Source of the DNA: Sedimentisphaerales bacterium
GTDB taxonomy: Bacteria > Planctomycetota > Phycisphaerae > Sedimentisphaerales > SM23-30
NCBI GenBank assembly: GCA_963667715.1
Contig: OY763926.1
Span: 213,486-277,485 of the forward strand
Direction of reading: 5' to 3'
DNA: 64,000 nucleotides
Part shown: positions 1 through 64,000 of the stretch, piece by piece
Numbering within the stretch: the stretch's first letter is position 1
How the letters are laid out: each line of letters begins with the position of its first letter
Translations under genes and position numbers: made by a program
Notes under the pieces: model-generated
The model's input: the letters and a program-made list of their open reading frames with translations, nothing else
What the model was told of the DNA's origin: nothing
Database searches by the model: none

Positions 1-1
1 T

Positions 2-121
2 AGTGTTTTGCTTGTCGAAACTAATAAAATAATTAGACAATATGAATTGAAAGATAAAGATTTATCAGAACTCAAAAAATCAATCTTACAGAAAGCATTT
101 AGCGGTGAGTTAACTAAGTAG
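2..121 (+). pseudogene. hsdS: hsdS-like 3'-terminal fragment (SVLLVETNKIIRQYELKDKDLSELKKSILQKAFSGELTK*). Further copies end at ~355, ~589, 1577, ~1809 (frameshifted) and ~2042. The first copy could be the genuine end of an hsdS lying upstream of the window
   Basis: The translation ends in the ...LKKSILQKAFSGEL motif typical of the conserved C-terminal helix of type I specificity subunits. The fragment lies immediately upstream of hsdR. Its stop TAG lies inside the REP flank TAAGTAG. Confidence 0.5.
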
Positions 122-227
122 GACAAGCAAGATGCTTGTCAATTAATGAGTCTCGACGAAGTCGACACAATATTTGCCAGCATTTGCTGACAACACAAAA
201 AGTCAAGCAGGATGCTTGACCTACTTA
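115..227 (+). mobile_element. REP doublet (REPIN-like). Other copies at 349-461, 583-695, 1336-1448, ~1571-1683, ~1803-1915 and ~2036-2148
   Basis: TAAGTAG-GACAAGC-aagat-GCTTGTC ... GTCAAGC-aggat-GCTTGAC-CTACTTA. The two arms are reverse complements of each other. Two further hairpins lie in the spacer (TCGACgaaGTCGA and TTGTCAGCAttTGCTGACAA). Confidence 0.7.
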
Positions 228-713
228 TGAGAATTAGTGTTTTGCTTGTCGAAACTAATAAAATAATTAGACAATATGAATTGAAAGATAAAGATTTATC
301 AGAACTCAAAAAATCAATCTTACAGAAAGCATTTAGCGGAGAGTTAACTAAGTAGGACAAGCAGGATGCTTGACAATTAATAAGTTTCGACGAAGTCTGC
401 ACAATGTTTGTCAGCATTTGTTGACAATATAAAAAGTCAAGCAGGATGCTTGACCTACTTATGAGAATTAGTGTTTTGCTTGTCGAAACTAATAAAATAA
501 TTAGACAATATGAATTGAAAGATAAAGATTTATCAGAACTCAAAAAATCCATCTTACAGAAAGCATTTAGCGGAGAGTTAACTAAGTAGGACAAGCAAGA
601 TGCTTGTCAATTAATGAGTCTCGACGAAGTCGACACAATATTTGTCAGCATTTGCTGACAACGTAAAGAGTCAAGCAGGATGCTTGACCTACTTATGAAA
701 CCAAATTAACTAT

Positions 714-1331
714 ATGAATAATATATTTTACAATCCGGAGCTAAAGACAGACAGAAGCAGGCGGCATCTGCCGCACTGGCAGCAGGACGAGAAGCTGTAT
801 TTTGTTACTTTTCGATTAGCTGATTCAATACCGGCAGATGAACTGGCCCGGCTTGTAAAATTGCAGGAAGAATTTGAGCTTAACAATGTCAGGCCGTTCA
901 CTCCTGAGCAGGAGAAGCAATATTGTTATCTTTTCTACGAACAGATTAATAATTGGCTGGATAATTGTTACGGTGAATGTCTGTTGGAAAGAAGTGAAAA
1001 TGCTCAGATAGTAAAAAATGCTTTGGAGTATTTTGATGGTAAAAGATATCGGTTGGACCATTGGGTTATTATGCCCAACCACTTACACGTTATTCTTTTA
1101 TTAAATGAAGGAATAAACATTGGCGATATTACCCATAGCTGGAAATCGTATACTGGATTGCAGATTAACAAGCGAGAGGGCAGGACTGGCCCATTATGGC
1201 AGCATGAGTCATTTGACCATATAATCCGAAGTGACTTTTATCTTAATAAATATCGAGATTATATAATCGCAAACAAAATGAAAGCAAACAAAGCATTATT
1301 AAGTAGGTCAACCATCCTGGTTGACTCATAA
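714..1331 (+). CDS. REP-associated tyrosine transposase (RAYT) / IS200-like Y1 HUH transposase
   Basis: 205-aa ORF with an RRHLPHW N-terminal motif and an HUH motif in WVIMPNHLHVILL. It has a WQHESFDHIIR block and a C-terminal tyrosine motif, RDYIIANKMKA (compare YIxxNP of E. coli RayT). It is flanked by inverted REPs at 670-695 and 1336-1360. Confidence 0.8.
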   Translation: MNNIFYNPELKTDRSRRHLPHWQQDEKLYFVTFRLADSIPADELARLVKLQEEFELNNVRPFTPEQEKQYCYLFYEQINNWLDNCYGECLLERSENAQIVKNALEYFDGKRYRLDHWVIMPNHLHVILLLNEGINIGDITHSWKSYTGLQINKREGRTGPLWQHESFDHIIRSDFYLNKYRDYIIANKMKANKALLSRSTILVDS

Positions 1332-2167
1332 TTTATAAGTAGGACAAGCATCCTGCTTGTTAATCAATAAGTCTCGATGAAGTCGACACAATATTTGTCA
1401 GCATTTGTTGACAATATAAAAAGTCAAGCAAGATGCTTGACCTACTTATTTAGAATTAGTGTTTTGCTTGTCGAAACTAATAAAATAATTAGACAATATG
1501 AATTGAAAGATAAAGATTTATCAGAACTCAAAAAATCAATCTTACAGAAAGCATTTAGCGGTGAGTTAACTAAGTAGGACAAGCAAGATGCTTGTCAATT
1601 AATGAGTCTCGACGAAGTCGACACAATATTTGTCAGCATTTGTTGACAATATAAAAAGTCAAGCAAGATGCTTGACCTACTTATGAGAATTAGTGTTTTG
1701 CTTGTCGAAACTAATAAATAATTAGACAATATGAATTGAAAGTTAAATATTTATCCGAACTCAAAAAATCCATCTTACAGAAGCATTTAGCGGAGAATTA
1801 ACTAAGTAGGACAAGCAGGATGCTTGTCAATTAATAAGTTTCGACGAAGTCTGCACAATATTTGTCAGCATTTGTTGACAATATAAAAAGTCAAGCAAGA
1901 TGCTTGACCTACTTATGAGAATTAGTGTTTTGCTTGTCGAAACTAATAAATAATTAGACAATATGAATTGAAAGTTAAATATTTATCCGAACCAAAGAAT
2001 ACAATTTTACAGAAAGCATTTAGCGGTGAATTAACTAAGTAGGACAAGCATCCTGCTTGTCAATTAATAAGTCTCGACGAAGTCGGCACAATGTTTATCA
2101 GTATTTGTTGACAATATAAAAAGTCAAGCAGGATGCTTGACCTACTTATTTAGAATTAGGAAATGAT

Positions 2168-4546
2168 ATGAATGAGGCACAGACAAGGCATGATCTAATA
2201 GACCCGGCGTTGAAGGCTGCTGGTTGGGGAGTAGTTGAAGGCAGCCGTATTCGGGTGGAATATCCGATTACACAGGGGAGGCTGATCGGCCATGGCAGGC
2301 GAGCCAAGCCGTTGAGTGCTGACTATGTGTTGCAATATCGTAACCGTAACCTTGCAGTGGTTGAGGCTAAGAGCGACGAGGAAGGGTATAATGAGGGAGT
2401 TGGGCAGGCTAAGGATTATGCTGACCGTCTGAATATTCGCTTTACATATTCAACTAATGGTCTGGCGATTTACGGTATAGATATGGAGGAAGGTTTAGAA
2501 GGGATAGTTGCGAAATTTCCTGGTCCGGATGAATTATGGCAGATGACCTGGCCTGAGCCGGAGAGTGTGCTGGATATAGATAAGGCGAAGTGGCGTGAAA
2601 AGCTTTTTGCTGTGCCGTTTGAAGATAGGAGCGGTACCTGGCAGCCGAGATATTATCAGGAGAACGCTATTACCAAGGCCCTGGAAGCTGTTGCAGATGA
2701 TAAAAGACGTATTTTGCTGACATTGGCAACTGGTACCGGTAAGACAGCTATCGCCTTTCAGATAGCATGGAAGCTGTTTCACGCTAAATGGAACCTGAAA
2801 CGGGACGGGCAGCGAAGTCCCCGGATACTATTTCTGGCAGATAGGAATATATTGGCTGATCAGGCGTTTAACGCATTTAATGCCTTTGAAGAAGATGCAC
2901 TGGTAAGGATTGCACCGGATGAGATCAGGAAAAAGGGGAAAGTACCTAAAAACGGCAGCATATTCTTTACAATTTTCCAGACGTTTATGAGCGGGCCGGA
3001 AGATACGCCATATTTTGGTGAGTATCCAAAAGATTTCTTCGATTTAATTATTATAGATGAGTGTCATCGTGGTGGTGCTAATGATGAAAGTTCGTGGCGC
3101 GGAATTATGGATTATTTCAGTCCGGCGGTACAGCTTGGCCTGACGGCGACCCCTAAACGAGATGTTAATATTGACACTTATAAGTATTTCGGTGATCCGG
3201 TATATATCTATTCTCTGAAAAACGGTATTAACGATGGTTTTCTTACACCGTTTAAGGTCAAAGAGGTCGCTACCACTGGGGATGAGTATATCTATACCTC
3301 TGACGATACGATTATTGAAGGTGATATTGAAGAGGGCCGTACTTATACGATAGAAGAGCAGAATCGGATAATTGAGCTGATGGATGTTGAGCGTTTCAGA
3401 GTTCAGCAGTTTATGAAGATCATTAATCAGAGCCAGAAAACCCTGGTATTTTGTGCAACACAGCGTCATGCAGCGGCTGTGCGTGATCTTATCAATCAGA
3501 TTTCGACAAGCAGCAGTCCAAACTACTGTCATCGGGTAACCGCAGATGATGGTTCAATCGGTGAACAGCATTTAAGGGATTTTCAGGATAATGAAAAGAG
3601 TATACCAACGGTTCTGACAACTTCTCAGAAGCTTAGTACCGGTGTGGATGCCCCTGAGATACGTAATATCGTATTGCTGCGGCCAATTAACTCTATGGTA
3701 GAGTTTAAGCAGATCGTTGGCCGGGGGACGAGGCTGTTTGACGGTAAGGACTATTTTACCATCTTTGATTTCGTAAGAGCTCATGAGCATTTTAAAGATC
3801 CAGCCTGGGATGGTGAGCCGATCGATCCGGAACCGGCTGGGCCGGCAGAACCGAAACTGTGTAAGGTTTGTGGTCAGTGTCCGTGTATATGTCCAAAGCC
3901 GGAACCGGAGCTATGTCCGGATTGCGGGCAGTGGCCTTGTGTATGTGATAAGCCGTCAAAGAAAATGGTGCGTGTGAAGCTCTCTGACAGTAAGGTTCGT
4001 GAACTTGACTGTATGATAAAAACCAGCTTTTGGGACCCTACCGGTAAGCCAATATCAGCGGAAGAATTTATAAGAAAGCTGTTTGGTGATATACCAGCTA
4101 TGTTTGGTAATGAAGATGAGCTTAGAAAGATTTGGAGTCTGCCGGATACCAGAAGAAAACTGCTGGATGAGCTTAGCGAAAAAGGATATACCAGCGAACA
4201 GTTGTCAGATTTGAGTAAACTGGTCCATGGCGAGGATTGTGACCTGTATGATGTGCTGGCTTATGTGGCCTACCATAGAGATTTGGTGCCGAGACTGGAA
4301 CGAGCTGAGCGGGCTAAAATACATTTGGATTCTTATGATGTAAAACAACAGGAGTTTCTAAACTTCGTTTTGGAACAATATGTAAAAGTTGGTGTTGAAG
4401 AGCTTGATGAGGCTAAGTTGCCAGCACTGTTAGAACTTAAATATCGTGCTATTGCAGATGCAAAAACTGAATTGGGAGATATTAAAACGATACGAGAAAC
4501 GTTTATTGGATTTCAGGAGTATTTGTATTGGGTGAATGCGATGTAG
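2168..4546 (+). CDS. hsdR: Type I restriction enzyme R subunit (EcoEI/PRK11448-like)
   Basis: 792 aa. The N-terminal nuclease-type region reads EAQTRHDLIDPALKAAGW...DYVL...VVEAKS. SF2 helicase motifs are present: YYQENAI, ATGTGKT, DECHR, TATP. The C-terminus is EcoEI_R_C-like. A Cys-rich insert lies at about aa 565-595. Confidence 0.9.
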   Translation: MNEAQTRHDLIDPALKAAGWGVVEGSRIRVEYPITQGRLIGHGRRAKPLSADYVLQYRNRNLAVVEAKSDEEGYNEGVGQAKDYADRLNIRFTYSTNGLAIYGIDMEEGLEGIVAKFPGPDELWQMTWPEPESVLDIDKAKWREKLFAVPFEDRSGTWQPRYYQENAITKALEAVADDKRRILLTLATGTGKTAIAFQIAWKLFHAKWNLKRDGQRSPRILFLADRNILADQAFNAFNAFEEDALVRIAPDEIRKKGKVPKNGSIFFTIFQTFMSGPEDTPYFGEYPKDFFDLIIIDECHRGGANDESSWRGIMDYFSPAVQLGLTATPKRDVNIDTYKYFGDPVYIYSLKNGINDGFLTPFKVKEVATTGDEYIYTSDDTIIEGDIEEGRTYTIEEQNRIIELMDVERFRVQQFMKIINQSQKTLVFCATQRHAAAVRDLINQISTSSSPNYCHRVTADDGSIGEQHLRDFQDNEKSIPTVLTTSQKLSTGVDAPEIRNIVLLRPINSMVEFKQIVGRGTRLFDGKDYFTIFDFVRAHEHFKDPAWDGEPIDPEPAGPAEPKLCKVCGQCPCICPKPEPELCPDCGQWPCVCDKPSKKMVRVKLSDSKVRELDCMIKTSFWDPTGKPISAEEFIRKLFGDIPAMFGNEDELRKIWSLPDTRRKLLDELSEKGYTSEQLSDLSKLVHGEDCDLYDVLAYVAYHRDLVPRLERAERAKIHLDSYDVKQQEFLNFVLEQYVKVGVEELDEAKLPALLELKYRAIADAKTELGDIKTIRETFIGFQEYLYWVNAM

Positions 4547-5129
4547 GTTTGATGATGTTTTTTTATAGACGGGATAACTGCCCGGGTACGGGCTGGATTT
4601 TGGAGCCAGCTCCGATTTGTCGGAGACAGATTATGTTTGGTTTAAATATGTTTGGTAATGTTATACCTTCCTGGGCTTCGGGGGAGGAGAAGATTTTTTA
4701 TCCACAGATTTATTGTAATGGGTTCGCTGGGGCGAACAGGTGGTTGATTAATTGGCACAGATTTAAGAAGAATAATTTAGAAGAGGATTTCACGCAAAGA
4801 CGCGAGGTGCTTCGCACCCGCAAAGGAAGAAGAAGATTGCTAGGATGCGAGGATTATCAGGATAAGAAGAAGAGGAAGAGTTATTTCTCGCAGAGCTCGC
4901 GGAGGCGCAGAGGGAAGGAAATTTAATAATAAGAGTTTTAACGCGATGGTACTGAGAGTTGGTTGGCAGGTGTGGGTGTTAGTGAGTTTATGATTTGGTT
5001 GGAAAGTAAGGAAGAAGACTTAAGAATCCCGACGTGTATCGGGAAACTCTTGCGCGGGGAGATGGTTGGGCGAGGCTTATTAATCAAACTGAAGTTTGTA
5101 CTCTTAAAGCTTCGCGTTTTCTTTTTCCT
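4547..5129 (+). repeat. Mosaic intergenic cluster C1 (modules M1, a, f, g, h, j)
   Basis: Module a (CCACAGATT..GGTTCGC-n-GCGAAC..TTGATTAATT..CACAGATTTAAGAAG) is at 4701-4770. Module j (GGAAAGTAAGGAAGAAGACTTAAGAATCCCGACGTGTATCGGGAAACTCTTGCGCG) is at 5001-5056. Confidence 0.85.
4556..4699 (+). repeat. M1 element copy A (long form); candidate structured RNA/ssDNA element
   Basis: GGGATAAC, then hairpin GCCCGggtaCGGGC, then CTGGATTTT. Overlapping hairpins follow (GGAGCcaGCTCC and CTCCGAtttgTCGGAG), then CAGATT. The terminal hairpin is CCTTCC..GGGAGG followed by T6. Confidence 0.6.
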
Positions 5130-6632
5130 TTATGGGATAGTTATTATGTTTGTGGTGGAAGGGGTTGGGGTTGGCAGGTTGGATTTGCAATGTGGGCATT
5201 GGTTTTTGTTTAGCCATCTGCTTTTGCCGCAGTTGTGGCATATTGTTAGTGGGTAGTGGTTGAAGATGAGGTATGTTGCCAGTCCGGCGATATTGAATGA
5301 GTAGATCAGTATTGCCCAGCCGGCGGTTTTGATGATAGATCTTTGTCGGTTGCGAGTGTGGGCCAGCATAATAAAAACGCATATGACAGAGGCGGCGCGG
5401 AGGTACCATAGTGTCCAGAACGGTAGAACGGTGCCGGGTAAGTTGTGAGAGTTTATGGGGAGAATGAGATAGCCGGGTATGGTAGCGAAAAAGTAAGGTT
5501 GTATGTTGGCAGGTGATCTGCGGGTCCATAGTTTGTTATATTGGTGTATTAGCTGGGCAGAGCGTAAGTCGCCGGAGAGCTTATATAGTCGGTGCGGGTT
5601 TTTGCTGACAATATTGGTAGTGCGGCCGAGCTCTTTATTGGTTATGTATTTTATGATTAGTTCGTCGGATTCCTGTGGGGTGATGCCGCACTTGAATCTT
5701 GGGTCTTCGATGGTATTGATGTAGATGTTTTTGCGGTTTATGTCAGTGTATAGATTGTATGCCTGCTGGCTGTAGTCGATGTTGTCGAGGGCGATGTGGG
5801 TTATGATGGGCTGGGTGTTGGTGAGTTTAACAAAAGCCGGAGATATGTCATTGTAAACAACAAATAATCTGTCGGGAACGTGTATTGACTCTTTTTTGAC
5901 ATTGTCAGCGGTGAAGATCTGCCAGTCGATGATCTTGCTGGTTAGGCTGGCGGGAGTGAGCTGTATACGCTCTCTGGTGCTGAAGTCTGTCTGGTATATG
6001 CTTTTTCCGTCGCAGCTGAGCATGAGCATATGTCTTTTGTTGTTCTGGTCTTTTATCGCCCAGAAATATTTTTCGTTCATACTGAATCTGCCGGCGTCGG
6101 CTGAGTTGGCGGCGAAGCCGTTTATGCCGTAGTGGCCTACAATTTGTTTGTCCAGATATCCGGTAAGGGTCTGGTCATTATCGTTATAGCACCAGATGAC
6201 GATACCGTTTTCGGTTTCAGTTGGTATGAGTTTTTCGTCCAGGGTGTTGCCATTGTATTGGTAGCCGCCCGCCATGATTCTGTACTTGCGCTCTGGTGCG
6301 GAGTATTGGAGTATGTCGGCGTCGGTTAGGTGGTCTACAGGTGATAAGGTGTCCTGCTGTGGGTCGTATATTTCGTAGGTGTTTTTGTTGTCTAGCATTT
6401 CTGAGATAAGCAGCTGGCCGGTGGTTGTATAGCCGATTTGTGAGCAGGAAACCTTCCACTGGTTCTCAGTGATATCTATTAGTGGCGATAGTGCCTTATG
6501 TGATGGTGGGCTATAGCGATAGCCAGTGTAGTTTGCAATAATGATTATGCAAATACAAATGATGATGTATATAGCTATTGAGAATATAAGGTTTCGACAT
6601 ATAACGCTGTAGTATTTTAATATGTTAAACAT
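5130..6632 (-). CDS. Hypothetical membrane protein: N-terminal TM anchor, large extracytoplasmic domain, C-terminal TM bundle and CxxC..CxxC zinc ribbon
   Basis: Long ORF. I moved the start from the track's TTG (6653) to ATG 6632 (MFNILKYY...). The C-terminus reads ICHNCGKSRWLNKNQCPHCKS. It is the last gene of the gntR/ABC cassette. Confidence 0.6.
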   Translation of the reverse strand: MFNILKYYSVICRNLIFSIAIYIIICICIIIIANYTGYRYSPPSHKALSPLIDITENQWKVSCSQIGYTTTGQLLISEMLDNKNTYEIYDPQQDTLSPVDHLTDADILQYSAPERKYRIMAGGYQYNGNTLDEKLIPTETENGIVIWCYNDNDQTLTGYLDKQIVGHYGINGFAANSADAGRFSMNEKYFWAIKDQNNKRHMLMLSCDGKSIYQTDFSTRERIQLTPASLTSKIIDWQIFTADNVKKESIHVPDRLFVVYNDISPAFVKLTNTQPIITHIALDNIDYSQQAYNLYTDINRKNIYINTIEDPRFKCGITPQESDELIIKYITNKELGRTTNIVSKNPHRLYKLSGDLRSAQLIHQYNKLWTRRSPANIQPYFFATIPGYLILPINSHNLPGTVLPFWTLWYLRAASVICVFIMLAHTRNRQRSIIKTAGWAILIYSFNIAGLATYLIFNHYPLTICHNCGKSRWLNKNQCPHCKSNLPTPTPSTTNIITIP

Positions 6633-6648
6633 GTTAGTCTCTACTTTG

Positions 6649-6700
6649 CTCAAACTGAGTGTTGGTGAGTTTGAGATGATTTAATGATTAGTTGAATCAG
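6649..6700 (+). repeat. Solo left-end fragment of the X (CTCAAACTG) element
   Basis: CTCAAACTGagtgttggtGAGTTTGAG followed by TTAATGATTAGTTGAATCAG. This matches the left part of X1/X2. Confidence 0.5.
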
Positions 6701-6716
6701 CCTGGTCAGGTTGGTG

Positions 6717-7409
6717 TTAGTATTCTCTTGTTTTTAGTTCTTGCAGAATGATCGGGATGGTCATTATCAGCCATGCGAGAAAGTATGCTGCCTTTATTGT
6801 ATTGCTTTGAGAGTTGTGTATTACTACTGTGGAGAATAGTACCATGGTCGCGGGTATGGCTCTTATGAATCGGTTTTTTGCGAGTAGGCCCATAATTGCG
6901 GTTGCGGTATAGCATACCAGCGGCATAAGGCTATAGAGCAGGCCCCAGAGATAATAGCTGGTGTTGAGTGGTATTGGGATTCGAGCGGCGAGCATGTTGC
7001 AAGCGGCGATCCAGCTGAGTTGGGCGACGATGTAGATTAGCAGCATGGCGGTGAAAGTCATGGTCACGGCCTGTCTGGTTCTTGATATTGGTCGGTACAT
7101 TATGAACTTCCAGTTGCCTTTGAGGCCGGGAAGCCAGAACTGTACGAGTGCTATGAGAACAGCTGCAATTGAGAAGAAAACGATAAGTATTTCGTTAAAG
7201 CCTGATAATTTGGAGACGATGTAACCTGTTAGCCTTAAGTTGTGCTCGGTATCGCCAGTGTAATATTCGAGGATATTGTTCATGTAGTCGTTGATACGGA
7301 AATATCTGCACATGTCCAGGCAATAGAGGTAGAATAATATGCCAGCTGCAATAAGTATGGGTAATATGAAGCGGAGCTCCTTGTTGATTATTGCTATATA
7401 TTTTTTCAT
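6717..7409 (-). CDS. ABC-2-type permease-like polytopic membrane protein
   Basis: 230 aa. It starts MKKYIAIINKELRFILPILIAAG and has about 6 hydrophobic segments. It lies downstream of the ABC ATPase. Confidence 0.6.
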   Translation of the reverse strand: MKKYIAIINKELRFILPILIAAGILFYLYCLDMCRYFRINDYMNNILEYYTGDTEHNLRLTGYIVSKLSGFNEILIVFFSIAAVLIALVQFWLPGLKGNWKFIMYRPISRTRQAVTMTFTAMLLIYIVAQLSWIAACNMLAARIPIPLNTSYYLWGLLYSLMPLVCYTATAIMGLLAKNRFIRAIPATMVLFSTVVIHNSQSNTIKAAYFLAWLIMTIPIILQELKTREY

Positions 7410-7433
7410 GGCGATCGTCCTTGTTGGGTATTG

Positions 7434-7460
7434 CTCAAACTGTCCGATGGTGAGTTTGGG
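7434..7460 (+). repeat. Solo X-type hairpin
   Basis: CTCAAACTGtccgatggtGAGTTTGGG, just upstream of the 6717-7409 start codon. Confidence 0.45.
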
Positions 7461-7624
7461 TGTTATACATTTTTTATTGAAAGTCTACTATAAGGCTGAT
7501 TATTCCTTTTATAAGGAAGAAGACTAAAGAACCGGCTAATCGAGCCTATGGTTAAAAGATAAAGTCTAAATTTTTTGTAACTTTCATTTTATAATTCTTG
7601 TTACGTTTTGCAATGTAAGGCTAT

Positions 7625-7654
7625 GAATCACAAGCAAGATGCTTGTGCTACTTA
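7625..7654 (-). repeat. Class-1 REP S1
   Basis: GAATCACAAGCaagatGCTTGTGCTACTTA; on the minus strand this reads TAAGTAG-CACAAGC...GCTTGTG. It lies 1 nt from the stop of the ABC ATPase gene. Confidence 0.75.
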
Positions 7655-7655
7655 A

Positions 7656-8579
7656 TTAGGTTTCCCATGAGAATAGTTTTCTTTTGGTTGGCGAAATTGT
7701 GTATTCGATGAATTGGTCTTCCAGTGTCATTTGTGCTTCTGAATGGAGCTGTGCATTGTTGGTTGAGCACCAGTTATTGAGCGTGTCGTCGGAAACAGAT
7801 ACCAGTACAGCCTCAATCATATTGCCGTCCTTTCGACAATGGAGCATGCCGGGAATTTGTACTTCGTTTTCTGGAGTCTGGTTGAATTTTAGGACGACTT
7901 TTCTTACAGCGTTGCGGAATTCTTCCATAGTGCAGCGGGCACGCAGCTGGCCGTTATCGAGAATGGCTATGTTGTCAGCTACGCGTTCGACGTCGCTGAG
8001 TATATGGCTGGAGAACAGGATAGTTCGTCCTTCACGCTGGATGAGTTTAATTATGCCCTCGAGGAACTGACGTCTGACAACTACATCGAGGCCGAGGGTA
8101 GGGTCGTCCATGATAAGTATTTCGGGGTCTGGCGCGAGTACCATAGCGAGAGAGACCTGGGCCCGCTGGCCGTTAGAAAGTTTTCTGATCTTTTTCTTTT
8201 TCGATAGTTCAAAGAACTCGATCATTTCTTCAAACAGGTTATTATCCCAGCGTTGTGGGTAGAATGCAGCCTGATATTTTCTGAGAGCTTCGATCGACAT
8301 GCTATCGAAAAGTTTGTGTCCTTCGTTAATGTAGCCGATACGTGCGATCAGGTCGGGGGTGAGGTTGTTGCTGTCTTGGCCGTCGATGTAACAGCGGCCG
8401 CTGGTTGGTTTAGCGAATCCGAGCAGCATACGAATGGTAGTGCTTTTGCCTGCACCGTTTCTGCCGAGCAAGCCGAAGATGCTGCCTTTTGGGATCTGTA
8501 AGTTCAGATGATCGACCACTGGGGTAGTGCCGTAATATTTGGTAAGGTTCTGTGTTTCGATTGCGTATTCGCTAGTCAT
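7656..8579 (-). CDS. ABC transporter ATP-binding protein (ABC-2/DrrA-like)
   Basis: Walker A GLLGRNGAGKST, signature LSNGQRAQVSLA, Walker B ILIMDDPTLGLD. The start is set at MTSEYAIE, giving an 8-nt overlap (ATGACTAG) with the gntR stop. Confidence 0.85.
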   Translation of the reverse strand: MTSEYAIETQNLTKYYGTTPVVDHLNLQIPKGSIFGLLGRNGAGKSTTIRMLLGFAKPTSGRCYIDGQDSNNLTPDLIARIGYINEGHKLFDSMSIEALRKYQAAFYPQRWDNNLFEEMIEFFELSKKKKIRKLSNGQRAQVSLAMVLAPDPEILIMDDPTLGLDVVVRRQFLEGIIKLIQREGRTILFSSHILSDVERVADNIAILDNGQLRARCTMEEFRNAVRKVVLKFNQTPENEVQIPGMLHCRKDGNMIEAVLVSVSDDTLNNWCSTNNAQLHSEAQMTLEDQFIEYTISPTKRKLFSWET

Positions 8580-8988
8580 TGCTATTGCCTTCCCTGTTCT
8601 GGCCATTTTTGAATTTAGTCAGCCTCTGTTCAAATAGTTCTGTTATTTGCTTATGACTTAATCCCAGGTTGACAGCCTGTGAGATGATATTATCGAGTCG
8701 CTCGTTTATAATGTTTATCTGCTGGATATCGCGTGAGCTGGAGGTTGGGTTATTTATATAAGTACCTGCCCCTTTGCGAGTTATGACCAGTTCTTTTTGT
8801 TCGAGAGTCGTATATGCTTTGGCAACAGTGTTTGGATTGACAACGAGCTCGGCAGCGAGCTGACGCACCGCTGGCAGCTTATCGCCGGGCTGGAGCTGGC
8901 CCATGGCAACCATCTGCTCTATCTGGTCGACTATTTGTTTGTAAACGGGCTCTTTACTACCCGATGAGATCTGTATCCAAATTGCCAT
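8572..8988 (-). CDS. GntR-family transcriptional regulator, short YtrA-like subtype
   Basis: 138 aa. Winged-helix block: PVYKQIVDQIEQMVAMGQLQPGDKLPAVRQLAAELVVNPNTVAKAYTTLEQKELVITRKGAGTY. Confidence 0.85.
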   Translation of the reverse strand: MAIWIQISSGSKEPVYKQIVDQIEQMVAMGQLQPGDKLPAVRQLAAELVVNPNTVAKAYTTLEQKELVITRKGAGTYINNPTSSSRDIQQINIINERLDNIISQAVNLGLSHKQITELFEQRLTKFKNGQNREGNSND

Positions 8989-9009
8989 TATAAGCTCCGC
9001 ATGATACGA

Positions 9010-9034
9010 ATTGTATTACTTGTACTAATACAAT
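9010..9034. promoter_or_regulatory. Candidate GntR operator (perfect 9-N7-9 inverted repeat)
   Basis: ATTGTATTA-cttgtac-TAATACAAT, 22-46 nt upstream of the gntR start. It contains the GT..AC core expected for GntR-family operators. Confidence 0.45.
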
Positions 9035-9122
9035 ATAGCTGATGAAATGTGGTGGGGCAAATTAATTTTTGAAAAAAAGGGGGGGAGTGCAGAGTGGGAT
9101 GGGGGAAGTTTTCTGATGTGAT

Positions 9123-9264
9123 ATTTTTTATAGACGTGATAACCGTCCGAGTACGGGCTGGATTTTGGAGCCAGCTCCGATTTGTCGGAGACAGATTATG
9201 TTTGGATTAAATATGTTTGGTAATGTTAAACCTTCCTGGGCTTCGGGGGAGGAGAAGATTTTTT
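9123..9264 (+). repeat. M1 element copy B (long form)
   Basis: Near-identical to copy A. Hairpin 1 is GTCCGagtaCGGGC, with a U.G wobble where copy A has C-G. Confidence 0.6.
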
Positions 9265-9587
9265 ATCCACGGATTTTTTTTAAGGGGTTCGCTACCGGGA
9301 ACTGGTGATTGATTAATTTTCACAGATTTAAGAGGGAGAGATTAAGAGGGAATTTTACCATGAAGTTCAGGGAGGTCATGAAGGGGGAAGAATTAATATA
9401 AGAGTTTAACGCAAGGGCGCGAAGGCGCAGAGAGATGGTTGGAGATGTAGGTTTTTATGGAGTTTGTGGGTTGGTTGGAGAGTAAGGAGGAAGGCTTGAG
9501 TATCCCGATTAAGGGGGCGTAGAAGAGAAAGTCATATTAGTGTGACTTTCTTGTCGGATAGTTTGTCATGTTATGAGATGTAATATT

Positions 9588-9620
9588 AAGAATCACAAGC
9601 GAGGACGCTTGTGCTACTTA
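9588..9620 (-). repeat. Class-1 REP S2
   Basis: AGAATCACAAGCgaggacGCTTGTGCTACTTA. The TAA stop of the 9618-10388 gene is the TAA of TAAGTAG. Confidence 0.75.
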
Positions 9621-10388
9621 GGGGATGGTTATTATGTCTTGTACTTTGTATTTTTTTAGTAGGTCGGTGATGGTGGTTGAAGTTTTTATTTTTTTTAGGC
9701 CGTCGTTGAATTTTTCGAGCTTGGAGTTTATGTCTTTAGCTTTTTTTGAGAATGCGATGAATAGCTCTTTATTGTCTAGTATTGGTTTGACGATCTCTAC
9801 TTTTTCCTTTGACGGGGCCATGACCTTGTCGTTTTCGATGCAGTAAAAAGCGACAAGCGGGTCGACGATAATGACGTGCGCTTTGCCGGCGAGTAGGTTC
9901 TGGATGTTTGACAGGTCGTCCTTGGCTTCGATCTTGGTGAGATAGTCGGCGTTGTCGATCTCCTTAGTGTTGATATAGCCGGCGACGACACCGATTTTGT
10001 ATGGTTTCAGCTCTTCGACTTTACCGGTATAGTTGAACTCGGTGGTCTTAAGCTTCATGAAGGTGAGTGGGCCGCAGATGATGGGGTCTGAGAAGATAAA
10101 CTCCGATTCGAGGTCTTTATTGTAATATTCGGGGTAATAAGCGTCTGCGTTACCGATCCGTGCGAGATCGACGCACTTTTCCCATGGCAGGAAGAAGACC
10201 TGGACGTCTGATTCGCCGGCGGCTTGATATGCGGCCTTGATGATCTCGGTAACGAACCCGTTTTCAGGGATGTTTTTGCCGACGTAAGGCTGCCAGTCGA
10301 GGGAGGTTAGCTTAATCTTTTCGGCTGAAGCGAATGTGGTTAATGTAAATATGGTCAGGAAAGTAGCGAATATTTTTGTCAGGTTCAT
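9618..10388 (-). CDS. Periplasmic substrate-binding protein, family 3 (PBPb-like)
   Basis: Signal peptide MNLTKIFATFLTIFTLTTFASA. LTSLDWQPYVG..GFVTEIIKAAYQAAG is typical of family-3 solute-binding proteins. Confidence 0.65.
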   Translation of the reverse strand: MNLTKIFATFLTIFTLTTFASAEKIKLTSLDWQPYVGKNIPENGFVTEIIKAAYQAAGESDVQVFFLPWEKCVDLARIGNADAYYPEYYNKDLESEFIFSDPIICGPLTFMKLKTTEFNYTGKVEELKPYKIGVVAGYINTKEIDNADYLTKIEAKDDLSNIQNLLAGKAHVIIVDPLVAFYCIENDKVMAPSKEKVEIVKPILDNKELFIAFSKKAKDINSKLEKFNDGLKKIKTSTTITDLLKKYKVQDIITIP

Positions 10389-11316
10389 AATTTTGGTCCG
10401 TAAAAGGTTAAAGGTAAAAAGTTAAAGGTTTTATGTTTACCTGTATTATGTATCGTGTGATATTTGGCGGGACTTATGGCGGTTGGTGGGAGATGGTTGA
10501 TTATGGGGCGGCTGGTTGTGGGTTGGAGTGAGTAGGGTTATGGGTAAGTGGTTTGTTGATGGGAGGTTATTGGGATTGATAAGGTGAGAGCGGTGTATGG
10601 TGGGGCGGGTGGGTTATCGGACGGATTAGGGTGGGAATAAATGATTGATATGGGTGGGTGAATGTGGATAATATGTATGATTGTAAAAGGTAAGAGTAGT
10701 TGTCCACAGATTTGTTGAAAGGGGTTTGCTGCCGCAAACGCTGATTGATTAATTTACGCGGATTTAAGAAGAGGAGTAATTAAGAAATATATTTACCATG
10801 AAGTTCATGGAGATCTTAGTGACGGTCGAGCCGCAACCAAAAGTTTTATGTAAGAAGAGAATTAAGAGTTTAACGCAAAGTCGCCAGGTCGCAAAGAGTT
10901 GGTTGGCGATTGGGGGGGGGGAGATGATGGCAGTATGAAGAGTTTTTTGGGGAACCACAGATGAACACGGATGAACACCGATAAGGGGAAGTTGGGGAGA
11001 TACAAGATACATAGCAGCCGTAAAGGGGGGAAGAAGGAAATGGCTAGGATGCGAGGGTTTTTAGGATAAGAAGATTAAGAGAAGAGTTGGTTCTCGCAGA
11101 GGCGTGAAGATTTGGTTGGAGATGTGGGCGTTGGGGAGTTTGTGGTTTTGTTGGAAAGTAAGGAAGAAGACTTAAGAATCCCGATGTGTAACGGGAAACT
11201 CTTGCGCGAAGGGTTGGTTGGGAAGCTGCTTAGGAGACGCAAGATTTTGCGTCTCTACGTGGGGGGATGGTTTTTTTTTGGAAGTAGATAAACGAGAATG
11301 AATAGAAGAAACGAAG
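10389..11316 (+). repeat. Mosaic intergenic cluster C3 (AAAGGTA repeats, G/T-rich tract, a, b, c, g, h-variant, j, class-2 REP)
   Basis: Module a is at 10703-10772 with a compensated stem, GTTTGC..GCAAAC. GGTTGG/GGGTGG-rich DNA spans ~10440-10700. Confidence 0.8.
11233..11258 (-). repeat. Class-2 REP R2-1
   Basis: GGAGACGCAAgattTTGCGTCTCTAC; the minus strand reads GTAG-AGACGCAA..TTGCGTCT. Confidence 0.7.
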
Positions 11317-12927
11317 ATGACTAAGAAGAATAAGAAAAGTAGTAAGGGGCTGCGTCGTTATCTGGCGCGGATCGATACTGGCCGGATGGGTCATATATTT
11401 ACTGATTGTGTGGTGATCGGAAGTGGCGTTGCGGGGCTGCGAGCGGCGATAGAGGCTGCGAAGGCAGGTAATGTTATACTGATGACCAAGGGCGAGGTGC
11501 CGGACTGTAATTCGTTCTATGCCCAGGGCGGGATCGCGGCGGTGGTGCGTGTCGATGATAGTTTTGAGTCGCATATATCTGATACTCTAAATGCTGGCGG
11601 CGGGTTGTGCGAGGTTGATATAGTTAGTAAGGTGGTGCGGGAAGCGCCGGAGCATATGCGTGAGCTGCGGGAGTGGGCGACGCCGTTTGATATGAAAGAT
11701 GGTGAGATCGATGCCGGGCGTGAAGGAGGTCATACGAACTATCGGATAGCACATGCTCATGGTGATGCGACTGGTCGTGCGATGGTAGAAGCGTTGTGGG
11801 GGCAGGTGAAGGCGAATCCCCGGATAAAGGTGTGGGAGGAGTGTTTCAGTATCGACCTGTTGACGAATGAGGGTCGGTGTGTGGGGGTAGTGAACTGGCA
11901 TAATAAGTATCGGATGCAGTGCTGTTGGGCAGGTTGTGTGGTGTTGGCTAGTGGCGGTGCGGGCAGGTTATGGCGTGAGACGACTAACCCGGAGGCTGCG
12001 ACTGGTGATGGGCTGGCGATGGCGTGGCGTGCGGGAGCTGAGCTGGCTGATCTGGAGTTTATGCAGTTTCATCCGACGACTCTGTATATAGCGGGAGCTG
12101 AGCGGACACTGATAACTGAGGCGCTGCGTGGTGCGGGAGCTAAGCTGGTAGATGGCGAAGGTCGACAGTTTATGCAGGATTATCATGAGATGGGTGAGCT
12201 GGCGCCGCGTGATATAGTTAGCCGGGCGATCTTTGACGAGATGGCGAAGACGAAGGCGACTAGTGTGTATTTGGATATGCGTCATCTGGGTCGCGATTTT
12301 GTGGCGAAGAAGTTTCCGACGATAAGTGCGTTGTGTAAGTCGTTTGATATTGATGTTGAGACTGATCTGGTGCCGGTTCGGCCGAGTGCTCATTATATGG
12401 TGGGCGGAGTGAAGACAGATATAGAAGGGCGTACGAATCTGGCGGGTCTGTATTGCTGTGGCGAGGTGGCGTGTACCGGGCTCCATGGTGCGAATCGGCT
12501 GGCGAGTAATTCGCTGCTGGAGGCGCTGGTGTTTGGTAAGATATGCGGGGAGGGAGTGTGTAAGGAGCTGGCGGAAGGGGTGACGGCGGCGATGTATCCG
12601 ATGAACTATGAGATAGCAGAGTCGGAACGGACGCGACTGGATGTGCCGGATGTGGTGAATTCGCTGAAGGCGCTGATGTGGCGTAATGTGGGGCTGGCGC
12701 GTGAGGAGAGCCATCTGGCGGAGGCGATCGAGATAATTGAGTTTTGGCATAGGTATGTGATGGATAAGGTGTTCGATAGCCCGGGCCAGTGGGAATGTCA
12801 GAATATGCTGACGGTGAGCTATTTGATAACGCAGCTGGCGCTGGAGAGGCAGGAGTCGCGAGGTGTGCATTTTCGGTTGGATTATCCGGAGGTGCAGGAG
12901 GAATATGGGTATCATTCGCGGGTGTGA
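11317..12927 (+). CDS. nadB: L-aspartate oxidase
   Basis: FAD motif VIGSGVAGLRAA; also YAQGGIAA, RPSAHYMVGGV and GLYCCGEVACTGLHGANRLASNSLLE. The start may be the internal ATG (MGHIF). Confidence 0.92.
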   Translation: MTKKNKKSSKGLRRYLARIDTGRMGHIFTDCVVIGSGVAGLRAAIEAAKAGNVILMTKGEVPDCNSFYAQGGIAAVVRVDDSFESHISDTLNAGGGLCEVDIVSKVVREAPEHMRELREWATPFDMKDGEIDAGREGGHTNYRIAHAHGDATGRAMVEALWGQVKANPRIKVWEECFSIDLLTNEGRCVGVVNWHNKYRMQCCWAGCVVLASGGAGRLWRETTNPEAATGDGLAMAWRAGAELADLEFMQFHPTTLYIAGAERTLITEALRGAGAKLVDGEGRQFMQDYHEMGELAPRDIVSRAIFDEMAKTKATSVYLDMRHLGRDFVAKKFPTISALCKSFDIDVETDLVPVRPSAHYMVGGVKTDIEGRTNLAGLYCCGEVACTGLHGANRLASNSLLEALVFGKICGEGVCKELAEGVTAAMYPMNYEIAESERTRLDVPDVVNSLKALMWRNVGLAREESHLAEAIEIIEFWHRYVMDKVFDSPGQWECQNMLTVSYLITQLALERQESRGVHFRLDYPEVQEEYGYHSRV

Positions 12928-13530
12928 ATGTAGGGGGGGGATTCACAGATTTTTTGAAAGGGGTTCGCTGGGGCGAACAGCTGATTGATTAATTAACGCG
13001 GATTTAAGAGGGAGAATAATTAAGAAATATCTTTACCATGAAGTTCATGGAGATCATGAAGAGGGAAGAATTAATATAAGAGTTTAACGCAAGGGTGCTA
13101 AGTCGCAAAGAGTTGGTGGGCGACTGGGGGGGAGTTTGAGATGGTGGCATTGAGAAGAGTTTTTGTGAACCACAGAGGACACAGAGAAATAAGAAGAAGA
13201 AGGGTTTCACGCAAAGGGGCAAGGTGGTTGGTGCCCGCAAAGGGAGAAGAAAGAAAATTGCTAGGATGCGAGGATTATTAGGATAAGAAGAAGAGGTATT
13301 TCTCGCAGAGCTCGCGGAGGCGCAGAGGGAAGAAAGTTTAATAATAAGAGTTTTAACGCGAAGAGATGGTTAGGGTGTATAGTGTTGGGGAGTATATTAT
13401 ATGGTTGGGAAGTAAGGGAGAAGACTAAAGAATCCCGATGTGTATCGGGAAACTCTTGCGCGGGGGGGGAGAAGGGAGACGCAAGATTTTGCGTCTCTAC
13501 GGATGGGGTGGTTGGTGGGGTTGTGAAGAT
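12928..13530 (+). repeat. Mosaic intergenic cluster C4 (a, b, c, d, e, f, g, h, j, class-2 REP); the most complete copy
   Basis: Module a is at 12942-13012, starting 15 nt after the nadB stop. All modules appear in the canonical order. Confidence 0.85.
13475..13500 (-). repeat. Class-2 REP R2-2
   Basis: GGAGACGCAAgattTTGCGTCTCTAC. Confidence 0.7.
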
Positions 13531-13569
13531 AAAAAAAAGGCTCGGTAGTTGGTGCTGCCGGGCCTTTTT
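13531..13569. terminator. Bidirectional intrinsic-terminator-like hairpin
   Basis: A8-GGCTCGG..CCGGGCC-T5, 23 nt downstream of the stop of the 13592-14524 gene. The stem has one mismatch/wobble. Confidence 0.5.
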
Positions 13570-13591
13570 GTTTGGTTGGGGGTTGGGGTGG

Positions 13592-14524
13592 TCAGGCGTT
13601 TGAGCCGGAGCCTAGTTTGTATGCGGCACCGACGGCCAGGGCTGCAAAGAGCAGGTCCATGATGCCGAGGCTTTGGATGAGTCCTTCTTTTATGATAGAA
13701 GCTTTGTCGGCGTCTATGCCCTGTTCTCTGGTGAATGAGTATGTAAGGCGTGCGTTATGGATCTTTTCTTCGTCGGTCCATGCGCCGGCAATGGCACCAG
13801 CTTTAATAGTTATATCGGTAATCTGCTGTCTTTCGTCATCGTTGAGTTCTGTGCCGTTAGAGAATTTATCGCGTAGATTATCGTCCATGAGAGTGAATAT
13901 AGCGACGCCGAGCAGGTTCTCCTGATCGTCGAGACTGGCGAGTATCTCCCGGTCGGTCATAGCTGAGACGGGTTTTTCGGCATATTCATCGTATATCCAG
14001 TTGAGTACCAGGACCTTGCCGCCGATAATGGCGCAAAGGGCGATGACGGCGGCAGTTACACCGAGTTTTTGTGATGGCTCGGCACCGCCGAAAAGGATAC
14101 CGAAGCCGGAGAGGACGCCTACTCCGATAGCGATGTATCCGATCTCATAGCCGGTGAATTTAGCGATAAGAGCCCATATGAACGCGCCGATAAGGGCACC
14201 GACGCAGCTGCAAATAACAGAAGCGGTGAACTTTGAGGCGCTGGCAGCGGCGGCAGAGGATGGGCCGGCAGGTTTGGGCGGCTCGAACGCTTCGAGTCCA
14301 GAAGTGGCAGGTTCCGATTTCGGGGCGGGGCGTTCGTGCTCGATAGTTTCACCTTCGTCTAGAGATGAGAGCATGTTACGCAGCTCGTTCTCTTCTTTGG
14401 GCTGCTGAGGTGGCTGAGGGACGACCAAAACAGAATTACAATCAGGACATTTAACCTTATGCTCAGCGTATTTCATTGGTACTTTGAGCTTTTTACTACA
14501 GTTGTTGCAAGAGAATCTTATCAT
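13592..14524 (-). CDS. Hypothetical zinc-ribbon membrane protein
   Basis: N-terminal CNNC..17..CPDC ribbon, then a Pro/Ala-rich linker, glycine-rich TM segments and a terminal TM. Confidence 0.6.
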   Translation of the reverse strand: MIRFSCNNCSKKLKVPMKYAEHKVKCPDCNSVLVVPQPPQQPKEENELRNMLSSLDEGETIEHERPAPKSEPATSGLEAFEPPKPAGPSSAAAASASKFTASVICSCVGALIGAFIWALIAKFTGYEIGYIAIGVGVLSGFGILFGGAEPSQKLGVTAAVIALCAIIGGKVLVLNWIYDEYAEKPVSAMTDREILASLDDQENLLGVAIFTLMDDNLRDKFSNGTELNDDERQQITDITIKAGAIAGAWTDEEKIHNARLTYSFTREQGIDADKASIIKEGLIQSLGIMDLLFAALAVGAAYKLGSGSNA

Positions 14525-14759
14525 GTTACACTCCCGGAAGTGAAGTAATATCAGTTATTTAACACACAAATAAGCTGTGGGCACACAATGTGGCCCATAA
14601 ATGATAATACTTCTGTAAATATTAGATTACCATAAAATCTGTTAGCACTTTTAGCTGGTCAATATGGCCGGAGCGGCTTGTAGATGAATATATTGAAAAA
14701 CCAAAAGAGCTACTGCGAAACAAAACAATGATATTTTAGCACTATCGGGGGGTGGGGGC

Positions 14760-15340
14760 AAATGTTTTTTGATCCACTGATTTTTTGAAAGGGGTTCGCT
14801 ACTGCGAACAGCTGATTGATTAATTAACGCGGATTTAAGAGAGAGGATAATTAAGAAATATATTTACCATGAAGTTCATGGAGATCATGAAGGGGGAAGA
14901 AAAATATAAGAGTTTAACGCAAGGGCGCTAAGTCGCAAAGAGTTGGTTGGCGATTAAGGGTTAGTTTGAGATGTTGGCAATAGGATTTTTTTGCAGGGAT
15001 TAGAGGATAGGAGGATGATTTTTTAGGATAAGAGTAAGGGAAGAGTTTTTACCATGAAGTTCATGTAGATCATGAAGGGGGAAGAAAAAATATAAGAGTA
15101 TAACGTGAATGGATGGTTGGCGGTGCGGGTAATTTGGTAGTTTATTATATGGTTGGGAAGTAAGGAAGAAGACTTGAGAATACCGATGTGTATCGGGAAA
15201 CTCTTGCGTGGAAGAGAAAGTCAGTATTAGTGTGACTTTCTTGTATTATAATTCTTCATATTATGCAATATTAAGAATCACAAGCCCCGATGTTCTTCGA
15301 GACTTGTGCTACTTAGGAGATGCAAGGTGTTGTGTCTCTA
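14760..15340 (+). repeat. Mosaic intergenic cluster C5 (a, b, c, d, g-variant, second b, j, GAAAGTCA hairpin, S3, degenerate class-2 REP)
   Basis: Module a is at 14773-14843. Module b (ACCATGAAGTTCATGGAGATCATGAAG) occurs twice. Confidence 0.85.
15274..15315 (-). repeat. Class-1 REP S3 (extended stem with nested mini-hairpin)
   Basis: AGAATCACAAGccCCGAtgttcTTCGagaCTTGTGCTACTTA, 25 nt 3' of the 15341-16609 stop. Confidence 0.7.
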
Positions 15341-16609
15341 TTAGGGGTTTGGTTGGCCTGGGTTTGGTGGGGTTGGTTGCCAGCTGTCTGGGTCTTTGCT
15401 GTAAAGGGCTTTTCCGGCCTGGTATATTCTGGAAAGCGAGTCTCCGTCGCCGTCGGCGGAGTCTGGCCATGGCGATTCGTCAGAATATTTGACTTCATCC
15501 TGAATGATATAATACCAGCCGTTCTGGTCGATCTCGAAATCTCCGGGCATGGCCAGGGAGATTGTCTCGCCGCTGTTATTAAGTTTGCCGCTGTCCCATT
15601 CGATAATGATCGCAGATGCGGGGGTATTGGTATAACGTTCGTTGAAGGCGTCGAGGTCTTTGACGAGGACGACATAGCCGTAGGCTGGAACGAAAACGGT
15701 GCCAGGGATAGTGACTTCGATTGCGTCGCTGATAGTCCAGCCGGTAGTCTGAGTTTCGCTGGTGACATATAGCGGAAGAGTGGAAGCGGAGTTATTATAA
15801 AGTTCGATATAGTCGTAATCGTCATCGTCGTCTGAGATGTCGCCTTTTTCCGGGTCGAGAGCGTGGTACATAACTTCATTGATTACCAGCGGGCCAGTTT
15901 TGGCGGCGGCGTTTGCCCGGCCGGGAGTAGGTTGTAACATAGCGACGAAATCGAATTTATCCCGAGATGGTACATAAAAGCGTCCGAAGGATATGCCGGA
16001 ATCAGAACCGGAGAAGTTGACTTTCTCGGTGTATCCTGTAAGTACGTTGGCAGTTGCACTGGAGAGGTATACATCTTCGCCACGTTCGCTAAGAGCGAAA
16101 GGGGTAAGGCAGCCAGCGTCTTTAATATTACCGAAGTTTGTGGCTTCGTAGAATACTTTATAGCCGTGAGCTGGGATAATGGTGTTATTGGCGATTCGAT
16201 ATTTCATGAGGTCGGCGTCGGTGTCGTTGTTGTCGCTGAGGTACCAGCCGCCGATATTGACATTGTAGTCAGTAGGGTTATATAGTTCGATCCAGTCGGA
16301 AGCGATATCGTGAGAATGTGCTAGGACCTCGTTAATTTCGATTGGTACGCCGACGTCGAGCCAGTCTTCGCGTGCGAAATCAGCGAAATCTTCGATATTT
16401 ATGATGCCGTCGCCGGTGAGGTCGATGTCGTCGCAAGCTGGTGTGGAGCAGTTGGTTAGCCAGTATTGTCCGATAACCTGGAGGTCGTTTATGTCAACGA
16501 TGCAATCGCCGTTGAGGTCGCGTTTTTTTGGGCAGTCGGAAGCTATAAGTGATGATGAATACGATACTAACAGCGATAACAATATTAATAGGGATATTCT
16601 GTTTCCCAT
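15341..16609 (-). CDS. Secreted protein: dockerin-like repeats plus two lamin-tail (LTD) domains
   Basis: Signal peptide present. Dockerin-like segments: DLNGDCIVDINDLQVIGQYWL and DLTGDGIINIEDFADFA. Two LTD signatures: INEVLAHS..DWIELYNPT..IGGWYLSD and INEVMYHA..DYIELYNNS..GWTISD. Confidence 0.75.
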   Translation of the reverse strand: MGNRISLLILLSLLVSYSSSLIASDCPKKRDLNGDCIVDINDLQVIGQYWLTNCSTPACDDIDLTGDGIINIEDFADFAREDWLDVGVPIEINEVLAHSHDIASDWIELYNPTDYNVNIGGWYLSDNNDTDADLMKYRIANNTIIPAHGYKVFYEATNFGNIKDAGCLTPFALSERGEDVYLSSATANVLTGYTEKVNFSGSDSGISFGRFYVPSRDKFDFVAMLQPTPGRANAAAKTGPLVINEVMYHALDPEKGDISDDDDDYDYIELYNNSASTLPLYVTSETQTTGWTISDAIEVTIPGTVFVPAYGYVVLVKDLDAFNERYTNTPASAIIIEWDSGKLNNSGETISLAMPGDFEIDQNGWYYIIQDEVKYSDESPWPDSADGDGDSLSRIYQAGKALYSKDPDSWQPTPPNPGQPNP

Positions 16610-16854
16610 ATACTCTCTTCTCCAGTTGCCGGTTAGGTGTTGACCTTGATGGTTAGTATCAAGGGAATTTGCGGGTGTATTTATATATTATACAATATAT
16701 GTGAGTTGTGGCAAAATATCGGGATGAAGATTTTTTTTATCCACGGATTTTTTTAGATGGGTTCGCTACCGCAAACTGCTGATTGATTAATTGGCACAGA
16801 TTTAAGAAGGGGAATGATTTAGAAGAGGATTAAGATTTTAACACAAAGTGCAAA

Positions 16855-16970
16855 GATTTTTTTGGATGGGATAACCGACCGCCTGTGGCGGTCTGGATTT
16901 TAGCGGCAGATTGAGTGGGGCGGAATATAGATTGTTGAATGTTTACATTCTCCGGGGGCGGGGGAGAAAG
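16855..16970 (+). repeat. M1 element copy C (short form)
   Basis: GGGATAACC, then GACCGCCtgtGGCGGTC, then CTGGATTTT-AGCGG-CAGATTG. Terminal hairpin TTCTCC..GGAGAA. Confidence 0.6.
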
Positions 16971-17368
16971 TAGAAGAGGAGAATTATGAGTTTAAGGAAA
17001 GGGCGCGAAGACGCAAAGATTTGGTTGGCAATTTTGGGGTGGTTGGAGATGGTGGCATTGAGAAGATTTTTTACCACAGAGGGCACAGAGAACACAGAGA
17101 AGAAGAATTTTTTGCAGGGATAGAGGATAAGAAGATGATAATCAGGATAGCGAATTAAGGTTATTGACCTGCAAAGTTCGTGTGCTTTTAACGAGAATGT
17201 AAAGTGCGATTATTTAGCAAGTTAGATCGAATGTGAAAAATAATGACACATAAAAAACAAGAAAATGATGGATAGTAGTGCAGAGGGAAGAAAATATAAT
17301 AATAAAATGTCAGGTTGTTGTGTAACTTATATACCAGGTTATTTGAGTTGGTTGGGGAAGTTATATTG

Positions 17369-17410
17369 AGAATCACAAGTCCCGATGTGCTTCGGGACTT
17401 GTGATTCTTA
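17369..17410 (-). repeat. Class-1 REP S4 (long stem, nested mini-hairpin, no GTAG)
   Basis: AGAATCACAAGTCCCGAtgtgcTTCGGGACTTGTGATTCT. Confidence 0.65.
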
Positions 17411-17436
17411 GGAGACGCAATATTTTGCGTCTCTAC
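17411..17436 (-). repeat. Class-2 REP R2-3
   Basis: GGAGACGCAAtattTTGCGTCTCTAC. Confidence 0.7.
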
Positions 17437-17450
17437 GGGGGGGGGAGATA

Positions 17451-17481
17451 TAGGCCCGGACAGTATTGGTGGCCGGGCCTA
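17451..17481 (-). terminator. Stem-loop 8 nt after the LRR gene stop (no U-run)
   Basis: TAGGCCCGG-13 nt-CCGGGCCTA, a perfect 9-bp stem. Confidence 0.4.
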
Positions 17482-17487
17482 TGTGTT

Positions 17488-19575
17488 TTATTGGAGCCAG
17501 TTTTGGGCGAGGGTTGCGAAGTCCTGGATGTTTATTGTGCCGTCGGGGGCTAGGTCGCAGTCGAGGCAGGTTGGGTTGGATTCGCAATCGGTGAGCCAGA
17601 AGGCGGCCATGTTTGCCAGGTCGGCAATAGTGGCGGGCGGGCAGATTTCGTCAACTTCTATGACTATGCCGGGATTGTTGGCTATGATCAGCGGCAGGTC
17701 ACGGTTATAGCTTTCGCAGGTAATAGGGTTACCTGTGAGTGATAGTCGGGTAAGGTTAGTTAGTTTGGTAAGAGCAGAGATGTCGGTTATGTTATTGTTG
17801 TCAAGGTATAGCTCTATTAGGCTTGGCATCTCAGCTAGTATTGATAGGTCAGAGATACTACAATTTTTTGCATATAGACTATGTAGCCTTATAGCATATT
17901 CGAGTCCGGTAAGGTCAGAGATATCATAGCCTGAAATCCTCAGATAAAAAGCCATGAGCATGTCACAGCTAGTCAGATCTGTTACCCCTAGAGTGTCTGA
18001 TACAATATCCTTTAAGAATGGGTCATTGAACATATCTGTGACCGGGTCAGTACAATTGCAAGTATAGTGTCGTTCGAAGTACATATATGGGTTGTTGGAA
18101 AGGATTGTGCTGACATCCTGAAAATAATGATCACATGAAATTGGATTCATCTTAGTCATAAGATATCTTAGATTGGAAAGCGAAGTTAAAGGCTCCAGGT
18201 CGGTAATCTGGTTATCGTACAGGTACAGGTATTCAAGCGAATCAAGTTCGGAGAGCGGAGTGAGGTCGGTTACCATATTATGAGATAGATGAAGTTCGTA
18301 TAGTCTGTGGGCATGTTCCAGACCGGTAAGGTCTGTGATGCCTGCCGAGGACACGGTCAAATAGTAGAGATTTCGCATATCCCAGGCAGTTGGGTTTGTA
18401 ATACCAATTTCATTTTCTACAGCGGCTTTCAGGACAGGATCATTGAAGAGAACCGGCTCTGCTTCCTGACCGTCAGGCAGGCAGCTGTAATCTTCGTATA
18501 GAATTTTGAAATAGTCTGGATTGTTGGCTGTGAGGATAGGTATTATTTCGTTAATTGATGAACAGTAAAGCTGGTTATTGTTCAGGTTAACGAATATTAG
18601 ATTTGTCATTGCGGATAACGGGGCGAGATCGTGGATGTTGTTGTTCCTGAAGCCTAATACTTCAAGGTTAGGCAGGCCGGCTAATGGGGCAATATCGGAT
18701 ATTTGGTTGTCATAGGCGTATATAGAACGTAGAGATGTTATTGAAGACAGGAAGCTGAGGTCCGAGATGTTGCAATTATCCATATCTAAAAACTGCAGTT
18801 CTGATAGTGACTGAAGAATATTATAGTTAGTTATGTTAGGATTTTCAGATATATTTAAGGAAGAAATTCGGTCAAAGTTTAATAAAAAGCTGATGTCGGT
18901 AAGGTTACAGTCAGCAATATAAAGGGTAAATAGATTCTCCATATGACATATGGGCGTGAAGTCGGTTATCGGATTGCCACTTAGACCTACAGAGCTTAGT
19001 TCCATACTCGAAAGGAAGCTGATATCAGAGATATTACAGTATGCAATTCCAATGTTTTCGAGTAGTGGCAGGGTAGGCAGAATAGAGAAATCGGTTATAG
19101 GGTTACTGCCCAGAAAAAGTTTGGATAAGTTTGGCAGGTTGGAGAGGAAGCTGATGTCCGAGATATTACAGTCACCAATGTTTAATAAAGAGAGGCTGGT
19201 AATATTACCGAGGTTTTCAGGGTTAGTTATATTATTACCAGATAAGTATAGATATTTTAGGTTAGTAAGCGATGTGATAGGAGATATGTCGGTTATGTTA
19301 TAGTTGTCAAGGTGCAGGCTTTCAAGATTGAGGGCATATTCGAGACCGGTGAGATCGGTTATTTCTACTGAAGCGATACGGTATAAATCTGTAAGTAAGA
19401 GCATGTCGCTTTCGGTTGGGTCTGTAATGCCAAGCTGTATTTCGACCGTTGATTTCAGGTTGGGGTCGGTGAAGGTGACCGGGGTATCAGGTGCGGCCAG
19501 GGCCGGGCTGAAGGTTGAGGTGAAAAGCTGGACAAAAACAGATAGGAATACGATAGCTAAACAGTTCTTTTTCAT
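17488..19575 (-). CDS. Secreted leucine-rich-repeat (internalin-like) protein with C-terminal dockerin-like module
   Basis: Start set at MKKNCLAIVFLSVF (signal peptide). Many 22-aa LRRs (LxxLxLxxNxIxDIsxL). The C-terminus reads CDLAPDGTINIQDFATLAQNWLQ. Confidence 0.85.
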   Translation of the reverse strand: MKKNCLAIVFLSVFVQLFTSTFSPALAAPDTPVTFTDPNLKSTVEIQLGITDPTESDMLLLTDLYRIASVEITDLTGLEYALNLESLHLDNYNITDISPITSLTNLKYLYLSGNNITNPENLGNITSLSLLNIGDCNISDISFLSNLPNLSKLFLGSNPITDFSILPTLPLLENIGIAYCNISDISFLSSMELSSVGLSGNPITDFTPICHMENLFTLYIADCNLTDISFLLNFDRISSLNISENPNITNYNILQSLSELQFLDMDNCNISDLSFLSSITSLRSIYAYDNQISDIAPLAGLPNLEVLGFRNNNIHDLAPLSAMTNLIFVNLNNNQLYCSSINEIIPILTANNPDYFKILYEDYSCLPDGQEAEPVLFNDPVLKAAVENEIGITNPTAWDMRNLYYLTVSSAGITDLTGLEHAHRLYELHLSHNMVTDLTPLSELDSLEYLYLYDNQITDLEPLTSLSNLRYLMTKMNPISCDHYFQDVSTILSNNPYMYFERHYTCNCTDPVTDMFNDPFLKDIVSDTLGVTDLTSCDMLMAFYLRISGYDISDLTGLEYAIRLHSLYAKNCSISDLSILAEMPSLIELYLDNNNITDISALTKLTNLTRLSLTGNPITCESYNRDLPLIIANNPGIVIEVDEICPPATIADLANMAAFWLTDCESNPTCLDCDLAPDGTINIQDFATLAQNWLQ

Positions 19576-19918
19576 ATTATCCTCCCAGAATAAATGGCTC
19601 AATCAATATTACAGGCTGTAATTGAGCTGGTTAAAAAATAACAGGTATGGCTTATTATTTAAAAATGTTATGGTGTTTAACTTTGTGGGGGTTAAAAGGT
19701 ATGGTTCCCAATTATTATAATTTCACTCAGGCTGGACAAAAGATGACCAGCATTATTTCATAATAGGAAATTGGAGAATGTGATGCAAGAATAAAAAAGT
19801 TTTTTTATCCACAGCTAATAGGTGTTCGCTGGGGCGAACTGCTGATTGATTAATTTGCACAGATTTAAGAAGAATAATTAAGATTTTAACGCAGAGAAGT
19901 GAAGACGCAAAGTGCAAA

Positions 19919-20034
19919 GATTTTTTTGGATGGGATAACCGACCGCCTGTGGCGGTCTGGATTTTAGCGGCAGATTGAGTGGGGCGGAATATAGATTGTT
20001 GAATGTTTACATTCTCCGGGGGCGGGGGAGAAAG
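19919..20034 (+). repeat. M1 element copy C' (short form)
   Basis: Identical by eye to copy C. Confidence 0.6.
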
Positions 20035-20676
20035 TAGAAGAGGAGAATTATGAGTTTAAGGAAAGGGCGCGAAGACGCAAAGAGTTGGTTGGCAATTTTG
20101 GGGTGGTTGGAGATGGTGGCATTGAGAAGATTTTTTACCACAGAGGGCACAGAGAACACAGAGAAGAAGAATTTTTTGCAGGGATAGAGGATAAGAAGAT
20201 GATAATCAGGATAGCGAATTAAGGTTATTAACCTGCAAAGTTCGTGTGCTTTTAACGAGGATGTAACGTGCGATTATTTAGCAAGTTACATTGAATGTGA
20301 AAAATAATGACACATATAAAACAAGAAGTTGATGAATAGTAGTACAGAGAAGAAGAGGATTTCACGCAAAGGCGCAAGGTGCTTCGCACCCGCAAAGGAA
20401 GAAGAATAGTTGCTAGGATGCGAGGATTTTTAGGATAAGAAGATGATGATTAGGATAGTGAATTAAGGTTATTGACCTGCAAAGTTAGTGTGCTTTTAAC
20501 GAGGATGTAACGTGCGATTATTTAGCAAGTTAGATTGAATGTGAAAAATAATGACACATAAAAAACAAGAAAATGATGGATAGTAGTGCAGAGGGAAGAA
20601 AATATAATAATAAAATGTCAGGTTGTAGTGTAACTTATATACCAGGTTATTTGAGATGGTTGGGGAAGTTATATTG

Positions 20677-20718
20677 AGAATCACAAGTCCCGATGTGCTT
20701 CGGGACTTGTGCTACTTA
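20677..20718 (-). repeat. Class-1 REP S5
   Basis: AGAATCACAAGTCCCGAtgtgcTTCGGGACTTGTGCTACTTA. Confidence 0.7.
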
Positions 20719-20744
20719 GGAGACGCAATATTTTGCGTCTCTAC
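20719..20744 (-). repeat. Class-2 REP R2-4
   Basis: GGAGACGCAAtattTTGCGTCTCTAC. Confidence 0.7.
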
Positions 20745-20780
20745 TGGGGTGGCTAGTGTGGGTAAAGTGGAAAAAAAGTT

Positions 20781-20809
20781 TTGGCTTTGGGGTTTTTGGC
20801 CGATATAAT
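20781..20809 (+). promoter_or_regulatory. Candidate sigma70-type promoter for ilvBN
   Basis: TTGGCT-17 nt-TATAAT, ~180 nt upstream of the ilvB ATG. Confidence 0.35.
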
Positions 20810-20989
20810 ATATCGTATTACAATTTAATAATAATGCCTGCATGGTTTTACGGGCTGCGATTTTGGATGACAAGATTTCATAACTGGTTTTTGGTAAAGG
20901 TTTTACTGATTATGAGTTTGATTTCCCATCCGGCGGAACATCGCAATATCCCGGCACAATATGGTAACACAAAACATAAGGAGATGACC

Positions 20990-22729
20990 ATGGCAGATAG
21001 AAATAGTGGCACTGCGAGCGAAAAAAGCGCAGCTGCGAAAGAAATTAATGGCGCACAATATCTTTGTGACCTGCTGGTAGAGCAGGGAGTCGATCAATTA
21101 TTCGGCTATCCAGGCGGTGTAGTACTTCCTATCTTTGACGCTCTCTATGACAGTGAGCTAGAGTTAATCCTGACCAGACACGAGCAGAATGCGACACATG
21201 CCGCAGACGGCTATAGCCGATCTACAGGCAAAACCGGTGTTGTACTGGTAACCTCGGGTCCGGGCGCATGTAATACGATTACTGGTATTGCAACAGCTTA
21301 CATGGATTCCATTCCGATGGTAATTATCACAGGTCAGGTCAAAACCCACCTTATCGGTAATGATGCGTTTCAGGAAGCAGATACTACAGGTATAACTCGT
21401 CCGATCACAAAGCATAATTATATCGTAAAGGATGTAAAGGATCTTGGCAGGATCGTCAAGGAAGCGTTTTTCCTGGCGAAGTCCGGTAGGCCGGGACCTG
21501 TTCTGATCGATCTGCCAGCTGATGTTTCAGCAGCTAAGCTGGTCCGTAATAAGGCATCAGAAGAGATTAATCTGCCAGGATATAAGCCTCGCGAAGAAGG
21601 TCATATCCGTCAGATCCAGAAGGCCGCAGAAGCGATCAATGAAGCGAAGAAACCAGTTATATATACAGGTGGCGGCGTAATTCTGGCTGGCGCGTCAGAT
21701 GAGCTAAGGGATTTTGTTGCTAAAGCCCACGCCCCAATAACTACAACTCTTTTAGGTTTGGGAGCTTACGACGAGACCGATCCATTAAGCTTACATATGT
21801 TGGGTATGCATGGAACGGCTTATGCTAACTTTGCTATCCAGGAATGTGATCTGCTGGTTTCAGTTGGTGCTCGCTTTGACGACCGTGTAACAGGTGACGT
21901 AAAGCGTTTTGCCCCTCATGCTAAGATCGTTCATATTGATATTGATCCTGCGAGTATCTCCAAGACAATTAAGGTCGATATTCCGGTAGTAGGTAACTGT
22001 AAGCAGATCTTACCTATCTTGACAGAGCTGGTAGAGACTAAGCCGCGAACAGAATGGATGGCTCGAATTAATGAGCTAAAGGACAGGTATCCGCTAGCAT
22101 ATGATAATAGTACAGATGGTATCAAGCCACAGTATGTAATAGAGGAAATGGCACGTCAAACCTGTCATAATGCAATTGTGACAACAGGCGTAGGCCAGCA
22201 CCAGATGTGGGCGGCTCAGTTTTATGGGTTTAGAAAGCCAAAACAGATCATCACTTCAGGTGGTCTGGGAACGATGGGCTTTGGACTGCCAGCTGCAATA
22301 GGAGCTCAGATCGCTAATCCTCATGATACAGTAGTATGTATCGAAGGAGATAGTAGTTTCAGTATGGCGTTGCATGATGTACCGACTGCGGTAGAGAGAT
22401 CATTGCCGTTGAAGATCTGTGTACTGAATAATGGTTACATGGGTATGGTTCGTCAGTGGCAGGAACTATTCTATAAGAGAAGGTATAGTAAGAGTTACTT
22501 ACAGCATCCGTGTTTTGCTGAGGTTGCCAATGCATTTGGGGCGACAGGCCTGGTAGCTAAGAAGAAATCAGATGTACCGAAGGTAATCGAACAGATGCTC
22601 AATGAGAAGAAATGCTGTGTAGTTGACTTCCATGTAGAGCCAGAAGAAAATGTATGGCCAATGGTAGCAGCGGGCAAGAGTTTGCATGAGATGGACGGAT
22701 TGCCGACAGCGAAAGTTGAGCGTGTATAG
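20990..22729 (+). CDS. ilvB: Acetolactate synthase large subunit
   Basis: ThDP-enzyme motifs: GYPGGVVLPIFDAL, TSGPGACN, GGLGTMGFGLPAAIGA and EGDSSF...NNGYMGMVRQWQ. The start is set at the ATG 6 nt after AAGGAG. The track ORF's 78-aa N-terminal extension is unlikely to be real. Confidence 0.92.
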   Translation: MADRNSGTASEKSAAAKEINGAQYLCDLLVEQGVDQLFGYPGGVVLPIFDALYDSELELILTRHEQNATHAADGYSRSTGKTGVVLVTSGPGACNTITGIATAYMDSIPMVIITGQVKTHLIGNDAFQEADTTGITRPITKHNYIVKDVKDLGRIVKEAFFLAKSGRPGPVLIDLPADVSAAKLVRNKASEEINLPGYKPREEGHIRQIQKAAEAINEAKKPVIYTGGGVILAGASDELRDFVAKAHAPITTTLLGLGAYDETDPLSLHMLGMHGTAYANFAIQECDLLVSVGARFDDRVTGDVKRFAPHAKIVHIDIDPASISKTIKVDIPVVGNCKQILPILTELVETKPRTEWMARINELKDRYPLAYDNSTDGIKPQYVIEEMARQTCHNAIVTTGVGQHQMWAAQFYGFRKPKQIITSGGLGTMGFGLPAAIGAQIANPHDTVVCIEGDSSFSMALHDVPTAVERSLPLKICVLNNGYMGMVRQWQELFYKRRYSKSYLQHPCFAEVANAFGATGLVAKKKSDVPKVIEQMLNEKKCCVVDFHVEPEENVWPMVAAGKSLHEMDGLPTAKVERV

Positions 22730-22796
22730 TTCTTTTACTGTAAAGATTGACTATAAAAGTACTTAGTTACTTTTTTATATATAAAGAGGTATTATC

Positions 22797-23276
22797 ATGA
22801 TGAAAAAAACAATAAGCGTATTAGTTCAGAACCAGTCAGGCGTTCTGGCGACAGTAGCAGGTATGTTCGCAGCTCGCGGATTTAATATCGATTCGCTGGC
22901 GGTAGGCAGGACCGAAGATCCCGATATAAGTAGAATGACAATAGTTGTTATTGGTGACGATAGTGTACTTGAGCAGGTTCGTAAACAGCTGGGTAAGATC
23001 GTGCCGGTGATCAAGATCTTCGATTTTACAACCTCTAACCTGGTACAGAGAGAGCTTATGCTGTTGTCAGTGAATACGATCCCAGAAAAGCGTCCTGAGA
23101 TTCAGTCACTGGTAGAGATGTTCAATGCGAAGGTAGTTGATATTGGCTCAAAGTTTATAACTATCGAGGTTTCCGGGCCAACCGATAAGATCGAGGCATT
23201 TATAGATATGTGCCGTCCTTACGGGATAAAAGATGTTGTCAGGACTGGTATTATTGCGTTGCCGAGAAAGGTATAG
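22797..23276 (+). CDS. ilvN: Acetolactate synthase small (regulatory) subunit
   Basis: ACT domain SVLVQNQSGVLATVAGMFAARGFNIDSLAVG, directly downstream of ilvB. Confidence 0.92.
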   Translation: MMKKTISVLVQNQSGVLATVAGMFAARGFNIDSLAVGRTEDPDISRMTIVVIGDDSVLEQVRKQLGKIVPVIKIFDFTTSNLVQRELMLLSVNTIPEKRPEIQSLVEMFNAKVVDIGSKFITIEVSGPTDKIEAFIDMCRPYGIKDVVRTGIIALPRKV

Positions 23277-23306
23277 AAACTTATTGACCGATGGTGAATA
23301 AGTTTA

Positions 23307-23351
23307 GAAGTTAGGAATTAGAAATTAGAAATTAGAAATTAGAAATTAGAA
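23307..23351 (+). repeat. Octamer microsatellite (GAAATTAG)n, about 5-6 units
   Basis: GAAGTTAGGAATTAGAAATTAGAAATTAGAAATTAGAAATTAG. Confidence 0.85.
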
Positions 23352-23384
23352 AACCCCGAAATATGATTATTTCGGGGTTTTTTG
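23352..23384 (+). terminator. Rho-independent terminator of ilvBN
   Basis: AACCCCGAAAT-atgatt-ATTTCGGGGTT followed by a T-run. Confidence 0.85.
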
Positions 23385-23413
23385 TTTATATGGTTGGAGA
23401 AGTATATATATTA

Positions 23414-23446
23414 AGAATCACAAGCAAGGATGCTTGTGCTACCTTA
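23414..23446 (-). repeat. Class-1 REP S6
   Basis: AGAATCACAAGCaaggatGCTTGTGCTACCTTA. The stop codon of the 23444-24031 gene lies in the flank. Confidence 0.7.
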
Positions 23447-24031
23447 TTGTTTTGCATTATCGGTATTTTCTGATTCTGACTGTTTGGCTTTAAGTTCGGT
23501 GATCGCGTTTTCCAGTTCTTTGATCTTTGCTACCAGGTCAGCGTTTTGCTTCTGGAGTGCTTCGATCTGAGAGGAAAGTTCGGTATTTTTTGTTTGAGAG
23601 ACGTTTAGCTTATTTTGCAGCTCAACGGATTTTTGGGTTTGCTGGTCGCTGTCGGTTTTAGCGTTAGCGAGATCCTGGGTAATATTTGCGACTTTTGCTT
23701 CATAGTCTTTGCATTTATTATTGAACTCTTTGATCTGCTGAGCGGCATTTGCGAGTTTTTCTTTTAGTTCGGTAGTGGCCAGAGTCATTTTATCCTGGAT
23801 TTTGCCTATTTTATCACTTTGCTCGCTAATAGTCGCTTTGAAAGCCTGAGCCTGGGCCTGAGCCTGCTTGGTGCAGTCTTGATTTTGCTCCATAGAAGAA
23901 GCGAGTATGCTTTCCATCGCATCGATTTCCGCTTCGAGCAGTGTGTTTTGCTCCTGACACTGGATTAGGGGCTTATTATCACAGCCGCCAATAGACAGCG
24001 CCAAAATTGCAAGTAGACAGATTTTTTTCAT
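23444..24031 (-). CDS. Coiled-coil lipoprotein (hypothetical)
   Basis: Lipobox MKKICLLAILALSIGGC. The remainder is Q/E/K/A-rich heptad-like sequence. Confidence 0.6.
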   Translation of the reverse strand: MKKICLLAILALSIGGCDNKPLIQCQEQNTLLEAEIDAMESILASSMEQNQDCTKQAQAQAQAFKATISEQSDKIGKIQDKMTLATTELKEKLANAAQQIKEFNNKCKDYEAKVANITQDLANAKTDSDQQTQKSVELQNKLNVSQTKNTELSSQIEALQKQNADLVAKIKELENAITELKAKQSESENTDNAKQ

Positions 24032-24835
24032 TTTAACTCCTGATGTTTATTATGTAGAGTTTTCGGTCTTAACATATTAATAACTTTAAATTAATAGGTT
24101 AATGTGAGATATGGCCGGTAGTATGAGTATTTTGATGATGATTTGGCGGGAAATGCTATTAATATAGTATATTGGCATTTTTTTCTGATATTTAGCGAGT
24201 TTGCCGATATAACTATATAGTGAATATGCTATACTGGAAAAAGGTGAATAATCGCTTTTGTCTAGAATAATAATCTTGACGAAATGTGAGCATTTACTAG
24301 AATGGAAAACTGAATAAATAGTTTGTAAATTTTTTTATTTATTACATGTTAAAAGCCATTGCAGGGCTTTAACTGAAATTTGATAATAACCTGGCTTTTC
24401 AAGCTGTTACAGAGAATTAAGATAACTGTATACAAGCTGACAATATATAAGCAGTTAGAATAAAGGTATAATTATCAATCATGTTCTTTTTAACCCTGGC
24501 CAGAATTGACTGGCTACAGGATATTTATTTATATTTTTTGCTGACAAAACGGTTTAACGAACCAAATTGACAATTAAGTTTGCTGATATCCAAAGTGTTT
24601 AGCCGCTTTTTATAACGTGGTTTATGCGCTTTTATAATATAGAACTAGTCGCTGGCTTTAATGCGTAAGTCTATCGACCCAGGTGGTATTACCATTTCTT
24701 AATAGTCATAAAAAATATAGATAGATATTTGCTATATTATAATGATTGATCATTCTTTTTCTGCTTAGATTTCATTTCCAGGTGTTATCCTGTTTTACCT
24801 TGCAATTTGGTATTACCACAAACAGGAGATTCTAT

Positions 24836-26419
24836 ATGTATAATATGTTATTAGAAGCGCAGCCAGCTGCAATATTGGGCTATTTGCTTTGCGGCTTGGT
24901 GGGAGGCTTTTTTGCTTCATGGTTTATCATGACCATAATCGGTAAGTCCCGTATCAAAGATGCAGAAGATAAGGCGGCGGTAATTAATCGTGATGCGGAG
25001 TCACAGGCACAGAATATCATTAAGACAGCCCAGCTGGAGGCGAAGTCTGAGCAGATCCAGAAGCGAGAAGAGTTCGATAAGGAAACTTCAAAAATCAGGA
25101 ATGAGCTACGTGAGACCGAGAAACATCTGACCAAGAGAGAAGATTCGGTAGACAGGAAATGGGAGAATCTGACAGCTAAGGAAAAGAATCTGGATAAGCG
25201 CGATAATAAGCTGGCCCAGTTAGAAGGTGAGATCAAGGCAAAAGATGAGCAGTTAACAGCTTTGCTGGCACAACAGAGAGCAGAGCTATTGAAGATAGCA
25301 GGTATTTCAGTTGAAGAGGCTAAGGAAATGCTGCTGACCAGAATAGAAAATGATGTAACTCGTGAAGCGTCAGTGATGATCGAGTCGATAGTTGGGCGTG
25401 CCAAAGATGAGGCTGATTCCCGTAGTCGTGAGATAACACTGAATGCGATCCAGAGATATGCGGCCAGTCATACATGTGACTATACCGTATCGACAGTAGA
25501 CATTCCAAGTGATGATATGAAGGGTCGTGTAATTGGCCGTGAGGGTAGGAATATTCGAGCGTTTGAAAAGGCGACAGGAGTAGATGTTATTATTGACGAT
25601 ACGCCGGGAGTTGTTGTGGTTTCGGCATTTGATCCGGTTCGCAGGGAAGTTGCGAGACTAAGTCTAGAGAAACTGATCATGGACGGTCGTATACATCCGG
25701 CACGAATCGAAGAGATCGTGAACGAGACAACTAAGGAAATGGATAATAAACTGGTAGAGCTTGGTAAGCAGGCTGCGATGGAAGTAAATATCAATGGTCT
25801 GCCCGGTAAGCTGTTACCGAATATTGGTAGATTGCACTTCCGTACCAGTTATGGTCAGAATGTACTTAAGCATAGTATCGAAGTTGCGTTCCTTGCCCAG
25901 GCGATGGCAGAGGAGCTTGGTCTAGACGGTAATCTGGCACGTCGCTGCGGATTCCTGCATGATATTGGTAAGGCCGTGGACCATGAGATCGAGGGTGGTC
26001 ACCCACAGATCGGTGCAGACCTGCTGAAGAAGTTCCGTGAAAGTGAAGAAGTTCTTAACGCGGTTGCCGGTCATCATGGCGATATACCAGCGACCTCACC
26101 ATATACTCCACTGGTAGCAGCGGCCGATGCGATGAGTGCATCTCGTCCGGGCGCACGTCGTGAGACATTGGAAAGATATGTTAAGCGTCTTGAAAGTCTG
26201 GAAGAGATCGCGAATAATTTTACTGGTGTGAATCATTCATATGCAATTCAGGCCGGTCGTGAGATCAGAGTTATTGTTGACCCTGAAAAGGTAGATGATG
26301 GCAGTGCATGGAAGATCGCACGTGATATCGCGAATCAGGTAGAGAACGAACTTACCTATCCGGGCGAAGTGAAGATCACTCTGCTGCGTGAAGTAAGATG
26401 TATCGAGTTTGCTAAGTAA
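24836..26419 (+). CDS. rny: Ribonuclease Y
   Basis: N-terminal TM, then coiled coil, then KH ([15 protein letters not shown]) and HD ([15 protein letters not shown]) domains. The start is set at the ATG behind AGGAG; the track ORF begins 30 codons earlier. Confidence 0.92.
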
Positions 26420-26588
26420 TTTATTAAACTAGTAAACTAGTTTAATAGTAAAAGGTAAAAGGTTTGAGGATTCGCCCTTTGGGGCGAGGCTGATTAGTAG
26501 TTTTGACCACAGATTACAGACACTTATTCGTAAAGATGATGGTGGTAAGTCAGGATTTGTGGTAGAAGTAAAATAATAATATAAAAAT

Positions 26589-26616
26589 GTAGAGGCGCAA
26601 TAAAATGCGTCTCTAC
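26589..26616. repeat. Class-2 REP R2-5 (GTAG on both strands)
   Basis: GTAGAGGCGCAAtaaaaTGCGTCTCTAC, 32 nt upstream of ymdB. Confidence 0.65.
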
Positions 26617-26648
26617 TGTTTTTATCTGAGATGTTTGGATTCTGAGTT

Positions 26649-27509
26649 ATGCAGATCAAAGTTTTATGTATTGGCGATATTGTAGGGCGGCCAGGCAGAC
26701 AGGTGTTGTCCGAGAAATTACCAATTCTGGTGAAAGAACATAATATAAGCTGCGTAGTAGCAAATGCCGAGAATTCGGCTGGTGGTTCCGGCATTACGCC
26801 GCAGATCCATGATAAGCTGCTGAAATATGGTGTAAATGTAATTACGCTGGGCGACCATGTGTTCCGGAAAAAAGATATTATCAGTACTCTGAATAATTCG
26901 AGTAATATAATCCGTCCGGCGAATATGTCGGTATATGCGGCGGGCAAAGGATTTACAATATTCCATACTCAGGATGGCTGTGATGTGGCGGTAATATCTC
27001 TGCTGGGCAGGTTGTATATGAATCTGCCGGGTGAGAATCCTTATCTGGCGGTGGAGAAGATATTGCCGAAGCTGCCTTCGCATATTAAGGTAATAATTGT
27101 AGAGCTTCATGCAGAGGCGTCCAGCGAGAAAGTTGCGATGGGGCGTTTTCTTGATGGTAAGGTGTCGCTTGTATATGGTACGCATACCCATATTCCGACT
27201 GCGGACGAAGAGATATTTCCAGGTGGGACGGGGTATATAACTGATATTGGTATGACCGGCCCGCATGAATCGGTGCTGGGCAGGAATATTGAGCCGGTGG
27301 TGAAGAGCCTGGTGACACAGATGCCGTTTTCTTATAGTATCGCAACTCGCGACCTGAGAGTGAACGGGGTGCTGGCTACGATCGATAGTCATACGGGTAA
27401 GACAATAGAGCTTAAGCGTGTGCGAATAGACAGCGATATGTGCGATAGTATAGTATATGATCAGGATGATGGTTCTGCCAGCAGCAGGATCAATAGTTCG
27501 TTTGATTGA
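26649..27509 (+). CDS. ymdB: YmdB-like metallophosphoesterase (TIGR00282 family, 2',3'-cyclic-nucleotide phosphodiesterase)
   Basis: MQIKVLCIGDIVGRPGR, ANAENSAGGSGIT and GDH motifs. The rny-ymdB neighbourhood is conserved. Confidence 0.88.
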   Translation: MQIKVLCIGDIVGRPGRQVLSEKLPILVKEHNISCVVANAENSAGGSGITPQIHDKLLKYGVNVITLGDHVFRKKDIISTLNNSSNIIRPANMSVYAAGKGFTIFHTQDGCDVAVISLLGRLYMNLPGENPYLAVEKILPKLPSHIKVIIVELHAEASSEKVAMGRFLDGKVSLVYGTHTHIPTADEEIFPGGTGYITDIGMTGPHESVLGRNIEPVVKSLVTQMPFSYSIATRDLRVNGVLATIDSHTGKTIELKRVRIDSDMCDSIVYDQDDGSASSRINSSFD

Positions 27510-28100
27510 TTTAGGAATTAGTCCCGATGTGCATCGGGATAGAAATTAGGGGGAGTTTGGGGTATTGTTTTTTAGGGTTGCCGGGGGCGGTGCGCAACTA
27601 AAATGTAAGAATATCAATCCACAGATTTATTTTAATGGGTTCGCTACCGCGAGCTGCTGATTGATTAATTTACACAGATTAAAGAAGAATAATTAAGAAG
27701 AGAATTAAGAGTTTTTTTACCATGAAGTTCAGGGAGATCATAGGGCGTTCAAGCCGCAACCAAAAGTAATAAGAAACAAGAAATAAGCTCCTGTTTCTCG
27801 CTATGCTCGAAGCTAATTTATTTAAGAGTTAGTATGTTTGCGGTATGGTTATTGAGCTCTATTGCTAAATGAGTTACAGATGTTACAAGAAATAATCGAA
27901 CATAAAAAACAATGTTTTGGGAGATAGTAGTATGAAGGGGGGGGAAGAGTTTAACGCAAAGGCGCGAAGTCGCAAAGAGTTGGTTGGCGACTGGGGAGGG
28001 GGTTGGGATTTGTGATATGATTGGAAAGTAAGGAAGAAGACTGAAGAATCCCGATGTACATCGGGAAAGGCCGGAACTCTTGCGCGGGGAGTTGGTTGGC
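27510..28100 (+). repeat. Mosaic intergenic cluster C8 (mini-hairpin 27522-27539, a, b, i-variant, c, j)
   Basis: Module a is at 27618-27687. Module j is ...GGAAAGTAAGGAAGAAGACTGAAGAATCCCGATGTACATCGGGAAAGG. Confidence 0.8.
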
Positions 28101-28145
28101 GATTTTGGGCGTTTATTGCAACTTGAAAAGTGCGAAAGTAAACTC

Positions 28146-31100
28146 ATGACTAAGAAAAAGAATGATCCGGGTTTTAGCGGCTGGCTTGCTGATCTTCTCA
28201 GCTTTGCCGGTTCTATGCTTAGCCTAGCTCGTTCGCATGCACCCCGCAGACATTCACCTCGTAAACGTATCCGCAAGCGGATAGTAGCATCAATTTTACT
28301 GGCCGTTATTGTCTGTTCCTTTTCACTGGCCAGTTATAATCTGGTTGGCGAACGATTTAATGACCATATTATCAATGCACTTGGGCGTATTACTGGTGGT
28401 GAAGTTGATATCGAACGGTCGCAAATTAATATTCTCAGCGATATTCGTATTAATAGGTTAAAGGTCTATATTCCCGGTAAGTCTCATGATGATCGATACC
28501 TGATCTTTAGTGCAGAGGATATTCTGCTGGCCTATGATCCGTGGAGTATCTTTACGGCTCAGTTGAAGATCGATAAGATCGTTGCGAGCCATGCACTTTT
28601 GAATATGTCGTATGATCACAATGGGAAGCAGTGGAATATTAATCAGCTTAAACTGAAGCTGCCGTCATCGTCAGGTTCGAGGTCGGAGACATTTCCTGAA
28701 TTTATAATTCGTGATTCATATATTCAATATCAGGAGTCACACGGTAATATTTATTCGCTGCCGGTTCGTCAGGAGTTTAATGGTAAGATCGCACGCAGTA
28801 GAGATGAGAAGATAATCCTGTTTGATTTTGCCAGCGATGACCTGACGATGCTGCCGAACTGTTCGATAGCGGGCAGTTATGATCCGGAAAAAGTAGAGCT
28901 GGAAGCGCGGATGAAATTCGACATGGAGAATTTTGCGACTGATAGTCTGCCACCGAACCTTGTGGCTTTCCGGGAGCTGTATAAGACGATAAAGCCGCGT
29001 GGTGAAGTTGTTCTTAAAAGTGTTTATAGTAAGAGTGCTGGTAACCAGGTAAGTGTTGTATTTGATAATGCGTCAGCAAGTATTGATTGGCTGGGTTCGG
29101 GAGCTGAGCTGCCGCTGCCGTCGATAAGCGGTGAGGTAGTCTGTACAACTCAGATGACACAGGTGAATGATATAACAGTTAATTATGCTGATGCCTCGTT
29201 TAGCGTATCGGGAAGGGTTAACGGCTACTCTGGTGATTCGCAGATCGATCTTGAGATTAGTAGTAAAGGTCTTAACCTACCGCGGGATCAGTGGGATAGT
29301 TTTGATATAATGACCTCAAGTATATTTGATGTGAAAAAGCTGAACCAGCTGAGCGAGCAGGCGATAGATAGCGGGTCATTTAAGCCGGTATTGAATATGC
29401 TGGTGTCGGCTATGCCGGATAAGAATAAGAAGATATTCAATGACTTTTTGCCAACCGGTAAGGCTGACGTTGATATTTTCTTTATCAGGCAGGATGGTAA
29501 AAATGCGGTAGTGGGCGATATAGACCTTATCGATGTTGCAGGTCGGTTCATTAAGTTTCCGTATGCCGTGGGCGGGGTATCTGGTAAGGTCAGCTTTGAG
29601 CCGGGTTATATTGATTTCGGCCCTATTGTTACTAAAGATGAGGGTATGGACGTTGCGGTTAATGGCTCGGCGTTTAAGAATGAGCAGAATAAATGGGATA
29701 TTAGTGCAGACGTTGATATAAAGAATATAACGGTGAGTCAGAAGCTATACAAAGCTTTGAACGAGAAACAGCAAAAGATCTTTGACCTGTTTGAGCCGGT
29801 AGGTGATGCGGATGCACATTATAATGTTCACGTTATCCGGGGCGAGAAGCCGGACGATCATCTGGATATAAAGTTTCGTAATTGTGATGCGGTATTTCGA
29901 CTGTTTCCGGTTGAGCTGAAAGATTGTTATGGCGAGGTGAACTGGGATCGCAAGCATACGAGCTTTAAGGTTGAGCGTGCAGTGCTGGGGGGTGGCAGTC
30001 TTGAAGTTGCGGGCAGTCTGGATGTGCGAGAAGGTCAGACGATACTAGATTGTGACCTGGAGTTTGACAAGGTGGCTTTGGAGCCGACTTTGGTGAAAGA
30101 GCTGCCGAGTGCGATTCGTGGTTTTTACGATAAGGTTTCAGCCAGAGGAGAGTTGTCTGGTTCGGGTAAGGTAAGCAAGGTATTTGACGTTTCACTTGAT
30201 CAGATAGTAGATAGTGAAGAGAAGCTTGCTCCGCCAGAACATAATATTGATCTGAAGCTGGTGGATGGTTCGATGGTATATTCTGAGCTGCCGATCCCGC
30301 TGGAAGATGTTGAGGCGCGGGTGAATATTAGTAATTCGGTTTTGACAATAAAGGAATTTAGTGCGGTTTATAAAAATGCGATCGATTCAGGAAGTCGCAG
30401 GGCGGTATCGAAAGAGTTGGGGCCGATCGTATCGCCGGTACAACTTAAGGGGACAATTGAAAAGGGCGGAGCAGACATTCGGCTTTGGAGCGATGGTCTA
30501 TATCTAAGGTCTGAGATCCGCGACTATGTTGAGGGTCGGTTCCCGGGGCTATGGCAGAAGTATACGCCGGAGGGGATTGCTGATGTGGATATTTCGTTTA
30601 AGACTGGGGTTGGTAAGTCGCTAAAGTATAACTGTGATATAAAGCCGGTGGAGATGAATGCTTCGTTTATGGGTTATCCGCTGCGAGCGCTGGGTGGGAG
30701 GATGATACTGTCGCCTGGTATGATCGAGCTGAAGGCATTTACGGTTCAGAATGGTCAGATAGTTGTCGATGCGGAGTTGGGCTATGATGGAGATAGCAGG
30801 AATTATCAGCTAGAGCTAAATACTGAAAAGCTACCGATCGATGAGGCATTGAAGCAGGCGTTTGCTGATAAGGTGTATCTGTTGGGAGAAGAGTTTGACC
30901 TTACTGGTGAGCTGACGAGTGAGGTCAAGATCCATGCTGACAGTGATTCGCCAGATGAGATGAGCTGGCTGGCAGATGGCAGGGCAACGCTAATTGACGG
31001 AAGTGCGAAGCTGCCGCTTGAGAGTAAGGGTGTTTATTCAGACTTCGACTTTGAGATAGTATATGAGCAGGGTAAGGGCGGACTTGAGCTGAAGGCGGAG

Positions 31101-31865
31101 TCGGATAATTTTAGTGCGCTGGTGAAAGAGCGTCCGGTGAAAAATGGTGTAATGAAACTGGACTATAATAGTGACGATAAAGTATTGGATGTGAATGTTC
31201 CGTCAGTGCGATTTTGTGATGGGCCGGCGAGCGGTTCATTTAATGCGCTGCTAGATGGGAGCGGGACATATTCAGTTATATTGAATATGAAGCGGGCGAG
31301 TCTGGAACAGCTGGTGCAGGCGAAGGAAGATAATATAAGTCTCAAGGGTGTAGCCGATGGCGTATTCAAGCTGTCGTCGGTAGGTGAAACGAAAAAGGGT
31401 AGTTTTGAGTTTCAGGTATATGATGCAACTCTCGGTAAGCTGCCGCTGCTGGTGGGGATGCTGAATCTGGTCAATATTACCTCATCGCACGAAGGGGCAT
31501 TTAACCGGGCCTCGATCAGCGGTGATATTGTGAATGATCGAACACAGTTTTCAGAGCTGACCTTTAAGGGGGGCTCGATAGAGGTTACGGGCAAGGGAAG
31601 TATGGTAGGCCCGTTCTCGAGTGATGGGGATAAGCTTGGCGATATAGACCTGTCGTTTATGGTGGAGGCTCCAGATATAATAAAGCCGATACCGTTTATA
31701 GGTAGTTTCTTTAATGCGATCCGGAGCGGGATAATATATGTTCAGGCTTCTGGTAAGTATGATAAGCCGGTGATCAAGCCAGTGACGTTTTCGGTTATTA
31801 ATGACCTGTTCAAGGATTATCGGACGCGCAGGAAGATAGAAGTATCGGAGCCGTCGGTTAAATAG
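28146..31865 (+). CDS. AsmA/TamB-like large envelope protein (function uncertain)
   Basis: 1239 aa from MTKKKNDPGF. It has a single N-terminal TM (IVASILLAVIVCSFSLASY) followed by long beta-rich repetitive sequence, as in AsmA-family proteins. Confidence 0.55.
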   Translation: MTKKKNDPGFSGWLADLLSFAGSMLSLARSHAPRRHSPRKRIRKRIVASILLAVIVCSFSLASYNLVGERFNDHIINALGRITGGEVDIERSQINILSDIRINRLKVYIPGKSHDDRYLIFSAEDILLAYDPWSIFTAQLKIDKIVASHALLNMSYDHNGKQWNINQLKLKLPSSSGSRSETFPEFIIRDSYIQYQESHGNIYSLPVRQEFNGKIARSRDEKIILFDFASDDLTMLPNCSIAGSYDPEKVELEARMKFDMENFATDSLPPNLVAFRELYKTIKPRGEVVLKSVYSKSAGNQVSVVFDNASASIDWLGSGAELPLPSISGEVVCTTQMTQVNDITVNYADASFSVSGRVNGYSGDSQIDLEISSKGLNLPRDQWDSFDIMTSSIFDVKKLNQLSEQAIDSGSFKPVLNMLVSAMPDKNKKIFNDFLPTGKADVDIFFIRQDGKNAVVGDIDLIDVAGRFIKFPYAVGGVSGKVSFEPGYIDFGPIVTKDEGMDVAVNGSAFKNEQNKWDISADVDIKNITVSQKLYKALNEKQQKIFDLFEPVGDADAHYNVHVIRGEKPDDHLDIKFRNCDAVFRLFPVELKDCYGEVNWDRKHTSFKVERAVLGGGSLEVAGSLDVREGQTILDCDLEFDKVALEPTLVKELPSAIRGFYDKVSARGELSGSGKVSKVFDVSLDQIVDSEEKLAPPEHNIDLKLVDGSMVYSELPIPLEDVEARVNISNSVLTIKEFSAVYKNAIDSGSRRAVSKELGPIVSPVQLKGTIEKGGADIRLWSDGLYLRSEIRDYVEGRFPGLWQKYTPEGIADVDISFKTGVGKSLKYNCDIKPVEMNASFMGYPLRALGGRMILSPGMIELKAFTVQNGQIVVDAELGYDGDSRNYQLELNTEKLPIDEALKQAFADKVYLLGEEFDLTGELTSEVKIHADSDSPDEMSWLADGRATLIDGSAKLPLESKGVYSDFDFEIVYEQGKGGLELKAESDNFSALVKERPVKNGVMKLDYNSDDKVLDVNVPSVRFCDGPASGSFNALLDGSGTYSVILNMKRASLEQLVQAKEDNISLKGVADGVFKLSSVGETKKGSFEFQVYDATLGKLPLLVGMLNLVNITSSHEGAFNRASISGDIVNDRTQFSELTFKGGSIEVTGKGSMVGPFSSDGDKLGDIDLSFMVEAPDIIKPIPFIGSFFNAIRSGIIYVQASGKYDKPVIKPVTFSVINDLFKDYRTRRKIEVSEPSVK

Positions 31866-32014
31866 TGGGAACTTATATACAATTATTAAATTATACATAA
31901 TTATCTGTTATGTAAATGTAAAATCTTATTAATCATTAGTTTGGGTTGGAAAAAGTACAAAATAGTCTAAGAAAAGACTTGCAAGAAATTGGTACTAAAC
32001 TTACAATGTGCCTC

Positions 32015-32147
32015 CGTTTTTAGAGGGGCTAACCGACCGCCTGGGGCGGACTGGATCTTGGAGCCAGCTCCGGTTTATCGGAGACAGATTGTAGTAAGAG
32101 GCGGTAAAGAGTATAGATGTTTCATTCCCGTATTGCGTGGGAATACG
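32015..32147 (+). repeat. M1 element copy D (long form, stand-alone, ~150 nt upstream of the capD-like gene)
   Basis: GGGGCTAACC, then GACCGCCtggGGCGGAC, then CTGGATCTT, then GGAGCcaGCTCC/CTCCGGtttaTCGGAG, then CAGATTG. The terminal hairpin ATTCCCgtattgcgtGGGAAT has a different stem sequence from copies A and C. Confidence 0.55.
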
Positions 32148-32300
32148 TTAAAAAGTCGCATGCGATATGTGATTTAGGCCCGATAATGTTATATTTTACT
32201 TAATGATAGCGGAGCTTTTTGATAGAATAGAAATTAGAACATTTTCCATTTAGATTAATCAAGATTCTAATTTTTATATCTCTAAAGAGCTCAATATTTT

Positions 32301-34319
32301 ATGACGATAAATACCACTATGGAAAGAGATTTGACCGATAGTCGCTACGGTGCTGGCACAATGAGCACGAAAAGTCTTTTGATCTGGAAGGGCAGGATCG
32401 TATTTGCTCATCTGGTATTCTTCTGGCTTAGCTTGTTTATGAGCTTTGTTGTTCTGAATCAGATGCAGATCAACGAATGGTTCGGTCCGGTATTCTGGAA
32501 TGTGTTCTTAGCTATAACAGCAATCAAGCTGGTAGTTTATGGTCTATTCAGGCAATATCAGGGCTGGTGGCGATATGTAAGTGTATCTGACCTGTTCAGT
32601 ATAATCAAAGCAACTCATGCAAGTCTGTTGATAATCATCGTGGCGTATTATGTGTGTCTGTACTATTGTCCATCGATTTTGGGCGAATATGAGCCGATTA
32701 AGGGTACAATAATCCCGATTTTGCAGAGTGATAAGCTATCGCCGTCAACCTTTGTGGCGGATTGGGTGGCGACAATCTGTACGGTATGTGGTTCGAGATT
32801 GTTGATAAGATTGTATTTTGAAGAGAGCCAGCAGGTAGTACCAGGTAGGCTAACTCGTATTTTGATAGTAGGTGCCGGTAATGCTGGCGAGACATTGCTG
32901 CGAGAGATACGCAGGATGTCGGTATTGAAGTATGAGGTTGTTGGTTTTGTAGATGATAACCCGCGCAAGCGTGGCATGCGAATTCATGGTGTAGAGGTGC
33001 TTGGTAATACAGGCGAGATCAAGAAGATCGCTAAGGAAAAGGCGATCGATGAGCTGGTTATCGCTATGCCGTCGGCAAATCGTAAAGAGCTTCGTCATGT
33101 TATTTCGCAATGTGAAGGATCTAACCTAAAGTTCAGTACGGTACCAGATCTGGTTTCTATAGCTGCTGGTAAGGTTGCCGTCTCGCAGATGAGGGATGTT
33201 GATATTAACGACCTGCTTGGTCGTGACCCGATAACGCTGGACATAGAACAGATAAGCAGTTTTCTGAATAATAAGGTGGTTATGGTGACTGGTGCGGGCG
33301 GTTCGATCGGATCGGAGATGTGCCGTCAGATCTGTCAGTTCGGTCCAAAGCGTTTGCTGCTGGTCGAGCAGGCAGAGAACCCGCTGTTCCATATAGAAAG
33401 AGAGCTACAGGCGAACTATCCATCGGTTTCATTGAGGCCGATAATATGTGATATATCAGATGGCGTACGAGTAGATCGGGTATTTTCAGAGAATAAGCCA
33501 GAGGTTGTAATTCATGCGGCGGCACATAAGCATGTGCCGTTGATGGAGGCTAACCCGGGCGAGGCGTTTAAGAATAATGTTTCCGGTACCCGTAATGTTG
33601 CTTATGCATCAGATAAATACGGAGCGAAGAATTTTGTGATGATCTCTACGGATAAGGCGGTGAACCCGACGAGTATAATGGGCTCGAGTAAGCGTTTTGC
33701 CGAGATGGTTATCCAGGGTTTGAACGTTCGTAGTAAGACCGACTTTATAACAGTTCGTTTTGGTAATGTGCTGGGTTCCAATGGTTCGGTAGTGCCGATC
33801 TTTACTAAGCAGATCATGGCTGGCGGGCCGGTAACGGTAACGCACCCAGATATGCAGCGATATTTTATGACGATCCCGGAAGCGTCGCAGCTGGTACTTC
33901 AGGCGGCGACAATGGGTAAGGGCGGCGAGGTCTTTTTACTAGATATGGGAGAGCCGGTTAAGATCGCAGATCTGGCGCGTGAGCTTATCACACTGAGCGG
34001 ATATCGGCCAGATGAAGATATCGAGATAAAGTTTACCGGAATGCGTCCGGGTGAGAAGCTATTTGAAGAGCTTAGTATTGCAGGTGAGGATATGAAGCCG
34101 ACACCGCATCCGAAGATCGCTGTCTGGCAGAATATTCCGGCAGATGAGACAGAGCTGCATAGTGCAATTGATGAAATGCTGAGAGTTGCTGATACGGCGA
34201 GCTATGATGAGATCGTTTCGATAATAAAGCGGATCATCCCGGAATATGTTGGCGATGTAGATAGTAAAATGCTGCACGACGAGCATGTGAAGAACATGGG
34301 TCGGGTCGGGTGTAACTGA
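32301..34319 (+). CDS. Membrane-anchored nucleotide-sugar 4,6-dehydratase/epimerase (CapD/PglF/WbpM family)
   Basis: N-terminal TM segments, Rossmann motif VMVTGAGGSIGSE and catalytic region ISTDKAVNPTSIMGSSKR. Confidence 0.9.
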   Translation: MTINTTMERDLTDSRYGAGTMSTKSLLIWKGRIVFAHLVFFWLSLFMSFVVLNQMQINEWFGPVFWNVFLAITAIKLVVYGLFRQYQGWWRYVSVSDLFSIIKATHASLLIIIVAYYVCLYYCPSILGEYEPIKGTIIPILQSDKLSPSTFVADWVATICTVCGSRLLIRLYFEESQQVVPGRLTRILIVGAGNAGETLLREIRRMSVLKYEVVGFVDDNPRKRGMRIHGVEVLGNTGEIKKIAKEKAIDELVIAMPSANRKELRHVISQCEGSNLKFSTVPDLVSIAAGKVAVSQMRDVDINDLLGRDPITLDIEQISSFLNNKVVMVTGAGGSIGSEMCRQICQFGPKRLLLVEQAENPLFHIERELQANYPSVSLRPIICDISDGVRVDRVFSENKPEVVIHAAAHKHVPLMEANPGEAFKNNVSGTRNVAYASDKYGAKNFVMISTDKAVNPTSIMGSSKRFAEMVIQGLNVRSKTDFITVRFGNVLGSNGSVVPIFTKQIMAGGPVTVTHPDMQRYFMTIPEASQLVLQAATMGKGGEVFLLDMGEPVKIADLARELITLSGYRPDEDIEIKFTGMRPGEKLFEELSIAGEDMKPTPHPKIAVWQNIPADETELHSAIDEMLRVADTASYDEIVSIIKRIIPEYVGDVDSKMLHDEHVKNMGRVGCN

Positions 34320-34691
34320 TATTATTTATCCGTAGATTATTTTTGAGGTGTTTGCTGGGGCGAACGGCTTATTGATTAATTTGCACAGATTTAAGAATGA
34401 AATTATAGATATGAATGACCCTGGTGTGTTTTTGCATCAGGGTTATTTTTTTTTGGGGAAAATAGAATTAAGAGGAAGATTTAACGCAAGGTCGCTAAGA
34501 CGCAAAGATTTGGTTGGCGGTATTGGGGATTTGTGAGTTTGTGACTTTGGTTGGGGAGTAAGGAAGAAGACTAAAGAATCCCGATGTGCATCGGGAAATG
34601 GCCGGAACTCTTGCGTGAAGAGATGGATGGCGGGATGGGGGATTAGGGAGTTTGCTGGGATTAGTAGAGACGCAAAATCTTGCGTCTCTAC
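34320..34691 (+). repeat. Mosaic intergenic cluster C9 (a, c-variant, j, class-2 REP)
   Basis: Module a is at 34329-34397 with stem GTTTGC..GCGAAC (wobble). Module j contains TCCCGATGTGCATCGGGA. Confidence 0.8.
34664..34691. repeat. Class-2 REP R2-6 (GTAG on both strands)
   Basis: GTAGAGACGCAAaatcTTGCGTCTCTAC. The TAG stop of the 34688-37417 gene is the TAG of the minus-strand GTAG. Confidence 0.75.
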
Positions 34692-37417
34692 TTGTAGGTT
34701 GGTTTTTGGGGTTGGGATGGCCAGTAGAGACGGTCTTGCCATGTGGCGTTGTTGTTGGTCATGTCGTCGCCGTAGCTGTATAGTATGAAGTCGTTGTCTG
34801 TAGTTTTGTATATAAGTGTGGTGTCGCTGTAGGGGTCTGTTGGTATCTGGTCGATATAGCCGGAGGTTTGTAGAGTTTGCAGGGAGTCGGGTAGTTTGTT
34901 ATTTGCCAGCTGGTATTTTTTGATCGCGATAATAGTTGCTGTTGCCTGTATTTCTGAGATGCCGTTGTAGGTGATATCTCGCATGCGGGAATAATAGCCG
35001 CATTGATTACGCATTATATCGTTACTTAGAATTATCTTATTGATCTCAATTCTGGCGTTAGTGTCGGTGTATTCATATTCAAATGGTGTTAGTTGTTTGC
35101 TCTGGTCCAGGAGTTTCATTATTTGTTCATTAGCGTTTATAATCTGCTTCTCTGACGGGCCAAACATTGAGATATGTGCCATAGCGAATTTGTTACGAAT
35201 TTCAGGTCTTCTGTCTTTGGTTTCGGTGGTGAGCAGACCATGCCAGGCGAGGTGGCCGCTGCCGTTTTTTGAAGGAGAGAAGCTTCTCTGTAGAGTGTCA
35301 TAAAAGTACAGGTTACTACCTGCATATGAAATTGTCATTGGTGTATCGGCCATGCTATTTATTATGCTTGTGAGTGTTTCCAGATTGGCGCTGTTGGGGT
35401 TAGAGTTTTTTAATAGCATTCTGGATAGTACAGCTGCTTTAGATCGGTAGCTGATGGTGACGATTTGTTCGATAAGCAGGCTGTTTTCTGACCAAAGCTG
35501 GTTGGCCATTTTGTTTATGCTATCTATGTGTTGGATCGCTTGAGTGGTATTGCCGTCGGCGATGTTTACGATGGTGCTGCAATAGAGCAGGTAAAAGATA
35601 TTTCTCATATTGCTCAGGTCGGGGAGCTGTACAAAGAATGCTCCATTATCGGCTTTTCGTTCGATATAATAATAGGGTAGCTCGACGGCGGATTCTATAG
35701 TAGTCAGAGCCTGGCTATTGGCTTTTGTCCACAGGCGATATTGTTCTATAACTTCGCTGTCGGGGAAGATGTCTTTGTTGTAGTTTCTGAATGTGTCCGG
35801 GATAGGTGATATTATATTTTCTAACTGTTGGTATATTGGGAATGAGTTGTTTGCCTGTGTGAAGTTTTCTGGTATGCGGTTTTGGTTATATATTTTAACA
35901 TAATCTATATCTGCTACGGGTGTGACGGTTGCGTAGTAGGTGAGCTTGAGGGCGAAGAATAATAATACAGCTGCGCAGCCGAGAAGGATGCGGTTGCATA
36001 TCTTGTATGACTCTGTGCAGATTACTTTGAGAGCAATTATAAAGAGCAGCCATTGGGCGGCGGCGATATATGGAAATGGTTTGAAAATATTCTTGTAGCT
36101 TGAAAGTGAGAGGGTGTCGTTACGGAATATTTCGGGTAGTTTGTATGTGTCGTGTATTATTACAATTGCCACGAGAGAGAACACGACTATCAGCAGGTTG
36201 GTCAGTAGTGAAAGTAAATGATGCTTGCGCGTGAGCAGTTTTGTGAAAAGAGCAATTGGGATAACTGCGGTCATCATTATCCAGCCGAGTATGACATCGT
36301 TATATTTTAGATATATATTTCTGAAGATGTGTATCTTGTCCGGTAGGGTGTCAATTAGTATGTAGTTTAGGCCGGCTATTATAGTGCCAACGATAAGGGT
36401 TAGGATAGCTGATAAGGTGGCGATGATAAGTGCGGCCCGGAAGCGTTCTTTGCGTCCGCCGGCGGTGAGGTGTGTTGAGTCGATGTTGAGGTTGACCCTG
36501 GCGGCGGTCATGGCGATTATTATCATGATCACATGTTTTGCGCCGGGCAGATAGCCGATGGTGGCGCCGACTATTAGCAGGGTGAGTAGTCCCTTTATAC
36601 TCAATAGTTTTGACAGTGGCATAGCAAGTGAGCTGTATATACCGCCGATGATGAATTGTCTGGATGAGTTGTTTTTTGTGTTGCTGAGTTTTCTGGTGAA
36701 GTAACCTTCAATGAACCAGCTGATATTGTCGCGAGAGTCTTTGCCTTTTAATTGCCGGCGTAGAAGTTTTTCGCGACGAATTTTATCGGGGTTAGCGGTT
36801 AGTCCGTCGATGGCTTTACCGCAATATTTACGAGCTATACTGTCGCGGCTGAGCAGCTGCCAGGCGGTGAGGTTGATAATTATTCCGATGATAATCAGAG
36901 TGTAGGGATATATTACTATTGCCAGGTATGAGAGCGGGCCATTATTGTAGTCTATGATGGGCAGCCCGGCAACGATCAATATTGTTAGAACCGGTATGTT
37001 TATGAGTATCAGGCTGAGTACGGTTAGCCAGTATAGAGTTGTTAGCAGAGCAAACGCGGCGGTGCAGGAGATGAGAGTTTGGGATAGAATCATTTGTGGC
37101 TGGATATTGATATAGCATATAGACCATAGTGCACTTAGAGTGAGACCGCAGGCAAAGAGGAAGTTTCTGGGTACAGAGCGATGGCCGGGCATGCAATATG
37201 ACATGGGCTTATTGATGACTTCAGCGGCCATAGAGCTGATATACATACCGGTGAACATGATCCAGATCAGGGGCATGCCTAATGTCTTACTGACAGGTGC
37301 CTGTAGGGTGAAGGTTACCGCAACAATTACATAAGCGGTGAGGGAGAGCATGAAGATCGCGAGCCAGTTTATTCGCCGCTGATATATGTGTTTTAGGTTT
37401 GCTGTTAGTATGTTCAT
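34688..37417 (-). CDS. Large polytopic membrane protein with extracytoplasmic C-terminal domain ending in a GspG/pseudopilin-like segment
   Basis: 909 aa. The N-terminus MNILTANLKHIYQRRINW is paralogous to that of the neighbouring 455-aa protein, and there are more than 10 TM segments. The C-terminus reads KLPDSLQTLQTSGYIDQIPTDPYSDTTLIYKTTDNDFILYSYGDD. Confidence 0.6.
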   Translation of the reverse strand: MNILTANLKHIYQRRINWLAIFMLSLTAYVIVAVTFTLQAPVSKTLGMPLIWIMFTGMYISSMAAEVINKPMSYCMPGHRSVPRNFLFACGLTLSALWSICYINIQPQMILSQTLISCTAAFALLTTLYWLTVLSLILINIPVLTILIVAGLPIIDYNNGPLSYLAIVIYPYTLIIIGIIINLTAWQLLSRDSIARKYCGKAIDGLTANPDKIRREKLLRRQLKGKDSRDNISWFIEGYFTRKLSNTKNNSSRQFIIGGIYSSLAMPLSKLLSIKGLLTLLIVGATIGYLPGAKHVIMIIIAMTAARVNLNIDSTHLTAGGRKERFRAALIIATLSAILTLIVGTIIAGLNYILIDTLPDKIHIFRNIYLKYNDVILGWIMMTAVIPIALFTKLLTRKHHLLSLLTNLLIVVFSLVAIVIIHDTYKLPEIFRNDTLSLSSYKNIFKPFPYIAAAQWLLFIIALKVICTESYKICNRILLGCAAVLLFFALKLTYYATVTPVADIDYVKIYNQNRIPENFTQANNSFPIYQQLENIISPIPDTFRNYNKDIFPDSEVIEQYRLWTKANSQALTTIESAVELPYYYIERKADNGAFFVQLPDLSNMRNIFYLLYCSTIVNIADGNTTQAIQHIDSINKMANQLWSENSLLIEQIVTISYRSKAAVLSRMLLKNSNPNSANLETLTSIINSMADTPMTISYAGSNLYFYDTLQRSFSPSKNGSGHLAWHGLLTTETKDRRPEIRNKFAMAHISMFGPSEKQIINANEQIMKLLDQSKQLTPFEYEYTDTNARIEINKIILSNDIMRNQCGYYSRMRDITYNGISEIQATATIIAIKKYQLANNKLPDSLQTLQTSGYIDQIPTDPYSDTTLIYKTTDNDFILYSYGDDMTNNNATWQDRLYWPSQPQKPTYK

Positions 37418-37629
37418 GGTTGTAACCTCGTTGTTTAAGGTTGTAAGGAGCGGTTTTTCCGCTTTGTGGTCAGGCTGGATTTGATTGTGGGTCTAGCCTG
37501 ATGTGATTTTTTAATGATACCCTTACGGTTTCCCTTTAGATGATAATATGTAATAGTGTGTATATGCCATATGTAATTCGAATAAGTTTTATGATAATAT
37601 TCATGGTTGTTTTTATATGTGTGTTGGTT

Positions 37630-38997
37630 TTACTGATAAGATAGTTGGCCACGCAGGCATATTCTTCTTAGCAGGTGTGTGTATAATAGCCATAAGGCGA
37701 CTGCGGATATGGTAAATATAATTTGCCAGTGCAATTGTAGTGATAAGTTGTGTGATGCAATAGCTGTGCTAATTAATGCACCTTGCAGAGCGGCTACTGT
37801 TATTATCTTTCTGCTTTTGAGTCTTATGCATAGCAGGTTGAAAATAGCACAGGCTGGTGTGAGTGTTATGGCTATGGGCAATAGTTCAAGGCTGTCTATT
37901 GCGTTATATGTGAAGTTCTTGATCGGCGGCAGGATAGCTTCCAGCGAGATTGAGGCGACGGCCAGAATAGCAGTCAGGCAATAAGCGACGATCATGTATG
38001 TTAGCATGAGCAGTAATGCTGTTTTGAACCTGGCTTTACGACCGCCGGTTATGGTCTGTTGTGAATATATGTTAGTATCGCAGATGGCGGCGATGACCAT
38101 AGGCAGTAATAGCAGTCCGCAGTTTAGTCTGGGGAAATAGCCGATGTAGATAAAAGCGGCACTGCATACGAGCCACATCCAGATATTTTTGATCTGGGAA
38201 ATGCTTAGTGCAGAAGTTTTGTACAGGGCGCTCCAGTAGTAGTGGCTGGTACTGGCAGGCTGAGAGTTTGCTAGTTTGTTCATAAAGAAGCGTTCGACGA
38301 AGCTGGCGACCATTGTGCTCTTTTTATTTTTGAGCTGGGCCTGTTTGTAGTTGTTTCTTTTGAGATTTTCTATTTTTCTGTCGTTGAAGGTATTGAAGCC
38401 TACGTATGCTTTGCCGCAGAGGCTTCTGCTAACCTCGACATTACCGAGATATAGCCAGGTGCGATAGCTGAGATATATGGCACACAGTATCACCAGGTAT
38501 GGGATATGGTGCAGAAGGGCCTGGTTGATATTATCTATTTTGCTGGTGAGCATAAAGAGTGAGAAGCTGCAAAAGCCGAGCGACCAGTTTTTAAGTTTCA
38601 GGGTGAGCATAATGCCGGAGAGATAGGCGAGCCAGTAGAGGCTGACCATAGAACCCAGCGCGGAATAGCTTTGGAGGGTGGCTATGCCGTTGGCGATAAG
38701 GTGCAGGGCGGAGAGTAGGATAGTGACTCCAGCGCCAAGAACTATTAGCAGCGTGCGATTTATGTATCTGTGGTTAGGCAGGCAATATGACATGGGGCAG
38801 GCGGTGGTCTCTGCGTACATTCCACCAATGACTGAGCCGAGCACGATAAGCCAGGCGGCGGGCATGGTAAGAAGCATTAGTTCGGCCTGCCATACGCATA
38901 TGATGGCAAATACCATCATAGGTATCATGAATATGGATATCGCCCACATTGCGGGGCGTTGATATAAATGTTTTAAATTTGCTGTTGCAATACTCAT
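37630..38997 (-). CDS. Polytopic membrane protein (putative permease partner of the ABC ATPase)
   Basis: 455 aa from MSIATANLKHLYQRPAMW (start moved 17 codons into the track ORF). About 12 hydrophobic segments. Confidence 0.6.
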   Translation of the reverse strand: MSIATANLKHLYQRPAMWAISIFMIPMMVFAIICVWQAELMLLTMPAAWLIVLGSVIGGMYAETTACPMSYCLPNHRYINRTLLIVLGAGVTILLSALHLIANGIATLQSYSALGSMVSLYWLAYLSGIMLTLKLKNWSLGFCSFSLFMLTSKIDNINQALLHHIPYLVILCAIYLSYRTWLYLGNVEVSRSLCGKAYVGFNTFNDRKIENLKRNNYKQAQLKNKKSTMVASFVERFFMNKLANSQPASTSHYYWSALYKTSALSISQIKNIWMWLVCSAAFIYIGYFPRLNCGLLLLPMVIAAICDTNIYSQQTITGGRKARFKTALLLMLTYMIVAYCLTAILAVASISLEAILPPIKNFTYNAIDSLELLPIAITLTPACAIFNLLCIRLKSRKIITVAALQGALISTAIASHNLSLQLHWQIIFTISAVALWLLYTHLLRRICLRGQLSYQ

Positions 38998-39016
38998 ATT
39001 ACACCTTTTGTTAGTC

Positions 39017-39904
39017 TTAGCTGACAACTGCTTTGTATATTTCTTCAAGTGCGAGCGGTTTAACTTCCGCCTGACAGTTTATTTCAATGATACGCTTTTC
39101 GATCTCCATCGGCGGGCAGTTGCGTACAATGAGGCTTGCTCTGGAGGAGCTTTGCTGGCTGCTGACGATGTCATCGAAGGGGAGTTTTTCGGGTAGGGTA
39201 CCGCTACCGGCAGATATAGTAACGCGGCAGAACTCTTCGCGCAGTTCGTCGAACCCGCAATCGCGGAGCAGGCCGTTAGTGCCCATGATGAGAACGTGGT
39301 CGATGACTTTTTCAACATCGCTAAGTATATGCGAGGAGATAATAATCGTTCTGTTTTCGTCCTGAATAAGTTCGAGCAGGAAATCGAGGAACTTACTTCT
39401 TGCTATTGGGTCGAGAGCAGATGCCGGTTCATCGAGAATGAGCAGCTCCGGACCGAAGGCGGTAGCGATAAGGATAGAGATGATCTGTCGCTGGCCGGGC
39501 GATAGGCTGCCGACGCGTGATTTGAGCGATATGTTGTAATCTTCAATAAAGCGGTTTTGCAGTTCCATGTTCCAGTTGTCGTAATAAGTTTGTACGTATT
39601 CGAGTAGCTGTTTGACGGTCATCCAGTCGATAAGTTCGCCTTCCTGATGAACGTAACCGATACGACCGAGTTCAGCAGCAGATAGTTTATCGGAGCTGAC
39701 GCCGAAGGTTCTGACACGCCCGAGCTCAGGCAGATACAGTCCGATGATATGTCTGAGCAGCGTACTTTTACCGACGCCATTACTGCCGAGTAAGCCGATG
39801 ATCCTGCCCCTTTTTATTTCGAGGTCGAGATCGTAAAGTACAACATGTTTGCCGAAGCGTTTGCATACTTTTTCCATACTCACAATTGATTCATTATTAT
39901 TCAT
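39017..39904 (-). CDS. ABC transporter ATP-binding protein (ABC-2/DrrA-like), paralog of 7656-8579
   Basis: Walker A GLLGSNGVGKST, signature LSPGQRQIISI, Walker B LLILDEPASALDP. An 8-nt overlap (ATGAATAA) with the gntR stop. Confidence 0.85.
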   Translation of the reverse strand: MNNNESIVSMEKVCKRFGKHVVLYDLDLEIKRGRIIGLLGSNGVGKSTLLRHIIGLYLPELGRVRTFGVSSDKLSAAELGRIGYVHQEGELIDWMTVKQLLEYVQTYYDNWNMELQNRFIEDYNISLKSRVGSLSPGQRQIISILIATAFGPELLILDEPASALDPIARSKFLDFLLELIQDENRTIIISSHILSDVEKVIDHVLIMGTNGLLRDCGFDELREEFCRVTISAGSGTLPEKLPFDDIVSSQQSSSRASLIVRNCPPMEIEKRIIEINCQAEVKPLALEEIYKAVVS

Positions 39905-40316
39905 TGTTTCCCTCTGATTCTGTTTTATCAGGATTAGAATTATCCATCTGTGTTAAACAATCCCTGAAGATCGCAATAGCATCATTTTTATTTATACCCA
40001 TTTGTGCTGCCATGACTGCAGCTTTGTTTGCAATAGAAATGAACAGTTCATTTTTTTTCTTATCAGACTCAGCAGGTAAAGCCTCGGCAACGAAAAGTCC
40101 TATGCCGCGACGGCGTAACAGCAGTCCTTCGCTTTCTAGCTGGGAGTATGCTTTACTAACGGTCATGGGGTTAACTTTTAGCCTGCCGGCGAGATCTCGT
40201 ACAGTTTCTAGCTGCTGGCCGGGCGGCAGCTCGCCGGAGAGTACCTGCTGGGCGACCTGATCGATGATCTGACGATAGATCGGTAAGCCGCTGTGATAGT
40301 CAATGTCTAGTATCAT
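39897..40316 (-). CDS. GntR-family transcriptional regulator, YtrA-like, paralog of 8572-8988
   Basis: LPIYRQIIDQVAQQVLSGELPPGQQLETVRDLAGRLKVNPMTVSKAYSQLESEGLLLRRRGIGLFV. Confidence 0.85.
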   Translation of the reverse strand: MILDIDYHSGLPIYRQIIDQVAQQVLSGELPPGQQLETVRDLAGRLKVNPMTVSKAYSQLESEGLLLRRRGIGLFVAEALPAESDKKKNELFISIANKAAVMAAQMGINKNDAIAIFRDCLTQMDNSNPDKTESEGNNE

Positions 40317-40330
40317 TATTTCGTCCTTAG

Positions 40331-40355
40331 TTTGTAATCATTTTGGGATTACAAA
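40331..40355. promoter_or_regulatory. Candidate GntR operator (perfect 9-N7-9 inverted repeat)
   Basis: TTTGTAATC-attttgg-GATTACAAA, 15-39 nt upstream of the gntR start. Same geometry as 9010-9034. Confidence 0.45.
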
Positions 40356-40489
40356 AGGTTGCAATGTGGTGAGTATGTAAGATTAAGAAGCAATATATGT
40401 ATCTCGCTTATCATTACATGGCTCATATTCCCTTATAATCTGTATATTTGATGTAAAAGCACTGTATTGATTGAATATCAAGCTGTATT

Positions 40490-40513
40490 AGTGTATTACT
40501 TATATAATACACT
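40490..40513. promoter_or_regulatory. Third operator-like palindrome (9-N6-9)
   Basis: AGTGTATTA-cttata-TAATACACT. The half-site matches 8 of 9 positions of the cassette-1 operator ATTGTATTA. Confidence 0.3.
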
Positions 40514-41290
40514 ATACACCTGTATTTATTAGTTGTCAAGTGATGTGAAAAAAAATTTCTACCTATATTACCTTATCCGACTAACATGATATTTATAGGT
40601 TAAGATAAAGTCTGTTTTACTATTAATGAGGTATGAATATTGGTTAAAAATGGATTATTAACCGATAAAAAACTATTTTCTTGTTTATGTTAACGTGGTT
40701 TATGCCGATTTTGGTAAAGAAGGCAAGTTGGAGGTGTGCTTTAACCAAAAAGAGTTACCAATATGCCATTAATGGTTCAATTGTCCAATTTTATTTGTAT
40801 TGTCCAATTGTTATAATAAAAACATACTTAAGTGAATGGAGAGTATTTTAGAAAGATAGTAGATAGGCGTTCTGACCTGTATAGAGAATAGAGAATTGTG
40901 GAGAGGCTTGCGTTTTCTGCAGTATTTTAAATTATCTGCATAAAAGCAAACATGCGTATTTTTGTCTTATTGTATATTTCGAGTACATTGCACCCGTATT
41001 ATATTGCAAGTACTGTTTTCTGGTTATGAGATGTATAATAAGTAGTAATCTGTCGAAGCGGCAGTAATCCCCCTCCGATTTCATTCCCCACAGCATTTAT
41101 CCGCCTGATTTTATTGTGCGATTTAGCATTTTTAATTGTTCAGTATTTTAAGCAAAGCCAGTATTGGCGATTTCATAGAGATTAGAAGTGCTAGAGTATA
41201 TTTAATTAAGAATTGTTTAGAGTAGGATCCTGACGGAGTTGTATCAGTCAGTCCTTGGTTTACCTATATATTTGTACTAGGAGAAATGGA

Positions 41291-43603
41291 ATGAAAAAAT
41301 TTGTATTAGGTTTGTCGCTGCTTTCACTGGCATTTTGTTCAGTAACAGCAAACGCTCAGACCAAAGCGTACTGGCGTTTTGAAAATGGAGTTGTAGGAAC
41401 AGACGTTCAGCATTTAACAGGTGAAGGCGGCATAGCTAACGCCAGTGCTGATATACCAGACCTATCAGGTAATGGTTATGGACTATCAGCGTGGAATACT
41501 GGTGGCGACCCAGGTTACAGATGGGTTGATCGTACAGCTGGTGATATTACACTGACCAATCAGGCCAGCACAATGTCAGTACAGCACGCAGGTAACAATC
41601 CAGGATTCTATACCTTCTCAGAAGAACTACGCAGCTGGAGTCCACAGGCATTTACTATCGAGCTGACATTTAAGCCACGTAATGGTGACCACAGAACATA
41701 TGTTGGTCGTGACAGCTTTGGTACTAATGAGGATACAGAAAACCTTGCAGCACTGTATGTTAAGACCAATCCTGATCAGGATCTGGCATTTTCATACTGT
41801 GACGTAACAGGTGTATGGCATACATGTGTAACTGATCCAGGTGCGGTTCAGGAATACATTCAGGCTAGTGATGAGTTTGGTGATACAATTCCCTGGTACA
41901 CAATGGTTGCAGAAACTGATGGTACTACAATGAGAATTTATCTGCTTAACCATGATGAGCCAGAACTAGGCTATCAGCTTCTGAAGGAAGTAGCAAACTC
42001 GGAAACAGAAAACCCTGCACTGACAACCGGTGCTGGTGGTGCTGGCGACTGGGTTGCAGGTAACTTCACAGTAGGTCGCGGTATGTGGGCTGGCGGTCAT
42101 GGCGATCGTGCTTACGGTCTGATCGACGAAGTACGTCTTTCAGAAGGTTGTCTTGATGTAGATGACTTCCTGTACAGCGGTTACCAGCCAATGGCAACTA
42201 ACCTGACTAGTACTCAGGTTGCAAATACAGCTGATAAGATTGTAGAAACAACATTGAGCTGGAATACAGCGGTAAATGTTAATGGTACAGTAGAATCAAG
42301 CATCGTTGACCAGGTTATGTTCATGAGCACACCAGAAGATCCTAACTTCACATATGTTAAGTCATTCGGTGACCCAGGTGCAACACTGGAAAACACATAT
42401 GCAATGGATCTTGACTTTGACTCAGTATACAAGTGGAATATTGCAACAGTACTAGCTGGCGAAGTTCCATCATTGACACTGAACCAGAGCACAATTTCTG
42501 ATCTTGATCCTAATAATGTTCTTAGTATCGAAACTAATGTTATCGAAACTCTTCCTTCAATGCCAATTATCCTGACTAACCCAGTTGGAACACTGGTAAA
42601 TGAAGGTGAAGCACACAGCATGGAAGTAACAGTTGATTCAATTACAACACCAGTATTTACATGGTATAAGTCTGATGATAATGTAGTATCAGAAGATGAC
42701 GTTGTAGTTGGTACAAATGACGGTGTGCTTGCTCTTGCTGATATCACAGTTGATGATATGGCTTACTACTACTGTGGTGTAGTAAATGACAGTGATGTAG
42801 CGGTATACTCTAATGTTGCACTGCTTGAAGTAGCGAGCATGGTAGCAGAGTTTACTTTTGATAATACACTGATTGACACAGTAAATGGCGTTATTGGTGT
42901 AGGTTTTGTTGGTGAAAACACAGATGTAGAAATGACCTATGAAGAAGGTATGGTAGGCGATGCAATCAGCTTCAATGGTGTTGATGAGCACGTTGAGATC
43001 CCATGCTTTGTACGTAACAGCTACACAATCGAGATGTGGGTTAAGACAACTCAGGCAGCTGGCGGCGGCGACTGGTGGTATGGAGCTGGTCTTGTCGATG
43101 GTGAAATGCCAGGTGGTGTTGCTGATTACGGTATTGTTCTTAGCGATAACAAATTTGCGTACGGTTCAGGTCCAAGCGGAACAACCATCAGATCAGCTAA
43201 GGTTGTAAATGATGGCGACTGGCACTACTGTGTTGCTACTCGTGATGTTGTAAACGGTGATATGGCTATCTATGTTGACGGTCAGTTGGAAGCATCAGCA
43301 ACTAATATAGATGCTGGCGTAACTCAGGCAGTAACTGATATGCTTTCTATCGGTAAGATAAGAAGCGATAGCCGTTTCTATAACGGTCTGATCGATGAAG
43401 TTAAGATCTATAACTATGCGATCGGTGAGTTTGATGTTGCTGCTAAGTATCATGCAATAGATCCAGAAGCTAAGATTTGTATCCAGAGCGTTAAGCCTGA
43501 TACCAAGTTCGACATGAACAATGACTGTATCGTTGATGTTCAGGACCTTGCTAAGATCGCAGCTAACTGGCTTGATTGTGCAATCTACCCAACTTGTTTC
43601 TAA
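41291..43603 (+). CDS. Secreted LamG / Ig-like / LamG protein with C-terminal dockerin-like module
   Basis: Signal peptide MKKFVLGLSLLSLAFCSVTANA. N-terminal LamG-type start (AYWRFENG). Ig-like segment (YYCGVVNDSDVAVYSNVALLEV). The second LamG domain contains YTIEMWVKT, DGDWHYCVATRD, IYVDGQLE and LIDEVKIYNYA. The tail is DMNNDCIVDVQDLAKIAANWLDC. Confidence 0.8.
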   Translation: MKKFVLGLSLLSLAFCSVTANAQTKAYWRFENGVVGTDVQHLTGEGGIANASADIPDLSGNGYGLSAWNTGGDPGYRWVDRTAGDITLTNQASTMSVQHAGNNPGFYTFSEELRSWSPQAFTIELTFKPRNGDHRTYVGRDSFGTNEDTENLAALYVKTNPDQDLAFSYCDVTGVWHTCVTDPGAVQEYIQASDEFGDTIPWYTMVAETDGTTMRIYLLNHDEPELGYQLLKEVANSETENPALTTGAGGAGDWVAGNFTVGRGMWAGGHGDRAYGLIDEVRLSEGCLDVDDFLYSGYQPMATNLTSTQVANTADKIVETTLSWNTAVNVNGTVESSIVDQVMFMSTPEDPNFTYVKSFGDPGATLENTYAMDLDFDSVYKWNIATVLAGEVPSLTLNQSTISDLDPNNVLSIETNVIETLPSMPIILTNPVGTLVNEGEAHSMEVTVDSITTPVFTWYKSDDNVVSEDDVVVGTNDGVLALADITVDDMAYYYCGVVNDSDVAVYSNVALLEVASMVAEFTFDNTLIDTVNGVIGVGFVGENTDVEMTYEEGMVGDAISFNGVDEHVEIPCFVRNSYTIEMWVKTTQAAGGGDWWYGAGLVDGEMPGGVADYGIVLSDNKFAYGSGPSGTTIRSAKVVNDGDWHYCVATRDVVNGDMAIYVDGQLEASATNIDAGVTQAVTDMLSIGKIRSDSRFYNGLIDEVKIYNYAIGEFDVAAKYHAIDPEAKICIQSVKPDTKFDMNNDCIVDVQDLAKIAANWLDCAIYPTCF

Positions 43604-43635
43604 TATATAGTTATTAGATACAACTAAGTAAATCA

Positions 43636-43678
43636 CCAGCAGGTGGGTAAGTTAAATTACCTGCCTGCTGTTTTTTTT
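43636..43678 (+). terminator. Rho-independent terminator of the LamG gene
   Basis: CAGCAGG..CCTGCTG stem followed by T8, about 30 nt after the stop. Confidence 0.75.
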
Positions 43679-43680
43679 GG

Positions 43681-44060
43681 GGGGATGGGGGGTTGAGTGA
43701 TGGGGAGGTGGATTGGACGATTGGGGGTTGGTTTGAGATGATAAAATTAAGATTTTTTACCACAGAGGGCACTGAGAAGAAGAGGATTTCACGCAAAGGC
43801 GCAAGGTGCTTCGCACCCGCAAAGGAAGAAGAATAGTGGCTAGGATGCGAGGATTAATAGGATAAGAGGAAGAGGAGATTGTTTCTTACAGAGACGTGAA
43901 GAGTTGGTTGGCAAAGTTATACCAAGAATCACAAGTCCCGATGTACTTCGGGACTTGTGCTACCTAAAAGGAAGAAGACTAAAGAACCGGCTGAAGGCCG
44001 GAACTCTTGCGCGGGGGGGAGTTGGTGGAGAATGTGGGGTTGGTTTATGAGAAAAGTAAA
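43681..44060 (+). repeat. Mosaic intergenic cluster C10 (d, e, f, g, h-variant, S7, j-variant; lacks module a)
   Basis: TTTGAGATGATAAAATT.., ACCACAGAGGGCACTGAGAAG, CACGCAAAGGCGCAAGGTGCTTCGCACCCGCAAAGG and GCTAGGATGCGAGGATTAATAGGATAAGAGG. Confidence 0.8.
43925..43966 (-). repeat. Class-1 REP S7
   Basis: AGAATCACAAGTCCCGAtgtacTTCGGGACTTGTGCTACCTA. Confidence 0.7.
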
Positions 44061-44257
44061 CAGGCCAGATTTTTGGTCTGGCCTGTTTCCGGAAGATTAG
44101 AATCCGTTCATAATGCGTTAACATGTTTGTATGCTTTGTAAGCAGTGCAATCTTCCGGTACCCACCGCCCCCATCGGCAAAACATTGTTTCAATAATCAG
44201 GATACAATCTTGAGCAGAGCAGTGAAAAATAAAAGTGTGATTGACTGAGTTTGGTAA

Positions 44258-44319
44258 AGTAAGTAATAAGTAACAAGTAACAAGTAACAAGTAACAAGTA
44301 ACAAGTAACAAGTAACAAG
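44258..44319 (+). repeat. Heptamer microsatellite (GTAACAA)n, about 6 perfect plus 2 degenerate units
   Basis: GTAAGTAATAAGTAACAAGTAACAAGTAACAAGTAACAAGTAACAAGTAACAAG. Confidence 0.85.
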
Positions 44320-44355
44320 TTCAGGTTCCGCCCTTTGGGCGAGGCTGATTAATTA

Positions 44356-44515
44356 CTCAAACTGACCGACTGTCAGTTTGAGAGGAGTTAGTATTTAGGA
44401 TTTAGCAATTAGTTGAATAGAATGACTTCAAAAACTAATTACAAACCACCAATCATTAAGCCCTTTGTTGATAGTGTATTACAATATACAAACTGAAGTT
44501 TTCGGTCAGTTTGAG
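44356..44515 (+). mobile_element. MITE-like element X1 (160 bp, 14-bp terminal inverted repeats)
   Basis: Left end CTCAAACTGACCGA, right end TCGGTCAGTTTGAG. Each end also folds locally (CTCAAACTG..CAGTTTGAG). TTAATTA flanks both sides, a possible target-site duplication. Confidence 0.6.
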
Positions 44516-44572
44516 TTAATTATTAGTTATTTGCTTGTGCATGCCTCCATATGAATTTGTAAAGTTCATTAT

Positions 44573-45064
44573 TTAGTACCAAACGGTGACTATGATGTGG
44601 GACTCGGATTTTTTTCCTTCAACAACACCGACGGTCGAGTTTGAGAATTTTACTACTATGTCGGGGTTTTCATCGAGCCATTCGTTTACGGAGTCTTCCA
44701 TGTATTCCATGGCGTTTTCGCTTAGCCGGGAGTGGAAGATTTTCATTCGGCAGGCGCCAGGTGCGCTGGATACGGCCTCTCTGGACCATTGTCTTTCCTT
44801 GCGTTTCTGGTCGGCACCGCCGAAAGCTCTGATCTGAGAAGTGCCTGCGATACCGATCTTGGTCTCGCTATTTGCAACAGCACTGGCAGTTGCGGTAGCG
44901 GTTGCAGTAGCAGGAACTGAGCCGCCGAGGTCCAGATGTATCTTTTCCTCATCGTCAGGGACTGATTCGGGGAATTTGCATACTGGACATTGAATCTTTT
45001 CGCCGATCATAGAAGCTGGCGCTTCGAGATGTTCTTTACACTGGCTGCATTTAAAATAAATCAT
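44573..45064 (-). CDS. Hypothetical zinc-ribbon protein
   Basis: N-terminal CSQC..17..CPVC ribbon, similar in layout to 13592-14524, followed by an Ala/Thr linker and an alpha/beta C-terminal domain. Confidence 0.55.
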   Translation of the reverse strand: MIYFKCSQCKEHLEAPASMIGEKIQCPVCKFPESVPDDEEKIHLDLGGSVPATATATATASAVANSETKIGIAGTSQIRAFGGADQKRKERQWSREAVSSAPGACRMKIFHSRLSENAMEYMEDSVNEWLDENPDIVVKFSNSTVGVVEGKKSESHIIVTVWY

Positions 45065-45391
45065 ATCACCTCCACCAAAATAAGAGCTATAAATTACTAA
45101 TTTATATATATTTATGAAAAAGAGTGAGAATGAATATAAGCATTATGGCCGAACAATTAGATAGTCATTTTTATGTTCGCAAGCAAAAGACATTCAGCAC
45201 AGAAATTAGTTATCTTATTCTAACAAGTTGTCGGTAAAGCATTTACGAATATTTATGAACGTTTAGAAATTACGTTCGTGAAAACTTATAATATGATTAT
45301 AACATATGGGAGGGTGAAGACAATGGAAAAAGTTTGGGAAGTTTGTAAGTGAAGAAGTGTAAAAGTGTAGAGGTGCAGAAGTATAATAGGG

Positions 45392-45423
45392 GGGAAAAAT
45401 TAGCGGCCCGGGTTGGGGGCCGC
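45392..45423 (-). terminator. Intrinsic-terminator-like hairpin downstream of the TPR-protein gene
   Basis: Minus strand: GCGGCCC-caacc-GGGCCGC followed by TAATTTTT. Confidence 0.5.
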
Positions 45424-45518
45424 TTAATAGAGGTTAGTAAATGATTCACAAATACTTTTCTAAGGGAAAAAAGCTATGAAGCTTGTTGCTTTCAAGTATT
45501 ATATAGCCAAAGTTGCAA

Positions 45519-47006
45519 CTATTTCAATAAGTCGCCCCAATGTTCATCGTTTTCATTTACCTGATTTACTTTATTTAATATGATTGTGGCGTTTTCAAGG
45601 TCTCCGAGTTTGAGATCGCAATACATAAGGCCAAGCAGTGCCTTGCGATGGTTAGGATATTTTTCCAGGAAGATATTGAAGTTATCCCTGGCCATTTCAA
45701 ACTTTCCCTGCAGGTACAGCACGTCGGCAAGCTGATAATAAGCTGGAATAAATGATGGCTCCATGGCCACGACCTGTTCAAAGAGCATGCGGGCACGTTC
45801 GTATTCGCCGCGGTCGTAAGATTCCATGCCCAGCTGTAGATAGTCGGCAGCTCTGCCGTTTAGGGTTGGGTTTTTATGTTCAGTGTATAAATTGTTTGGT
45901 GCAGAAGCGATCATTTTCTTAACCGCAGGCTCGACGAGGTACTTTGACTGGTCTGGCATAGCCTGCTGGTTGAGGTTGTAATTCTGATCGTAGGTTGGGG
46001 TAGTCAGGCTGTTTTGCTGGCTACCTTGTCCAAAAGGAACGATACCAACATCACGCGGGCTGAACTTTTCTGGGTCAGGTGTAATGGTGTCGGATGGCTG
46101 TTGAGCTTTTCCGATATCAGTAGAAACCAGTGGACTGTCAGTTTGGAACTGTGGCAGGCCCTGATACTGGCTTTGGTCATCTATAGCGTAAGTGCTTGTA
46201 TCGTAAGGGTTTGGTCTGACATAGGTTTCGGAAGGAGTAACATAAACAAGCTTTGTTACAGCTTCTTCGACATTGCCGGCTTTATCCGAGCAGGTGAGTT
46301 TGAAGCATACCGGCCCTTTAACGGAGTCCGGAATATTCCATGAGAAGCTATCAAATGATTTAAGGGAATCTCCGAGCAGATGCCATTGCTGGCCGCCGGC
46401 TTCGATCCAGTATAGCTGAGCAGGTGAGTCGGCGAGGAAATTATCAAAGACATTCCACTGTATGACCACGAGCTTTTCGCCGTTGGTTAGATTCTGTATA
46501 AGTGGCTCGTGCATAAAGATCTGTGGCTTGGTATAGTCGACAAATAGTGTAGTTTGTGGTGGTACCGAAGCGGGTATTGTATCAGAAGCTTGTGCGGTAT
46601 TGCCGGAGGAGCCCTGGAAGTATCTTATGCCGTTGACGTCAACAGGGACGATGAGGAATCTCCATACACCTTCGCTGGCGACGGTGAAGTCAACAGGTGG
46701 GGTACGGTCGAGGTCATAATCGTATAACTGCCATGGGCCGGACTTCCCTTTACCGCACCAAAGCTCGATACGGCTGACATATTTCATACTCTGCGGATCG
46801 ATCTCGTAATTTATACTAAATCGGTCGGCGGTAACGGCGGAGAGTCCTTCAATGTCAGTTTTGGATTCGGAATTTAGAATTGGCGGCTGAGAAAGAGAAG
46901 GAAGAGCCCTGGCGTCAGAATTATCAGCGGCAAAAGCCAACGAAGCTGCTGCAGAAATAACAGAAGCTGCGACAGGTAATATTGCTGATTTGTAATGCCT
47001 ATCCAT
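45519..47006 (-). CDS. Secreted protein with C-terminal TPR repeats (hypothetical)
   Basis: Start set at MDRHYKSAILPVAASVISAAASLAFA (signal peptide). The C-terminal ~130 aa has a TPR-like pattern (ADYLQLGMESYDRGEYERARMLFEQVVAMEP...). Confidence 0.6.
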   Translation of the reverse strand: MDRHYKSAILPVAASVISAAASLAFAADNSDARALPSLSQPPILNSESKTDIEGLSAVTADRFSINYEIDPQSMKYVSRIELWCGKGKSGPWQLYDYDLDRTPPVDFTVASEGVWRFLIVPVDVNGIRYFQGSSGNTAQASDTIPASVPPQTTLFVDYTKPQIFMHEPLIQNLTNGEKLVVIQWNVFDNFLADSPAQLYWIEAGGQQWHLLGDSLKSFDSFSWNIPDSVKGPVCFKLTCSDKAGNVEEAVTKLVYVTPSETYVRPNPYDTSTYAIDDQSQYQGLPQFQTDSPLVSTDIGKAQQPSDTITPDPEKFSPRDVGIVPFGQGSQQNSLTTPTYDQNYNLNQQAMPDQSKYLVEPAVKKMIASAPNNLYTEHKNPTLNGRAADYLQLGMESYDRGEYERARMLFEQVVAMEPSFIPAYYQLADVLYLQGKFEMARDNFNIFLEKYPNHRKALLGLMYCDLKLGDLENATIILNKVNQVNENDEHWGDLLK

Positions 47007-47394
47007 GGCGAAAGAACCTTTCCGTAATATTGCCAACGATCCGCCAGGAAAAACCAAACCATTATGGCGGAATAATTGCAAATAAGAGTAATCGGAAGCG
47101 AGCTTCCTTAATCCTATCCTTGACAACCAGCTAAATTTTAATACAAGAAAGTATAAGTGTCCAATAAAATATTGGCGTGCTTTGAATATGTTCGGATAGT
47201 AGAGTGCAAAAACTTTAATTAATCCACATGTTATCCACATGTTATTTAAATATGTGTATTAATTAAGGTTATGGGTGGGGGTATAGCCGAGAATTAATTA
47301 ATTTTTCTCGGTGTTGTATGTAAGTTGTTAAGAAGTTTTCCACATGTTATTAACTTTTAAACAGAGATTCCTGTGAGATTGTGTTAGGAATGGT

Positions 47395-47785
47395 GAGTTT
47401 TCCACAGATTTAGTCCAAGGTGTTCGCTACCGCGAACTGCTGATTGATTAATTTACACAGATTAGAGTAGGAAGAGAAATAGGAGTTTAACGCAAGGACG
47501 CGAAGACGCAAAGGGTTGGTTGGGAAATAAGGAAGAAGGCTGGAGAATCCCGATAAATCGGGAACTCTTGCGTGGGGGGAGTGGGTTGGCGATTTGGGTT
47601 GGTTTGGATGAGATGCGTGGCTTTTTATTTGTATTCGCTTTGCTCATGGCTTGGAAATCAAACTAAAGGGTGTGTTGCCTAAAAGAGTAAGTCAGAATAT
47701 TGTGTAACTTATACACCAGATTCATTGAGATGGTTGGCAAAGTTATACCAAGAATCACAAGCGAGGACGCTTGTGCTACTCATGG
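47395..47785 (+). repeat. Mosaic intergenic cluster C11 (a, c, j, S8)
   Basis: Module a is at 47401-47470. Module j has loop variant TCCCGATAAATCGGGA. Confidence 0.8.
47751..47782 (-). repeat. Class-1 REP S8
   Basis: AGAATCACAAGCgaggacGCTTGTGCTACTCA; the stem and loop are identical to S2. Confidence 0.7.
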
Positions 47786-47947
47786 GCAACACGCCCTAAA
47801 GTTTGAACTCTTAACGCTTCACGAGGTGATTTGGTGTTGTGGTGGGGGAATGGATTGATTTATTTGGGTGTGTGTGCTATTATTTTATGGTAAATCTGTG
47901 TATTTTAGGTGGTTAGACATTCACTATACTAACAATTGAGGGAACAA

Positions 47948-49165
47948 ATGGGTTCATTATTATTGGCTAAGATCAAGTGGACGGTAATAGGTAATAGTAG
48001 TTATGACATGCTGATGAAGGTGCTGATGTGCCTGGCGGTGTGGGGGGTGTCGTTATTTATTTGCAAGAAATTGGTGGTACCATTGTTACATCGCTTGGTC
48101 AAGCGTACGCCGTATGATTGGGATGATGTGCTGGCAGATTGTAAGGTATTTGAGAAGCTGGTCCATGTAGCGGTTGGTTTGGCCGTGTACTTTATGGCTT
48201 TGTGGGGGGTAAATGCGGTGTTGCTGATGCAGCTGGCGATGGTGTATTTGCTGTTTGCGTGTCTGCTGAGTTGTTGTGCGTTTCTGGATGCGGTAGTGAT
48301 ATTGTATGGTCGGTTGAAATATTCCGATAAACTTCCGATCAAGGTATTTGTCCAGGTTGCGAAGATATTGCTCTGGATAACAACTGTAATATTGGCAATC
48401 TCGGTGCTGATCGGTCAGAACCCTGGTTATCTGCTGACAGGTTTGGGAGCGATGACTGCGGTGATCTTATTGATCTTTAAGGATTCGATACTCGGGCTGG
48501 TAGCGGGTATTCAGCTGTCGACGAATGATATGGTGCGGGTTGGCGACTGGGTCGAGATGCCGAAATATGGCGCGGACGGTGATGTTATAGATATATCACT
48601 GACGACGGTAAAGGTTCAAAACTGGGATAAGACAATTACGACGATCCCGACGTATACGATGGTGTCAGATTCGTTTAAGAACTGGCGTGGTATGAGTATG
48701 TCGGGCGGGCGTCGGATCAAGAGGTGTATTAATCTTGATATGCGTTCGGTGAAATTTTGCGATGAGGGGATGCTGGAGCGGTTTTCGAGTTTTCGGCATG
48801 TGAGTGAGCATATAGCGAAGAAGAAAGAAGAGCTTGCGAAGTTTAACGCAGAAAATGGTATAGATGATAGTGTGTTGGTGAATGGTCGTCGGATAACGAA
48901 CCTGGGCACGTTCCGGGCGTACCTGGAAGGGTATCTGAGGAATCATCCGATGATCAATAAGGAGATGACGTTTTTAGTGAGGCATCTGCAGCCAAGTGAG
49001 AATGGGCTGCCGATCGAGATATATGTATTTAGCAGTGATAAGGTATGGGCGAACTATGAAGGGATCCAGGCAGATATATTTGACCATATACTTGCGGTTG
49101 TGCCTGAGTTTGATCTGAAGGTGTTTCAGAGTCCGACTGGTGGAGATTTTGAGAAGTTGGTGTAG
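47948..49165 (+). CDS. Mechanosensitive ion channel family protein (MscS-like)
   Basis: TM segments, then the MscS core LIFKDSILGLVAGIQLSTNDMVRVGDWVEM..GDVIDISLTTVKVQNWDKTITTIPT. Confidence 0.85.
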   Translation: MGSLLLAKIKWTVIGNSSYDMLMKVLMCLAVWGVSLFICKKLVVPLLHRLVKRTPYDWDDVLADCKVFEKLVHVAVGLAVYFMALWGVNAVLLMQLAMVYLLFACLLSCCAFLDAVVILYGRLKYSDKLPIKVFVQVAKILLWITTVILAISVLIGQNPGYLLTGLGAMTAVILLIFKDSILGLVAGIQLSTNDMVRVGDWVEMPKYGADGDVIDISLTTVKVQNWDKTITTIPTYTMVSDSFKNWRGMSMSGGRRIKRCINLDMRSVKFCDEGMLERFSSFRHVSEHIAKKKEELAKFNAENGIDDSVLVNGRRITNLGTFRAYLEGYLRNHPMINKEMTFLVRHLQPSENGLPIEIYVFSSDKVWANYEGIQADIFDHILAVVPEFDLKVFQSPTGGDFEKLV

Positions 49166-49326
49166 TTTTTTATTATCCACAGATTTTTTTTAAGGGGTTC
49201 GCTACCGCGAACGGCTGATTGATTAATTTACACAGATTAAGAAGAAGAGTAATTAAGAGTTATTTTTGCTATGAAGGTTATGGAGAGGGAAGGATGTGTG
49301 AAAAAGTGCGAAGTGCGAAGTGCGAA

Positions 49327-49443
49327 GATTTTTGGGACGGGATAACCGACCGAGTACGGTCTGGATCTTTACGGCAGATTGAAGGTGGGGTAATGGCGGT
49401 TGATGGTGGTTTTCTTTCTCGGATTGCGGGGGAGGGGGAGATT
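49327..49443 (+). repeat. M1 element copy E (short form)
   Basis: GGGATAACC, then GACCGagtaCGGTC, then CTGGATCTTT-ACGG-CAGATTG, then a terminal G-rich hairpin. Confidence 0.55.
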
Positions 49444-49731
49444 TAATGTAAGGGCGCGAAGTTACAAAGAGTTGGTTGGAGGTGTAGGATTTTATGGAGT
49501 TTTTGGTTTGGTTGGTAAATAGGGAAGAAGAAATTGCTAGGATGCTAGGATTTTTAGGATAAGAAAATGAAGAGAAGATTGTTTCTCGCAGAGGCGCGAA
49601 GGTGCAGAGGCTTGGTTGGCGACTGAGGGTGGGTTGGTATTTGAGATATGGTTAGGAAGTAAGGAAGAAGGCTAAAGAACCCGATTAATCGGGAACTCTT
49701 GCGCGGGGGAGTTGGTTGGCGAAGTTGTATT

Positions 49732-49773
49732 ATGAATCATAAGTCCCGATGTATTTCGGAGCTTGTGATACCT
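49732..49773 (-). repeat. Class-1 REP S9 (diverged)
   Basis: TGAATCATAAGTCCCGAtgtatTTCGGAGCTTGTGATACCTA. Confidence 0.6.
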
Positions 49774-49808
49774 AAAAGGAAAGGCGACAGGAAGTTAATC
49801 CTGCCGCC
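49774..49808 (-). terminator. Rho-independent terminator of the second LamG gene
   Basis: Minus strand: GGCGGCAGG-attaactt-CCTGTCGCC followed by TTTCCTTTT, 40 nt after the stop. Confidence 0.65.
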
Positions 49809-49848
49809 TTTTATAATTTAATCTAGTTATTCTGATTTAGAATGGTAA

Positions 49849-52023
49849 TTATTCCATATCAAAACAATCTGGATACTGAGCACAGTCTAGCCAATGGCCA
49901 GCGAAAACTGCGAAGTCGAGGATGTCAACGCGGCAGTCTTCGTGTAGATCGAACATAGTGTCAGGTTTGAGAGACTGGATACAGATATCATCGTCTGGGT
50001 TCAGAGCGTGATAGTTCTGAGCAATAGTCATTTCATCCATAGGATAGTTGTAGATCTTGATTTCGTCAAGAGCACCAACGTAGTAGTTCTGACCTTCGAG
50101 AATCTTACCAATAGAAAGAGCAGTAGAGTCAGTAGCAACAGTACCAGCGTTAGCAGTAGCAGCAGCTTCGAGCTGACCGTCAACATAAACCTTCATATCG
50201 CCAGAGTCAAGATCGCGAGTAGCAACACAGTAGTGCCATACATCGTCATTGATAACCTTGCCAGAAGAGATGGTTGTGCCGTCAGAGCCAGTACCGTAAC
50301 CGAAGCCAGAGCCGCGAACAACAGTACCAAAGTCAGGGACAAAACCGCCCATTTCGCCGTCAACCAGACCTCTACCTTCCCACCAGCCGCCGGTGCCGCC
50401 AGTAACGTCAGGAGTAGTCTTAACCCACATTTCGATAGTGTAGTTATGGCGAACCATACAAGCTATTTCAACGTGTTTGTTTTCGTCAGCAATGTACTGG
50501 ATAGCGTTACCAACTTTACCAGTAGTGTAGCTCATAGTAGTTTCGGTGATGATAGGGTCAGCGTCAGCAGGGTATTCTGTATAGTAAGCAGCACCATCGT
50601 AGTTACCAGTTTCGTCGGTAGTATCATCTTCGAAAGCATAATAAGCAACCAGCTGTTCAACTTCCATAAGAGCAGTGTTTGAAAGAACAGGGATGTTACT
50701 TTCATTAACAACTGAGCAGTAGTAGTAACCCTGGTTGTCAGTAGTAATGCCATCAAGAGTCATAGTGGCAGAACCAGAATCAACGATAACGTCATCTTCA
50801 GGAGTTTCAGTAGAATCATCTGGAGTATAGTACCAGGTGTAAGCCTGTTCAGAGATACTCTGGCTAGAGATAGTCATTTCAGCAGTGCCGCCAACAGGAG
50901 CAAGAGTGAAGTCTGGCTGGTCAGTAATGACAGGTACAGAAGCCTGAGTTTCGAAATACCATAGTTTGCCAGTTTCAACGTTAGGATCGCCAGGACCGTT
51001 GTCGGTTAGAGCTTCATCAATACGCCATGTGTATATGCCGTCGAGATTGAGGTCGTCGAAAGTAACAGAAGCACCATCACCAGTAGCAGCGAAAGTAGAA
51101 ACATATACCAGGTTAGGATCGCTGGCAGTGTTGTGGTCTGGGCTCATGTATAGGTGATGTTCAATGACAGCTGGGTTAGGGTTTTCTGGGTTAGCAGGGT
51201 CCAGAGCGGTCTTCCAGCTCATAGTCAGAGTGACTTTTTCGTTAGCATTAACATCACCAACGAGAGTGTCGCCATTAGCAGGAGAAGCACCCCATGCAGT
51301 CTGGCTGGTGTTAGCGATAAGAGCATTGTTGCTGGCATCAGCACCATAAGCAAAGATATCGCTAACCTGATCATCAGTAAGAGCGTCATTATAGATACGG
51401 AAGTCAAGGGTCTTACCGTTGTAAGTAGGATCTTGCCAAGCAGAACCACAGTTAATACCGATAAGGTTAGTGAAAGATTTCAGGTCGAAATTAGCTTTTT
51501 CAACAGTCTGAATCAAAGTACCATTATTGTAAGTTCTGAAGCTTGTGCCGTCAAAAGAGAGAACAAGCTGCTGAGGGCCGGTAGAACCGATAAGATTGTC
51601 ACCATAGATGAGAGAAGAAGCACCGTCAACTCTGATATCAGCACCCCAGTTATTGTCAGGAGCATCACCACGGTCAGCACAGGCGATGATGTAGTTTGTC
51701 TGGTTAGAAGCGGTAAAGGCAAATATACCCTGCCAGTTACCTTCGATAAACCCTTCAGTCCAAGATTCGATAGTAAAAGCAGTATCGATCTCAGCGATAG
51801 CAGAAAGAGGCAGGCCCGCACCGCCAGTAACATTGGCTGGCGAAGCTGTTCCGTCTGTGACCAGAGCACCGCCTGTAACAACACCTATGTCACCGAGAGT
51901 ACCATCAGCAGAGCCGATAGAGTCAGTTACGCCGTCATTGAATTCATAGCGGTGAATCAATTCGGCGTTTGCCATAGTGCTCATACCGGCCATAGCAAGC
52001 ATTAACAACATTAATTTTTTCAT
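49849..52023 (-). CDS. Secreted LamG / Ig-like / LamG protein with C-terminal dockerin-like module (paralog of 41291-43603)
   Basis: Start at MKKLMLLMLAMAGMSTMANA behind AGGAG. YYCSVVNESNIPVLSNTALMEV is Ig-like. YTIEMWVKTT, DDVWHYCVATRD, VYVDGQLE and LDEIKIYNYP mark the second LamG domain. The tail is DLHEDCRVDILDFAVFAGHWLDC. Confidence 0.8.
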   Translation of the reverse strand: MKKLMLLMLAMAGMSTMANAELIHRYEFNDGVTDSIGSADGTLGDIGVVTGGALVTDGTASPANVTGGAGLPLSAIAEIDTAFTIESWTEGFIEGNWQGIFAFTASNQTNYIIACADRGDAPDNNWGADIRVDGASSLIYGDNLIGSTGPQQLVLSFDGTSFRTYNNGTLIQTVEKANFDLKSFTNLIGINCGSAWQDPTYNGKTLDFRIYNDALTDDQVSDIFAYGADASNNALIANTSQTAWGASPANGDTLVGDVNANEKVTLTMSWKTALDPANPENPNPAVIEHHLYMSPDHNTASDPNLVYVSTFAATGDGASVTFDDLNLDGIYTWRIDEALTDNGPGDPNVETGKLWYFETQASVPVITDQPDFTLAPVGGTAEMTISSQSISEQAYTWYYTPDDSTETPEDDVIVDSGSATMTLDGITTDNQGYYYCSVVNESNIPVLSNTALMEVEQLVAYYAFEDDTTDETGNYDGAAYYTEYPADADPIITETTMSYTTGKVGNAIQYIADENKHVEIACMVRHNYTIEMWVKTTPDVTGGTGGWWEGRGLVDGEMGGFVPDFGTVVRGSGFGYGTGSDGTTISSGKVINDDVWHYCVATRDLDSGDMKVYVDGQLEAAATANAGTVATDSTALSIGKILEGQNYYVGALDEIKIYNYPMDEMTIAQNYHALNPDDDICIQSLKPDTMFDLHEDCRVDILDFAVFAGHWLDCAQYPDCFDME

Positions 52024-53059
52024 TTCCGATCTCCTAATCAAAAAATCAAACCATGCATAACCAGACAGAACCAATCTGCTAACTTATGCATAAATATTTA
52101 ACACAATCCAAAATAAAAAACCAAAGACTAATACACTATGCTGACATGCTTAGAAAAAAACAGGCGAAAGCCAGCAAAGCCCAAGAGTCTGAATTTAAAT
52201 AGAACATCGCATTGAAACGAGAGATATGTCCTCTTTCCTCAATAGACTATTAATATAGTCAGACACAATAATGACGAGAGCCAGATTTAAAAAAGAAAAA
52301 TTTAAACATGACTAATGCCAAAATAATGTCAGATGCTCTTTGCTATTTAAACCAATACTTAAATTCAATTAATGTTGCGCAGTATCAGAAAGGATCCTGC
52401 TGAAAAAAAAGTCGATTTACAAAACGTATAAAATAGAAAACAACCAGAGAAATACGATTTGTAAGAAGTCCTCTATGATTTCTCTAACTTCATTTTTTAT
52501 TATAACAACTGTACAATTAAAACCTATAGGACTTTTGTGACAAATATAGGACAAATCGCCCCTTTATGGTTAAAATGTTGCTTCTTATGGTTAAATATCG
52601 TCAAAAACAGGTATGTCTGGTAGGAAAAAAATAGAAAAACAGGTGAATTAATGGAAAATATGCGCAAAATGGTGTGTTTTGGTTAATTTTTAGCCATATT
52701 GTCAGGTATTATTGTGCTAGAAAGGTTTGTTAAAGAGCAAAAAAGCAGGAGTGATATTCGGTGGAATTGATTATATAAAAGTAGTAAAGGGAATAGATGA
52801 GTGATATGCGCGCAGAAAAACACCCGCCCTGGTATACAGAACAGGTGTTAAACCGTATTTCGATGACCCTGCCGGATTAGGGGCAGGTTATCTCAATGAC
52901 TTCCTTGTCGTAATGCACTGGAAGTGCAAAGTGCGGCCCTGCAAATAAACATAGTAACCTAAGAGGCTACAGGTTGGTTAAGCTATGGATTGCTTTTTTA
53001 TAAATAGCTATAATATAGTTATTTATAAGAGTTAAAGGCAAAGTTAGCTTAACTACTGC

Positions 53060-53137
53060 TTATTTGTGGTGACGAGCTTTCCAGCGAGCTTTTCTTTTCT
53101 TGCTGCCAATTTTACGACGGCGTCTTGATTTACCCAT
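53060..53137 (-). CDS. Candidate 25-aa highly basic small protein (MGKSRRRRKIGSKKRKARWKARHHK), possibly ribosome-associated (bS22/Thx-like class)
   Basis: Below the ORF-track size cutoff. ATG is preceded by GGAG at 7-nt spacing. 16 of 25 residues are K/R/H. It begins MGK like small basic ribosomal proteins. Confidence 0.4.
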   Translation of the reverse strand: MGKSRRRRKIGSKKRKARWKARHHK

Positions 53138-53224
53138 AATAATCTCCAAATTTTATCAAAAGTTATATACATTTGCTTGTCAACAAAATAGAGTTCCATA
53201 TAGTAACAGAGGGGGTTGGGTAAT

Positions 53225-53899
53225 GCAAGGGAAAAAGTTGTGAGGGTGGATTGTTTGGTGATTTGCGAGGGTGAGAATGAGGAGAAGGAAGAGTTTTTTA
53301 TCCACGGATTTATTTAAATGGGTTCGCTGCCGCGAACTGCTGGTTGATTAATTTACACAGATTTAAGAGGGAGGATTAAGATGTATTTACCATGAAGTTC
53401 ATGGAGATCTTAGGGCGGTCGAGCCGCAACCAAAAGTTTAATGTAAGAAGAGAATTAAGAGTTTAACGCAAAGACGCAAGGTCGCAAAGAGTTGGTTGGC
53501 GATTGGGAGTTAGTTTGAGATGGTAGCATGAAGAATTTTTTGCAGGGATTAGAGGATGAGAAGATGATAATAAGGATAGCGAATTAAGGTTATTAATCTG
53601 CAAAGTTCGTGTGCATTTTAACGAGAATGTAACGTGCGATTATTTTGCAAGTTACATCGAATGTGAAAAATAATGAGACATATAACACAAGAAGTTGATG
53701 GATAGTAGTACTGAGAAGAAGAGGAGTTCGCGCAAAGGAGGGGAGGGGAATTAAGAAGGTAAAGAATTAAGGCTAGTATGCTAGGATTTTTAGGATAAGA
53801 GGGAGAATATTTTTTGCGTAGCTGGCGGAGGGGGAAAGGAAGAAGACTAAAGAATCCGATGAATCGGGAACTCTTGCGCGCGGGGGGGGGGAGATTGGG
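53225..53899 (+). repeat. Mosaic intergenic cluster C13 (a, b, c, d, g-variant, i, g, j)
   Basis: Module a is at 53301-53370. Module i is at ~53575-53705. Module j has loop variant ATCCGATGAATCGGGA. Confidence 0.85.
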
Positions 53900-54487
53900 T
53901 TATTTCAAAGTGTTTGGGGGGTGATGGAAGATGTCGATGGGGTTGCTGTTGTTGAGTGAGAGCATGGTCATGTTGATGATCTTGAACCTGCCTTTGGAGT
54001 CTTTTCTAAAGTTGAATAGCCATTTGCTGGTGGTCATGCCGGCGGCGGCGAAATCGCCTTGCTGGTCGAAGATGGTTATCGCGGTGAACTCGGCGCTGGC
54101 ATCTTGTGGGTCGGTAGAGGTTACATCGATCGATTTGATATAGTTTGACGAGAAAGGTTTTCTCTTTATGTATTTTACTATGATATTTGCAACCTGATCG
54201 AGATCGAGGTTTGAGATCATGAGTTCATTGTGAAGAGTGCCGATCATGGCGCCGGTGTCGGGGGTGACGGAAGCTGCTACGATCTTTTTAGTGACGGCGA
54301 TTATCTGTTCGCGGTCGGTTTCGACAGAATAGTCGAGAGTCCAAGCGGCGAGAGCAATAACTGGGCCGATGAGCAGGGCGAGATATCTGTGCTGGCGTTG
54401 CGAGATGAAAAAGAAGGCCAGGGCGAATAGCTCGGCAATAACGGCGGTATAATATAGCCAGTTGAGGTTGTCGAAGAGGAAAAGCAT
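53900..54487 (-). CDS. Hypothetical membrane-anchored protein
   Basis: 195 aa, with 3 N-terminal hydrophobic segments and a ~110-aa soluble C-terminal domain. It is the last gene downstream of cdaA-cdaR. Confidence 0.5.
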   Translation of the reverse strand: MLFLFDNLNWLYYTAVIAELFALAFFFISQRQHRYLALLIGPVIALAAWTLDYSVETDREQIIAVTKKIVAASVTPDTGAMIGTLHNELMISNLDLDQVANIIVKYIKRKPFSSNYIKSIDVTSTDPQDASAEFTAITIFDQQGDFAAAGMTTSKWLFNFRKDSKGRFKIINMTMLSLNNSNPIDIFHHPPNTLK

Positions 54488-54595
54488 CTTGTTTGGAGTT
54501 CGTTATTATTAATGTATATGTAAGCTCATAACTAATTATTGAGGCAGTAAGGTTGAAAGGTGCGGTTTCTCGCTGCGCTCGATATTGTGATTAAG

Positions 54596-55609
54596 TTAGT
54601 TTTCCAGTTTTGTTATTGTGAATCTTATTGGTGATTTTTTCTGGTTCAGGATCTCTATGCCGGTGCCGCCTTGTGGGAGGTTGTATATAGGAATTCTTTC
54701 TATCGGTTTGTCGATAGTTGCCAGGTCTTCAACGGTGATTACGATCATAAGGTGTACGGGTGATTCGTAATAAGAGTCCAGATTCTGTTTGTCGCCGCGA
54801 CACTGGATCGGCTGTTGATATTCGTCAAACTGAGGAGACTTTTCGTCGAGAATAACTTTATACTGACCTTCAAGTGAGATAGGCCATAGCACACCGAAAC
54901 GGGGAGAGTTTATCTCTCGTTCAGGGATGATACTGACGATAGGCGAAATTTTTACAGAGATATCGAACTCGGCCGGGTTGCGGTACGGGGTAAAGACGGC
55001 AGCCTTTACAGTGACCGGTTTTTCGGTTGCTTCCTGACGCTGTTTGTCGGTTAGTTCGACGACGGCTTCGACCTTATTAGAGTTTATCACATAAGCTTCT
55101 ACCTCTTTTGGTGAGACGAGCTCAGGTGATAGTTTCTGGCGACGATGATAGACGGCGACTGGTACCATTTTTTTTACCAGACTGGTGACCTTTACGTTTA
55201 CGGTCTGGGGGTTGGCCTCAGTGATCATTAGGAAATGGTTGCGGTCGTCGACTTTGAACTTGCCGCCGAGAAGGTCTTTGACCTTTACCTGGACAATTTC
55301 GCTGGTGCCAGAATCTGGTACGGTGTCGATAACGGCGGTATTAACGTCGAAGACATTAGAGTTTAGTTTTGCGGCCTGATTGATCCTGCCGGTAGTACCT
55401 TCGACAGTGAATTTTGCGTCGAGTTTATTATCGGGTAGGGTGGCGTTATTTTCGTCGAGGAATTCGATAATGGTATCGCCGTCATTTTGCGGGATCTGTA
55501 GTCGTACGCGTACCTGATCGCTCTTGGTAACAGCCTGTTCGGCAGTAATCCAGATGAGGCAGGTAAGAACAACGACGATAAGTCCACTTTTTATTTTTTC
55601 GAAATCCAT
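54596..55609 (-). CDS. cdaR: CdaR-like (YbbR-domain) regulator of diadenylate cyclase
   Basis: A single N-terminal TM followed by repeated beta-rich segments. It lies immediately downstream of cdaA, as in the canonical cdaA-cdaR operon. Confidence 0.6.
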   Translation of the reverse strand: MDFEKIKSGLIVVVLTCLIWITAEQAVTKSDQVRVRLQIPQNDGDTIIEFLDENNATLPDNKLDAKFTVEGTTGRINQAAKLNSNVFDVNTAVIDTVPDSGTSEIVQVKVKDLLGGKFKVDDRNHFLMITEANPQTVNVKVTSLVKKMVPVAVYHRRQKLSPELVSPKEVEAYVINSNKVEAVVELTDKQRQEATEKPVTVKAAVFTPYRNPAEFDISVKISPIVSIIPEREINSPRFGVLWPISLEGQYKVILDEKSPQFDEYQQPIQCRGDKQNLDSYYESPVHLMIVITVEDLATIDKPIERIPIYNLPQGGTGIEILNQKKSPIRFTITKLEN

Positions 55610-55675
55610 AAGTAATTAGCAAAAAGTTAAAGGTAAAAAGTTAAAAGTAAAAAAGGTGAAAAAAAACAGCAGTTA

Positions 55676-56512
55676 TCAAGCTGTTTTTTTCTTAGCCTTT
55701 GCTTTCTTTTTGGCGTTGGCTTTTTCTTCTCTGGTCTTAACGGTCAGGTCATATAGCTGCTGTCTGAGCTGTTCGACGGTCAGGAATCGAGCGAGTTTGC
55801 CGTCGAGAGCGAGCGAGATATTCCCAGTTTCTTCGCTGACGACAACAATAGCGGCGTCAGTGACTTTACTAAGACCGATAGCGGCCCGATGTCTGGAGCC
55901 GAGCTGTCTGTCATATTCGCCATGTTCTGCGAGCGGGAACTGAACTCCGGCAGCGGTGATCATGCCGTTACTGACGACTACGCCCATATCGTGGAGCGGA
56001 GTTCCGGGCCAGAATATGGTATTAAGCAGGTCAACACTGACATTAGCGTTTAGGATAGTACCGGTATCGATCCAGTCGCCGAGCTTAACTTCTCTTTCGA
56101 TAGCGACGATTGCACCGATCTGGGCACGGCTCATGGCGGCGACGGCGTTAACTATATCTTCGATAGCGCGAGCGGTTTCGGTAAACTCGCTTCTGCCGAA
56201 TTTTGTACCACCGAGTCTGATAAGCCCTCTTCTGATCTCCGGTTGGAAAGCTACGGTCGAGATGAGCATAACCGAGACGAGGAAATATTTGAGCAGCAGC
56301 TGTATGCGTTCTAGCTCGAGTCCGAGACTATTGGAAATAAAGCTAAGTCCCCAGACAGAGAATAGGATGAATACGACCCCGCGGAAAAGTTTTTCGCCGC
56401 CGGTACCTTTCAGGAATCGCATAACCGACCATACGGCGAACCCGATAAGGAGCATTTCGATCATGATAGGACCGAGCTCGTAAGTTTTAAGAAATTCCAA
56501 GTATTCCTGCAA
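55676..56512 (-). CDS. cdaA: Diadenylate cyclase CdaA (c-di-AMP synthase)
   Basis: Three N-terminal TMs. DAC domain motifs: SRAQIGAIVAIERE, PGTPLHDMGVVV and LGSRHRAAIGLSKVTDAAIVVVSEETGNISLA. Apparent TTG start. Confidence 0.9.
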   Translation of the reverse strand: MQEYLEFLKTYELGPIMIEMLLIGFAVWSVMRFLKGTGGEKLFRGVVFILFSVWGLSFISNSLGLELERIQLLLKYFLVSVMLISTVAFQPEIRRGLIRLGGTKFGRSEFTETARAIEDIVNAVAAMSRAQIGAIVAIEREVKLGDWIDTGTILNANVSVDLLNTIFWPGTPLHDMGVVVSNGMITAAGVQFPLAEHGEYDRQLGSRHRAAIGLSKVTDAAIVVVSEETGNISLALDGKLARFLTVEQLRQQLYDLTVKTREEKANAKKKAKAKKKTA

Positions 56513-56665
56513 GGAAGAACCTCGTTTGTTATTGTAAAAGGTATAAAGTAAAAGGTAAAAGGTTCGTTCGTAAAAAGAGCTTCGGTAACCGAGAACAAAC
56601 GAATATTACAATCAATTCAGGGCGGTTACCTTAATCCTTATTTCGGCGTAATGCTGGTCAAAACA

Positions 56666-57406
56666 TTAATCAAACTCGTCGCCTTTGAAGCTTTGTCCGA
56701 GATATGTTTCTCTAACGATCTTATTATTAACGAGTTCTTTAGGTGAGCCGGAGGCGAGCACCTTACCTTCATTTATAATATAAGCTCTGTCAACGACTTC
56801 CAGCGTTCTTTCAACGTTGTGGTCGGTGATGAGGATACTGATGCCACGGTCCTGTAGAGAACGAATCTCCTTTTGCAGGTCTTCGACGGCGATGGGGTCA
56901 ACGCCGCTGAAAGGTTCGTCGAGCAGTATGAGAGAAGGGTTAGTGACGAGCGATCTGGCGATCTCCAGCTTTCTTCTTTCTCCGCCGGAGAGGACGCGAG
57001 CGTCAGATTTTCTAACTTTTTCGAGTCCGAACTGGCTAATAAGCTCGTTAGCTCTTCTGATTCGGTCGGCCCTGGTAAGGCTCATAGTCTCTAGAATAGC
57101 GAGCAGATTCTGTTCAACGGTAAGTCTCTGGAAAACACTAGGCTCCTGAGATAGATATCCGATACCCATTCTGGCCCTGCGGTACATAGGCAGCTTTGAA
57201 ATGTCATGTCCTTCGAATATGACTTTGCCATCGTCAGGCTGTACCATGCCGATAGTCATTCTGAACGAAGTTGTTTTGCCGGCACCGTTTCTGCCAAGTA
57301 GCCCTATGCTTTCTCGGTCGTAAACAGCGATCGATACGCCATTTACAACGGTTCTGCCATTGTATTTTTTGACGAGATTCCTGGTTTCTAAAAGAACCAT
57401 GTCCAT
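56666..57406 (-). CDS. lptB: LPS export ABC transporter ATP-binding protein
   Basis: GLLGRNGAGKTT, YLSQEPSVFQRLTVEQNL, LSGGERRKLEIARSL and ILLDEPFSGVDP. The start is uncertain: ATG at 57406 or 57400, or the track's GTG at 57439. Confidence 0.85.
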   Translation of the reverse strand: MDMVLLETRNLVKKYNGRTVVNGVSIAVYDRESIGLLGRNGAGKTTSFRMTIGMVQPDDGKVIFEGHDISKLPMYRRARMGIGYLSQEPSVFQRLTVEQNLLAILETMSLTRADRIRRANELISQFGLEKVRKSDARVLSGGERRKLEIARSLVTNPSLILLDEPFSGVDPIAVEDLQKEIRSLQDRGISILITDHNVERTLEVVDRAYIINEGKVLASGSPKELVNNKIVRETYLGQSFKGDEFD

Positions 57407-57460
57407 AGTATATAAGTTCCGTATATCTGGTAGGGCCACAGAAGTGGCGTTAGTTATTAA

Positions 57461-57648
57461 CTCAAACTGACCGATGGTTAGTTTGAGAGGAGTTAGTCCC
57501 GATGTGCTTCGGGATAGAATTTAGCAATTAGTTGAATAAAAAGTCTTCAATCAGCAACTACTAATTTTTATCCCGATGTACTTCGGGACTAAAATCTTTT
57601 TTTATAGTGAATTACGACATTCAAACTGAGGCTTTCGGTCAGTTTGAG
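57461..57648 (+). mobile_element. MITE-like element X2 (188 bp), same 14-bp TIRs as X1, carrying two nested mini-hairpins
   Basis: CTCAAACTGACCGA ... TCGGTCAGTTTGAG. Extra TCCCGATGTGCTTCGGGA (57497-57514) and TCCCGATGTACTTCGGGA (57571-57588) are absent from X1. Confidence 0.6.
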
Positions 57649-57721
57649 TTGTTTATAACCATATTAATGGTCAGAGTTATTATAATTTTGATTGGTTGTG
57701 TGGTCAAAGGAATAATGATTA

Positions 57722-57820
57722 AGTGCAAAGGTGAAGAAGTGCAAAGGTGAAGAAGTGCAAAGTGCGAAGTGCGAAGTGCAAAGTGCGAAGAGGGAAGAGG
57801 GAAGAGAGGAGGGGGGGAAG
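57722..57820 (+). repeat. Purine-rich microsatellite block (GTGCAAA/GTGCGAA heptamers, GGTGAAGAAGTGCAAA, GAGGGAA)
   Basis: AGTGCAAAGGTGAAGAAGTGCAAAGGTGAAGAAGTGCAAAGTGCGAAGTGCGAAGTGCAAAGTGCGAAGAGGGAAGAGGGAAGAG. Confidence 0.85.
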
Positions 57821-57827
57821 TAAGTGG

Positions 57828-57856
57828 TTGACATAATAGGTTGTGTTTCTTATAAT
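57828..57856 (+). promoter_or_regulatory. Consensus sigma70 promoter
   Basis: TTGACA-17 nt-TATAAT, a perfect match, 49 nt upstream of the 57905 ATG. Confidence 0.6.
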
Positions 57857-57904
57857 GTTGGCCTGTATAAATAAAACCCCCGAGCAAGAAGAGGCAGCGA
57901 AATA

Positions 57905-58126
57905 ATGTTAAAGATAACAAAAGCTATCCTGGTAATGACATTTGTTGTAAGTGCTTTTATGTTGGCAGGTTGTGAATCAACAACCCATAGTTCAGAGCAG
58001 CAGGCGAAGAAGTATGCACGTATCATGCAGACAAACAGCAGAATGATGGCCGATGACTTTGATAGATTCTTCCTGTTGGACGGCAATTCACGTCTGAGCA
58101 GATGGCATACAATCGTTCCAGAATAA
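57905..58126 (+). CDS. Small lipoprotein (hypothetical)
   Basis: 73 aa, lipobox AFMLAGC, downstream of the consensus promoter. Confidence 0.55.
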   Translation: MLKITKAILVMTFVVSAFMLAGCESTTHSSEQQAKKYARIMQTNSRMMADDFDRFFLLDGNSRLSRWHTIVPE

Positions 58127-58250
58127 TATGCCGCCAGATAGGTGTTTTTAGAGCATAGATGGCGTATAAATATTGATACTACAATGGTATAACAGCTTAC
58201 CAAAGCGATCCCGAGTTAGCGTTACCCGCGAGTTTAAGGCATCGATCCCC

Positions 58251-59465
58251 ATGGCGATATTGTTGGGGGTTATGGGTAACTCTTTTGTCGGGCTGGTTGG
58301 CCATAAAGCATTGGGTATGTCAGATAATATGGTAGCGGTCCTGCAGGCGATGAGCATGGCAGGATTTATCGTTACCGGAATAGGTACGTCATATTTATTT
58401 AAGTATAGTAAGCCCCGTAGTTTGCGGCTTATCTTTTCGATCGTTAGCGTCCTGCTGACGAGTGTATTTTTCCTACCATATATTCCATATTCGGAATATG
58501 TATTCATCTTACAGATATTCCTTATCCAGACTGCGCTAGCTTTTGGTGGTTCGCTGCGATCAGCGATATGGCGCAAGAATTATCCCGATGAGCATAGAGC
58601 TAAGATGCTGGTGATGATCTATCTGACAATTACTATGATAAGTAGTATTGCGGTGATGGTCTTTTCGAGCTGTTTGGATATGGGGGTGAGTTTTAACTAT
58701 ATATACCTGTTTTGTGCGGTAATGGCAATTGCGACGGCGTGGGGTATCGGTTTGATCCGGGTGAGCGGCGAGAAGCGAGATATTGTAAGCTATCGAGCGG
58801 GGCTCAGTGGTCAGAGTAGTGCGGGTCAGTTTTTTACCGGGGTAAAGGTTCTTAAGGACGATGCCCGGTTCCGTCGATTTTTGAGCTGGCAGATGCTGAA
58901 TGGGCTGTGCTGTCTGTCGATCGAGGCGGCGCTGGTGATAATATTGACGCGGATAATAGATGGTCGAGCAGATATAACTAATAAGTGGCTGGTTGGTGGT
59001 ACGACACTGGCGGCGTTGCCTCAGTTTGTGTGTGCGTTGTCGTCGACGTTATGGGCGAGATATTTCGATCGTAAGGATATATTTATAATCCGGGCGATAG
59101 CGGCCGGGAGCTGGTCGTCGAGTAGATTGGTACTTGCAGTTGGATTATTTACGGGTAATTTGTATATAATAGTATTGAGCCGGGTGGTGACAGGAGTGAG
59201 TATGGGTCTCGGTCAGCTGGCCTGGCGGCTGGGTCATATGACATTTGCCCCGCCGGAGAAGGATGGACTGTATATGGGAGCCCATCAGATGCTGACGGGT
59301 ATAAGAGGTATGGCGGCTCCGTTTATCGGTATCTACCTGCTGAAGTATGATTGGGTAGGCCCGAATGCGACGTGGCTGGTATTGCTGTCGGCGGCGGGTA
59401 TGGCGGCGTCCGGATTAGCATTTTTGAAGATGCGTAAGGATTATAGCGATCTGGTGAGGAAGTGA
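58251..59465 (+). CDS. MFS-type transporter
   Basis: About 12 TM segments. The start is set at ATG (MAILLGVMGNSF); the track ORF starts at TTG 58173. Confidence 0.65.
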   Translation: MAILLGVMGNSFVGLVGHKALGMSDNMVAVLQAMSMAGFIVTGIGTSYLFKYSKPRSLRLIFSIVSVLLTSVFFLPYIPYSEYVFILQIFLIQTALAFGGSLRSAIWRKNYPDEHRAKMLVMIYLTITMISSIAVMVFSSCLDMGVSFNYIYLFCAVMAIATAWGIGLIRVSGEKRDIVSYRAGLSGQSSAGQFFTGVKVLKDDARFRRFLSWQMLNGLCCLSIEAALVIILTRIIDGRADITNKWLVGGTTLAALPQFVCALSSTLWARYFDRKDIFIIRAIAAGSWSSSRLVLAVGLFTGNLYIIVLSRVVTGVSMGLGQLAWRLGHMTFAPPEKDGLYMGAHQMLTGIRGMAAPFIGIYLLKYDWVGPNATWLVLLSAAGMAASGLAFLKMRKDYSDLVRK

Positions 59466-59600
59466 GGGAAGAAGGTAGTATGGTTGCAAGGAAGAAAGGA
59501 AGTAAGGGAAGTGGGGAAAGTGCAAAAGTGAAGAAGTGAAGAGGGGAAGTATGTTGTTGACAGGAATTGACTTGTGGTGGATGTTTGAGGAAAAAATGAT

Positions 59601-60233
59601 ATGCGGATAATTGCAGGGACACGGGCGCGGATGAGTTTGCAGGGGCCCAAGGATAAGACAACACGTCCGATACCGGATATGGTTAAAGAGGCATTGTTCT
59701 CGATCTTGAAACATGAGATCGAGGGTAAGGTTGTGGCTGACCTGTTCAGTGGTACTGGCTCGATGGGGCTTGAGGCTTTGAGCCGTGGTGCGGCCCATGC
59801 GATGTTCGTAGATATGGATCGAGATGCGATAAAGCGGCTAAATGAGAATATTGCAAAGCTGCGATTTGAAGAAGAGACGACGGTGCTGCGTGCAGATATA
59901 TTTAAGTATGGTGTTCCGCGAAGTAGCCGGTTGAAGAAATGGCAGAGCGAGAGTTCGGCGAGTGGGGTAGATATAGTATTTTGTGATCCGCCGTTTCCGC
60001 TGGCACGTGAGACAGGCGAAGAATCGCAGCTGGGTAAGATGATGAAGAAGATAAGTAAGTATGTTGGCCCGGGTGCGATGGTAATGTTGAGGAATGAGAA
60101 GAAGTATCCGGTATTGGAGAAGTATGGTGAGCTGGAGCTGTTCGATCAGCGATCGTATGGGATAATGACATTGAACTTTTATAAGAAGCAGGAGCCGATG
60201 GCGGCTGATGATGCGGTTGGCCAGGAGTCTTGA
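59601..60233 (+). CDS. rsmD: 16S rRNA (guanine966-N2)-methyltransferase
   Basis: MRIIAGTRARMSL..TRPIPDMVKEALFSIL, DLFSGTGSMGLEALSRGA and FCDPPF. Confidence 0.88.
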   Translation: MRIIAGTRARMSLQGPKDKTTRPIPDMVKEALFSILKHEIEGKVVADLFSGTGSMGLEALSRGAAHAMFVDMDRDAIKRLNENIAKLRFEEETTVLRADIFKYGVPRSSRLKKWQSESSASGVDIVFCDPPFPLARETGEESQLGKMMKKISKYVGPGAMVMLRNEKKYPVLEKYGELELFDQRSYGIMTLNFYKKQEPMAADDAVGQES

Positions 60234-61471
60234 TGAGCGAAGAAAACAGACAAGCGGCGATGAAGGTAATTGAGATTCTGCACGAAGCGGGGTTCCAGGG
60301 TTTATGGGCCGGAGGTTGCGTGCGTGATATGCTGATGGGGGTAGAGCCTCAGGATTATGATATAGCGACGGATGCGTACCCGGAGCAGGTAGGGAAGCTG
60401 TTTCGCAGGACGCTAATGGTGGGTGCCCAGTTTGGTGTGGTTGTGGTACTTATCGGTAATGTACAGATCGAGGTTGCGACATTTCGCAGTGAGGGTGGGT
60501 ATGCAGATGGGCGGCGGCCGGATAGTATAGAGTTTACCGATGCAAAGGAAGATGCGCTGCGTCGAGACTTTACTATTAACGGGATGTTCTATGATCCGAT
60601 AGCAGATGAGGTGCTGGACTATGTAGGTGGTAGGCATGATCTGGAGGGGCGGGTAATCCGGGCGATCGGAGATGCTGAGGCTCGGTTTGGTGAGGATCAT
60701 TTGCGGATGCTGAGAGCGGTGCGTTTTGCTGCACGGCTGGGTTATGTGATCGAGAGTAAGACATGGCAGGCGATATGTAAGCATCGGATGCGGATAAGTA
60801 TGATAAGTGCTGAACGGGTGGCGATGGAGCTGGAGAAGATCCTGGTGCATGAGAGTCGTCATACGGGTATGCGGCTGCTGGCTGATTGCGGGCTGATGAA
60901 GTATATATTTCCGTGGTGCTCGCCGGAGTGTCATGAGGAGGGTATCGAGCTGCTGAAGTATATCAGGGGTGAGGTTGATCTTGGACTTGGGCTGGCGATG
61001 ATATTGATAGCGGAGGAAGTTGAGGATGTTGGTCAGATATGTCGGGAGCTGAAACTGAGTAATGATGTGAGGAAGAAGGGGCACTGGCTGGCGGCGGGTA
61101 TGGCGAAGCTGGCGGGAGATATGCCGTTGAGTAAGGGTCGGCTCAAGCGATGGCTGGCGAATGAGTGGTTTGGCGACTTGAGGCGACTGATGCGGGCGAG
61201 GAATGAGCAGCTGGGCGAGTCGAATGAGGCGATGGATAGGCTGGCGGAACAGATAGAGGAGCTGGGCGATGAGGAGATAACGCCGGTACCGATCTTGAAT
61301 GGTAATGATCTGATGGCTTTGGGTATTAAGCCGGGGCCGGGGCTGGGAGCGATGTTTGATAAGGTATATCTGGCACAGCTGGAAGGGGAGATTGTTGATA
61401 AGGGGCAGGCGGAGGAAATGGTTAGGAAGTGCAAAGTGCAAAGTGCAAAGTGCGAAGATGGGGAAGTGTAG
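60233..61471 (+). CDS. cca: CCA-adding enzyme / poly(A) polymerase-family tRNA nucleotidyltransferase
   Basis: GGCVRDMLMG..PQDYDIAT, RSEGGYADGRRP and RRDFTINGM. TGATG overlap with the rsmD stop. The last ~14 codons are encoded by a GTGCAAA repeat. Confidence 0.88.
   Translation: MSEENRQAAMKVIEILHEAGFQGLWAGGCVRDMLMGVEPQDYDIATDAYPEQVGKLFRRTLMVGAQFGVVVVLIGNVQIEVATFRSEGGYADGRRPDSIEFTDAKEDALRRDFTINGMFYDPIADEVLDYVGGRHDLEGRVIRAIGDAEARFGEDHLRMLRAVRFAARLGYVIESKTWQAICKHRMRISMISAERVAMELEKILVHESRHTGMRLLADCGLMKYIFPWCSPECHEEGIELLKYIRGEVDLGLGLAMILIAEEVEDVGQICRELKLSNDVRKKGHWLAAGMAKLAGDMPLSKGRLKRWLANEWFGDLRRLMRARNEQLGESNEAMDRLAEQIEELGDEEITPVPILNGNDLMALGIKPGPGLGAMFDKVYLAQLEGEIVDKGQAEEMVRKCKVQSAKCEDGEV
61429..61457 (+). 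repeat. (GTGCAAA)x3 + GTGCGAA heptamer repeat inside the cca 3' end
   Basis: GTGCAAAGTGCAAAGTGCAAAGTGCGAAG encodes the tail ..KCKVQSAKCED. Confidence 0.85.
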
Positions 61472-61593
61472 AAGAGGAGAGTTTTTTAAAAGACAGGATA
61501 ACAGGATTTTTCGACAGATTGTGGGGGTGTTGGGATTGATTGGGGGGGGCAGGGTGTTGCTTTTTGGGGGAGGGATAGAATGAGTATTATAAT

Positions 61594-62547
61594 ATGTTTA
61601 TAGATTTGATATTAAATGTAGGCTGTGTGTTTTTGATGATGGTGCCGGGTTTTGCGGCGCGGAAGAAGGGTTGGATCGATAATAGCAGTATGCTGTCGCT
61701 ATCGCGGGTGATGTTGTACTTTTGTTATCCGTGTCTGATCTTCACATCGATAACGGGTAATTATTCGCTGGCGGAGCTGGGAGGTTCGGTTGTGCTGCCG
61801 ATAGGGTCGGCGATGATAATGCTGGTGGGGTATATAGTTGGATATTGCTATTGCCGGTTGAAGGGTGGGCTGGGCGATGGTCAGCGTCGTTCGTTTATAT
61901 TTCAGTGTACGATGAATAATTACAGCTTCCTGCCGATCGCGGTGATAATGTCGATGTTTGGAAGTGAGCTGGTTGCGCCGCTGATCTTGTCGACATTGGG
62001 CGCGGAGCTGGTGATGTGGACGATTGGGATATTGACGATAAGCGGGAGGAAGCTGTCGGTTAGCTCGCTGCGTGCGATGCTGAGTCCGCCGCTGTTGGGA
62101 GTGTATGCTGCGATGGTGGTACTGGTAGTATTTGCTGTTTGCGGGCTGGATAAGAGTTTGCTGGTGAGCAGGGGCGAGAAGGGTTTCTATCTGTATAATT
62201 CGCTGCGTACGCTGGGGCAGGGAACGGTGCCGCTGGCGATGACGATAGCAGGTGCGAGAATGGCACAGCTGAAGTTTGAACATGTGCATAATAAGCTGGT
62301 GTATGTTCTGAGCGGGTTGAGGCTGGTGGTGATACCGCTGGCGGCGATCGGGGTGCTGAGTATGTTGGATATGTCGGCGGAGTATCGCACGATATTATTG
62401 ATAGTTGCGGTTATGCCGGTGTCGTTGAATAGTCTGCTGTTAAATGAGCTTTACGGCGGTAATAGGGAGTTGATAGCGGGTTCGGTATTGCTGAGTCATG
62501 TGCTGTCGCTGGTTAGTGTGCCGGGGATGTTGTATATTTTTTTGTAG
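61594..62547 (+). CDS. AEC-family (auxin efflux carrier-like) membrane transporter
   Basis: 317 aa, about 10 TM segments. N-terminus MFIDLILNVGCVFLMMVPGFAARKKGWI is typical of the family. Confidence 0.75.
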   Translation: MFIDLILNVGCVFLMMVPGFAARKKGWIDNSSMLSLSRVMLYFCYPCLIFTSITGNYSLAELGGSVVLPIGSAMIMLVGYIVGYCYCRLKGGLGDGQRRSFIFQCTMNNYSFLPIAVIMSMFGSELVAPLILSTLGAELVMWTIGILTISGRKLSVSSLRAMLSPPLLGVYAAMVVLVVFAVCGLDKSLLVSRGEKGFYLYNSLRTLGQGTVPLAMTIAGARMAQLKFEHVHNKLVYVLSGLRLVVIPLAAIGVLSMLDMSAEYRTILLIVAVMPVSLNSLLLNELYGGNRELIAGSVLLSHVLSLVSVPGMLYIFL

Positions 62548-62634
62548 AAGAGAGGTTGAAAGGTTGTAAGGAAGTAAGGTTGAAAGTGGCGGTTTCTCGC
62601 TCCGCTCGAGGCTGGTTTAAATATTGGTGAGGGG

Positions 62635-64000
62635 TTAGAATTTAAGTTGGAGGCGGGCGAAGATTGTTCGGCCGGGGGTGGTGTTGGCGGTGAACTGTCC
62701 GAATCCGAGATGGGCGTTGTTGTCGTAGTTGATTATGTCCTGGACGCCGATCATGAACTCACCTTTATTGTTATTGAACTTTCTGGATAGAGTGAGGTCT
62801 AGCCGGTGGTTTGGCCTGATGTTTGGTATGTCGGAGAATGACATCGTCATGTCGGAATATTGATAGTTGGTATTGAATGTCCATAGGTCGTTCAGGAAAT
62901 ACCGCCAGGTAAGGCCGGCCTTGTTCTTTGACGGAGCGTATGATCTGAAGTCCTGGTTGGAGAATTTGTTTTGGATATCGTTGTAGGCGTACCATAAGGT
63001 GAGCTTAGAGTTTTTGAAACGATGTTCCAGGTCGGCTTCTGCGCCGTAGGCACCGAACGGGCCCTGATTGAAGAACTGGGTGAAGCGTCGTCCCAGGCCT
63101 AGTGGGTCGGGGAGGGTTTGTAGTCCGATCATGTCGTCCATCTGCTGATAATAAGCGTTGATATTTAACATGGTGTTTTTGATAACGGACTGCTGATAGC
63201 CGGCTTCGAAGAAGAGAATGTTTTCGTTGCGGAGCTCTTTGGCTTGCACCAGGTTTGTGAAGTACAGGCCGGGCGCGAGTGGTATAGCACCCTGGCTACT
63301 ACCGCGTAGGAAGATCATTGGAGTGCGATAGGATCGGCCGGCACTGAATCGTAGGGCTCGTGTCTGATCGTCGTCCAGGAATCGAAGAGCTGTTAGTCGT
63401 AGTCCGAGCTCATTTTCATTTTCGGTGAAATAGTCGCCGCGCAGTTGAGTTTCTACGGTCCAGTCATTATTGATCTCCCAGCGATCGATACCGAATAGCC
63501 CGATCTGGTATTGGTTGAACTGTTCTTCCTGGAATTTGGTTTGGGTTTCGCCTTCGAAGTCGAGCTGCATATTAAGCAGGTGCACGTTAGAACCTACCTG
63601 TGTTTGGTGGTTATCGTTATGTGTAAAGCTATATTGAGCTTCAATGTCGAAGTCGTGAGCTTTGTAGGACGCGGCAGATAAGTTGATCATTTTGAAGAAG
63701 TCGTAGCGGAACTGGATATATGCAGAAGTTTCGCTATCGATGGTTTTATTTAGTTTAGCATAAGAGAAGAAAGTTTTTGAGTTGAAGTCAACGTCTGAGG
63801 TTACTCCGATGAACTCGAGTATGCCTGCATCAAGGTTAGAATAACTTAATCCTAAGTCAAGTTTGGTGTCAGGGGCGATATTATAAATTGATTCGTAGTT
63901 GAATGCATACTGTCTGAAGAAATCTTTATCGTCATAATCGTCTGGGTTGAGCAGGGTGTATAGACCGGGGTCTCTGAACATCATTTCGCCGTAACCGGCT
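62635..64000 (-). CDS. Outer-membrane beta-barrel protein, TonB-dependent-receptor-like C-terminal part (partial; continues past the window end)
   Basis: The ORF is open to position 64000. It shows an alternating beta-strand pattern and ends in the terminal aromatic ...FARLQLKF. Confidence 0.6.
   Translation of the reverse strand, partial: AGYGEMMFRDPGLYTLLNPDDYDDKDFFRQYAFNYESIYNIAPDTKLDLGLSYSNLDAGILEFIGVTSDVDFNSKTFFSYAKLNKTIDSETSAYIQFRYDFFKMINLSAASYKAHDFDIEAQYSFTHNDNHQTQVGSNVHLLNMQLDFEGETQTKFQEEQFNQYQIGLFGIDRWEINNDWTVETQLRGDYFTENENELGLRLTALRFLDDDQTRALRFSAGRSYRTPMIFLRGSSQGAIPLAPGLYFTNLVQAKELRNENILFFEAGYQQSVIKNTMLNINAYYQQMDDMIGLQTLPDPLGLGRRFTQFFNQGPFGAYGAEADLEHRFKNSKLTLWYAYNDIQNKFSNQDFRSYAPSKNKAGLTWRYFLNDLWTFNTNYQYSDMTMSFSDIPNIRPNHRLDLTLSRKFNNNKGEFMIGVQDIINYDNNAHLGFGQFTANTTPGRTIFARLQLKF

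Follow-up and report, generated by a model that had tools for sequence, protein, structure and literature searches.

Ordered clusters of REPINs, in which the element is repeated in tandem "including the flanking sequences", were described by Bertels and Rainey in 2011 (PMC3116915). In P. fluorescens SBW25, a REPIN cluster is found adjacent to each gene for a REP-associated tyrosine transposase (RAYT, TnpA_REP), and the largest of these clusters, with four REPINs and an additional REP, spans slightly more than 700 bp (PMC3116915). In 2013, Di Nocera et al. distinguished 24 families of GTAG-tagged REPs, some of which occur in the PVC superphylum (PMC3733652). A further point of comparison is TnpA_REP/RayT of E. 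coli with its REP/BIME sequences (4ER8), in which an HUH/Y1 fold, GTAG-headed hairpins and a gene flanked by REPs are combined, as they are in the locus described below.

The window analysed in this study is a 64-kb stretch of DNA from a Sedimentisphaerales bacterium (GCA_963667715.1, contig OY763926.1, positions 213,486 to 277,485, forward strand). Its left end most probably represents a RAYT-REPIN locus that is embedded in a type I restriction-modification (R-M) operon and in which a fragment of hsdS has been co-duplicated (Table 1). Head-to-tail units of 232-235 bp, each composed of an hsdS 3' fragment of ~121 nt and a REPIN of 113 nt, were detected by TRF as two blocks, at 1-698 (period 234 bp, 3.0 copies, 94% matches, score 1291) and 1336-2159 (period 232 bp, 3.5 copies, 93% matches, score 1406). 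A previous sequence-only reading of this DNA had counted at least six head-to-tail units of 234 bp, and this count is supported by TRF and by alignment of the six units, which have a mean column identity of 95%. The same reading had let the units fill the whole 2.1 kb upstream of hsdR, which is not the case: the array is not continuous, and the 640 bp between its blocks (696-1335) carry the RAYT gene, which had not been noticed and which is the key to the locus. In total, six hsdS-tail segments and seven 113-bp hairpin doublets are seen over at least 2.16 kb, with the left end open, and the window does begin inside the array, as had been stated, since its position 1 falls 7 nt into a unit. At the right end, the array had been placed 10 nt before the hsdR ATG; the repeat in fact stops at 2159, 8 nt before the ATG at 2168, and the last REPIN stops at 2148. 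This REPIN is followed by the same 11 nt as are found at the unit start, and the terminal partial unit that they form is the right edge of the duplicated segment.

Table 1. Predicted features of the REPIN array, the adjoining hsdR gene and dispersed REPs (positions within the window)
Feature	Position	Strand	Remarks
hsdS 3' fragment S1	1..114	+	in frame, ends in KSILQKAFSGELTK before the stop; cut by window start
REPIN R1, type A	115..227	.	two inverted GTAG-headed REP hairpins and two inner hairpins
hsdS 3' fragment S2	228..348	+	121 nt, frame intact; starts at junction TGAGAATTAG/TGTTTTGC
REPIN R2, type B	349..461	.	
hsdS 3' fragment S3	462..582	+	121 nt, frame intact
REPIN R3, type A	583..695	.	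left flank of RAYT gene
RAYT gene	714..1331	+	205 aa; HUH motif MPNHLHVIL, catalytic Tyr in YRDYIIAN
Degenerate REP GTAGGTCAACCATCCTGGTTGAC	1303..1325	+	overlaps 3' end of RAYT ORF; folding z = -4.2
REPIN R4, type C	1336..1448	.	left loop TCC; right flank of RAYT gene
hsdS 3' fragment S4	1449..1570	+	122 nt, frame intact; starts TTTAGAATTAG/TGTTTTGC
REPIN R5, type A	1571..1683	.	
hsdS 3' fragment S5	1684..1802	+	119 nt, two 1-nt deletions, frameshifted
REPIN R6, type B	1803..1915	.	
hsdS 3' fragment S6	1916..2035	+	120 nt, one 1-nt deletion and substitutions, frameshifted
REPIN R7, type C	2036..2148	.	best-folding copy; arms fully complementary, loop included
Terminal partial unit TTTAGAATTAG	2149..2159	+	same as the 11 nt that open unit 4; GAAATGAT and the hsdR ATG come next
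hsdR, EcoAI/FtnUII-family type I restriction subunit	2168..4546	+	792 aa; NF046051, 789 bits
Dispersed singlet REP, closely related type, GTAGCACAAGCATCTTGCTTGTG	7629..7651	-	
Further dispersed singlet REPs of related type	heads at 9617, 23442, 47779	- (all)	

The locus shares with the clusters of SBW25 the arrangement of inverted REP doublets in tandem with their flanks (f1-REPIN-f2 in Fig. S7), next to the cognate RAYT, which is single-copy in SBW25 (PMC3116915); the 64-kb window contains one copy of its RAYT gene. In contrast to SBW25, the flank repeated along with the REPIN can be recognised as the 3' end of a coding sequence, that of hsdS, which gives rise to six pseudo-ORFs, and the cluster is larger, with seven REPINs over at least 2.16 kb and an open left end. 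Furthermore, the RAYT gene lies within the cluster and not beside it, and the host belongs to the PVC group, with a RAYT that is distant from the proteobacterial ones (E = 1.6e-4 to 4ER8). The GTAG families of Di Nocera et al. and the present array have in common an unpaired GTAG head by the stem-loop, dimers with the GTAG termini outside, the reiteration of these dimers with flanking DNA, and the use of the TAG of GTAG as the stop codon of the flanking ORF (PMC3733652). The comparison with the 24 GTAG families covers architecture, for an array whose REP is GTAGGACAAGCA-nnn-TGCTTGTC and whose RAYT belongs to a Sedimentisphaerales-type clade (PMC3733652). Compared with E. coli TnpA_REP, the protein encoded in the window, which is known from sequence, has a stretch from the first strand to the HUH motif that is longer by ~45 residues, and its score of 74.8 bits falls short of the NCBIfam cutoff of 80. 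Because tandem REPIN clusters with flanks, clusters by RAYTs, GTAG stops and GTAG REPs of PVC bacteria have all been published, the locus adds a sizeable and well-ordered case to a class that was already known, and the earlier remark that such a co-amplification had not been seen described for type I R-M loci is not upheld where the general phenomenon is concerned (PMC3116915, PMC3733652). An association between RAYTs and type I R-M systems was not found reported in the literature searched.

The 205-aa ORF between the two blocks is predicted to encode a RAYT. It matched the NCBIfam model REP_Tyr_transpos (NF047646) with 74.8 bits (cutoff 80, E = 6e-21) and the Pfam model Y1_Tnp (PF01797) with 22.8 bits (cutoff 23), that is, just below both curated cutoffs, and RAYT is clearly the best family for the protein, the IS200 score being 14.7 bits. 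In the alignment to E. coli TnpA_REP (4ER8, E = 1.6e-4), the HUH and catalytic-Tyr motifs are in register (pnHlHvil/peHmHciw and rdYIiaN/vdYIyiN, respectively), and the gene has a REPIN on each side, R3 on the left and R4 on the right. No tnpB-like ORF adjoins it in the 64-kb window. A contig search yielded 108 RAYT homologues from Planctomycetota, Verrucomicrobiota and Kiritimatiellota, all of them at most 65% identical to the protein of the window. GTAG hairpins were present on both flanks in 48 of 64 loci of these homologues and on at least one flank in 55, compared with 1 of 94 control segments, and tandem REP arrays were located within 300 nt of the RAYT in ~20 of 80 loci. Of the related loci, L006 has the same REP sequence as the window, and in L018 the order of elements is hsdS-REPINs-RAYT-REPIN. 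In L005, a RAYT-REP cassette is bracketed by a 61-nt direct repeat of the 5' end of hsdM. A screen of 26 REP arrays for gene-end capture by ORF overlap was too noisy in GC-rich genomes to be scored; its sole clear case was again L006, where a gene end is duplicated in tandem over 168 bp without REPs. An exact-pattern scan of metagenomes for the junction of tail and REP gave no match.

Each REP of the array consists of a GTAG head and a stem of 8-9 bp, and the motif occurs 22 times in the window, compared with 0.01 matches expected by chance. The seven 113-bp doublets are inverted REP pairs with arms of 24-38 nt, as expected of one long hairpin, and fold much more stably than shuffled sequences (MFE -21 to -27 kcal/mol, z = -4.8 to -7.9 relative to shuffles), whereas the hsdS tail segment folds no better than shuffled sequences (z = 0.06). 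The second part of the unit had been read as a 113-bp doublet of inverted hairpins whose left arm, TAAGTAG, supplies the stop codon; the folding bears out the former point and the ORF at 8..121 the latter, the stop codon of the hsdS fragment being the TAG within TAAGTAG, which is the GTAG head of the left hairpin. The loops are flipped between REP copies. Because a cognate RAYT is situated amid the array, and RAYT relatives are flanked by GTAG hairpin doublets of the same kind, the elements, which had been termed "REPIN-like", may be raised to true REPINs on the strength of their sequence context. REPs of the array type number only ~5 in the 62 kb outside the array, and all of them are singlets, which lends no support to an actively spreading REPIN population. 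Rfam returned only a sub-threshold match of one REPIN to a plant miRNA precursor (38 bits, gathering threshold 130), which was set aside as a generic hairpin.

The repeated flank corresponds to the terminal ~37-40 codons of hsdS. In a large protein search, the fragment peptide resembled the C-termini of HsdS proteins, its homologues ending in ..EQQ.IV.KLDAL..L.ELKKSILQKAFSGELT; among these, PF01420 was detected in P0004, and several bear the JGI annotation of S subunit. An HsdS with the same ending is encoded directly upstream of hsdR in nine loci of hsdR relatives. The homologues support the previous assignment of the tail to the C-terminal helix of HsdS, but frameshifts in units 5 and 6 prevent the complete peptide from being encoded there. 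The accompanying proposal of a search with PF01420 (Methylase_S) was not fruitful, as fragments of 37-66 aa were left unscored and the ORFs of 47 and 66 aa gave no match at E <= 1; since the fragment is devoid of the target-recognition domain (TRD) that the model covers, this outcome reflects a limit of the test and is not evidence against homology. The short peptide also gave no match in Pfam, in NCBIfam, by phmmer against the PDB or by tblastn against plasmids. Neither hsdM nor hsdS was found within the window, which begins inside the array, so that the previously given placement of the array between hsdS and hsdR is presumptive. More than one copy of the tail was found in none of 52 related R-M loci. 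Given this and the frameshifts of S5 and S6, the hsdS fragments are predicted to be non-functional passengers, and the small 42-aa "proteins" called in the array would be duplicated hsdS debris. A promoter scan of the region gave fewer sigma-70-like sites than were obtained in shuffles, and the terminator-like matches coincided with the REP hairpins and fell mainly on the minus strand. Motifs of the form TAGACA-17-AATATT are confined to units 5 and 6.

Based on these features, a possible route to the array can be proposed. No unit deviates from the junction GAATTAG/TGTTTTGC, in agreement with the earlier suggestion that a gene terminus and a REPIN were co-amplified as one unit, and a single shared junction points to one segmental duplication that was followed by amplification and by recombination between units. 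The ancestral order may have been hsdS-REPIN-RAYT-REPIN-hsdR, as proposed from the order in L018 and from the position of hsdS directly before hsdR in relatives of the R-M family. The breakpoints of the duplication would lie inside hsdS and 11 nt downstream of a REPIN, and this first event may have used a pre-existing direct repeat of ~10 nt (TNAGAATTAG). Then, homology-driven unequal crossing-over, replication slippage and gene conversion could have multiplied the units and rearranged them to the left and right of the RAYT gene, and recombination between REPINs would render a short form (REPIN) and a long form (REPIN-RAYT-REPIN) interchangeable within a unit. Both blocks show mosaic combinations of tail types (a and b) with REPIN types (A, B and C), and the units differ at ~5% of columns, units 5 and 6 sharing derived changes. 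The sequence fits either order of events, with the duplication or the RAYT cassette coming first.

A different, unlikely origin is that the RAYT itself built the array by cleaving REPs on sister strands at the replication fork and transferring strands between them, so that the repeats would be a footprint of RAYT activity and not of host recombination. Such an activity would suit the concentration of arrays beside RAYT genes, which is seen in about a quarter of the related loci (~20 of 80) and also in P. fluorescens SBW25 (PMC3116915). It would also suit the hsdM repeat around the cassette of L005 and the loop flips among REP copies. However, the junction of the units is located 11 nt outside the REPIN and inside hsdS, not at a REP boundary or a GTAG head, and the REP-free duplication of L006 indicates that host mechanisms alone make duplications of this kind in this lineage. 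In addition, TnpA_REP is not known to have a duplication activity.

If enterobacterial REPs are a guide, ~2 kb of transcript or DNA able to form hairpins, situated between the presumed hsdS and hsdR, would likely weaken the transcriptional coupling to hsdR. A consequence of these hairpins for the host is plausible, and the reduced coupling would be a by-product rather than a selected device. The opposite reading, to which only a small chance is given, is that the array was selected as a tunable attenuator or insulator of hsdR relative to hsdM and hsdS, with the copy number serving as a contingency switch. In E. coli, REPs attenuate transcription and stabilise the mRNA upstream of them, and Liang, Rudd and Deutscher reportedly found in 2015 that translation of the upstream gene is lowered by a REP lying no more than ~15 nt from a stop codon. 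In favour of this reading are also the seven REPINs between the presumed hsdS and hsdR and the recurrence of Y1/HUH genes with their palindromes in the same slot elsewhere in the R-M family. On the other hand, the copies are decaying through frameshifts and 5% divergence and are not kept homogeneous, terminator or promoter signals on the plus strand are not prominent, and none of the 52 related loci repeats the tail. Moreover, the hsdS-hsdR slot carries many unrelated cargo genes, so that a recombination hotspot fits better than a regulatory requirement.

It is doubtful, and put forward only speculatively, that the slot 5' of hsdR in EcoAI-family type I loci is a recurrent, position-specific home for Y1/HUH genes and palindromes. 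If targeting or selection were at work there, and not a generic cargo hotspot, Y1 proteins or hairpin arrays would modulate the expression of hsdR, and the array of seven REPINs would represent an expanded, tunable version of the Y1-hsdR arrangement.

An assembly artefact, affecting the whole array or just its copy number, is very unlikely. Short reads resolve 234-bp tandem repeats of 93-95% identity poorly, and the window starts inside the repeat, possibly also at a contig end, where assemblers handle such repeats badly. The ~5% divergence is nevertheless distributed as a structured mosaic, in which units 5 and 6 share derived changes, and neither collapse nor over-expansion of reads would yield such a pattern. 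The array also encloses a unique RAYT gene and is adjoined by unique sequence on its right side, and RAYT-flanking tandem REP arrays are present in related genomes that were assembled independently.

In phase-variable type I loci, such as pneumococcal SpnD39III/ivr, inverted cassettes that bear TRDs are combined with a tyrosine recombinase. Like those loci, the window holds several partial hsdS copies beside a type I system, with the gene for a DNA-breaking enzyme among them, but the notion that they form a silent-cassette store for specificity switching (an hsdS shufflon) is extremely improbable and was rejected on anatomy: the fragments comprise the conserved C-terminal helix alone, without a TRD; all are direct repeats, with no inverted hsdS copy in the window, so that recombination between them alters the copy number only; and the adjacent enzyme is of the HUH/Y1 type and not a tyrosine or serine recombinase, which places the locus outside that class.

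The interpretation as a RAYT-REPIN locus with a co-duplicated hsdS fragment is mainly a correction, in that an apparent amplification of a gene end becomes a RAYT-REPIN cluster. The cluster is a clean and unusually large example, with a recognisable gene fragment as the flank, a readable duplication junction and a mosaic that records later recombination, and it could serve as a natural specimen for the study of how ordered REPIN clusters form. A RAYT/GTAG-REPIN system, as predicted here, is also documented for Planctomycetota of the Sedimentisphaerales type.

A separate observation concerns the relatives of the R-M system. In this family, Y1/HUH genes are found repeatedly just upstream of hsdR: eight of the nine Y1 matches in 918 kb of DNA lie 59-111 nt upstream of an hsdR gene and in the same orientation. 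The loci bearing them are scattered among Y1-free relatives with HsdR proteins up to ~93% identical, and the slot that holds the RAYT gene in the window is taken in the relatives by three other IS200-like lineages.

Upstream of hsdR lies a RAYT-REPIN cluster in which an hsdS 3' fragment has been co-amplified: REPINs, which are inverted doublets of REPs (GTAG-headed hairpins), flank a gene for a REP-associated tyrosine transposase (RAYT) and alternate with copies of an hsdS tail. In the sequence-only reading, this region was taken as one continuous array of tails and REP doublets. The head-to-tail units are real, being recovered as two Tandem Repeats Finder arrays, seven 113-bp doublets and six tail segments, and the co-amplification of a gene terminus with a REPIN-like element was upheld; the continuity of the array was not, because it is broken at 696–1335 by a 205-aa ORF missing from that reading.

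Features of the array and of related loci (window positions unless a locus is named; S, tail segments; R, REPINs)
Feature	Position	Strand	Details
Tandem block 1	1–698		period 234 bp, 3.0 copies, 94% matches, score 1291 (Tandem Repeats Finder)
Tandem block 2	1336–2159		period 232 bp, 3.5 copies, 93% matches, score 1406 (Tandem Repeats Finder)
S1	1–114		truncated by window start
R1	115–227		113-bp hairpin doublet
S2	228–348		
R2	349–461		113-bp hairpin doublet
S3	462–582		
R3	583–695		113-bp hairpin doublet
RAYT gene	714–1331	+	205 aa; ORF within 696–1335
R4	1336–1448		113-bp hairpin doublet
S4	1449–1570		
R5	1571–1683		113-bp hairpin doublet
S5	1684–1802		
R6	1803–1915		113-bp hairpin doublet
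S6	1916–2035		
R7	2036–2148		113-bp hairpin doublet
hsdR	2168–4546		EcoAI/FtnUII-family, 789 bits
Y1 gene upstream of hsdR	L084 57–512		
Y1 gene upstream of hsdR	L099 4048–4506		
Y1 genes upstream of hsdR	L101/L112 9457–9915		
Y1 gene upstream of hsdR	L115 1012–1464		
Y1 genes upstream of hsdR	L158/L160 9386–9898		
Y1 gene upstream of hsdR	L159 2869–3381		

The six inter-doublet segments are 119–122 nt long (S1 being cut at the window start), the six aligned units share a mean column identity of 95%, and the array has a GC content of 34% versus ~44% in the rest of the window. Each hairpin consists of an 8–9-bp stem and a 3-nt loop, preceded by an unpaired GTAG head, and two inverted hairpins with their GTAG heads outermost form a doublet. 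The motif GTAGGWCAAGCAnnnTGCTTGWC (≤3 mismatches) matched the window 22 times against 0.01 expected from shuffles, with all but one match inside 1–2160. As single-stranded DNA, the doublets gave folding z values of −4.8 to −7.9 versus shuffles, while the intervening tail segment shows no excess folding (z = 0.06). These hairpins are the REPs of the window RAYT, and the doublets are REPINs. The left-REP loop is AAG or AGG in R1–R3, R5 and R6 and TCC in R4 and R7 (115–2148); since TCC complements the AGG loop of the right arm exactly, the loop is inverted in place in some REP copies with the stem unaltered. A closely related REP (GTAGCACAAGC...) is dispersed as singlets with heads at 7651, 9617, 23442 and 47779, and a second GTAG-headed family (GTAGAGACGCAAAATCTTGCGTC) has heads at 11258, 13500, 17436, 20744 (minus strand) and 34664–34691; no second RAYT is visible within the 64-kb window. 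In both families, the GTAG head of nearly all dispersed REPs is on the minus strand.

By its sequence, the 205-aa ORF is a RAYT. It matched the NCBIfam model "REP-associated tyrosine transposase" (NF047646) with E = 6e-21 and 74.8 bits (cutoff 80), the Pfam Y1_Tnp model with 22.8 (cutoff 23) and an IS200 model with only 14.7 bits. The sole real match among solved structures was E. coli TnpA_REP (4ER8, E = 1.6e-4), with which the HUH motif (pnHlHvil/peHmHciw) and the catalytic-tyrosine motif (rdYIiaN/vdYIyiN) are in register. A scan of a genome collection gave 108 relatives, the closest (57–65% identity) in Sedimentisphaerales/Phycisphaerae MAGs and the remoter ones in Planctomycetota, Verrucomicrobiota, Kiritimatiellota and further groups. 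The homologues are bordered by the same GTAG doublet architecture, with stem sequences that vary between genomes; one relative's locus, L006, carries a REP identical to that of the window. Among the 64 homologue loci with sufficient flank, a GTAG hairpin lies within 300 nt on both sides in 48 and on at least one side in 55, compared with 1 of 94 control segments taken 3.5–4 kb away. Tandem REP arrays (period 44–243 bp, 2–9 copies) occur within 300 nt of the RAYT in ~20 of 80 loci, so that this family normally has an array beside the gene.

The in-frame tail copies encode ..LVETNKIIRQYELKDKDLSELKKSILQKAFSGELTK*, and terminate at a stop codon, TAG, that belongs to the GTAG head of the REP. Owing to its shortness, the fragment by itself obtained no score from Pfam, PF01420 included, nor in NCBIfam, PDB or plasmid tblastn searches. 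A large protein search returned HsdS C-termini that end alike (e.g., ..SLKEQQTIVQKLDALNAETQKLEIIYQQKINDLEELKKSILQKAFSGELT), one of which carries PF01420 and several of which the source annotates as S subunit, in agreement with the original assignment of the tail to HsdS. In 9 of 80 loci with metagenomic HsdR relatives (66–76% identity), an HsdS ending ..ELKKSILQKAF[AS]GELT.. lies directly upstream of hsdR; hsdS followed by hsdR is therefore a native order in this HsdR family, and the repeated tail is of the matching HsdS type. Neither an intact hsdS nor an hsdM is present within the 64-kb window, and the array probably lies between hsdS and hsdR. None of the 52 related R-M loci that carry the tail repeats it; since it is single-copy in all of them, the amplification is a local event.

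The formation of the array can tentatively be read from its anatomy. All units start with T(GA/TTA)GAATTAG|TGTTTTGC, and TTTAGAATTAG recurs at 2149–2159 after the last REPIN, followed by GAAATGAT-ATG of hsdR. Direct catalysis of the founding duplication by the RAYT is argued against by this junction, which lies off the REP boundary. A single junction common to the units points to one founding segmental duplication, which may have had breakpoints inside hsdS and 11 nt past a REPIN or, equivalently, have occurred between two ~10-nt direct repeats that were already there; the units would then have been amplified. Tail type a (units 1–4) varies only by two synonymous changes; units 5–6, both frameshifted, carry type b, with a 1-nt deletion and four substitutions in common. 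REPINs are of type A (R1, R3, R5), B (R2, R6) or C (R4, R7; left loop flipped). The resulting mosaic, aA, aB, aA / RAYT / aA, bB, bC, calls for inter-unit exchange on each side of the RAYT. R3-RAYT-R4 takes the place of one REPIN within a unit, and REPIN-by-REPIN homologous recombination would make the two interchangeable. In L006, a 168-bp unit (×2.5, 14017–14444) comprising the 3'-terminal 46 nt of a 368-codon ORF and downstream DNA is repeated without a REP, 3.4 kb from the RAYT; thus, the lineage also makes such tandem duplications without REPs. Upstream of a distant RAYT homologue in L079, two separate ~192-bp ×1.9 arrays (7546–7907 and 9409–9771) each begin within a ~172–175-codon ORF, 29 nt before its end, and may be another instance in which hairpins and a gene end are repeated together.

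With the array, the presumed hsdS and hsdR would be separated by ~2 kb of sequence able to form hairpins, with a REP set directly on an hsdS-type stop codon. In E. coli, REPs and BIMEs attenuate transcription and make the upstream mRNA more stable; Liang, Rudd and Deutscher reportedly found in 2015 that a REP lying no more than ~15 nt from a stop codon lowers translation of the upstream gene. Consensus scans yielded no useful signal: promoter-like sites in the array region were fewer than in shuffles, and the terminator-like sites, predominantly minus-strand, were simply the REPs. The type-b substitutions create a promoter-like TAGACA-17-AATATT (9/12) at 1723–1751 and 1955–1983 in units 5 and 6, the two closest to hsdR, which is absent from units 1–4. 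The frameshifts and 5% inter-unit divergence suggest decay rather than maintenance of the units.

The array had been put forward as something not seen described for type I R-M loci. As a phenomenon, every element of it has precedent: 16 ordered tandem REPIN clusters, repeated together with flanking sequence, were reported in SBW25, where each of three RAYTs has adjacent clusters (Bertels & Rainey 2011, PMC3116915), and GTAG repeats, whose TAG can supply the stop codon of a flanking ORF, are present in the PVC superphylum (Di Nocera et al. 2013, PMC3733652). The present locus adds its size (seven REPINs over at least 2.16 kb, left end open), a recognisable gene fragment as the flank, a RAYT enclosed by the cluster and a type I R-M context.

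Y1/HUH genes repeatedly adjoin type I R-M genes. In L005 (Sedimentisphaerales MAG), direct 61-nt copies of the hsdM 5' end (9866–9926 and 10728–10788, 95% identical) flank a RAYT-REP cassette just upstream of hsdM, and one of them extends over the first ~57 nt of that gene and its start codon. L005 is thus a second locus in which the end of a type I R-M gene has been duplicated around a RAYT. Its neighbours are hsdS (4156–5673), an IS3-like transposase pair (6091–7297) and dnaA (16957–18393). In L018 (Verrucomicrobia MAG, 2838–10620), hsdR-hsdM-hsdS is followed by three REPINs (GTAGCGGGAGC...), the RAYT directly downstream of hsdS and one further REPIN. The 80 hsdR-relative loci (918 kb) contain nine Y1 matches, eight of them 59–111 nt upstream of hsdR and co-oriented with it, in the slot that the RAYT fills in the window. 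Each of the eight is a standalone Y1_Tnp gene of IS200 type (150–170 aa, 92–102 bits) with its own short flanking palindromes, and together they fall into three sequence types with 37–67% mutual identity and 16–18% identity to the window RAYT. The loci bearing them are interspersed among Y1-free loci with HsdR up to 93% identical, and the slot also carries many unrelated cargo genes. On the simplest reading, it would be a recombination hotspot bounded by conserved hsdS 3' and hsdR 5' ends.

Elsewhere in the window, the GC skew is unusually strong and monotonic, being positive in all 2-kb bins (0.04 to 0.46, mostly 0.2–0.4). Heptamer tandem repeats occur at 23304–23352 (TTAGAAA ×7), 44261–44320 (AAGTAAC ×8.6), 57721–57797 (AAGTGCA ×9.4, within a more complex 16/21-nt array) and 61427–61457 (AAGTGCA ×4.4).

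Follow-up and report, generated by a model that had tools for sequence, protein, structure and literature searches.

A RAYT gene within a locally amplified array of REP doublets and hsdS tails in a probable planctomycete

Genes and repeats at the locus

The window, the whole 64-kb stretch of DNA that was analysed, begins with a tandem array in which one RAYT gene lies among REP doublets and copies of an hsdS 3' tail. The array ends just before hsdR, the gene for a type I restriction R subunit (Table 1). Tandem Repeats Finder reports a 234-bp unit repeated 3.0 times at 1-698 and a 232-bp unit repeated 3.5 times at 1336-2159. Altogether there are at least 6.5 copies of the 234-bp unit, each consisting of a 113-bp REP doublet and the last 39 codons of hsdS. 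Three doublets lie upstream of the RAYT gene and four downstream, with start-to-start spacings of 234, 234, 753, 235, 232 and 233. These spacings indicate that the gene takes one inter-doublet slot (640 bp), while every other slot holds an hsdS tail of about 121 bp. A preliminary description had placed the gene in the slot of an hsdS fragment. The spacing agrees, yet the arrangement is better read as a doublet-RAYT-doublet layout, like that of two homologous loci (L024 and L046), inside an amplified array. With REPs or BIMEs on both sides of a RAYT gene, locally amplified, the locus is a REPtron.

Table 1. Features of the array and its surroundings, in window coordinates
Feature	Position	Strand	Remarks
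hsdS 3' tail copy 1	4..121	+	ends SVLLVETNKIIRQYELKDKDLSELKKSILQKAFSGELTK, then stop; peptide similar to type I S subunit C-termini
REP doublet 1 (REPIN/BIME-like)	115..227	.	GTAG-hairpin, two small inner hairpins, hairpin-CTAC
hsdS 3' tail copy 2	238..355	+	
REP doublet 2	349..461	.	
hsdS 3' tail copy 3	472..589	+	
REP doublet 3	583..695	.	directly 5' of RAYT gene
REP directly 5' of RAYT gene	670..695	-	TAAGTAG-GTCAAGC-atcct-GCTTGAC; 0 mismatches; head toward gene; right arm of doublet 3
RAYT / TnpAREP-type Y1 HUH tyrosine transposase gene	714..1331	+	intact; 205 aa; HUH = H123-L-H125; catalytic Tyr = Y183
REP in last RAYT codons	1300..1325	+	TAAGTAG-GTCAACC-atcct-GGTTGAC; 2 mismatches
REP doublet 4	1336..1448	.	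directly 3' of RAYT gene
REP directly 3' of RAYT gene	1336..1361	+	1 mismatch; head toward gene; left arm of doublet 4
hsdS 3' tail copy 4	1460..1577	+	
REP doublet 5	1571..1683	.	
hsdS 3' tail copy 5	1694..1809	+	decayed by frameshifting single-base deletions
REP doublet 6	1803..1915	.	
hsdS 3' tail copy 6	1926..2042	+	decayed; mutations in common with copy 5
REP doublet 7	2036..2148	.	last; followed by TTTAGAATTAG (2149-2159), then hsdR start
hsdR, type I restriction R subunit	2168..4546	+	downstream array end; Pfam ResIII, EcoEI_R_C, HSDR_N

The RAYT gene and its product

The peptide of ORF 714-1331 carries VIMPNHLHVILLL and YRDYIIANKMK. H123, H125, Y183, W162, E165 and the LPHW motif at residues 19-22 are invariant in an alignment of 32 homologues. 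The NCBIfam model NF047646 (REP_Tyr_transpos) matches the ORF with 74.8 bits (E 6e-21), and Pfam PF01797 (Y1_Tnp) with 22.8 bits (E 1e-4). Owing to an N-terminal insertion, the profile match is confined to residues 90-192. A phmmer search of the PDB returned 4er8, the E. coli TnpAREP, as the top match; the HUH and Tyr blocks are aligned, and the WQ..F..H.IR...DYI..N block lines up. An AlphaFold model (pLDDT 90.4) has 4er8_A, the TnpAREP-REP complex, as its top Foldseek match (E 8e-7), and the IS200/IS605 TnpAs come next. The protein has a helical insertion of about 50 aa between strand 1 and the HUH strand, which E. coli TnpAREP lacks. The sequence profiles, the match to 4er8, the invariant HUH and Tyr residues, and the confident model with its fold match support the predicted identity of the ORF as a RAYT. 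The preliminary description had proposed a 205-aa Y1 ORF with an HUH motif and a C-terminal Tyr, resembling E. coli RayT in the WQ/DYI block, and both points hold. The HMM check that it suggested gave significant matches, which nevertheless fall slightly below the curated cut-offs of 80 (NF047646) and 23 bits (PF01797).

The Y1 HUH fold is common to the IS200/IS605 TnpAs. The TnpAs of IS608 and ISDra2 resemble the window RAYT in fold and in its predicted chemistry and hairpin recognition on single-stranded DNA, which in both groups would require a short sequence 5' of the hairpin foot. An ordinary autonomous IS200/IS605 insertion sequence, with the hairpins as its ends, could have been inserted into a pre-existing array, and the hairpins are indeed subterminal. 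This origin is very improbable, however. The IS200 equivalog model NF033573 of NCBIfam scores the ORF at 14.7 bits against a cut-off of 55, whereas the RAYT model scores far higher, as given above. The flanking hairpins are inverted with their heads inward, in contrast to the direct ends of IS200/IS605 elements, and many copies of the same hairpins occur without the gene. Neither tnpB nor a second RAYT copy is present in the 64-kb window. Database records contain the identical protein once, and on the 4.59-Mb source contig the sole further relative is a 53% identical paralogue, P0012. Two homologues, P0005 and P0006, have asd-argJ neighbours in common, which fits vertically inherited RAYTs. 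It also seems that the gene does not travel as a unit.

REP hairpins and doublets

REPs were located with the pattern TAAGTAG-GWCAAGC-N5-GCTTGWC, mismatches allowed. The window contains 16 matches, compared with 0.01 expected from shuffles. Each folds with an 8-bp stem and a 3-nt loop; the folding energy is -7.4 to -7.8 kcal/mol and z is about -4 to -5. GACC|TACT is present at the window REPs, and the CC|TAC within it belongs to the strand complementary to the head. A search of Rfam with the hairpins gave only sub-threshold miRNA-precursor look-alikes and no match to a curated RNA family. All 15 cognate REPs of the window lie inside the local array, and no G[AT]CAAGC-type REP occurs in the remaining 62 kb of the window outside it. 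The REPs in those 62 kb are singlets or lone hairpins with a tag at either side. There are four dispersed relatives; their stems read CACAAGC, and they may be REPs of the paralogue P0012. None of the roughly 10 dispersed REP sites in the window is amplified.

Two REPs stand inverted around the gene with GTAG at the hairpin foot, and a further one forms the last codons of the ORF; all three were found as the preliminary description had proposed. The stem of the REP within the ORF carries a compensatory change from AAGC/GCTT to AACC/GGTT. This AACC type is the left-arm REP beside several homologues, and C-terminal tails encoded by a REP occur also in the homologues P0009 and P0014.

The seven 113-bp doublets have the REPIN/BIME form, in which two inverted REPs, separated by a short spacer, can form one long hairpin. 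In the minimum-free-energy folds of 112-230 and 1333-1451 the heads pair, with z of -4.0 and -6.6, respectively. The doublet at L046 is homologous to that of the window, inner hairpins included.

The hsdS tails

The stop codon of the first hsdS tail, TAG, is the final three bases of the REP head GTAG, and the REP heads provide the stop codon of each tail. The 41-aa tail peptide has no match in Pfam, including Methylase_S/TRD, and a tblastn search against plasmids returned nothing. In the protein database the tail matched short S-subunit-like proteins only; a full-length HsdS with such a C-terminus was not found. The assignment to hsdS therefore rests on weak similarity and on the position beside hsdR.

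E. coli REPs located near stop codons or between the genes of an operon affect mRNA stability and translation. The window array lies exactly between the end of hsdS and the start of hsdR, its REP heads close the hsdS reading frames, and its right-arm REPs have a terminator-like score on the minus strand. The array might accordingly be viewed as a functional part of a type I restriction-modification locus, either a store of hsdS segments used to switch specificity or a set of hairpins under selection to insulate or attenuate hsdR expression, with the RAYT incidental. We consider such a role highly unlikely. The tails are the same 39 conserved C-terminal codons, and none has a target-recognition domain, so specificity diversity is impossible. 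Two of them are frameshifted. There is neither an inverted hsdS copy nor a site-specific recombinase. Furthermore, equivalent arrays occur at homologous RAYT loci that lack restriction-modification genes nearby. The hsdS tails are co-amplified passengers and not a specificity library.

A phase-variable type I hsdS shufflon was also considered and rejected, since all six tails are direct repeats and two are out of frame. The string of small S-subunit-like ORFs, together with a 151-aa antisense ORF (139-594), is a by-product of the repeats. For annotation, the small ORFs are thereby explained, and caution is called for before hsdS tails are read as phase variation.

Homologous loci

GTAG-hairpins adjoin the gene in all eight of the close-homologue loci examined for them. 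Around the homologues the stem sequence co-varies, and GTAG is constant. Across 88 loci, GTAG-hairpin density is 2.96/kb within 400 bp of the gene and 0.16/kb farther away, an 18-fold difference; control tetranucleotide heads give 0.05-0.28/kb. Such hairpins are nearby in 60 of the 88 loci, on both sides in 43, and number four or more in 31.

Amplification is also concentrated beside RAYT genes. Tandem REP arrays lie around or beside the gene at L048, L049 and L051, so that with the window 4 of 9 close-homologue loci have one, and 12 of 88 related loci carry a tandem repeat no more than 300 bp from the gene. REP sites are amplified in 16 of 108 cases adjoining a RAYT gene and in 1 of 93 elsewhere (Fisher p = 5e-4). 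The link between enzyme and array that the preliminary description had suggested is upheld by these counts as an association, though not as a mechanism. This association between RAYT and amplification is confounded, since two direct doublets come with every RAYT gene.

Origin of the array

The flank T(TT/GA)AGAATTAG is common to the array units and the region upstream of hsdR, which places the unit junction at GAATTA|G, a C|T on the bottom strand. The units are mosaic: U1, U3 and U5 on the one hand and U2 and U6 on the other have left-half variants in common, which indicates later recombination. A reading of TGAGAATTAG as a chimera that combines the flank upstream of the RAYT gene with the one upstream of hsdR was abandoned: its breakpoint is not C|T, and simple mutation suffices.

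On balance, the locus is probably best explained as a REPtron in which a single intact RAYT became embedded in its cognate REPs, locally amplified by cut-and-join and then by unequal exchange. By analogy with E. coli TnpAREP (PMC3333891, PMC3479197), the enzyme would bind a folded REP on single-stranded DNA through GTAG and the hairpin, and would cut at C|T; one target would be CC|TAC on the strand complementary to the head, and others would be nearby "linker" C|T sites. The cut would leave a 5'-phosphotyrosine link, and the enzyme would rejoin that end to another 3'-OH. In the proposed history, cut-and-join or an equivalent template switch would first have fused a point 10-11 nt past the doublet downstream of the RAYT gene to the interior of hsdS, at GAATTA|GTGTTTT (bottom strand CAC|TAATTC). 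If RAYT did the joining, intact hsdS at the breakpoint would read A|GTGTTTTGC. The fusion would yield a 234-bp repeat, in which the hsdS tail is joined to the REP doublet and a short downstream flank. Unequal homologous exchange would then have lengthened the array to either side of the gene, eliminated surplus RAYT copies and reassorted the variants.

An alternative is that the array was built without the enzyme, by slippage or template switching at hairpin-rich DNA followed by RecA-dependent unequal crossing-over between direct repeats of 113-234 bp, and that the gene merely sits where direct REP doublets pre-existed. Mosaic units are expected from unequal exchange or gene conversion, and the junction falls 10-11 nt beyond the REP instead of at its CC|TAC foot. 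On the hsdS side, separated from the junction by the six nucleotides TGTTTT, GCTTGTC (10-16) forms a 7-nt match to the REP stem and could have promoted a template switch. At L049, higher-order duplications with periods of 233, 347 and 463 are typical of recombination, and the end junction of the array is not at C|T. The association with RAYT genes is itself open to the confounding noted above. Against this alternative stand the concentration of amplification beside RAYT genes and its absence at the dispersed sites of the window, which argue that hairpins alone are insufficient. In addition, the window junction coincides with C|T, and TnpAREP assembles tandem BIMEs in vitro (PMC3333891). We regard an enzyme-free origin as rather unlikely, though still to be taken seriously. 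Host recombination certainly acted, as the mosaic units show, and it could account for everything.

A more specific version of the REPtron explanation is that the array preserves an in-vivo footprint of local amplification catalysed by the RAYT, the enzyme then acting preferentially in cis. The GTAG-directed cleavage site would have been a distal C|T, located in the bottom-strand sequence CC|TAATTC and 13 nt 5' of the REP head; the cut end would have been joined to a C|T inside hsdS, and 117 bp of coding sequence would have been copied along with the doublet. An enzyme that prefers cis would cause arrays to accumulate around the RAYT genes of the clade. We hold this version only tentatively and think it doubtful. 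Several observations weigh against the REPtron explanation as a whole. The profile scores are slightly under the curated cut-offs, E. coli TnpAREP has no counterpart of the helical insertion, and G[AT]CAAGC-type REPs are confined to the array. A C|T at a single junction has about a 1-in-8 probability of arising by chance. At L024, L046, L048 and L049, the C|T rule was sought by eye at unit and doublet boundaries and was inconsistent or ambiguous, which makes the lone C|T junction of the window weak evidence. E. coli TnpAREP requires a mismatch in the stem, but the window stems have none.

Relation to known REPtrons

The window locus is a clear but ordinary example of the known REPtron system in a less-studied phylum. 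REPtrons, and RAYT-adjacent REPIN clusters that include flanking sequence, have already been published (PMC3333891, PMC3116915), so the locus is nothing new in kind. Its value lies in being a clean and well-resolved planctomycete REPtron in a field that has dealt almost entirely with Escherichia and Pseudomonas. The unit boundaries can be read exactly because the amplified unit holds a recognisable coding sequence, the hsdS tail. Pure REP arrays seldom allow such a reading, which opens the C|T cut-and-join model to direct testing. If the footprint reading were true, the locus, together with L048, L049 and L051, would be a tractable natural system for how RAYTs multiply REPs.

E. coli TnpAREP (RayT/YafM; Ton-Hoang et al. 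2012, PMC3333891; Messing et al. 2012, PMC3479197, PDB 4ER8) is likewise a Y1 HUH enzyme with one catalytic Tyr and, as the top PDB match, is similar to the window RAYT in sequence and fold. Its C|T cleavage is GTAG-dependent with a reach of more than 400 nt, its strand transfer can assemble tandem BIMEs, and BIME number varies among REPtrons (PMC3333891). In both systems GTAG lies 5' to the hairpin foot with CC|TAC at the complementary foot, and doublets are tandemly amplified locally. However, the window RAYT is only about 18% identical to TnpAREP over the core, has the helical insertion of about 50 aa after strand 1 and the N-terminal LPHW motif, and scores slightly under the NCBIfam and Pfam cut-offs. 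E. coli REPs are imperfect palindromes, whereas the window stems are perfect, with 7-8 bp and loops of 3-5 nt. The host also differs, being probably a planctomycete of the Phycisphaerae/Sedimentisphaerales, and the amplified unit takes in 117 bp of a neighbouring gene.

The REPINs of Pseudomonas fluorescens SBW25 (Bertels & Rainey 2011, PMC3116915) are similarly built of two REPs in inverted orientation, spaced by about 110 bp and able to form one long hairpin. Tandem REPIN clusters in SBW25 incorporate flanking sequence and lie one beside each RAYT (PMC3116915). As in the window, these are ordered tandem repeats of REPIN plus flank. Each RAYT paralogue has a separate REP family, a feature that the window RAYT may share. 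The largest described SBW25 cluster has four REPINs, whereas the window has seven doublets on both sides of the gene. Moreover, the co-amplified flank in the window is recognisable as an hsdS coding tail, and its dispersed copies are singlets instead of doublets.

The GTAG-tagged REP super-family (Di Nocera et al. 2013, PMC3733652) also consists of GTAG-headed palindromes, some of them overlapping coding sequence. It comprises 24 families, and the window REPs resemble it in the GTAG-headed palindrome. REPtrons have been reported across phyla, Planctomycetes and Verrucomicrobia included (PMC3733652). In our scan, the stem family [GC]NCAAGC-N5-GCTTGN[GC], often with an ATCYT or TTCCA loop, occurs in 45 genome DNA stretches from several phyla.

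Structure of the array

The tandem array is broken just once, by the 205-aa ORF of the RAYT gene, and it ends 8 bp upstream of the start of hsdR, the gene for a type I restriction R subunit. Window position 1 already lies inside the array, which is described from there. Each unit consists of two parts, a 113-bp doublet of inverted REPs and about 121 bp of an HsdS-like coding tail. The doublet runs from TAAGTAG-GACAAGC-loop-GCTTGTC through two small inner hairpins, TCGACgaaGTCGA and TTGYCAGCAtttGCTGACAA, to GTCAAGC-loop-GCTTGAC-CTACTTA. The tail represents the final 39 codons of an HsdS-like protein (ending in SVLLVETNKIIRQYELKDKDLSELKKSILQKAFSGELTK and a stop), and its stop codon is the TAG with which the REP head GTAG ends. 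In the protein database the tail peptide resembles only C-termini of proteins labelled 'type I restriction enzyme S subunit', and PF01420 is present in a single one of these proteins. The doublet start-to-start distances are 234, 234, 753, 235, 232 and 233, and the RAYT ORF therefore fills one inter-doublet slot.

The tails could be viewed as a store for hsdS phase variation. This reading was rejected: all are direct repeats of the same set of conserved C-terminal codons, with no target-recognition domain in any copy and frameshifts in two. The small ORFs of 47-151 aa inside the array, one of which is a 42-aa database protein (P0122), are by-products of the repeat and not independent genes.

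The pattern TAAGTAG-GWCAAGC-N5-GCTTGWC has 16 matches in the window against 0.01 expected, including the REPs at 670-695 (-), 1300-1325 (+) and 1336-1361 (+) that the preliminary description had placed around the RAYT gene. Single REPs fold into 8-bp stems of about -7.5 kcal/mol (z -4 to -5). Doublets can fold in two ways (z -4 to -6.6), into four separate hairpins or into a single long hairpin of REPIN type whose two heads pair. An Rfam search found no family matching the hairpins. In five of seven doublets the left-arm loop is inverted relative to the GTAG head (AAGAT/AGGAT for ATCTT/ATCCT), and right-arm loops are canonical in every doublet. This sequence pattern suggests flip-flop or arm-to-arm conversion inside doublets.

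Coordinates of features in the window and, where a locus is named, in other genomes
Feature	Position	Detail
Tandem array	1-2159	234-bp unit x 3.0 at 1-698; 232-bp unit x 3.5 at 1336-2159
RAYT ORF	714-1331 (+)	
hsdR	2168-4546	ResIII, EcoEI_R_C, HSDR_N domains
Array-internal ORFs	139-594 (-), 212-355 (+), 446-589 (+), 1377-1577 (+)	
Left-arm REPs, inverted loop	118-140, 352-374, 586-608, 1574-1596, 1806-1828	
Left-arm REPs, loop not inverted	1339-1361, 2039-2061	
AGACGCA-stem REPs	11258(-), 13500(-), 17436(-), 20744(-), 26589(+)/26616(-), 34664(+)/34691(-)	
Single CACAAGC REPs	7651(-), 9617(-), 23442(-), 47779(-)	GTAG-CACAAGC-loop-GCTTGTG
REP head at stop codon	119-121, 9617-9620, 23439-23446, 34688-34691; L024 5527; L046 2838; L032; L036	119-121 in hsdS tail
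Heptamer tandem repeats	23304-23352, 44261-44320, 57721-57797, 61427-61457	

Identity of the RAYT protein

The ORF had been proposed to encode a RAYT, and profile, sequence, residue and fold comparisons all bear this out. The NCBIfam model REP_Tyr_transpos matches with an E value of 6e-21. The profile match is thus significant, but both curated cut-offs are just missed (74.8 bits against 80 for this model; 22.8 against 23 for Pfam Y1_Tnp), because a helical insertion of about 50 residues, missing from E. coli TnpAREP, separates the protein's first strand from its HUH strand. The sole meaningful PDB sequence match is TnpAREP itself (4er8), with PNHLHVIL aligned to PEHMHCIW and RDYIIANK to VDYIYINP. 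An alignment of 32 homologues shows no variation at H123, H125, Y183, W162 and E165 or in an N-terminal LPHW motif, and it served to build an AlphaFold model (pLDDT 90.4). When this model was compared with the PDB by Foldseek, 4er8_A ranked first (E 8e-7), ahead of the TnpAs of ISDra2, IS608 and IS200.

The window contains one copy of the gene. The identical protein is recorded once in the protein database, on a 4,585,758-bp contig that also encodes P0012, a paralogue with 53% identity. MAGs of Sedimentisphaerales and Phycisphaerae supply the nearest relatives (57-65%). An ordinary IS200/IS605 element was considered and rejected: the IS200 equivalog model gives only 14.7 bits (cut-off 55), the flanks are inverted, tnpB is absent from the window, and REPs without a gene are common.

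RAYT genes, REPs and tandem arrays

GTAG-headed hairpins with 7-bp stems adjoin the gene in all eight close-homologue loci that were read. Their stems vary by genome (GACAGGC, CTCAAGC, CTTAGCC, GACAACC and others) and GTAG is constant. The order doublet-RAYT-doublet recurs in L024 (63% identity) and L046 (65%); in both, the upstream doublet begins where the gene before it has its stop codon, and the L046 doublet is homologous to that of the window, inner hairpins included. Across 88 loci with relatives at 28-65% identity, GTAG-hairpin density is 2.96/kb up to 400 bp from the gene and 0.16/kb beyond that distance. Control heads reach 0.05-0.28/kb, and GTGG, a known alternative REP head, 0.97/kb. 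At least one GTAG hairpin lies near the gene in 60 of the 88 loci; such hairpins flank the gene on both sides in 43 loci and number at least four in 31.

Tandem amplification also accompanies RAYT genes. In L049 (57%) the gene lies within about 20 tandem units of about 116 bp, with one REP per unit; six units of 85 bp precede the gene in L048 (61%), and L051 has three 127-bp units. In 12/88 loci, TRF detected a tandem repeat with a period of 40 bp or more no farther than 300 bp from the gene. When all REP sites in all fetched DNA were compared, 16/108 sites adjoining a RAYT gene were amplified versus 1/93 elsewhere (Fisher p = 5e-4). Within the window, none of the 14 GTAG hairpins outside the array is amplified. 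The mechanistic link between enzyme and array that had been proposed thus holds as a statistical association, and not as a mechanism. The association is confounded, as every RAYT gene brings along a pair of direct REP doublets, and such doublets by themselves promote unequal exchange.

The locus falls within published RAYT and REP behaviour. Ton-Hoang et al. propose dispersal followed by local amplification (PMC3333891). Bertels and Rainey (2011) described the REPINs of ordered clusters as repeated in tandem, 'including the flanking sequences', with one such cluster adjoining each of the three RAYTs of SBW25 (PMC3116915). GTAG REPs and REPtrons, RAYT genes with REP copies on both sides, were reported in Planctomycetes and Verrucomicrobia by Di Nocera et al. 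2013 (PMC3733652). The particular value of this locus is that the co-amplified flank is coding and the unit boundaries are therefore exact; a small set of related loci behaves likewise.

In L049, a 37-bp segment that is otherwise specific to the region upstream of RAYT (2083-2120 and 2966-3006) is repeated 883 bp farther upstream in the array, and looks like what remains of a higher-order duplication that had taken in the RAYT edge. In L051, the RAYT homologue P0010 is followed some 800 bp downstream by a reverse-transcriptase (RVT_1) gene (4430-5770).

Junction and probable origin of the array

The sequence after each doublet, T(TT/GA)AGAATTAG, is also found between the last doublet and hsdR (2149-2159). 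This shared flank places the repeat junction at GAATTA|GTGTTTT, 10-11 nt past CTACTTA and away from the hairpin foot. On the bottom strand the junction reads CAC|TAATTC, a C|T. E. coli TnpAREP cleaves at C|T, both at CC|TAC in the GTAG complement and at 'linker' sites that reach >400 nt from the REP and are strictly GTAG-dependent, and its strand transfer can assemble tandem BIMEs (PMC3333891). The CC|TAC context is present at the window REPs as GACC|TACT. By this analogy the junction would be compatible with TnpAREP chemistry, although a single dinucleotide is weak evidence, and the L049 array boundary does not fall on a C|T.

The units are mosaic: U1, U3 and U5 share left-half variants that set them apart from U2 and U6, and right halves are re-assorted. 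The two hsdR-proximal hsdS tails have frameshifts in common. Given this mosaicism, homologous unequal exchange or gene conversion has certainly acted on the array.

The array probably arose in three steps. The ancestral order would have been hsdS-doublet-RAYT-doublet-hsdR. One illegitimate join, either RAYT-catalysed or a template switch, would then have duplicated a stretch that starts within hsdS and ends a little beyond the downstream doublet; any enzyme action is inferred. Exchange between doublets and units would finally have removed surplus RAYT copies and enlarged the 234-bp unit on both sides.

The hsdS tail starts with TGTTTT-GCTTGTC, and GCTTGTC occurs at 10-16 and at the equivalent place in every unit. 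This 7-mer is identical to the 3' half of the REP stem, and its first base lies 6 nt (TGTTTT) inward of the junction. Such microhomology may have aided the first duplication, or the match may be chance (roughly 5%).

Dispersed REPs and other repeats

A second GTAG-REP family in the window has a different stem, GTAG-AGACGCA-aaatct-TGCGTCT. Two of its sites are single hairpins with GTAG...CTAC tags at both ends. The window contains no cognate RAYT for this family, and its stem also occurs in a Sedimentisphaerales MAG (L026). Single REPs of a sister type, with a CACAAGC stem, probably belong to the paralogue P0012 rather than to the studied RAYT, because the closest relative of P0012 (P0009) has C[AT]CAAGC REPs at its locus. 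All eight singly tagged dispersed REPs, four of each stem, are on the minus strand, which could reflect a replication-strand or gene-orientation bias in placement. GC skew is positive, strong and uniform, with (G-C)/(G+C) of 0.04-0.46 in all 2-kb bins from 1 to 64000.

In sense orientation, REP heads very often lie directly against an upstream gene's stop codon (TAA-GTAG) or supply it themselves (the TAG of GTAG), which recalls E. coli REPs sited a few nt from stop codons. For example, a 909-aa ORF (34688-37417, minus strand) terminates in the TAG of a GTAG head.

The REP core TAAGTAG-[GC]NCAAGC-N5-GCTTGN[GC] was found at 45 loci (L001-L045), versus roughly 17 expected by base counting alone. 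Its loops are often ATCYT, TTCCA or GTCTC, and its hosts are MAGs of Phycisphaerae, Verrucomicrobiota, Kiritimatiellae, Victivallales, Acidobacteriota and Chloroflexota. This distribution of sequence matches suggests that [GC]NCAAGC is a very widespread or convergent REP type. Heptamers are also repeated in tandem in the window, namely TTAGAAA x7, AAGTAAC x8.6 and, at two sites, arrays based on AAGTGCA.

Follow-up and report, generated by a model that had tools for sequence, protein, structure and literature searches.

The systems closest to the repeats described here are the BIMEs and REP-RAYT systems of the Enterobacteria and Pseudomonas: intergenic, high-copy, non-coding mosaics of defined motifs with GTAG-tagged imperfect palindromes, in which REPs accompany a single RAYT gene and abut or overlap stop codons. 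BIMEs are REP pairs or arrays in alternating orientation with short linkers, usually below 300 bp. RAYTs cleave and rejoin REP single-stranded DNA, and their relatives in the IS200/IS605 family target the lagging-strand template for insertion (PMC3333891, PMC6006769); GTAG REPs have already been described in the Planctomycetes (PMC3733652). Surveys of bacterial genomes find repeats on the same replichore to be mostly direct, which is attributed to origin by duplication and to selection (PMC9297083), and the tandem REP arrays of Pseudomonas fluorescens point one way on one side of the genome and the other way on the opposite side (PMC3116915). Pneumococcal BOX elements (boxA-boxB(n)-boxC) are intergenic and non-coding, with ordered modules of three types, conserved ends, a variable inner number and lengths of at most ~350 bp. 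Rhizobial RIMEs and the small non-coding repeats of Deinococcus are lineage-specific mosaic intergenic repeats that combine palindromes with other motifs; they have few modules and measure ~60-215 bp. We know of no description of strict strand polarity for BOX, nor of a report of absolute polarity for RIMEs or the Deinococcus repeats.

At least thirteen spacers within 50 kb of a Sedimentisphaerales (Planctomycetota) chromosome are filled with copies of one ordered set of non-coding modules, a family (a-k) akin to the known REP/BIME-type repeats but unusually large among them. All lie in the window, the 64,000-nucleotide stretch analysed here. An initial annotation had proposed a modular element in at least 13 intergenic regions and likened it to BIMEs; all 13 regions indeed derive from a single ordered set of at least 15 modules, and the comparison is apt: the terminal REP is truly of the GTAG type, and inside the window lies a RAYT-like HUH Y1 gene with flanking REPs. 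The family shares with BIMEs and REP-RAYT systems all the features given above, and its REPINs, like those of P. fluorescens (PMC3116915), lie in tandem arrays that include flanking sequence. It differs from BIMEs in carrying 0-2 REPs at one end only, in having non-palindromic modules in a constant order over 0.2-0.95 kb, with the bulk of the element (a-j) lacking a GTAG hairpin, and in its dispersed REPs, which are singlets in one orientation. The likeness to BOX is one of organization, whereas there is no sequence relation and the present elements comprise at least 15 module types and reach ~950 bp. With RIMEs and the Deinococcus repeats, compared in sequence through Rfam only, the family shares a lineage-specific mosaic intergenic make-up, but not their small size.

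Results

Extent and composition of the family

Self-BLAST of the window returned 454 same-strand against 28 opposite-strand HSPs, the latter comprising hairpins and palindromes, the tandem arrays at 1-2159 and one paralogous gene pair. Direct-repeat coverage reaches a depth of 7-17 in each of the 13 regions (Table 1), and pairwise alignments of copies extend over 200-570 bp at 69-96% identity, which is not low-complexity similarity. DNA at 10389-10700, to the left of C3, is unique and G/T-rich and does not belong to the repeat. Together the clusters make up 7,942 bp, 12.4% of the window (~15% with the arrays at 1-698 and 1336-2159), so that the fifth first estimated was too high; intergenic DNA in total amounts to 25.8%. 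Their plus strand is G-rich, as had been noted (G 0.28-0.35, C 0.09-0.15). The copies are non-coding, since frame-breaking indels separate them, the long stop-free frames are compositional and on the minus strand, and Rfam gave no match, even at E <= 1. The best-conserved core has no exact match in three public collections. The proposal of an undescribed system holds in part only: REP/RAYT is known, M1 derives from a MITE, and modules a, b, b2 and i predate this genome. The plus strand of C4, folded whole, is no better than shuffled sequence (z -1.9), and a minus-strand z-score of -6 reflects palindromes only.

Table 1. Repeat clusters, partial copies and REP-associated features of the window
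Feature	Coordinates	Strand	Composition and context
C1	4561..5073	+	M1-a-f-g-h-j; between hsdR stop (4546) and 3' end of - strand gene; from nhmmer map and sequence
C2	9108..9620	+	M1-a-b-c-j(truncated)-k3-k1 REP; REP abuts stop of - strand gene 9618-10388
C3	10703..11258	+	a-b-b2-c-g-j-k2 REP; upstream of nadB
C4	12942..13500	+	a-b-c-d-e-f-g-h-j-k2; most complete single series; starts 14 nt past nadB stop, upstream of native bidirectional terminator hairpin 13531-13572
C5	14773..15340	+	a-b-c-g2-b-j-k3-k1 REP, then degenerate k2
C6	16740..17436	+	a-M1-c-d-e-g2-i-i2-k1-k2
C7	19808..20744	+	a-c-M1-c-d-e-g2-i-f-g-g2-i-i2-k1-k2; longest cluster, internal duplication
C8	27618..28100	+	a-b-b2-(heptamers + hairpin)-c-j; filled site after ymdB
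C9	34329..34691	+	a-c-j-k2; starts 9 nt past capD-like stop; k2 REP includes stop codon of - strand gene 34688-37417
C10	43756..44030	+	e-f-g-(i2 fragment)-k1-j; without module a; CCGGC..GCCGG in place of j hairpin
C11	47401..47782	+	Minimal core a-c-j (47401-47595, ~195 bp), then i2 and k1 REP
C12	49176..49774	+	a-(b-like)-M1-c-g-h-c-j-k1; starts 10 nt past mscS stop
C13	53301..53892	+	a-b-b2-c-g2-i-(f-like)-g-j; right end abuts stop of 195-aa - strand gene, which adjoins nadB in relatives
Partial copy	7510..7654	+	j-like fragment 7510-7541 and solitary k1-type REP 7622-7654 abutting stop of - strand gene 7656-8606
Solitary M1	32017..32160	+	Upstream of capD-like gene
Partial copy, rny-ymdB spacer	26470..26616	+	Module-a-like motif (hairpin, GCTGATTA, CCACAGATTA) and k2-type GTAG REP 26589-26616; by inspection and alignment
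Solitary k1-type REP	23410..23447	.	Overlaps stop of - strand gene 23444-24031; GTAG on - strand
Further partial copy	61492-61524		
RAYT-like HUH Y1 transposase gene	714..1331	+	205 aa; HUH motif in PNHLHVIL; Tyr with Asn at +4 in YRDYIIANK
REPtron, left arm	1..698	.	Three tandem 234-bp units, each an inverted GTAG-REP pair (REPIN) and a fragment reading like HsdS C-terminus
REPtron, right arm	1336..2159	.	3.5 tandem 232-bp units, content as in left arm

Module order and strand polarity

Iterated nhmmer profiles were built for M1, a, b, b2, c, d, e, f, g, g2, h, i, i2 and j, with thresholds of E <= 0.01 and E <= 10. More than 100 non-palindromic module instances fall on the plus strand and none on the minus strand, in keeping with the claim that every recognised copy is on plus; only the palindromic k1/k2 match both strands, and the sole exception at E <= 10 is the palindromic hairpin within module j. 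The 12-nt reverse match reported at 47891 is present. A pattern for module a (TGATTGATTAATTNNCRCRGATT) and one for module j each have 12 matches, all on plus, where 0 are expected, and the placement of 13 of 13 clusters on the same strand has a two-sided binomial p of ~2e-4. One linear order accommodates 343 of 360 ordered module-pair instances. The statement that modules are not reordered is slightly too strong, because M1, the duplications in C5, C7 and C12, and the placement of j relative to k1 (j-k1 in C5 and C12, k1-j in C10) give conflicts.

The elements occupy convergent, divergent and both tandem gene contexts, and their homologues elsewhere lie on the locally G-rich strand; the polarity therefore follows GC skew, not gene orientation. 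This co-orientation, the basis for the suggested tie to replication direction, covers the whole window, which is one replichore segment, and all seven of the diverged copies of modules seen in three further genomes.

Core, inner modules and element ends

The old core of the element is a-c-j, found in nearly all copies. It begins (T)nATCCACAGATT and ends in AACTCTTGCGCG followed by GGGGAGTTGGTTGGCGA, and often one or two GTAG-type REP hairpins (k1, k2) follow on the right. Modules b, c, e, f, g and h each consist of about three tandem 7-10-nt units (CATGAAG, CGCAAAG, CACAGAG, AGGAT, CGCAGAG). Module i carries minus-strand promoter-like hexamers (TTCACA-17-AATAAT) in three copies and is present only where the left-hand neighbour is the start of a minus-strand gene. 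M1 corresponds to one terminal repeat of a ~265-300 bp MITE in OY759675.1 and JAFGDI01, and is a derivative of this MITE of other Sedimentisphaerales genomes. The elements are short, non-autonomous and intergenic, as MITEs are, the M1-related one included; unlike MITEs, a-k is without terminal inverted repeats, and M1 is here a one-ended fragment, always on plus, inside or beside elements.

The left end is sharp, at TCCACAGATT, beside unrelated flanks. Five clusters begin 0-14 nt past a plus-strand stop codon and ahead of the native terminator, a position which implies that they are probably co-transcribed as 3' tails; these include the nadB, capD-like and mscS cases first pointed out, where module a follows the stop by 9-14 nt. 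The other eight have no plus-strand gene on the left. The lack of terminal inverted repeats and of an evident target duplication, the same-strand hairpins near both ends and the one-strand orientation, as expected for single-stranded insertion into the lagging-strand template (PMC6006769, PMC3333891), recall IS200/IS605 and its non-autonomous derivatives (PATEs). Other features count against such ends or against HUH mobility: the hairpins of a and j are unlike each other, which is not so for the left and right ends of IS200/IS605, and the left flank has no constant tetranucleotide (TTTA in about half of copies). Between-copy identity is 83-86% for the core modules a, c and j and 92-95% for the rarer inner modules d, e, g, g2, h and i; such lower conservation of the ends a and j is not expected if they were cis-acting sites of an active transposase. 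G-T pairs and swapped stems are tolerated in the hairpins of a, j and M1, and covariation in the module a hairpin is negligible (one compensatory change; 160 of 500 shuffles are as good).

A RAYT-like gene and its REPs

What had been called the 5' array is a REPtron, a RAYT-like HUH transposase gene with flanking GTAG-REPs. The predicted protein scores 74.8 bits (E 6.4e-21) against NCBIfam REP_Tyr_transpos, whose cut-off is 80, and 22.8 bits against Pfam Y1_Tnp, whose cut-off is 23; TnpA_REP (PDB 4ER8) matches at E 1.6e-4 with HUH and Y..N aligned. No IS200-type TnpA or TnpB gene was seen in the window, the RAYT-like gene only. Fourteen REPs flank this gene in alternating orientation and read TAAGTAGG[AT]CAAG. 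The dispersed REPs that close elements on the right read TAAGTAGCACAAG, and in every asymmetric copy GTAG is on the minus strand (the C6 copy is symmetric). The GTAG signature is common to both sets, and the same REP type also occurs in unrelated metagenome contigs. RAYTs recognise GTAG together with a hairpin; modules a-j are non-palindromic, with no GTAG at the hairpin foot, and neither the RAYT nor another cognate enzyme is tied to them. By the usual reading of GC skew, the minus-strand GTAG of the dispersed REPs lies on the leading-strand template, not on the exposed lagging-strand template, which counts against HUH-mediated spread.

Copy relationships and relatives

C6 and C7 are 91-96% identical over ~880 bp (560 + 317 bp). 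Other copies are mosaics: C4 is nearest to C5 in its left part and to C1 in its right, C13 to C3 and C7, respectively. Syntenic spacers in relatives are short and mostly free of modules. The spacer from ymdB to the next gene measures 60 bp in L023, 209 bp in L024 and ~635 bp here, with C8, and the flanks of nadB are short and element-free in relatives with 85%, 78% and 76% identical NadB. Element ends coincide with synteny breakpoints; a 41-kb stretch, which runs from the left end of C4 to the right end of C13, separates nadB from the gene block that adjoins it in four relatives.

Other genera carry a, b, b2 and i as diverged single copies. All seven in L018, L020 and L024 are on the strand that is locally G-rich, although the syntenic gene blocks there are oppositely oriented relative to skew; the copies of L018 and L020 are antisense to both neighbour genes. 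Two other genera have a recognisable module a, with 61-80% identity (72-93% within the window), where NadB is only ~71% identical; 72% identity of module a between such genera fits functional constraint as well as mobility.

Discussion

We tentatively favour, with somewhat less than even confidence, a lineage-amplified, BIME-like composite repeat of ~0.2-0.95 kb that was copied strand-specifically between spacers, presumably spreading as single-stranded DNA by an HUH enzyme. Amplification would have taken place in this lineage of Sedimentisphaerales (Phycisphaerae), each copy being a colinear selection from the ordered set. The old core would have gained the younger inner modules (b, b2, d-i) and the MITE-derived passenger M1; multi-module blocks would then have been transferred duplicatively into other gene spacers, and the copies reshaped by recombination or gene conversion with one another, internal deletion and duplication. 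Evidence for such transfer and reshaping comes from the mosaic copy relationships, from sites that are filled here and empty in relatives, and from the differing ages of the modules. Strand-specific transfer would put the same strand of every copy on the G-rich (leading-sequence) strand. The likeliest mechanism would be movement at the replication fork through an HUH Y1 enzyme like the window's RAYT, and selection against inverted repeats within a replichore could reinforce the co-orientation.

The modules could instead be cis-acting signals under selection rather than selfish mobile DNA, conserved across Sedimentisphaerales genera and multiplied here by recombination, which we regard as rather unlikely. 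They would then be oriented sites of binding or processing in DNA or RNA; candidate roles are an oriented DnaA-box site, a polar stop for head-on transcription, and protein binding to triplets of 7-10-mers. The persistence of module a in other genera despite the divergence of NadB speaks for this, as do the homologues of b, b2 and i in the same relative order on the G-rich strand, the tandem units of six modules and the hexamers and restricted placement of module i. The first nucleotides of module a form the consensus DnaA box TTATCCACA, without mismatch in C1, C7 and C12 and matching at 8 of 9 positions in C2, C3, C6, C11 and C13, and the window holds 33 boxes with at most one mismatch against 18.5+-4.4 expected, 8 of them at module a; this match, however, was noticed post hoc. 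Rho favours C-rich, G-poor transcripts, the composition that a minus-strand transcript would have. Yet in relatives the majority of syntenic spacers function with no module at all, module orientation is not tied to that of the genes, inner modules are dispensable and freely variable, and neither the fold of C4 nor Rfam points to a structured family. A frequency of one copy per 5 kb, amounting to 12% of the DNA, would be more usual for selfish elements that have amplified.

Unlikely in our view is an origin without a dedicated mobilising enzyme, by ordinary exchange between nearby spacers (homologous recombination, gene conversion, and duplication or translocation of segments), with inverted copies purged by selection against within-replichore inversions. 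Such exchange would suit the mosaics, the near-identity of neighbours (C6/C7, C4/C5, C1/C2), the element ends at synteny breaks, including those of the 41-kb stretch, the predominance of direct repeats within one replichore (PMC9297083) and the flip of P. fluorescens REP arrays between genome sides (PMC3116915). It leaves unexplained the entry of blocks into unrelated spacers without prior homology, such as C8 after ymdB, the common left boundary beside unrelated flanks, and the G-rich-strand placement of diverged modules in other genera after block inversion relative to skew. General surveys moreover report a bias only, not a polarity of more than 100 instances to none.

Plus-strand transcription of the clusters as conserved untranslated regions, or as long or multi-part non-coding RNAs whose genes they would be, is quite improbable: five clusters do lie between stop and terminator, G-T pairs and exchanged stems occur in the hairpins of a, j and M1, and the purine-rich AAG-repeat spacers resemble the (ARN)n tracts that Hfq binds, but eight clusters lack a plus-strand gene on the left, modules are antisense to both neighbours in L018 and L020, Rfam gives no match, global folding does not exceed shuffles on plus and reflects only palindromes on minus, and G-T 'wobbles' are expected anyway from the C-to-T bias of the plus strand.

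For the chromosome that carries them, the copies lengthen spacers, put 0.3-0.9 kb between plus-strand stop codons and their terminators, and are recombination substrates that break synteny.

Strand, order and extent of the repeat family

Our analysis covered the 64 kb of the window, which belongs to a Sedimentisphaerales chromosome (Planctomycetota, Phycisphaerae), together with 24 loci of related genomes. Comparison of the window with itself by BLAST gave 454 same-strand against 28 opposite-strand high-scoring pairs, with direct repeats covering all 13 intergenic clusters of the family (C1 to C13) at a depth of 7–17. Degenerate patterns for module a (23 nt) and module j (22 nt) found 12 matches each where 0 were expected, 12 of 12 on the + strand in both cases. 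In nhmmer searches of the window, seeded with the modules of the initial annotation and with sub-modules split off here (b2, g2, i2, k1–k3), every non-palindromic module lies on the + strand only, at E≤0.01 and at E≤10 (see table); the sole − strand matches at E≤10 fall on the palindromic hairpin within module j. One linear order fits 343 of the 360 ordered module-pair instances, the exceptions being M1, a passenger derived from a MITE, internal duplications in C5, C7 and C12, and the position of j relative to k1. The clusters are copies of an ordered, composite, non-coding repeat, and the modular, single-strand arrangement described in the initial annotation is borne out, with small corrections, by the self-comparison, the patterns, the profiles and the order count. 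Its estimate that the repeats fill a fifth of the window was too high: the elements total 7,942 bp (12.4%), which stays below a fifth even when the arrays at 1–2159 are included. Pairwise alignments of copies span 200–570 bp at 69–96% identity. Assembly artefact and low-complexity similarity were rejected as explanations, as the copies have diverged, their flanks are unique and the alignments are hundreds of bases long.

The elements are without exception co-oriented with the G-rich strand. GC skew is above 0 in all 1-kb bins of the window (0.02 to 0.49), and both strands carry genes in roughly equal numbers; the skew outside the elements is both uniform and very strong, reaching 0.49 per kb, despite this gene arrangement. 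Intergenic sequence makes up 25.8% of the window and about 16% of a relative's locus (L001; an estimate from its spacer list). Searches found no tRNA or tmRNA genes in the window. Several oligomers show extreme polarity across the window (+:−), namely GCTGGCG (31:0), GAGCAG (50:1), GGCGGCG (27:1) and GGTTGG (40:2); GCTGGCG, at about 1 per 1.7 kb, could be a candidate Chi- or KOPS-like polar signal. Such oligomers inside the elements were rejected as the cause of the polarity, since the most skewed in the window, GCTGGCG and GAGCAG, are absent from the elements; GGTTGG is the sole strongly skewed oligomer enriched in them.

Features of the window: the RAYT-like gene and the modules of the repeat family
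Feature	Position	Strand	Copies in window	Size and remarks	Basis
RAYT-like ORF	714-1331			205 aa	NCBIfam, Pfam, 4ER8 alignment
Module M1		+	6		nhmmer
Module a		+	12		nhmmer
Module b		+	7		nhmmer
Module b2		+	3		nhmmer
Module c		+	13		nhmmer
Module d		+	3		nhmmer
Module e		+	4		nhmmer
Module f		+	11	some are cross-hits to c	nhmmer
Module g		+	7		nhmmer
Module g2		+	5		nhmmer
Module h		+	3		nhmmer
Module i	17154-17285, 20218-20349, 20462-20593, 53583-53715	+	4	132 bp, AT-rich	nhmmer
Module i2		+	4		nhmmer
Module j		+	12		nhmmer

Anatomy of the element

On the left the element begins abruptly with TCCACAGATT, next to flanks that are unrelated and often end in a run of T. The flanking tetranucleotide is T-rich, TTTA in 6 of 12 copies and TTGA, ATTA, TCAA, GGGA, GTTG or GTTT in the others, and no target duplication was seen at the elements by inspection. 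Module a, of about 70 nt and 83% mean identity among copies, is laid out as TCCACAGATTT-N8-GGGTTCGCT-NNN-GCGAAC-N-GCTGATTGATTAATT-NN-CACAGATTTAAGA. Its 6-bp hairpin GTTCGC..GCGAAC is preserved in 97% of cells, and support for covariation in it is negligible and not significant. Perfect DnaA boxes (TTATCCACA) occur five times in the 64 kb, at 4698, 10663 (− strand), 19805, 47231 and 49173, and three of these coincide with the very start of module a; four + strand DnaA-box-like sites are grouped at 47220–47406, within 190 bp upstream of C11.

Module j, the right end of the core, consists of GTAAGGAAGAAGACTNAAGAA, a hairpin, AACTCTTGCGCG and then GGGGAGTTGGTTGGCGA. Most copies have TCCCGAT..ATCGGGA as this hairpin, with CCGGC..GCCGG in its place in C10 and in a fragment at 7512; C8 and C9 have an extra GGCCGG in this region. 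Copies range from the bare core a-c-j of C11 (about 195 bp) to the 937 bp of C7. About three tandem units of 7–10 nt, with AAG-rich spacers between them, build each of the modules b, c, e, f, g and h; the units are CATGAAG, CGCAAAG, CACAGAG, AGGAT and CGCAGAG. Runs of 7–11 G at module junctions (after c, after j), at 10910, 12933, 13125, 13463, 27935 and 53881, are candidates for slipped-strand length variation. Module i occurs only where a − strand gene starts to the left of the cluster; three of its copies carry a promoter-like TTCACA-17-AATAAT on the − strand, and its 3' part is conserved in two relatives (L018 and L024).

M1 has three hairpins with compensatory differences among copies, and stands before a, after a, or alone (32017). 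In two other Sedimentisphaerales MAGs, a MITE of about 265–300 bp has terminal inverted repeats that occur as inverted pairs, and the 5' 40–80 nt of M1 correspond to one of these repeats; no inverted partner of M1 was found in the window. The M1 of the window is a one-ended derivative of the MITE. A hairpin-less remnant of M1 lies at 61492–61524 (GACAGGATAAC-AGGATTTTT-CGACAGATTG), and a similar sequence is found on the G-rich strand of L024 (about 13000–13040, − strand).

The core modules a, c and j are 83–86% identical among copies, against 92–95% for the rarer inner modules d, e, g, g2, h and i. Because it is the more diverged, the core a-c-j seems to be the older part, the inner modules having apparently joined it later and reached fewer copies. 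Copies have also recombined: C6 and C7 are 91–96% identical, C4 is nearest to C5 in its left part and to C1 in its right, and C13 is nearest to C3 and to C7, respectively, a mosaic kinship that points to recombination or conversion among copies.

A REPtron and its relation to the elements

A REP is defined by a 5' GTAG beside an imperfect palindrome, and a REPtron as a RAYT gene with flanking REPs (PMC3333891, PMC6006769); GTAG REPs are already known from Planctomycetes (PMC3733652). The 5' array of the initial annotation is identified here as a REPtron, a RAYT-like gene amid REP arrays. The predicted protein scores 74.8 bits (E 6.4e-21) against NCBIfam REP_Tyr_transpos, just below the 80-bit cut-off, and 22.8 bits against Pfam Y1_Tnp (cut-off 23). 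Its motifs PNHLHVIL (HUH, NHLHV) and YRDYIIANK (Tyr, with Asn at +4, YIIAN) align with E. coli TnpA_REP (4ER8), so that it has both the HUH motif and the Tyr with Asn/Gln at +4 expected in a REPtron. Cognate REPs flank the gene: 14 exact hairpins TAAGTAGG[AT]CAAG in alternating orientation lie on both sides (115–695 and 1336–2148), in tandem units of 232–234 bp that each contain an inverted pair of REP hairpins (a REPIN). Throughout the REPtron (1–2160) each unit also carries an HsdS-like C-terminal coding fragment ending in ..KSILQKAFSGELTK*, whose stop codon is part of TAAGTAG, the tag of the REP. Next to the REPtron, at 2168, comes hsdR, a type I restriction gene.

The REPs of this REP/RAYT system also stand at the right end of the elements. 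On the − strand, k1 reads TAAGTAGCACAAG..CTTGTGATTCTTA (9 dispersed copies), with the same tag and stem base as the REPtron REPs; k2 is a second GTAG REP, GTAGAGACGCAA..TTGCGTCTCC (5–7 copies). Only k1 and k2 combine a 20–40-nt imperfect palindrome with a 5' GTAG, an extragenic position and repetition, and by these features they are ordinary REPs. In asymmetric dispersed copies the GTAG is always on the − strand (the C6 copy is symmetric), and these copies are singlets, inverted REP doublets of the REPIN/BIME kind being confined to the REPtron arrays. The RAYT is a plausible candidate for the enzyme acting on k1 and k2. Modules a–j have no GTAG hairpin and are not REPs, and no evidence ties them to the RAYT. 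Four higher-GC metagenome contigs also carry a k1-type REP; none has modules a–j, and no RAYT homologue was found on them.

Other repeats in the window

Purine-rich heptamer tandem arrays lie at 23304–23352, 44261–44320, 57721–57797, 61427–61457, 55621–55653 and 56530–56565, with units TTAGAAA, AAGTAAC, AAGTGCA/G and GTAAAAG; a GC hairpin and GCTGATTA often come next. The arrays seem to be regenerated strand-specifically, because they are purine-rich on the G-rich strand both in the window and in L001, although the gene-to-skew orientation of the syntenic DAC/ABC spacer is opposite. A separate MITE-like repeat of about 200 bp (44349–44523 and 57454–57656) has terminal inverted repeats CTCAAACTGACCGA..TCGGTCAGTTTGAG, and its second copy contains two internal palindromes TCCCGATG..CGGGA; spacers of L018 contain similar termini, CTCAAACTGACC. 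Two stretches that match in inverted orientation over 550 bp at 66% identity (42989–43536 and 49925–50475) belong to paralogous genes for proteins with Ig and Laminin_G_3 domains (41255–43603, +; 49849–52074, −), and a 41-nt direct repeat of 90% identity, GTAAGGTTGAAAG..GCGGTTTCTCGCTNCGCTCGA, occupies two short spacers outside the element family (54542–54582 and 62569–62609).

Relatives and synteny

The elements have been amplified in this lineage, with expansion of its spacers. The nearest relatives of the window's NadB (encoded at 11317–12927) are 85–71% identical and annotated as Sedimentisphaerales or Phycisphaerae, and in those with 85%, 78% and 76% identical NadB the flanks of nadB are short and element-free. 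The block of rny, ymdB, a gene of 1213–1261 aa and a capD-like gene is syntenic in L023 and L024, where the spacer from ymdB to the next gene measures 60 bp and 209 bp, against about 635 bp in the window with C8; C8 is a filled site and its counterparts are empty ones. In four relatives (L001, L018, L019, L020) nadB adjoins a conserved block of a 19x-aa gene, a 33x-aa gene, a DAC-domain gene, an ABC ATPase, an MFS transporter, a methyltransferase and poly(A) polymerase. That block and nadB are 41 kb apart in the window (12928–53899), and an element end sits at either junction, the left one of C4 and the right one of C13. Synteny thus breaks where elements end, which makes the family a probable driver of genome rearrangement in this lineage.

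In more distant relatives (NadB about 71% identical), profile and BLAST searches detected modules as diverged single copies within short spacers: three of a, and b, b2, i and an e-like unit, in L018, L020 and L024. The relatives' copies of module a are 61–80% identical to those of the window, against 72–93% within the window. All seven diverged copies lie on the locally G-rich strand, antisense to neighbouring genes, and they are not purine-rich. For an orientation that would switch with replication direction, as in IS200/IS605-type elements, these seven give indirect support, the window itself being one stretch of uniformly positive skew. Strand polarity follows skew, not gene order, because the rny-ymdB block of L023 and L024 is inverted relative to the skew when compared with the window. 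The exact core of module a had 0 matches in viral, GTDB-representative and JGI metagenome collections because of divergence (relatives read TTTTGATTAATT, not TGATTGATTAATT), and this zero is no proof of absence outside this genome.

Possible origins of the elements and their polarity

Blocks would have been copied into new spacers by a strand-specific process, for which the only well-established precedent is transposition as single strands at replication forks by HUH Y1 enzymes (PMC6006769, PMC3333891). Of the readings considered here we tentatively favour an HUH-type mobile repeat, a real possibility if short of probable. Several features speak against it: the end hairpins of modules a and j are unrelated in sequence, the left flank shows no fixed target sequence, the GTAG of the REPs is on the strand that should be the leading-strand template, and the element ends are not the best-conserved parts. 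The retention of module a across genera could equally mean function.

That the modules are selected cis-acting signals is somewhat unlikely; consistent with it are the consensus DnaA box with which module a opens, triplet motifs in the modules, promoter-like hexamers on the − strand of module i, and a − strand transcript that would be C-rich. We regard as unlikely an enzyme-free recombinational homogenisation of copies together with selection against inverted repeats within one replichore, for which support is cited from PMC9297083 and from the symmetric arrays of PMC3116915. It is very unlikely that the clusters are non-coding RNA genes or untranslated regions: Rfam 15 gave no matches in the window at gathering thresholds and, at E≤1, a single spurious one, of the REPtron array to a plant miRNA model, and whole-element folding is uninformative, the + strand of C4 folding no better than shuffled sequence (z −1.9) and the − strand z-score of −6 being due only to palindromes. 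Coding potential was rejected, as copies do not keep a common reading frame and the long stretches free of stop codons result from the base composition of the C-rich − strand. A chromosomal integron cassette array (attC) was likewise rejected, there being no integrase among the annotated genes; the genes flanking the elements are housekeeping genes (nadB, ilvBN, rny, ymdB) on both strands.

Relation to known repeats and significance

Three known kinds come nearest: BIMEs and REPINs with their RAYT, the BOX elements of pneumococci, and non-autonomous derivatives of IS200/IS605. In its workings the element most resembles a very large BIME, but it lacks the alternating REP doublets that define BIMEs and REPINs, and BOX has no sequence relation to it. 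PATEs of the IS200/IS605 type require similar hairpins at both ends, whereas GTTCGC..GCGAAC has nothing in common with TCCCGAT..ATCGGGA or CCGGC..GCCGG, and MITEs require terminal inverted repeats, whereas the cluster ends show no inverted match. Size, the number of ordered modules, absolute polarity and the presence of building blocks in other genera set the element apart from described families.

A more far-reaching and quite improbable proposal is that a, c, j and their companions are order-wide, replication-oriented intergenic signals that an undescribed single-strand copy mechanism for composite elements multiplied into arrays of up to 1 kb. Module a would then be an oriented DnaA-box-bearing or replisome-facing site, and the elements, if this were true, a new class of sequences that structure the chromosome, with the polarity of KOPS, Chi or Ter sites but modular and 100 times larger.

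About 12% of the stretch is given over to elements, and spacers are roughly doubled relative to related genomes. In practice the family hampers the assembly and annotation of Sedimentisphaerales genomes, and it creates long spurious ORFs on the C-rich strand. The modules that survive on the G-rich strand in other genera may be oriented functional sites, such as a DnaA box or polar terminators, or else passengers that a domesticated HUH enzyme has carried for a long time. Should the polarity reverse at origin and terminus, the elements would be among the clearest natural cases of large composite repeats whose spread or retention is coupled to replication direction, and would widen the single-strand paradigm of REP/RAYT and IS200/IS605 from units of 30–300 bp to ordered arrays of about 1 kb.

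Follow-up and report, generated by a model that had tools for sequence, protein, structure and literature searches.

A short intergenic repeat with a covarying hairpin in a Sedimentisphaerales bacterium and its probable descent from one arm of a miniature mobile element

The RAYT-associated REP and REPIN sequences of Escherichia coli and Pseudomonas are extragenic imperfect palindromes with conserved flanking bases and a stem that stays paired; they are found in intergenic DNA at high copy number, as inverted doublets in some genomes and as singlets in others, and REP sequences act as 3'-end stabilisers. The BIMEs of E. coli and the NIMEs of Neisseria are intergenic arrays of short hairpin-bearing modules, with the REPs of a BIME alternating in orientation. 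Correia elements, the MITEs of Neisseria, are small inverted-repeat elements inserted between genes, the ends of which can form structures in transcripts, with effects on their termination or processing. Insertion sequences of the ISAs1 family have ends that begin CAGGG and are flanked by 8-10-bp direct repeats, and we know of no covarying subterminal hairpin described for ISAs1 ends. Here, we examine a repeat designated M1 in a 64,000-nucleotide stretch of a Sedimentisphaerales chromosome (the window, meaning this stretch at its full length) that shares features with each of these systems. The M1 unit resembles a REP in being an imperfect palindrome with conserved flanking bases that is present in many intergenic copies, and depending on the genome it is found as inverted doublets or as singlets. 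Unlike REPINs, the spacing of its doublets is larger, one genome shows duplications of the type left by DDE transposases, and the window copies all share one orientation. It is an optional module of intergenic arrays, as in BIMEs and NIMEs, but the modules of the window all lie in one orientation over 64 kb, on the G-rich strand. Like Correia elements it is small and lies between genes, but there is no sequence similarity, and whereas Correia elements keep both inverted repeats, the M1 copies of the window are single arms. The closest likeness to an ISAs1-family MITE is seen not in the window but in a related genome, as described below.

The window is ordinary chromosome, carrying hsdR, nadB, ilvBN, rny, ymdB, cdaA and ABC transporter genes, with 16 genes on the + strand, 20 on the - strand and approximately 27% of the sequence intergenic. 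The initial annotation had listed six copies of M1, all on the + strand, and a profile search with nhmmer recovers exactly these six (E = 5e-34 to 4e-47), which we refer to as copy A (4556..4699), copy B (9123..9264), copy C (16855..16970), copy D (19919..20034), copy E (32015..32147) and copy F (49327..49443). Running a covariance model over the window with filters off added a seventh, degenerate copy, G (61481..61535, +), and no unit on the - strand even at E<=10. M1 is a small, non-coding family with seven members, 55-145 nt in length. The core pattern TAACYGNCCGN{3,9}CGGNCTGGATYTT matches the window 6 times where 0 matches are expected (none in 100 shuffles), and the six-copy alignment over 115-145 nt bears out the proposed scaffold of GGGATAAC(C), hairpin 1, CTGGAT(T/C)TT, a variable middle and CAGATTG. 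Copies A, B and E are of a long form, with about 25 nt of additional sequence (GGAGCCAGCTCCGATTTGTCGGAGA, at 4602..4626 in copy A) that is absent from the short form (for example copies C and F) and from every relative; as had been described, the short form has AGCGG or ACGG in its place.

M1 stands before the module that we call a in copies A and B, between modules a and b in copies C, D and F, and alone in copy E, which lies upstream of a capD-like gene and had been labelled copy D in the initial annotation. Copies A and B had both been placed just after hsdR, which is true of copy A only; copy A begins 10 nt past the hsdR stop codon and is directly followed by module a, and copy G likewise begins 10 nt after a + strand stop codon. 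Copies A and B have a 235-nt block of M1 plus module a in common (88% identity), and a block of 300 nt is 99% identical between copies C and D. Because these composite blocks are shared, the six copies represent only about four independent lineages and are not six independent witnesses. Across species, the conserved part of M1 is limited to approximately 45 nt, consisting of the T-run, RGAC, RGGATAACCG, hairpin 1 and CTGGATYTT. Three candidate identities for this unit were rejected. For a sigma-70 promoter starting from its TTGACA, the -10 position falls within the variable stem; the likeness of GTTATCCTGTC to a DnaA box or a MOBP nick site extends to 6/9 positions only, with the key base differing in the window copies; and the R''/R' complementarity of an integron attC site is absent, the genes between the arrays being syntenic housekeeping genes.

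Hairpin 1 is located at 4580..4593 in copy A (GCCCG-GGTA-CGGGC), 9145-9158 in copy B (with one T.G pair), 16877-16893 in copy C (a 7-bp stem), 19941-19957 in copy D, 32035-32051 in copy E and 49348-49361 in copy F, all on the + strand. The stem variants reported previously, GCCCG/CGGGC, GTCCG/CGGGC and GACCG(CC)/(GG)CGGTC, are present, with the exception that copy E carries an A.A mismatch (GACCGCC/GGCGGAC). The proposal that hairpin 1 undergoes compensatory change is well supported by an alignment of 20 units from three Sedimentisphaerales genomes, 14 of these units coming from two metagenome-assembled genomes (MAGs). The hairpin is paired in 99% of cells, compared with 15-52% when the 3' partner is slid, and its covariation score was reached by 0/500 shuffles. 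Two base pairs use three to four Watson-Crick types: pair 25-40 occurs as C-G, A-U, U-A and G-C, plus one U.G, and pair 28-38 as C-G, G-C, U-A and A-U. The stem can be summarized as GNCNG/CNGNC with the G-C-G positions fixed, and a second allele with a 7-bp stem, GNCCGCC/GGCGGNC, is found both in the window and in the related genome OY759675. In the same alignment 22 columns are invariant, distributed over the T-run, RGAC, RGGATAACCG, stem, loop, stem and CTGGATYT, and the sequences flanking the hairpin, GGATAACCG and CTGGAT, do not vary. Hairpin 1 is a selected fold. That it covaries while its flanks are invariant indicates a fold of a single strand that would be recognised by some protein. 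At the two variable pairs just 1/38 cells is G.U, a low proportion if the helix were one of RNA, and copy G has lost exactly the hairpin (GACAGGATAAC|AGGATTTTTCGACAGATTG), an outcome to be expected of replication slippage over a hairpin in DNA.

The remainder of the proposed RNA fared less well. M1 had been presented as a 115-145-nt RNA with three covarying hairpins, but only hairpin 1 covaries. RNAalifold applied to nine full-length homologues keeps hairpin 1 and an invariant outer helix only, and full-length M1 folds no better than its shuffles (z -0.1 to -1.9). The stems of the terminal hairpin were said to be unrelated among copies; once aligned they have a conserved TTCYC...GGGGA core in common, the covariation term is unfavourable and 0 pairs have changed in both partners. 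Two mutually exclusive hairpins can be drawn, as described, within the segment of approximately 25 nt specific to copies A, B and E, but in no relative; the G.T pair of CTCCGG/TCGGAG in copy E is real. The hairpin and T6 that were thought to end copies A and B do not form a unit: the T6 lies 6 nt beyond the stem and opens module a (AAGATTTTTTATCCACAG), and since module a occurs 11 times in the window, mostly without M1, the T6 is not an M1 terminator. Inspection of the sequences around the M1 copies revealed no conserved promoter or terminator, and no conserved upstream motif beyond the T-run, ahead of which the sequences differ among A/B, C/D/F and E. A search of the whole window against Rfam, which had been suggested, gave 0 family matches at gathering score, and two M1-containing spacers searched at E<=10 gave noise only.

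The initial annotation also argued that wobble pairs would be tolerated only if the + strand were the folded strand. When the majority base per column of the other repeat modules is taken as ancestral, + strand changes among repeat copies are A>G in 74 cases versus T>C in 19, and changes to C are almost absent. A bias of this kind makes A-U into G.U whatever the function, so the wobble pairs cannot identify the folded strand. Among repeat copies, the strand asymmetry is thus driven by an excess of A>G over T>C and not by the classical C>T. The + strand has a GC skew of +0.1 to +0.46 per 2 kb, which is positive in genes of both orientations, and the skew is 0.4-0.6 in the spacers. Third codon positions have a skew of +0.40 to +0.49 in the window genes and of -0.33 to +0.06 in the orthologues of relatives. 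Several oligomers are also strongly polar between the + and - strands, including GGTTGG (84:3), TTGGTTGG (24:0), GCTGGCG (32:0) and GCTGGTG (25:3), the last two of which we take to resemble the E. coli Chi site GCTGGTGG.

In a scan of representative genomes, true relatives of M1 were found only in Sedimentisphaerales MAGs (Planctomycetota). Loci carrying the unit come from OY759675.1 (L001, L005 and L011) and JAFGDI01 (L006 and L010), and in both genomes the units are arranged as inverted pairs 150-430 bp apart. Three elements of 253-272 bp in OY759675 can be aligned end to end, each with two M1-like arms that point inward. Their tips read CAGGGCTAACGCATGAAA, which is of ISAs1 type, starting CAGGGCTAACGCA... 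/ CAGGGCTAA.GCA, and they are bordered by 10-bp target duplications (CAATAATCAA, TCATAATCAT and GTATCCAGGC/ATATCCCGGC). For ISArsp11, an insertion sequence of the ISAs1 family, the published inverted repeat is CAGGGCTAATGCAAAGTCG and the direct repeat is 10 bp long (PMC6305408). Because both tips and duplications match those of ISArsp11, the OY759675 element is an ISAs1-type MITE. A profile of this MITE aligns to M1 of the window over positions 20-107 or 154-245, that is, over all but the 18-bp tip. A match to the end of an insertion sequence had been named as something that would count against a new RNA family, and the data come close to this: the arm is homologous to a MITE with IS-type tips, but the tip itself is absent from the window.

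At the junctions of the window copies there is no target duplication, no inverted partner, no terminal repeat and no CAGGG end. Alignment of the adjoining sequences to ISAs1-like tips scores no better than shuffles (p >= 0.1), and neither module b nor the sequence after copy E, each considered as a degenerate tip, aligns better than shuffles. The open reading frames of the window encode no transposase. The link of M1 to a MITE therefore rests on homology with other genomes. The 18-bp tip is missing from the JAFGDI01 loci as well, neither the window nor the loci showed a RAYT or Y1 transposase gene, and no autonomous parent of the MITE was found in the window or in those loci, which for OY759675 are of only 8 kb. 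In JAFGDI01, locus L006 contains two copies of a composite element of approximately 430 bp (1660-2092 and 2533-2952), each made of a single + unit, a stretch rich in G and T, and a tandem of two - units, both of which have a TAGTATAAT-like box in front of them. Further afield, a metagenome scan with a relaxed pattern of the unit returned 53 loci, none of which extends past the pattern, indicating chance matches; scans of viral contigs for the unit and for module a gave 0 matches; and plasmid BLAST of a whole array gave a single 52-nt chance match.

Presence or absence of M1 can be followed at copy E. Orthologues of the capD-like gene downstream of it share 77-87% amino-acid identity, and M1 is absent from the orthologous upstream spacers of four relatives (L065 and L066 at 83%, L067 at 79% and L068 at 87%). 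These spacers are also approximately 150 nt shorter than that of the window. Copy E is a lineage-specific insertion. The contig of the relative with 87% identity ends, right after capD, in ...GGTTGTAAGGAAG (L068, 2600-2658), which is like the start of module d; this is probably an assembly break in a related repeat, and that relative may carry such modules too.

Aside from copy E, which occupies a 14th spacer alone, 13 spacers of the window carry arrays of modules in the recurring order a-[M1]-b-[f]-[c]-d-e. These are located at 4562-5091, 9127-9624, 10660-11275, 12941-13539, 14754-15370, 16721-17444, 19767-20770, 27607-28108, 34309-34639, 43705-44038, 47372-47780, 49159-49781 and 53271-53897. 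Every module of every array is on the + strand, irrespective of how the neighbouring genes are oriented, as are all seven copies of M1, so that M1 and all 13 arrays lie on the G-rich strand. Given that genes are divided 16 to 20 between the strands while all modules are +, the polarity of M1 and of the arrays goes with the chromosome strand instead of with transcription. In at least one case the array precedes the promoter-like site that belongs to the downstream gene. The arrays are absent from the orthologous spacers of relatives; the spacer between ymdB and the next gene, for example, is 64 nt in L065 versus 570 nt in the window. Module profiles have no convincing match in any locus of a relative, the sole match being a 21-nt fragment of module d in L065 (E = 0.003). 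The arrays are more unusual than M1 itself.

Several other features of the window deserve mention. Module a starts with TTTTTTATCCACAG, which in several copies (4698, 19805, 49173 and others, +) contains the perfect DnaA-box consensus TTATCCACA, and the window has 5 perfect DnaA boxes where 0.76 are expected. The hairpins of modules d and e (TCCCGAT..ATCGGGA and CACAAGTCCCGA..TCGGGACTTGTG) have T-rich tails on the - strand and, at 13433-13450, 15279-15308, 9594-9613, 17366-17411 and 27522-27539, are positioned just downstream of - strand genes, for which they may serve as terminators. In contrast to hairpin 1, the mismatches in their variants are uncompensated. Shortly before hsdR, an unannotated ORF of 205 aa (714-1331) is flanked by two tandem arrays with units of 232-234 nt (1-698 and 1336-2159, with 3.0 and 3.5 copies and 93-94% matches). 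These units are in part self-complementary, and one reading frame contains a QKAFSGEL-like motif, as found in the conserved regions of HsdS; the region could be a variable specificity-subunit locus. Two paralogous proteins with Laminin_G_3 and Ig domains are encoded on opposite strands (42673-43616, +, and 49846-50818, -) with approximately 61% DNA identity, and a pair of GntR and ABC-ATPase genes occurs twice (7656-8988 and 39017-40316).

On balance, we consider it somewhat probable that M1 is a non-coding repeat derived from a mobile element, each copy being one arm, left on its own, of a miniature element with hairpins that is native to Sedimentisphaerales. M1 is a repeat family with a covarying hairpin, its homologue forms the arms of a MITE that in one relative has tips and target duplications, copy E marks a lineage-specific insertion, and other copies have spread block-wise. 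As is expected of a MITE, the family is small, non-coding, multicopy and polymorphic for presence or absence, as seen for copy E in four relatives. We infer that the hairpin serves as a module for recognition and that the copies in the window are not RNA genes but inert relics. The functional core would be the unit of approximately 45 nt, comprising the T-run, RGAC, RGGATAACCG, the stem GNCNG (or GNCCGCC), a short loop, the complementary stem and CTGGATYTT. It would fold as a single strand and be read in cis by the propagating machinery, since copying appears to be confined to copies that have kept the stem intact. In the relatives, two such arms face each other in inverted orientation, and with ISAs1-type tips and 10-bp duplications they make a classical cut-and-paste MITE in one genome. 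The arms in the window would have lost partner and tips and would no longer be mobile alone; they now form an optional module of mosaic, + strand-only arrays and are copied block-wise with neighbouring modules. Two points sit uneasily with descent from a MITE arm. A DDE transposase acting on double-stranded DNA has no obvious need of a hairpin, and the unit of JAFGDI01 occurs without ISAs1-type tips, so it may be an independent REP-like unit that was captured by a MITE. As to where the hairpin would act, the scarcity of G.T pairs, the strand lock and the fact that copy G has cleanly lost the hairpin point to DNA, in transposition or replication, while a terminator-like tail and a possible outer helix, both of which also count against a mobile-element relic, are compatible with RNA.

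A possible but unlikely alternative is that hairpin 1 with UGGAUYUU is a cis-acting RNA hairpin, facing inward at each end of the element and serving as a weak terminator, an insulator or a 3'-end stabiliser in read-through transcripts, in which case the host would keep the hairpin for its effect on the transcript. In copies A, B, C and D a permissive scan picks out hairpin 1 together with TGGATTTT as resembling a terminator, but GGA interrupts the U-tract of the tail, UGGAUUUU, and the stem has only 5-7 bp. Folding of the unit alone predicts an extended helix, GGAU..AUCUU, with G.U pairs around hairpin 1, yet the z-scores are only -0.9 to -3.0. The inward direction of both MITE arms, and the start of copies A and G 10 nt after + strand stop codons, would suit such a role. 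However, copies B, C and D are upstream of or antisense to - strand genes, where there is nothing for a + strand terminator to act on, and a plain terminator leaves the invariant flanks and the fixed G-C-G positions of the stem unexplained.

Rather improbable, in our estimation, is that M1 is a REP- or REPIN-like element of single-stranded DNA, in which an HUH-type enzyme (RAYT or IS200/IS605-like) recognises the unit on the lagging-strand template. The inverted doublets of the relatives would then be REPINs and the window copies, which form none, decayed singlets, and coupling to replication would explain the + orientation. A covarying stem between invariant flanks is what such an element should look like, as are stems almost without G.T pairs and the clean loss of the hairpin in one copy. 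The doublets are present in two relatives, and in JAFGDI01 they lack both IS tips and target duplications. All 7 copies of M1 and the 13 arrays are on the G-rich strand regardless of gene direction, but this orientation lock is common to many unrelated modules and may say nothing about M1. Against a REPIN origin are the lack of any RAYT or Y1 transposase gene in the loci covered, the 10-bp target duplications and CAGGG tips of OY759675, which are a DDE and not an HUH signature, and the spacing of the doublets, which at 150-250 nt exceeds that of typical REPINs.

The least supported reading, and a very improbable one, is that of the initial annotation, a family of independently transcribed structured small RNAs of about 115-145 nt from the + strand: hairpin 1 is a real structure, all copies are on one strand and the family would be new to Rfam, but there is no conserved promoter, no terminator of its own, no covariation in hairpins 2 and 3 and no significant folding energy, only the unit of approximately 45 nt is conserved across species, where its inverted pairs place it on both strands, relatives have no syntenic counterpart of copy E, and the A>G bias accounts for the wobble evidence. 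As a full-length candidate RNA, M1 is weak and does not belong on an RNA-discovery list in that form. The case illustrates that G.U "evidence" for the folded strand can come from strand-biased mutation alone.

Returning to M1 as the arm of a miniature mobile element, what has been identified is a covarying hairpin unit of approximately 45 nt that is conserved across Sedimentisphaerales species and undescribed in Rfam. The genome that surrounds it is more unusual still, in that the intergenic part of the window (approximately 27%) consists mostly of collinear, one-strand arrays missing from relatives and the third-codon-position GC skew is above +0.4. A bolder and decidedly doubtful idea is that the core of M1, together with further hairpin modules such as a, b, d and e, makes up a system of elements that act as single-stranded DNA and insert or copy into one replication strand only. 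If this were true, one-strand insertion would build collinear, orientation-locked arrays, about one per 4.5 kb, in a strongly A>G-skewed planctomycete, and we know of no replication-coupled intergenic repeat system of such a kind described for any bacterium. The unit itself offers a way into the mobile DNA of a phylum in which repeats have received little study.
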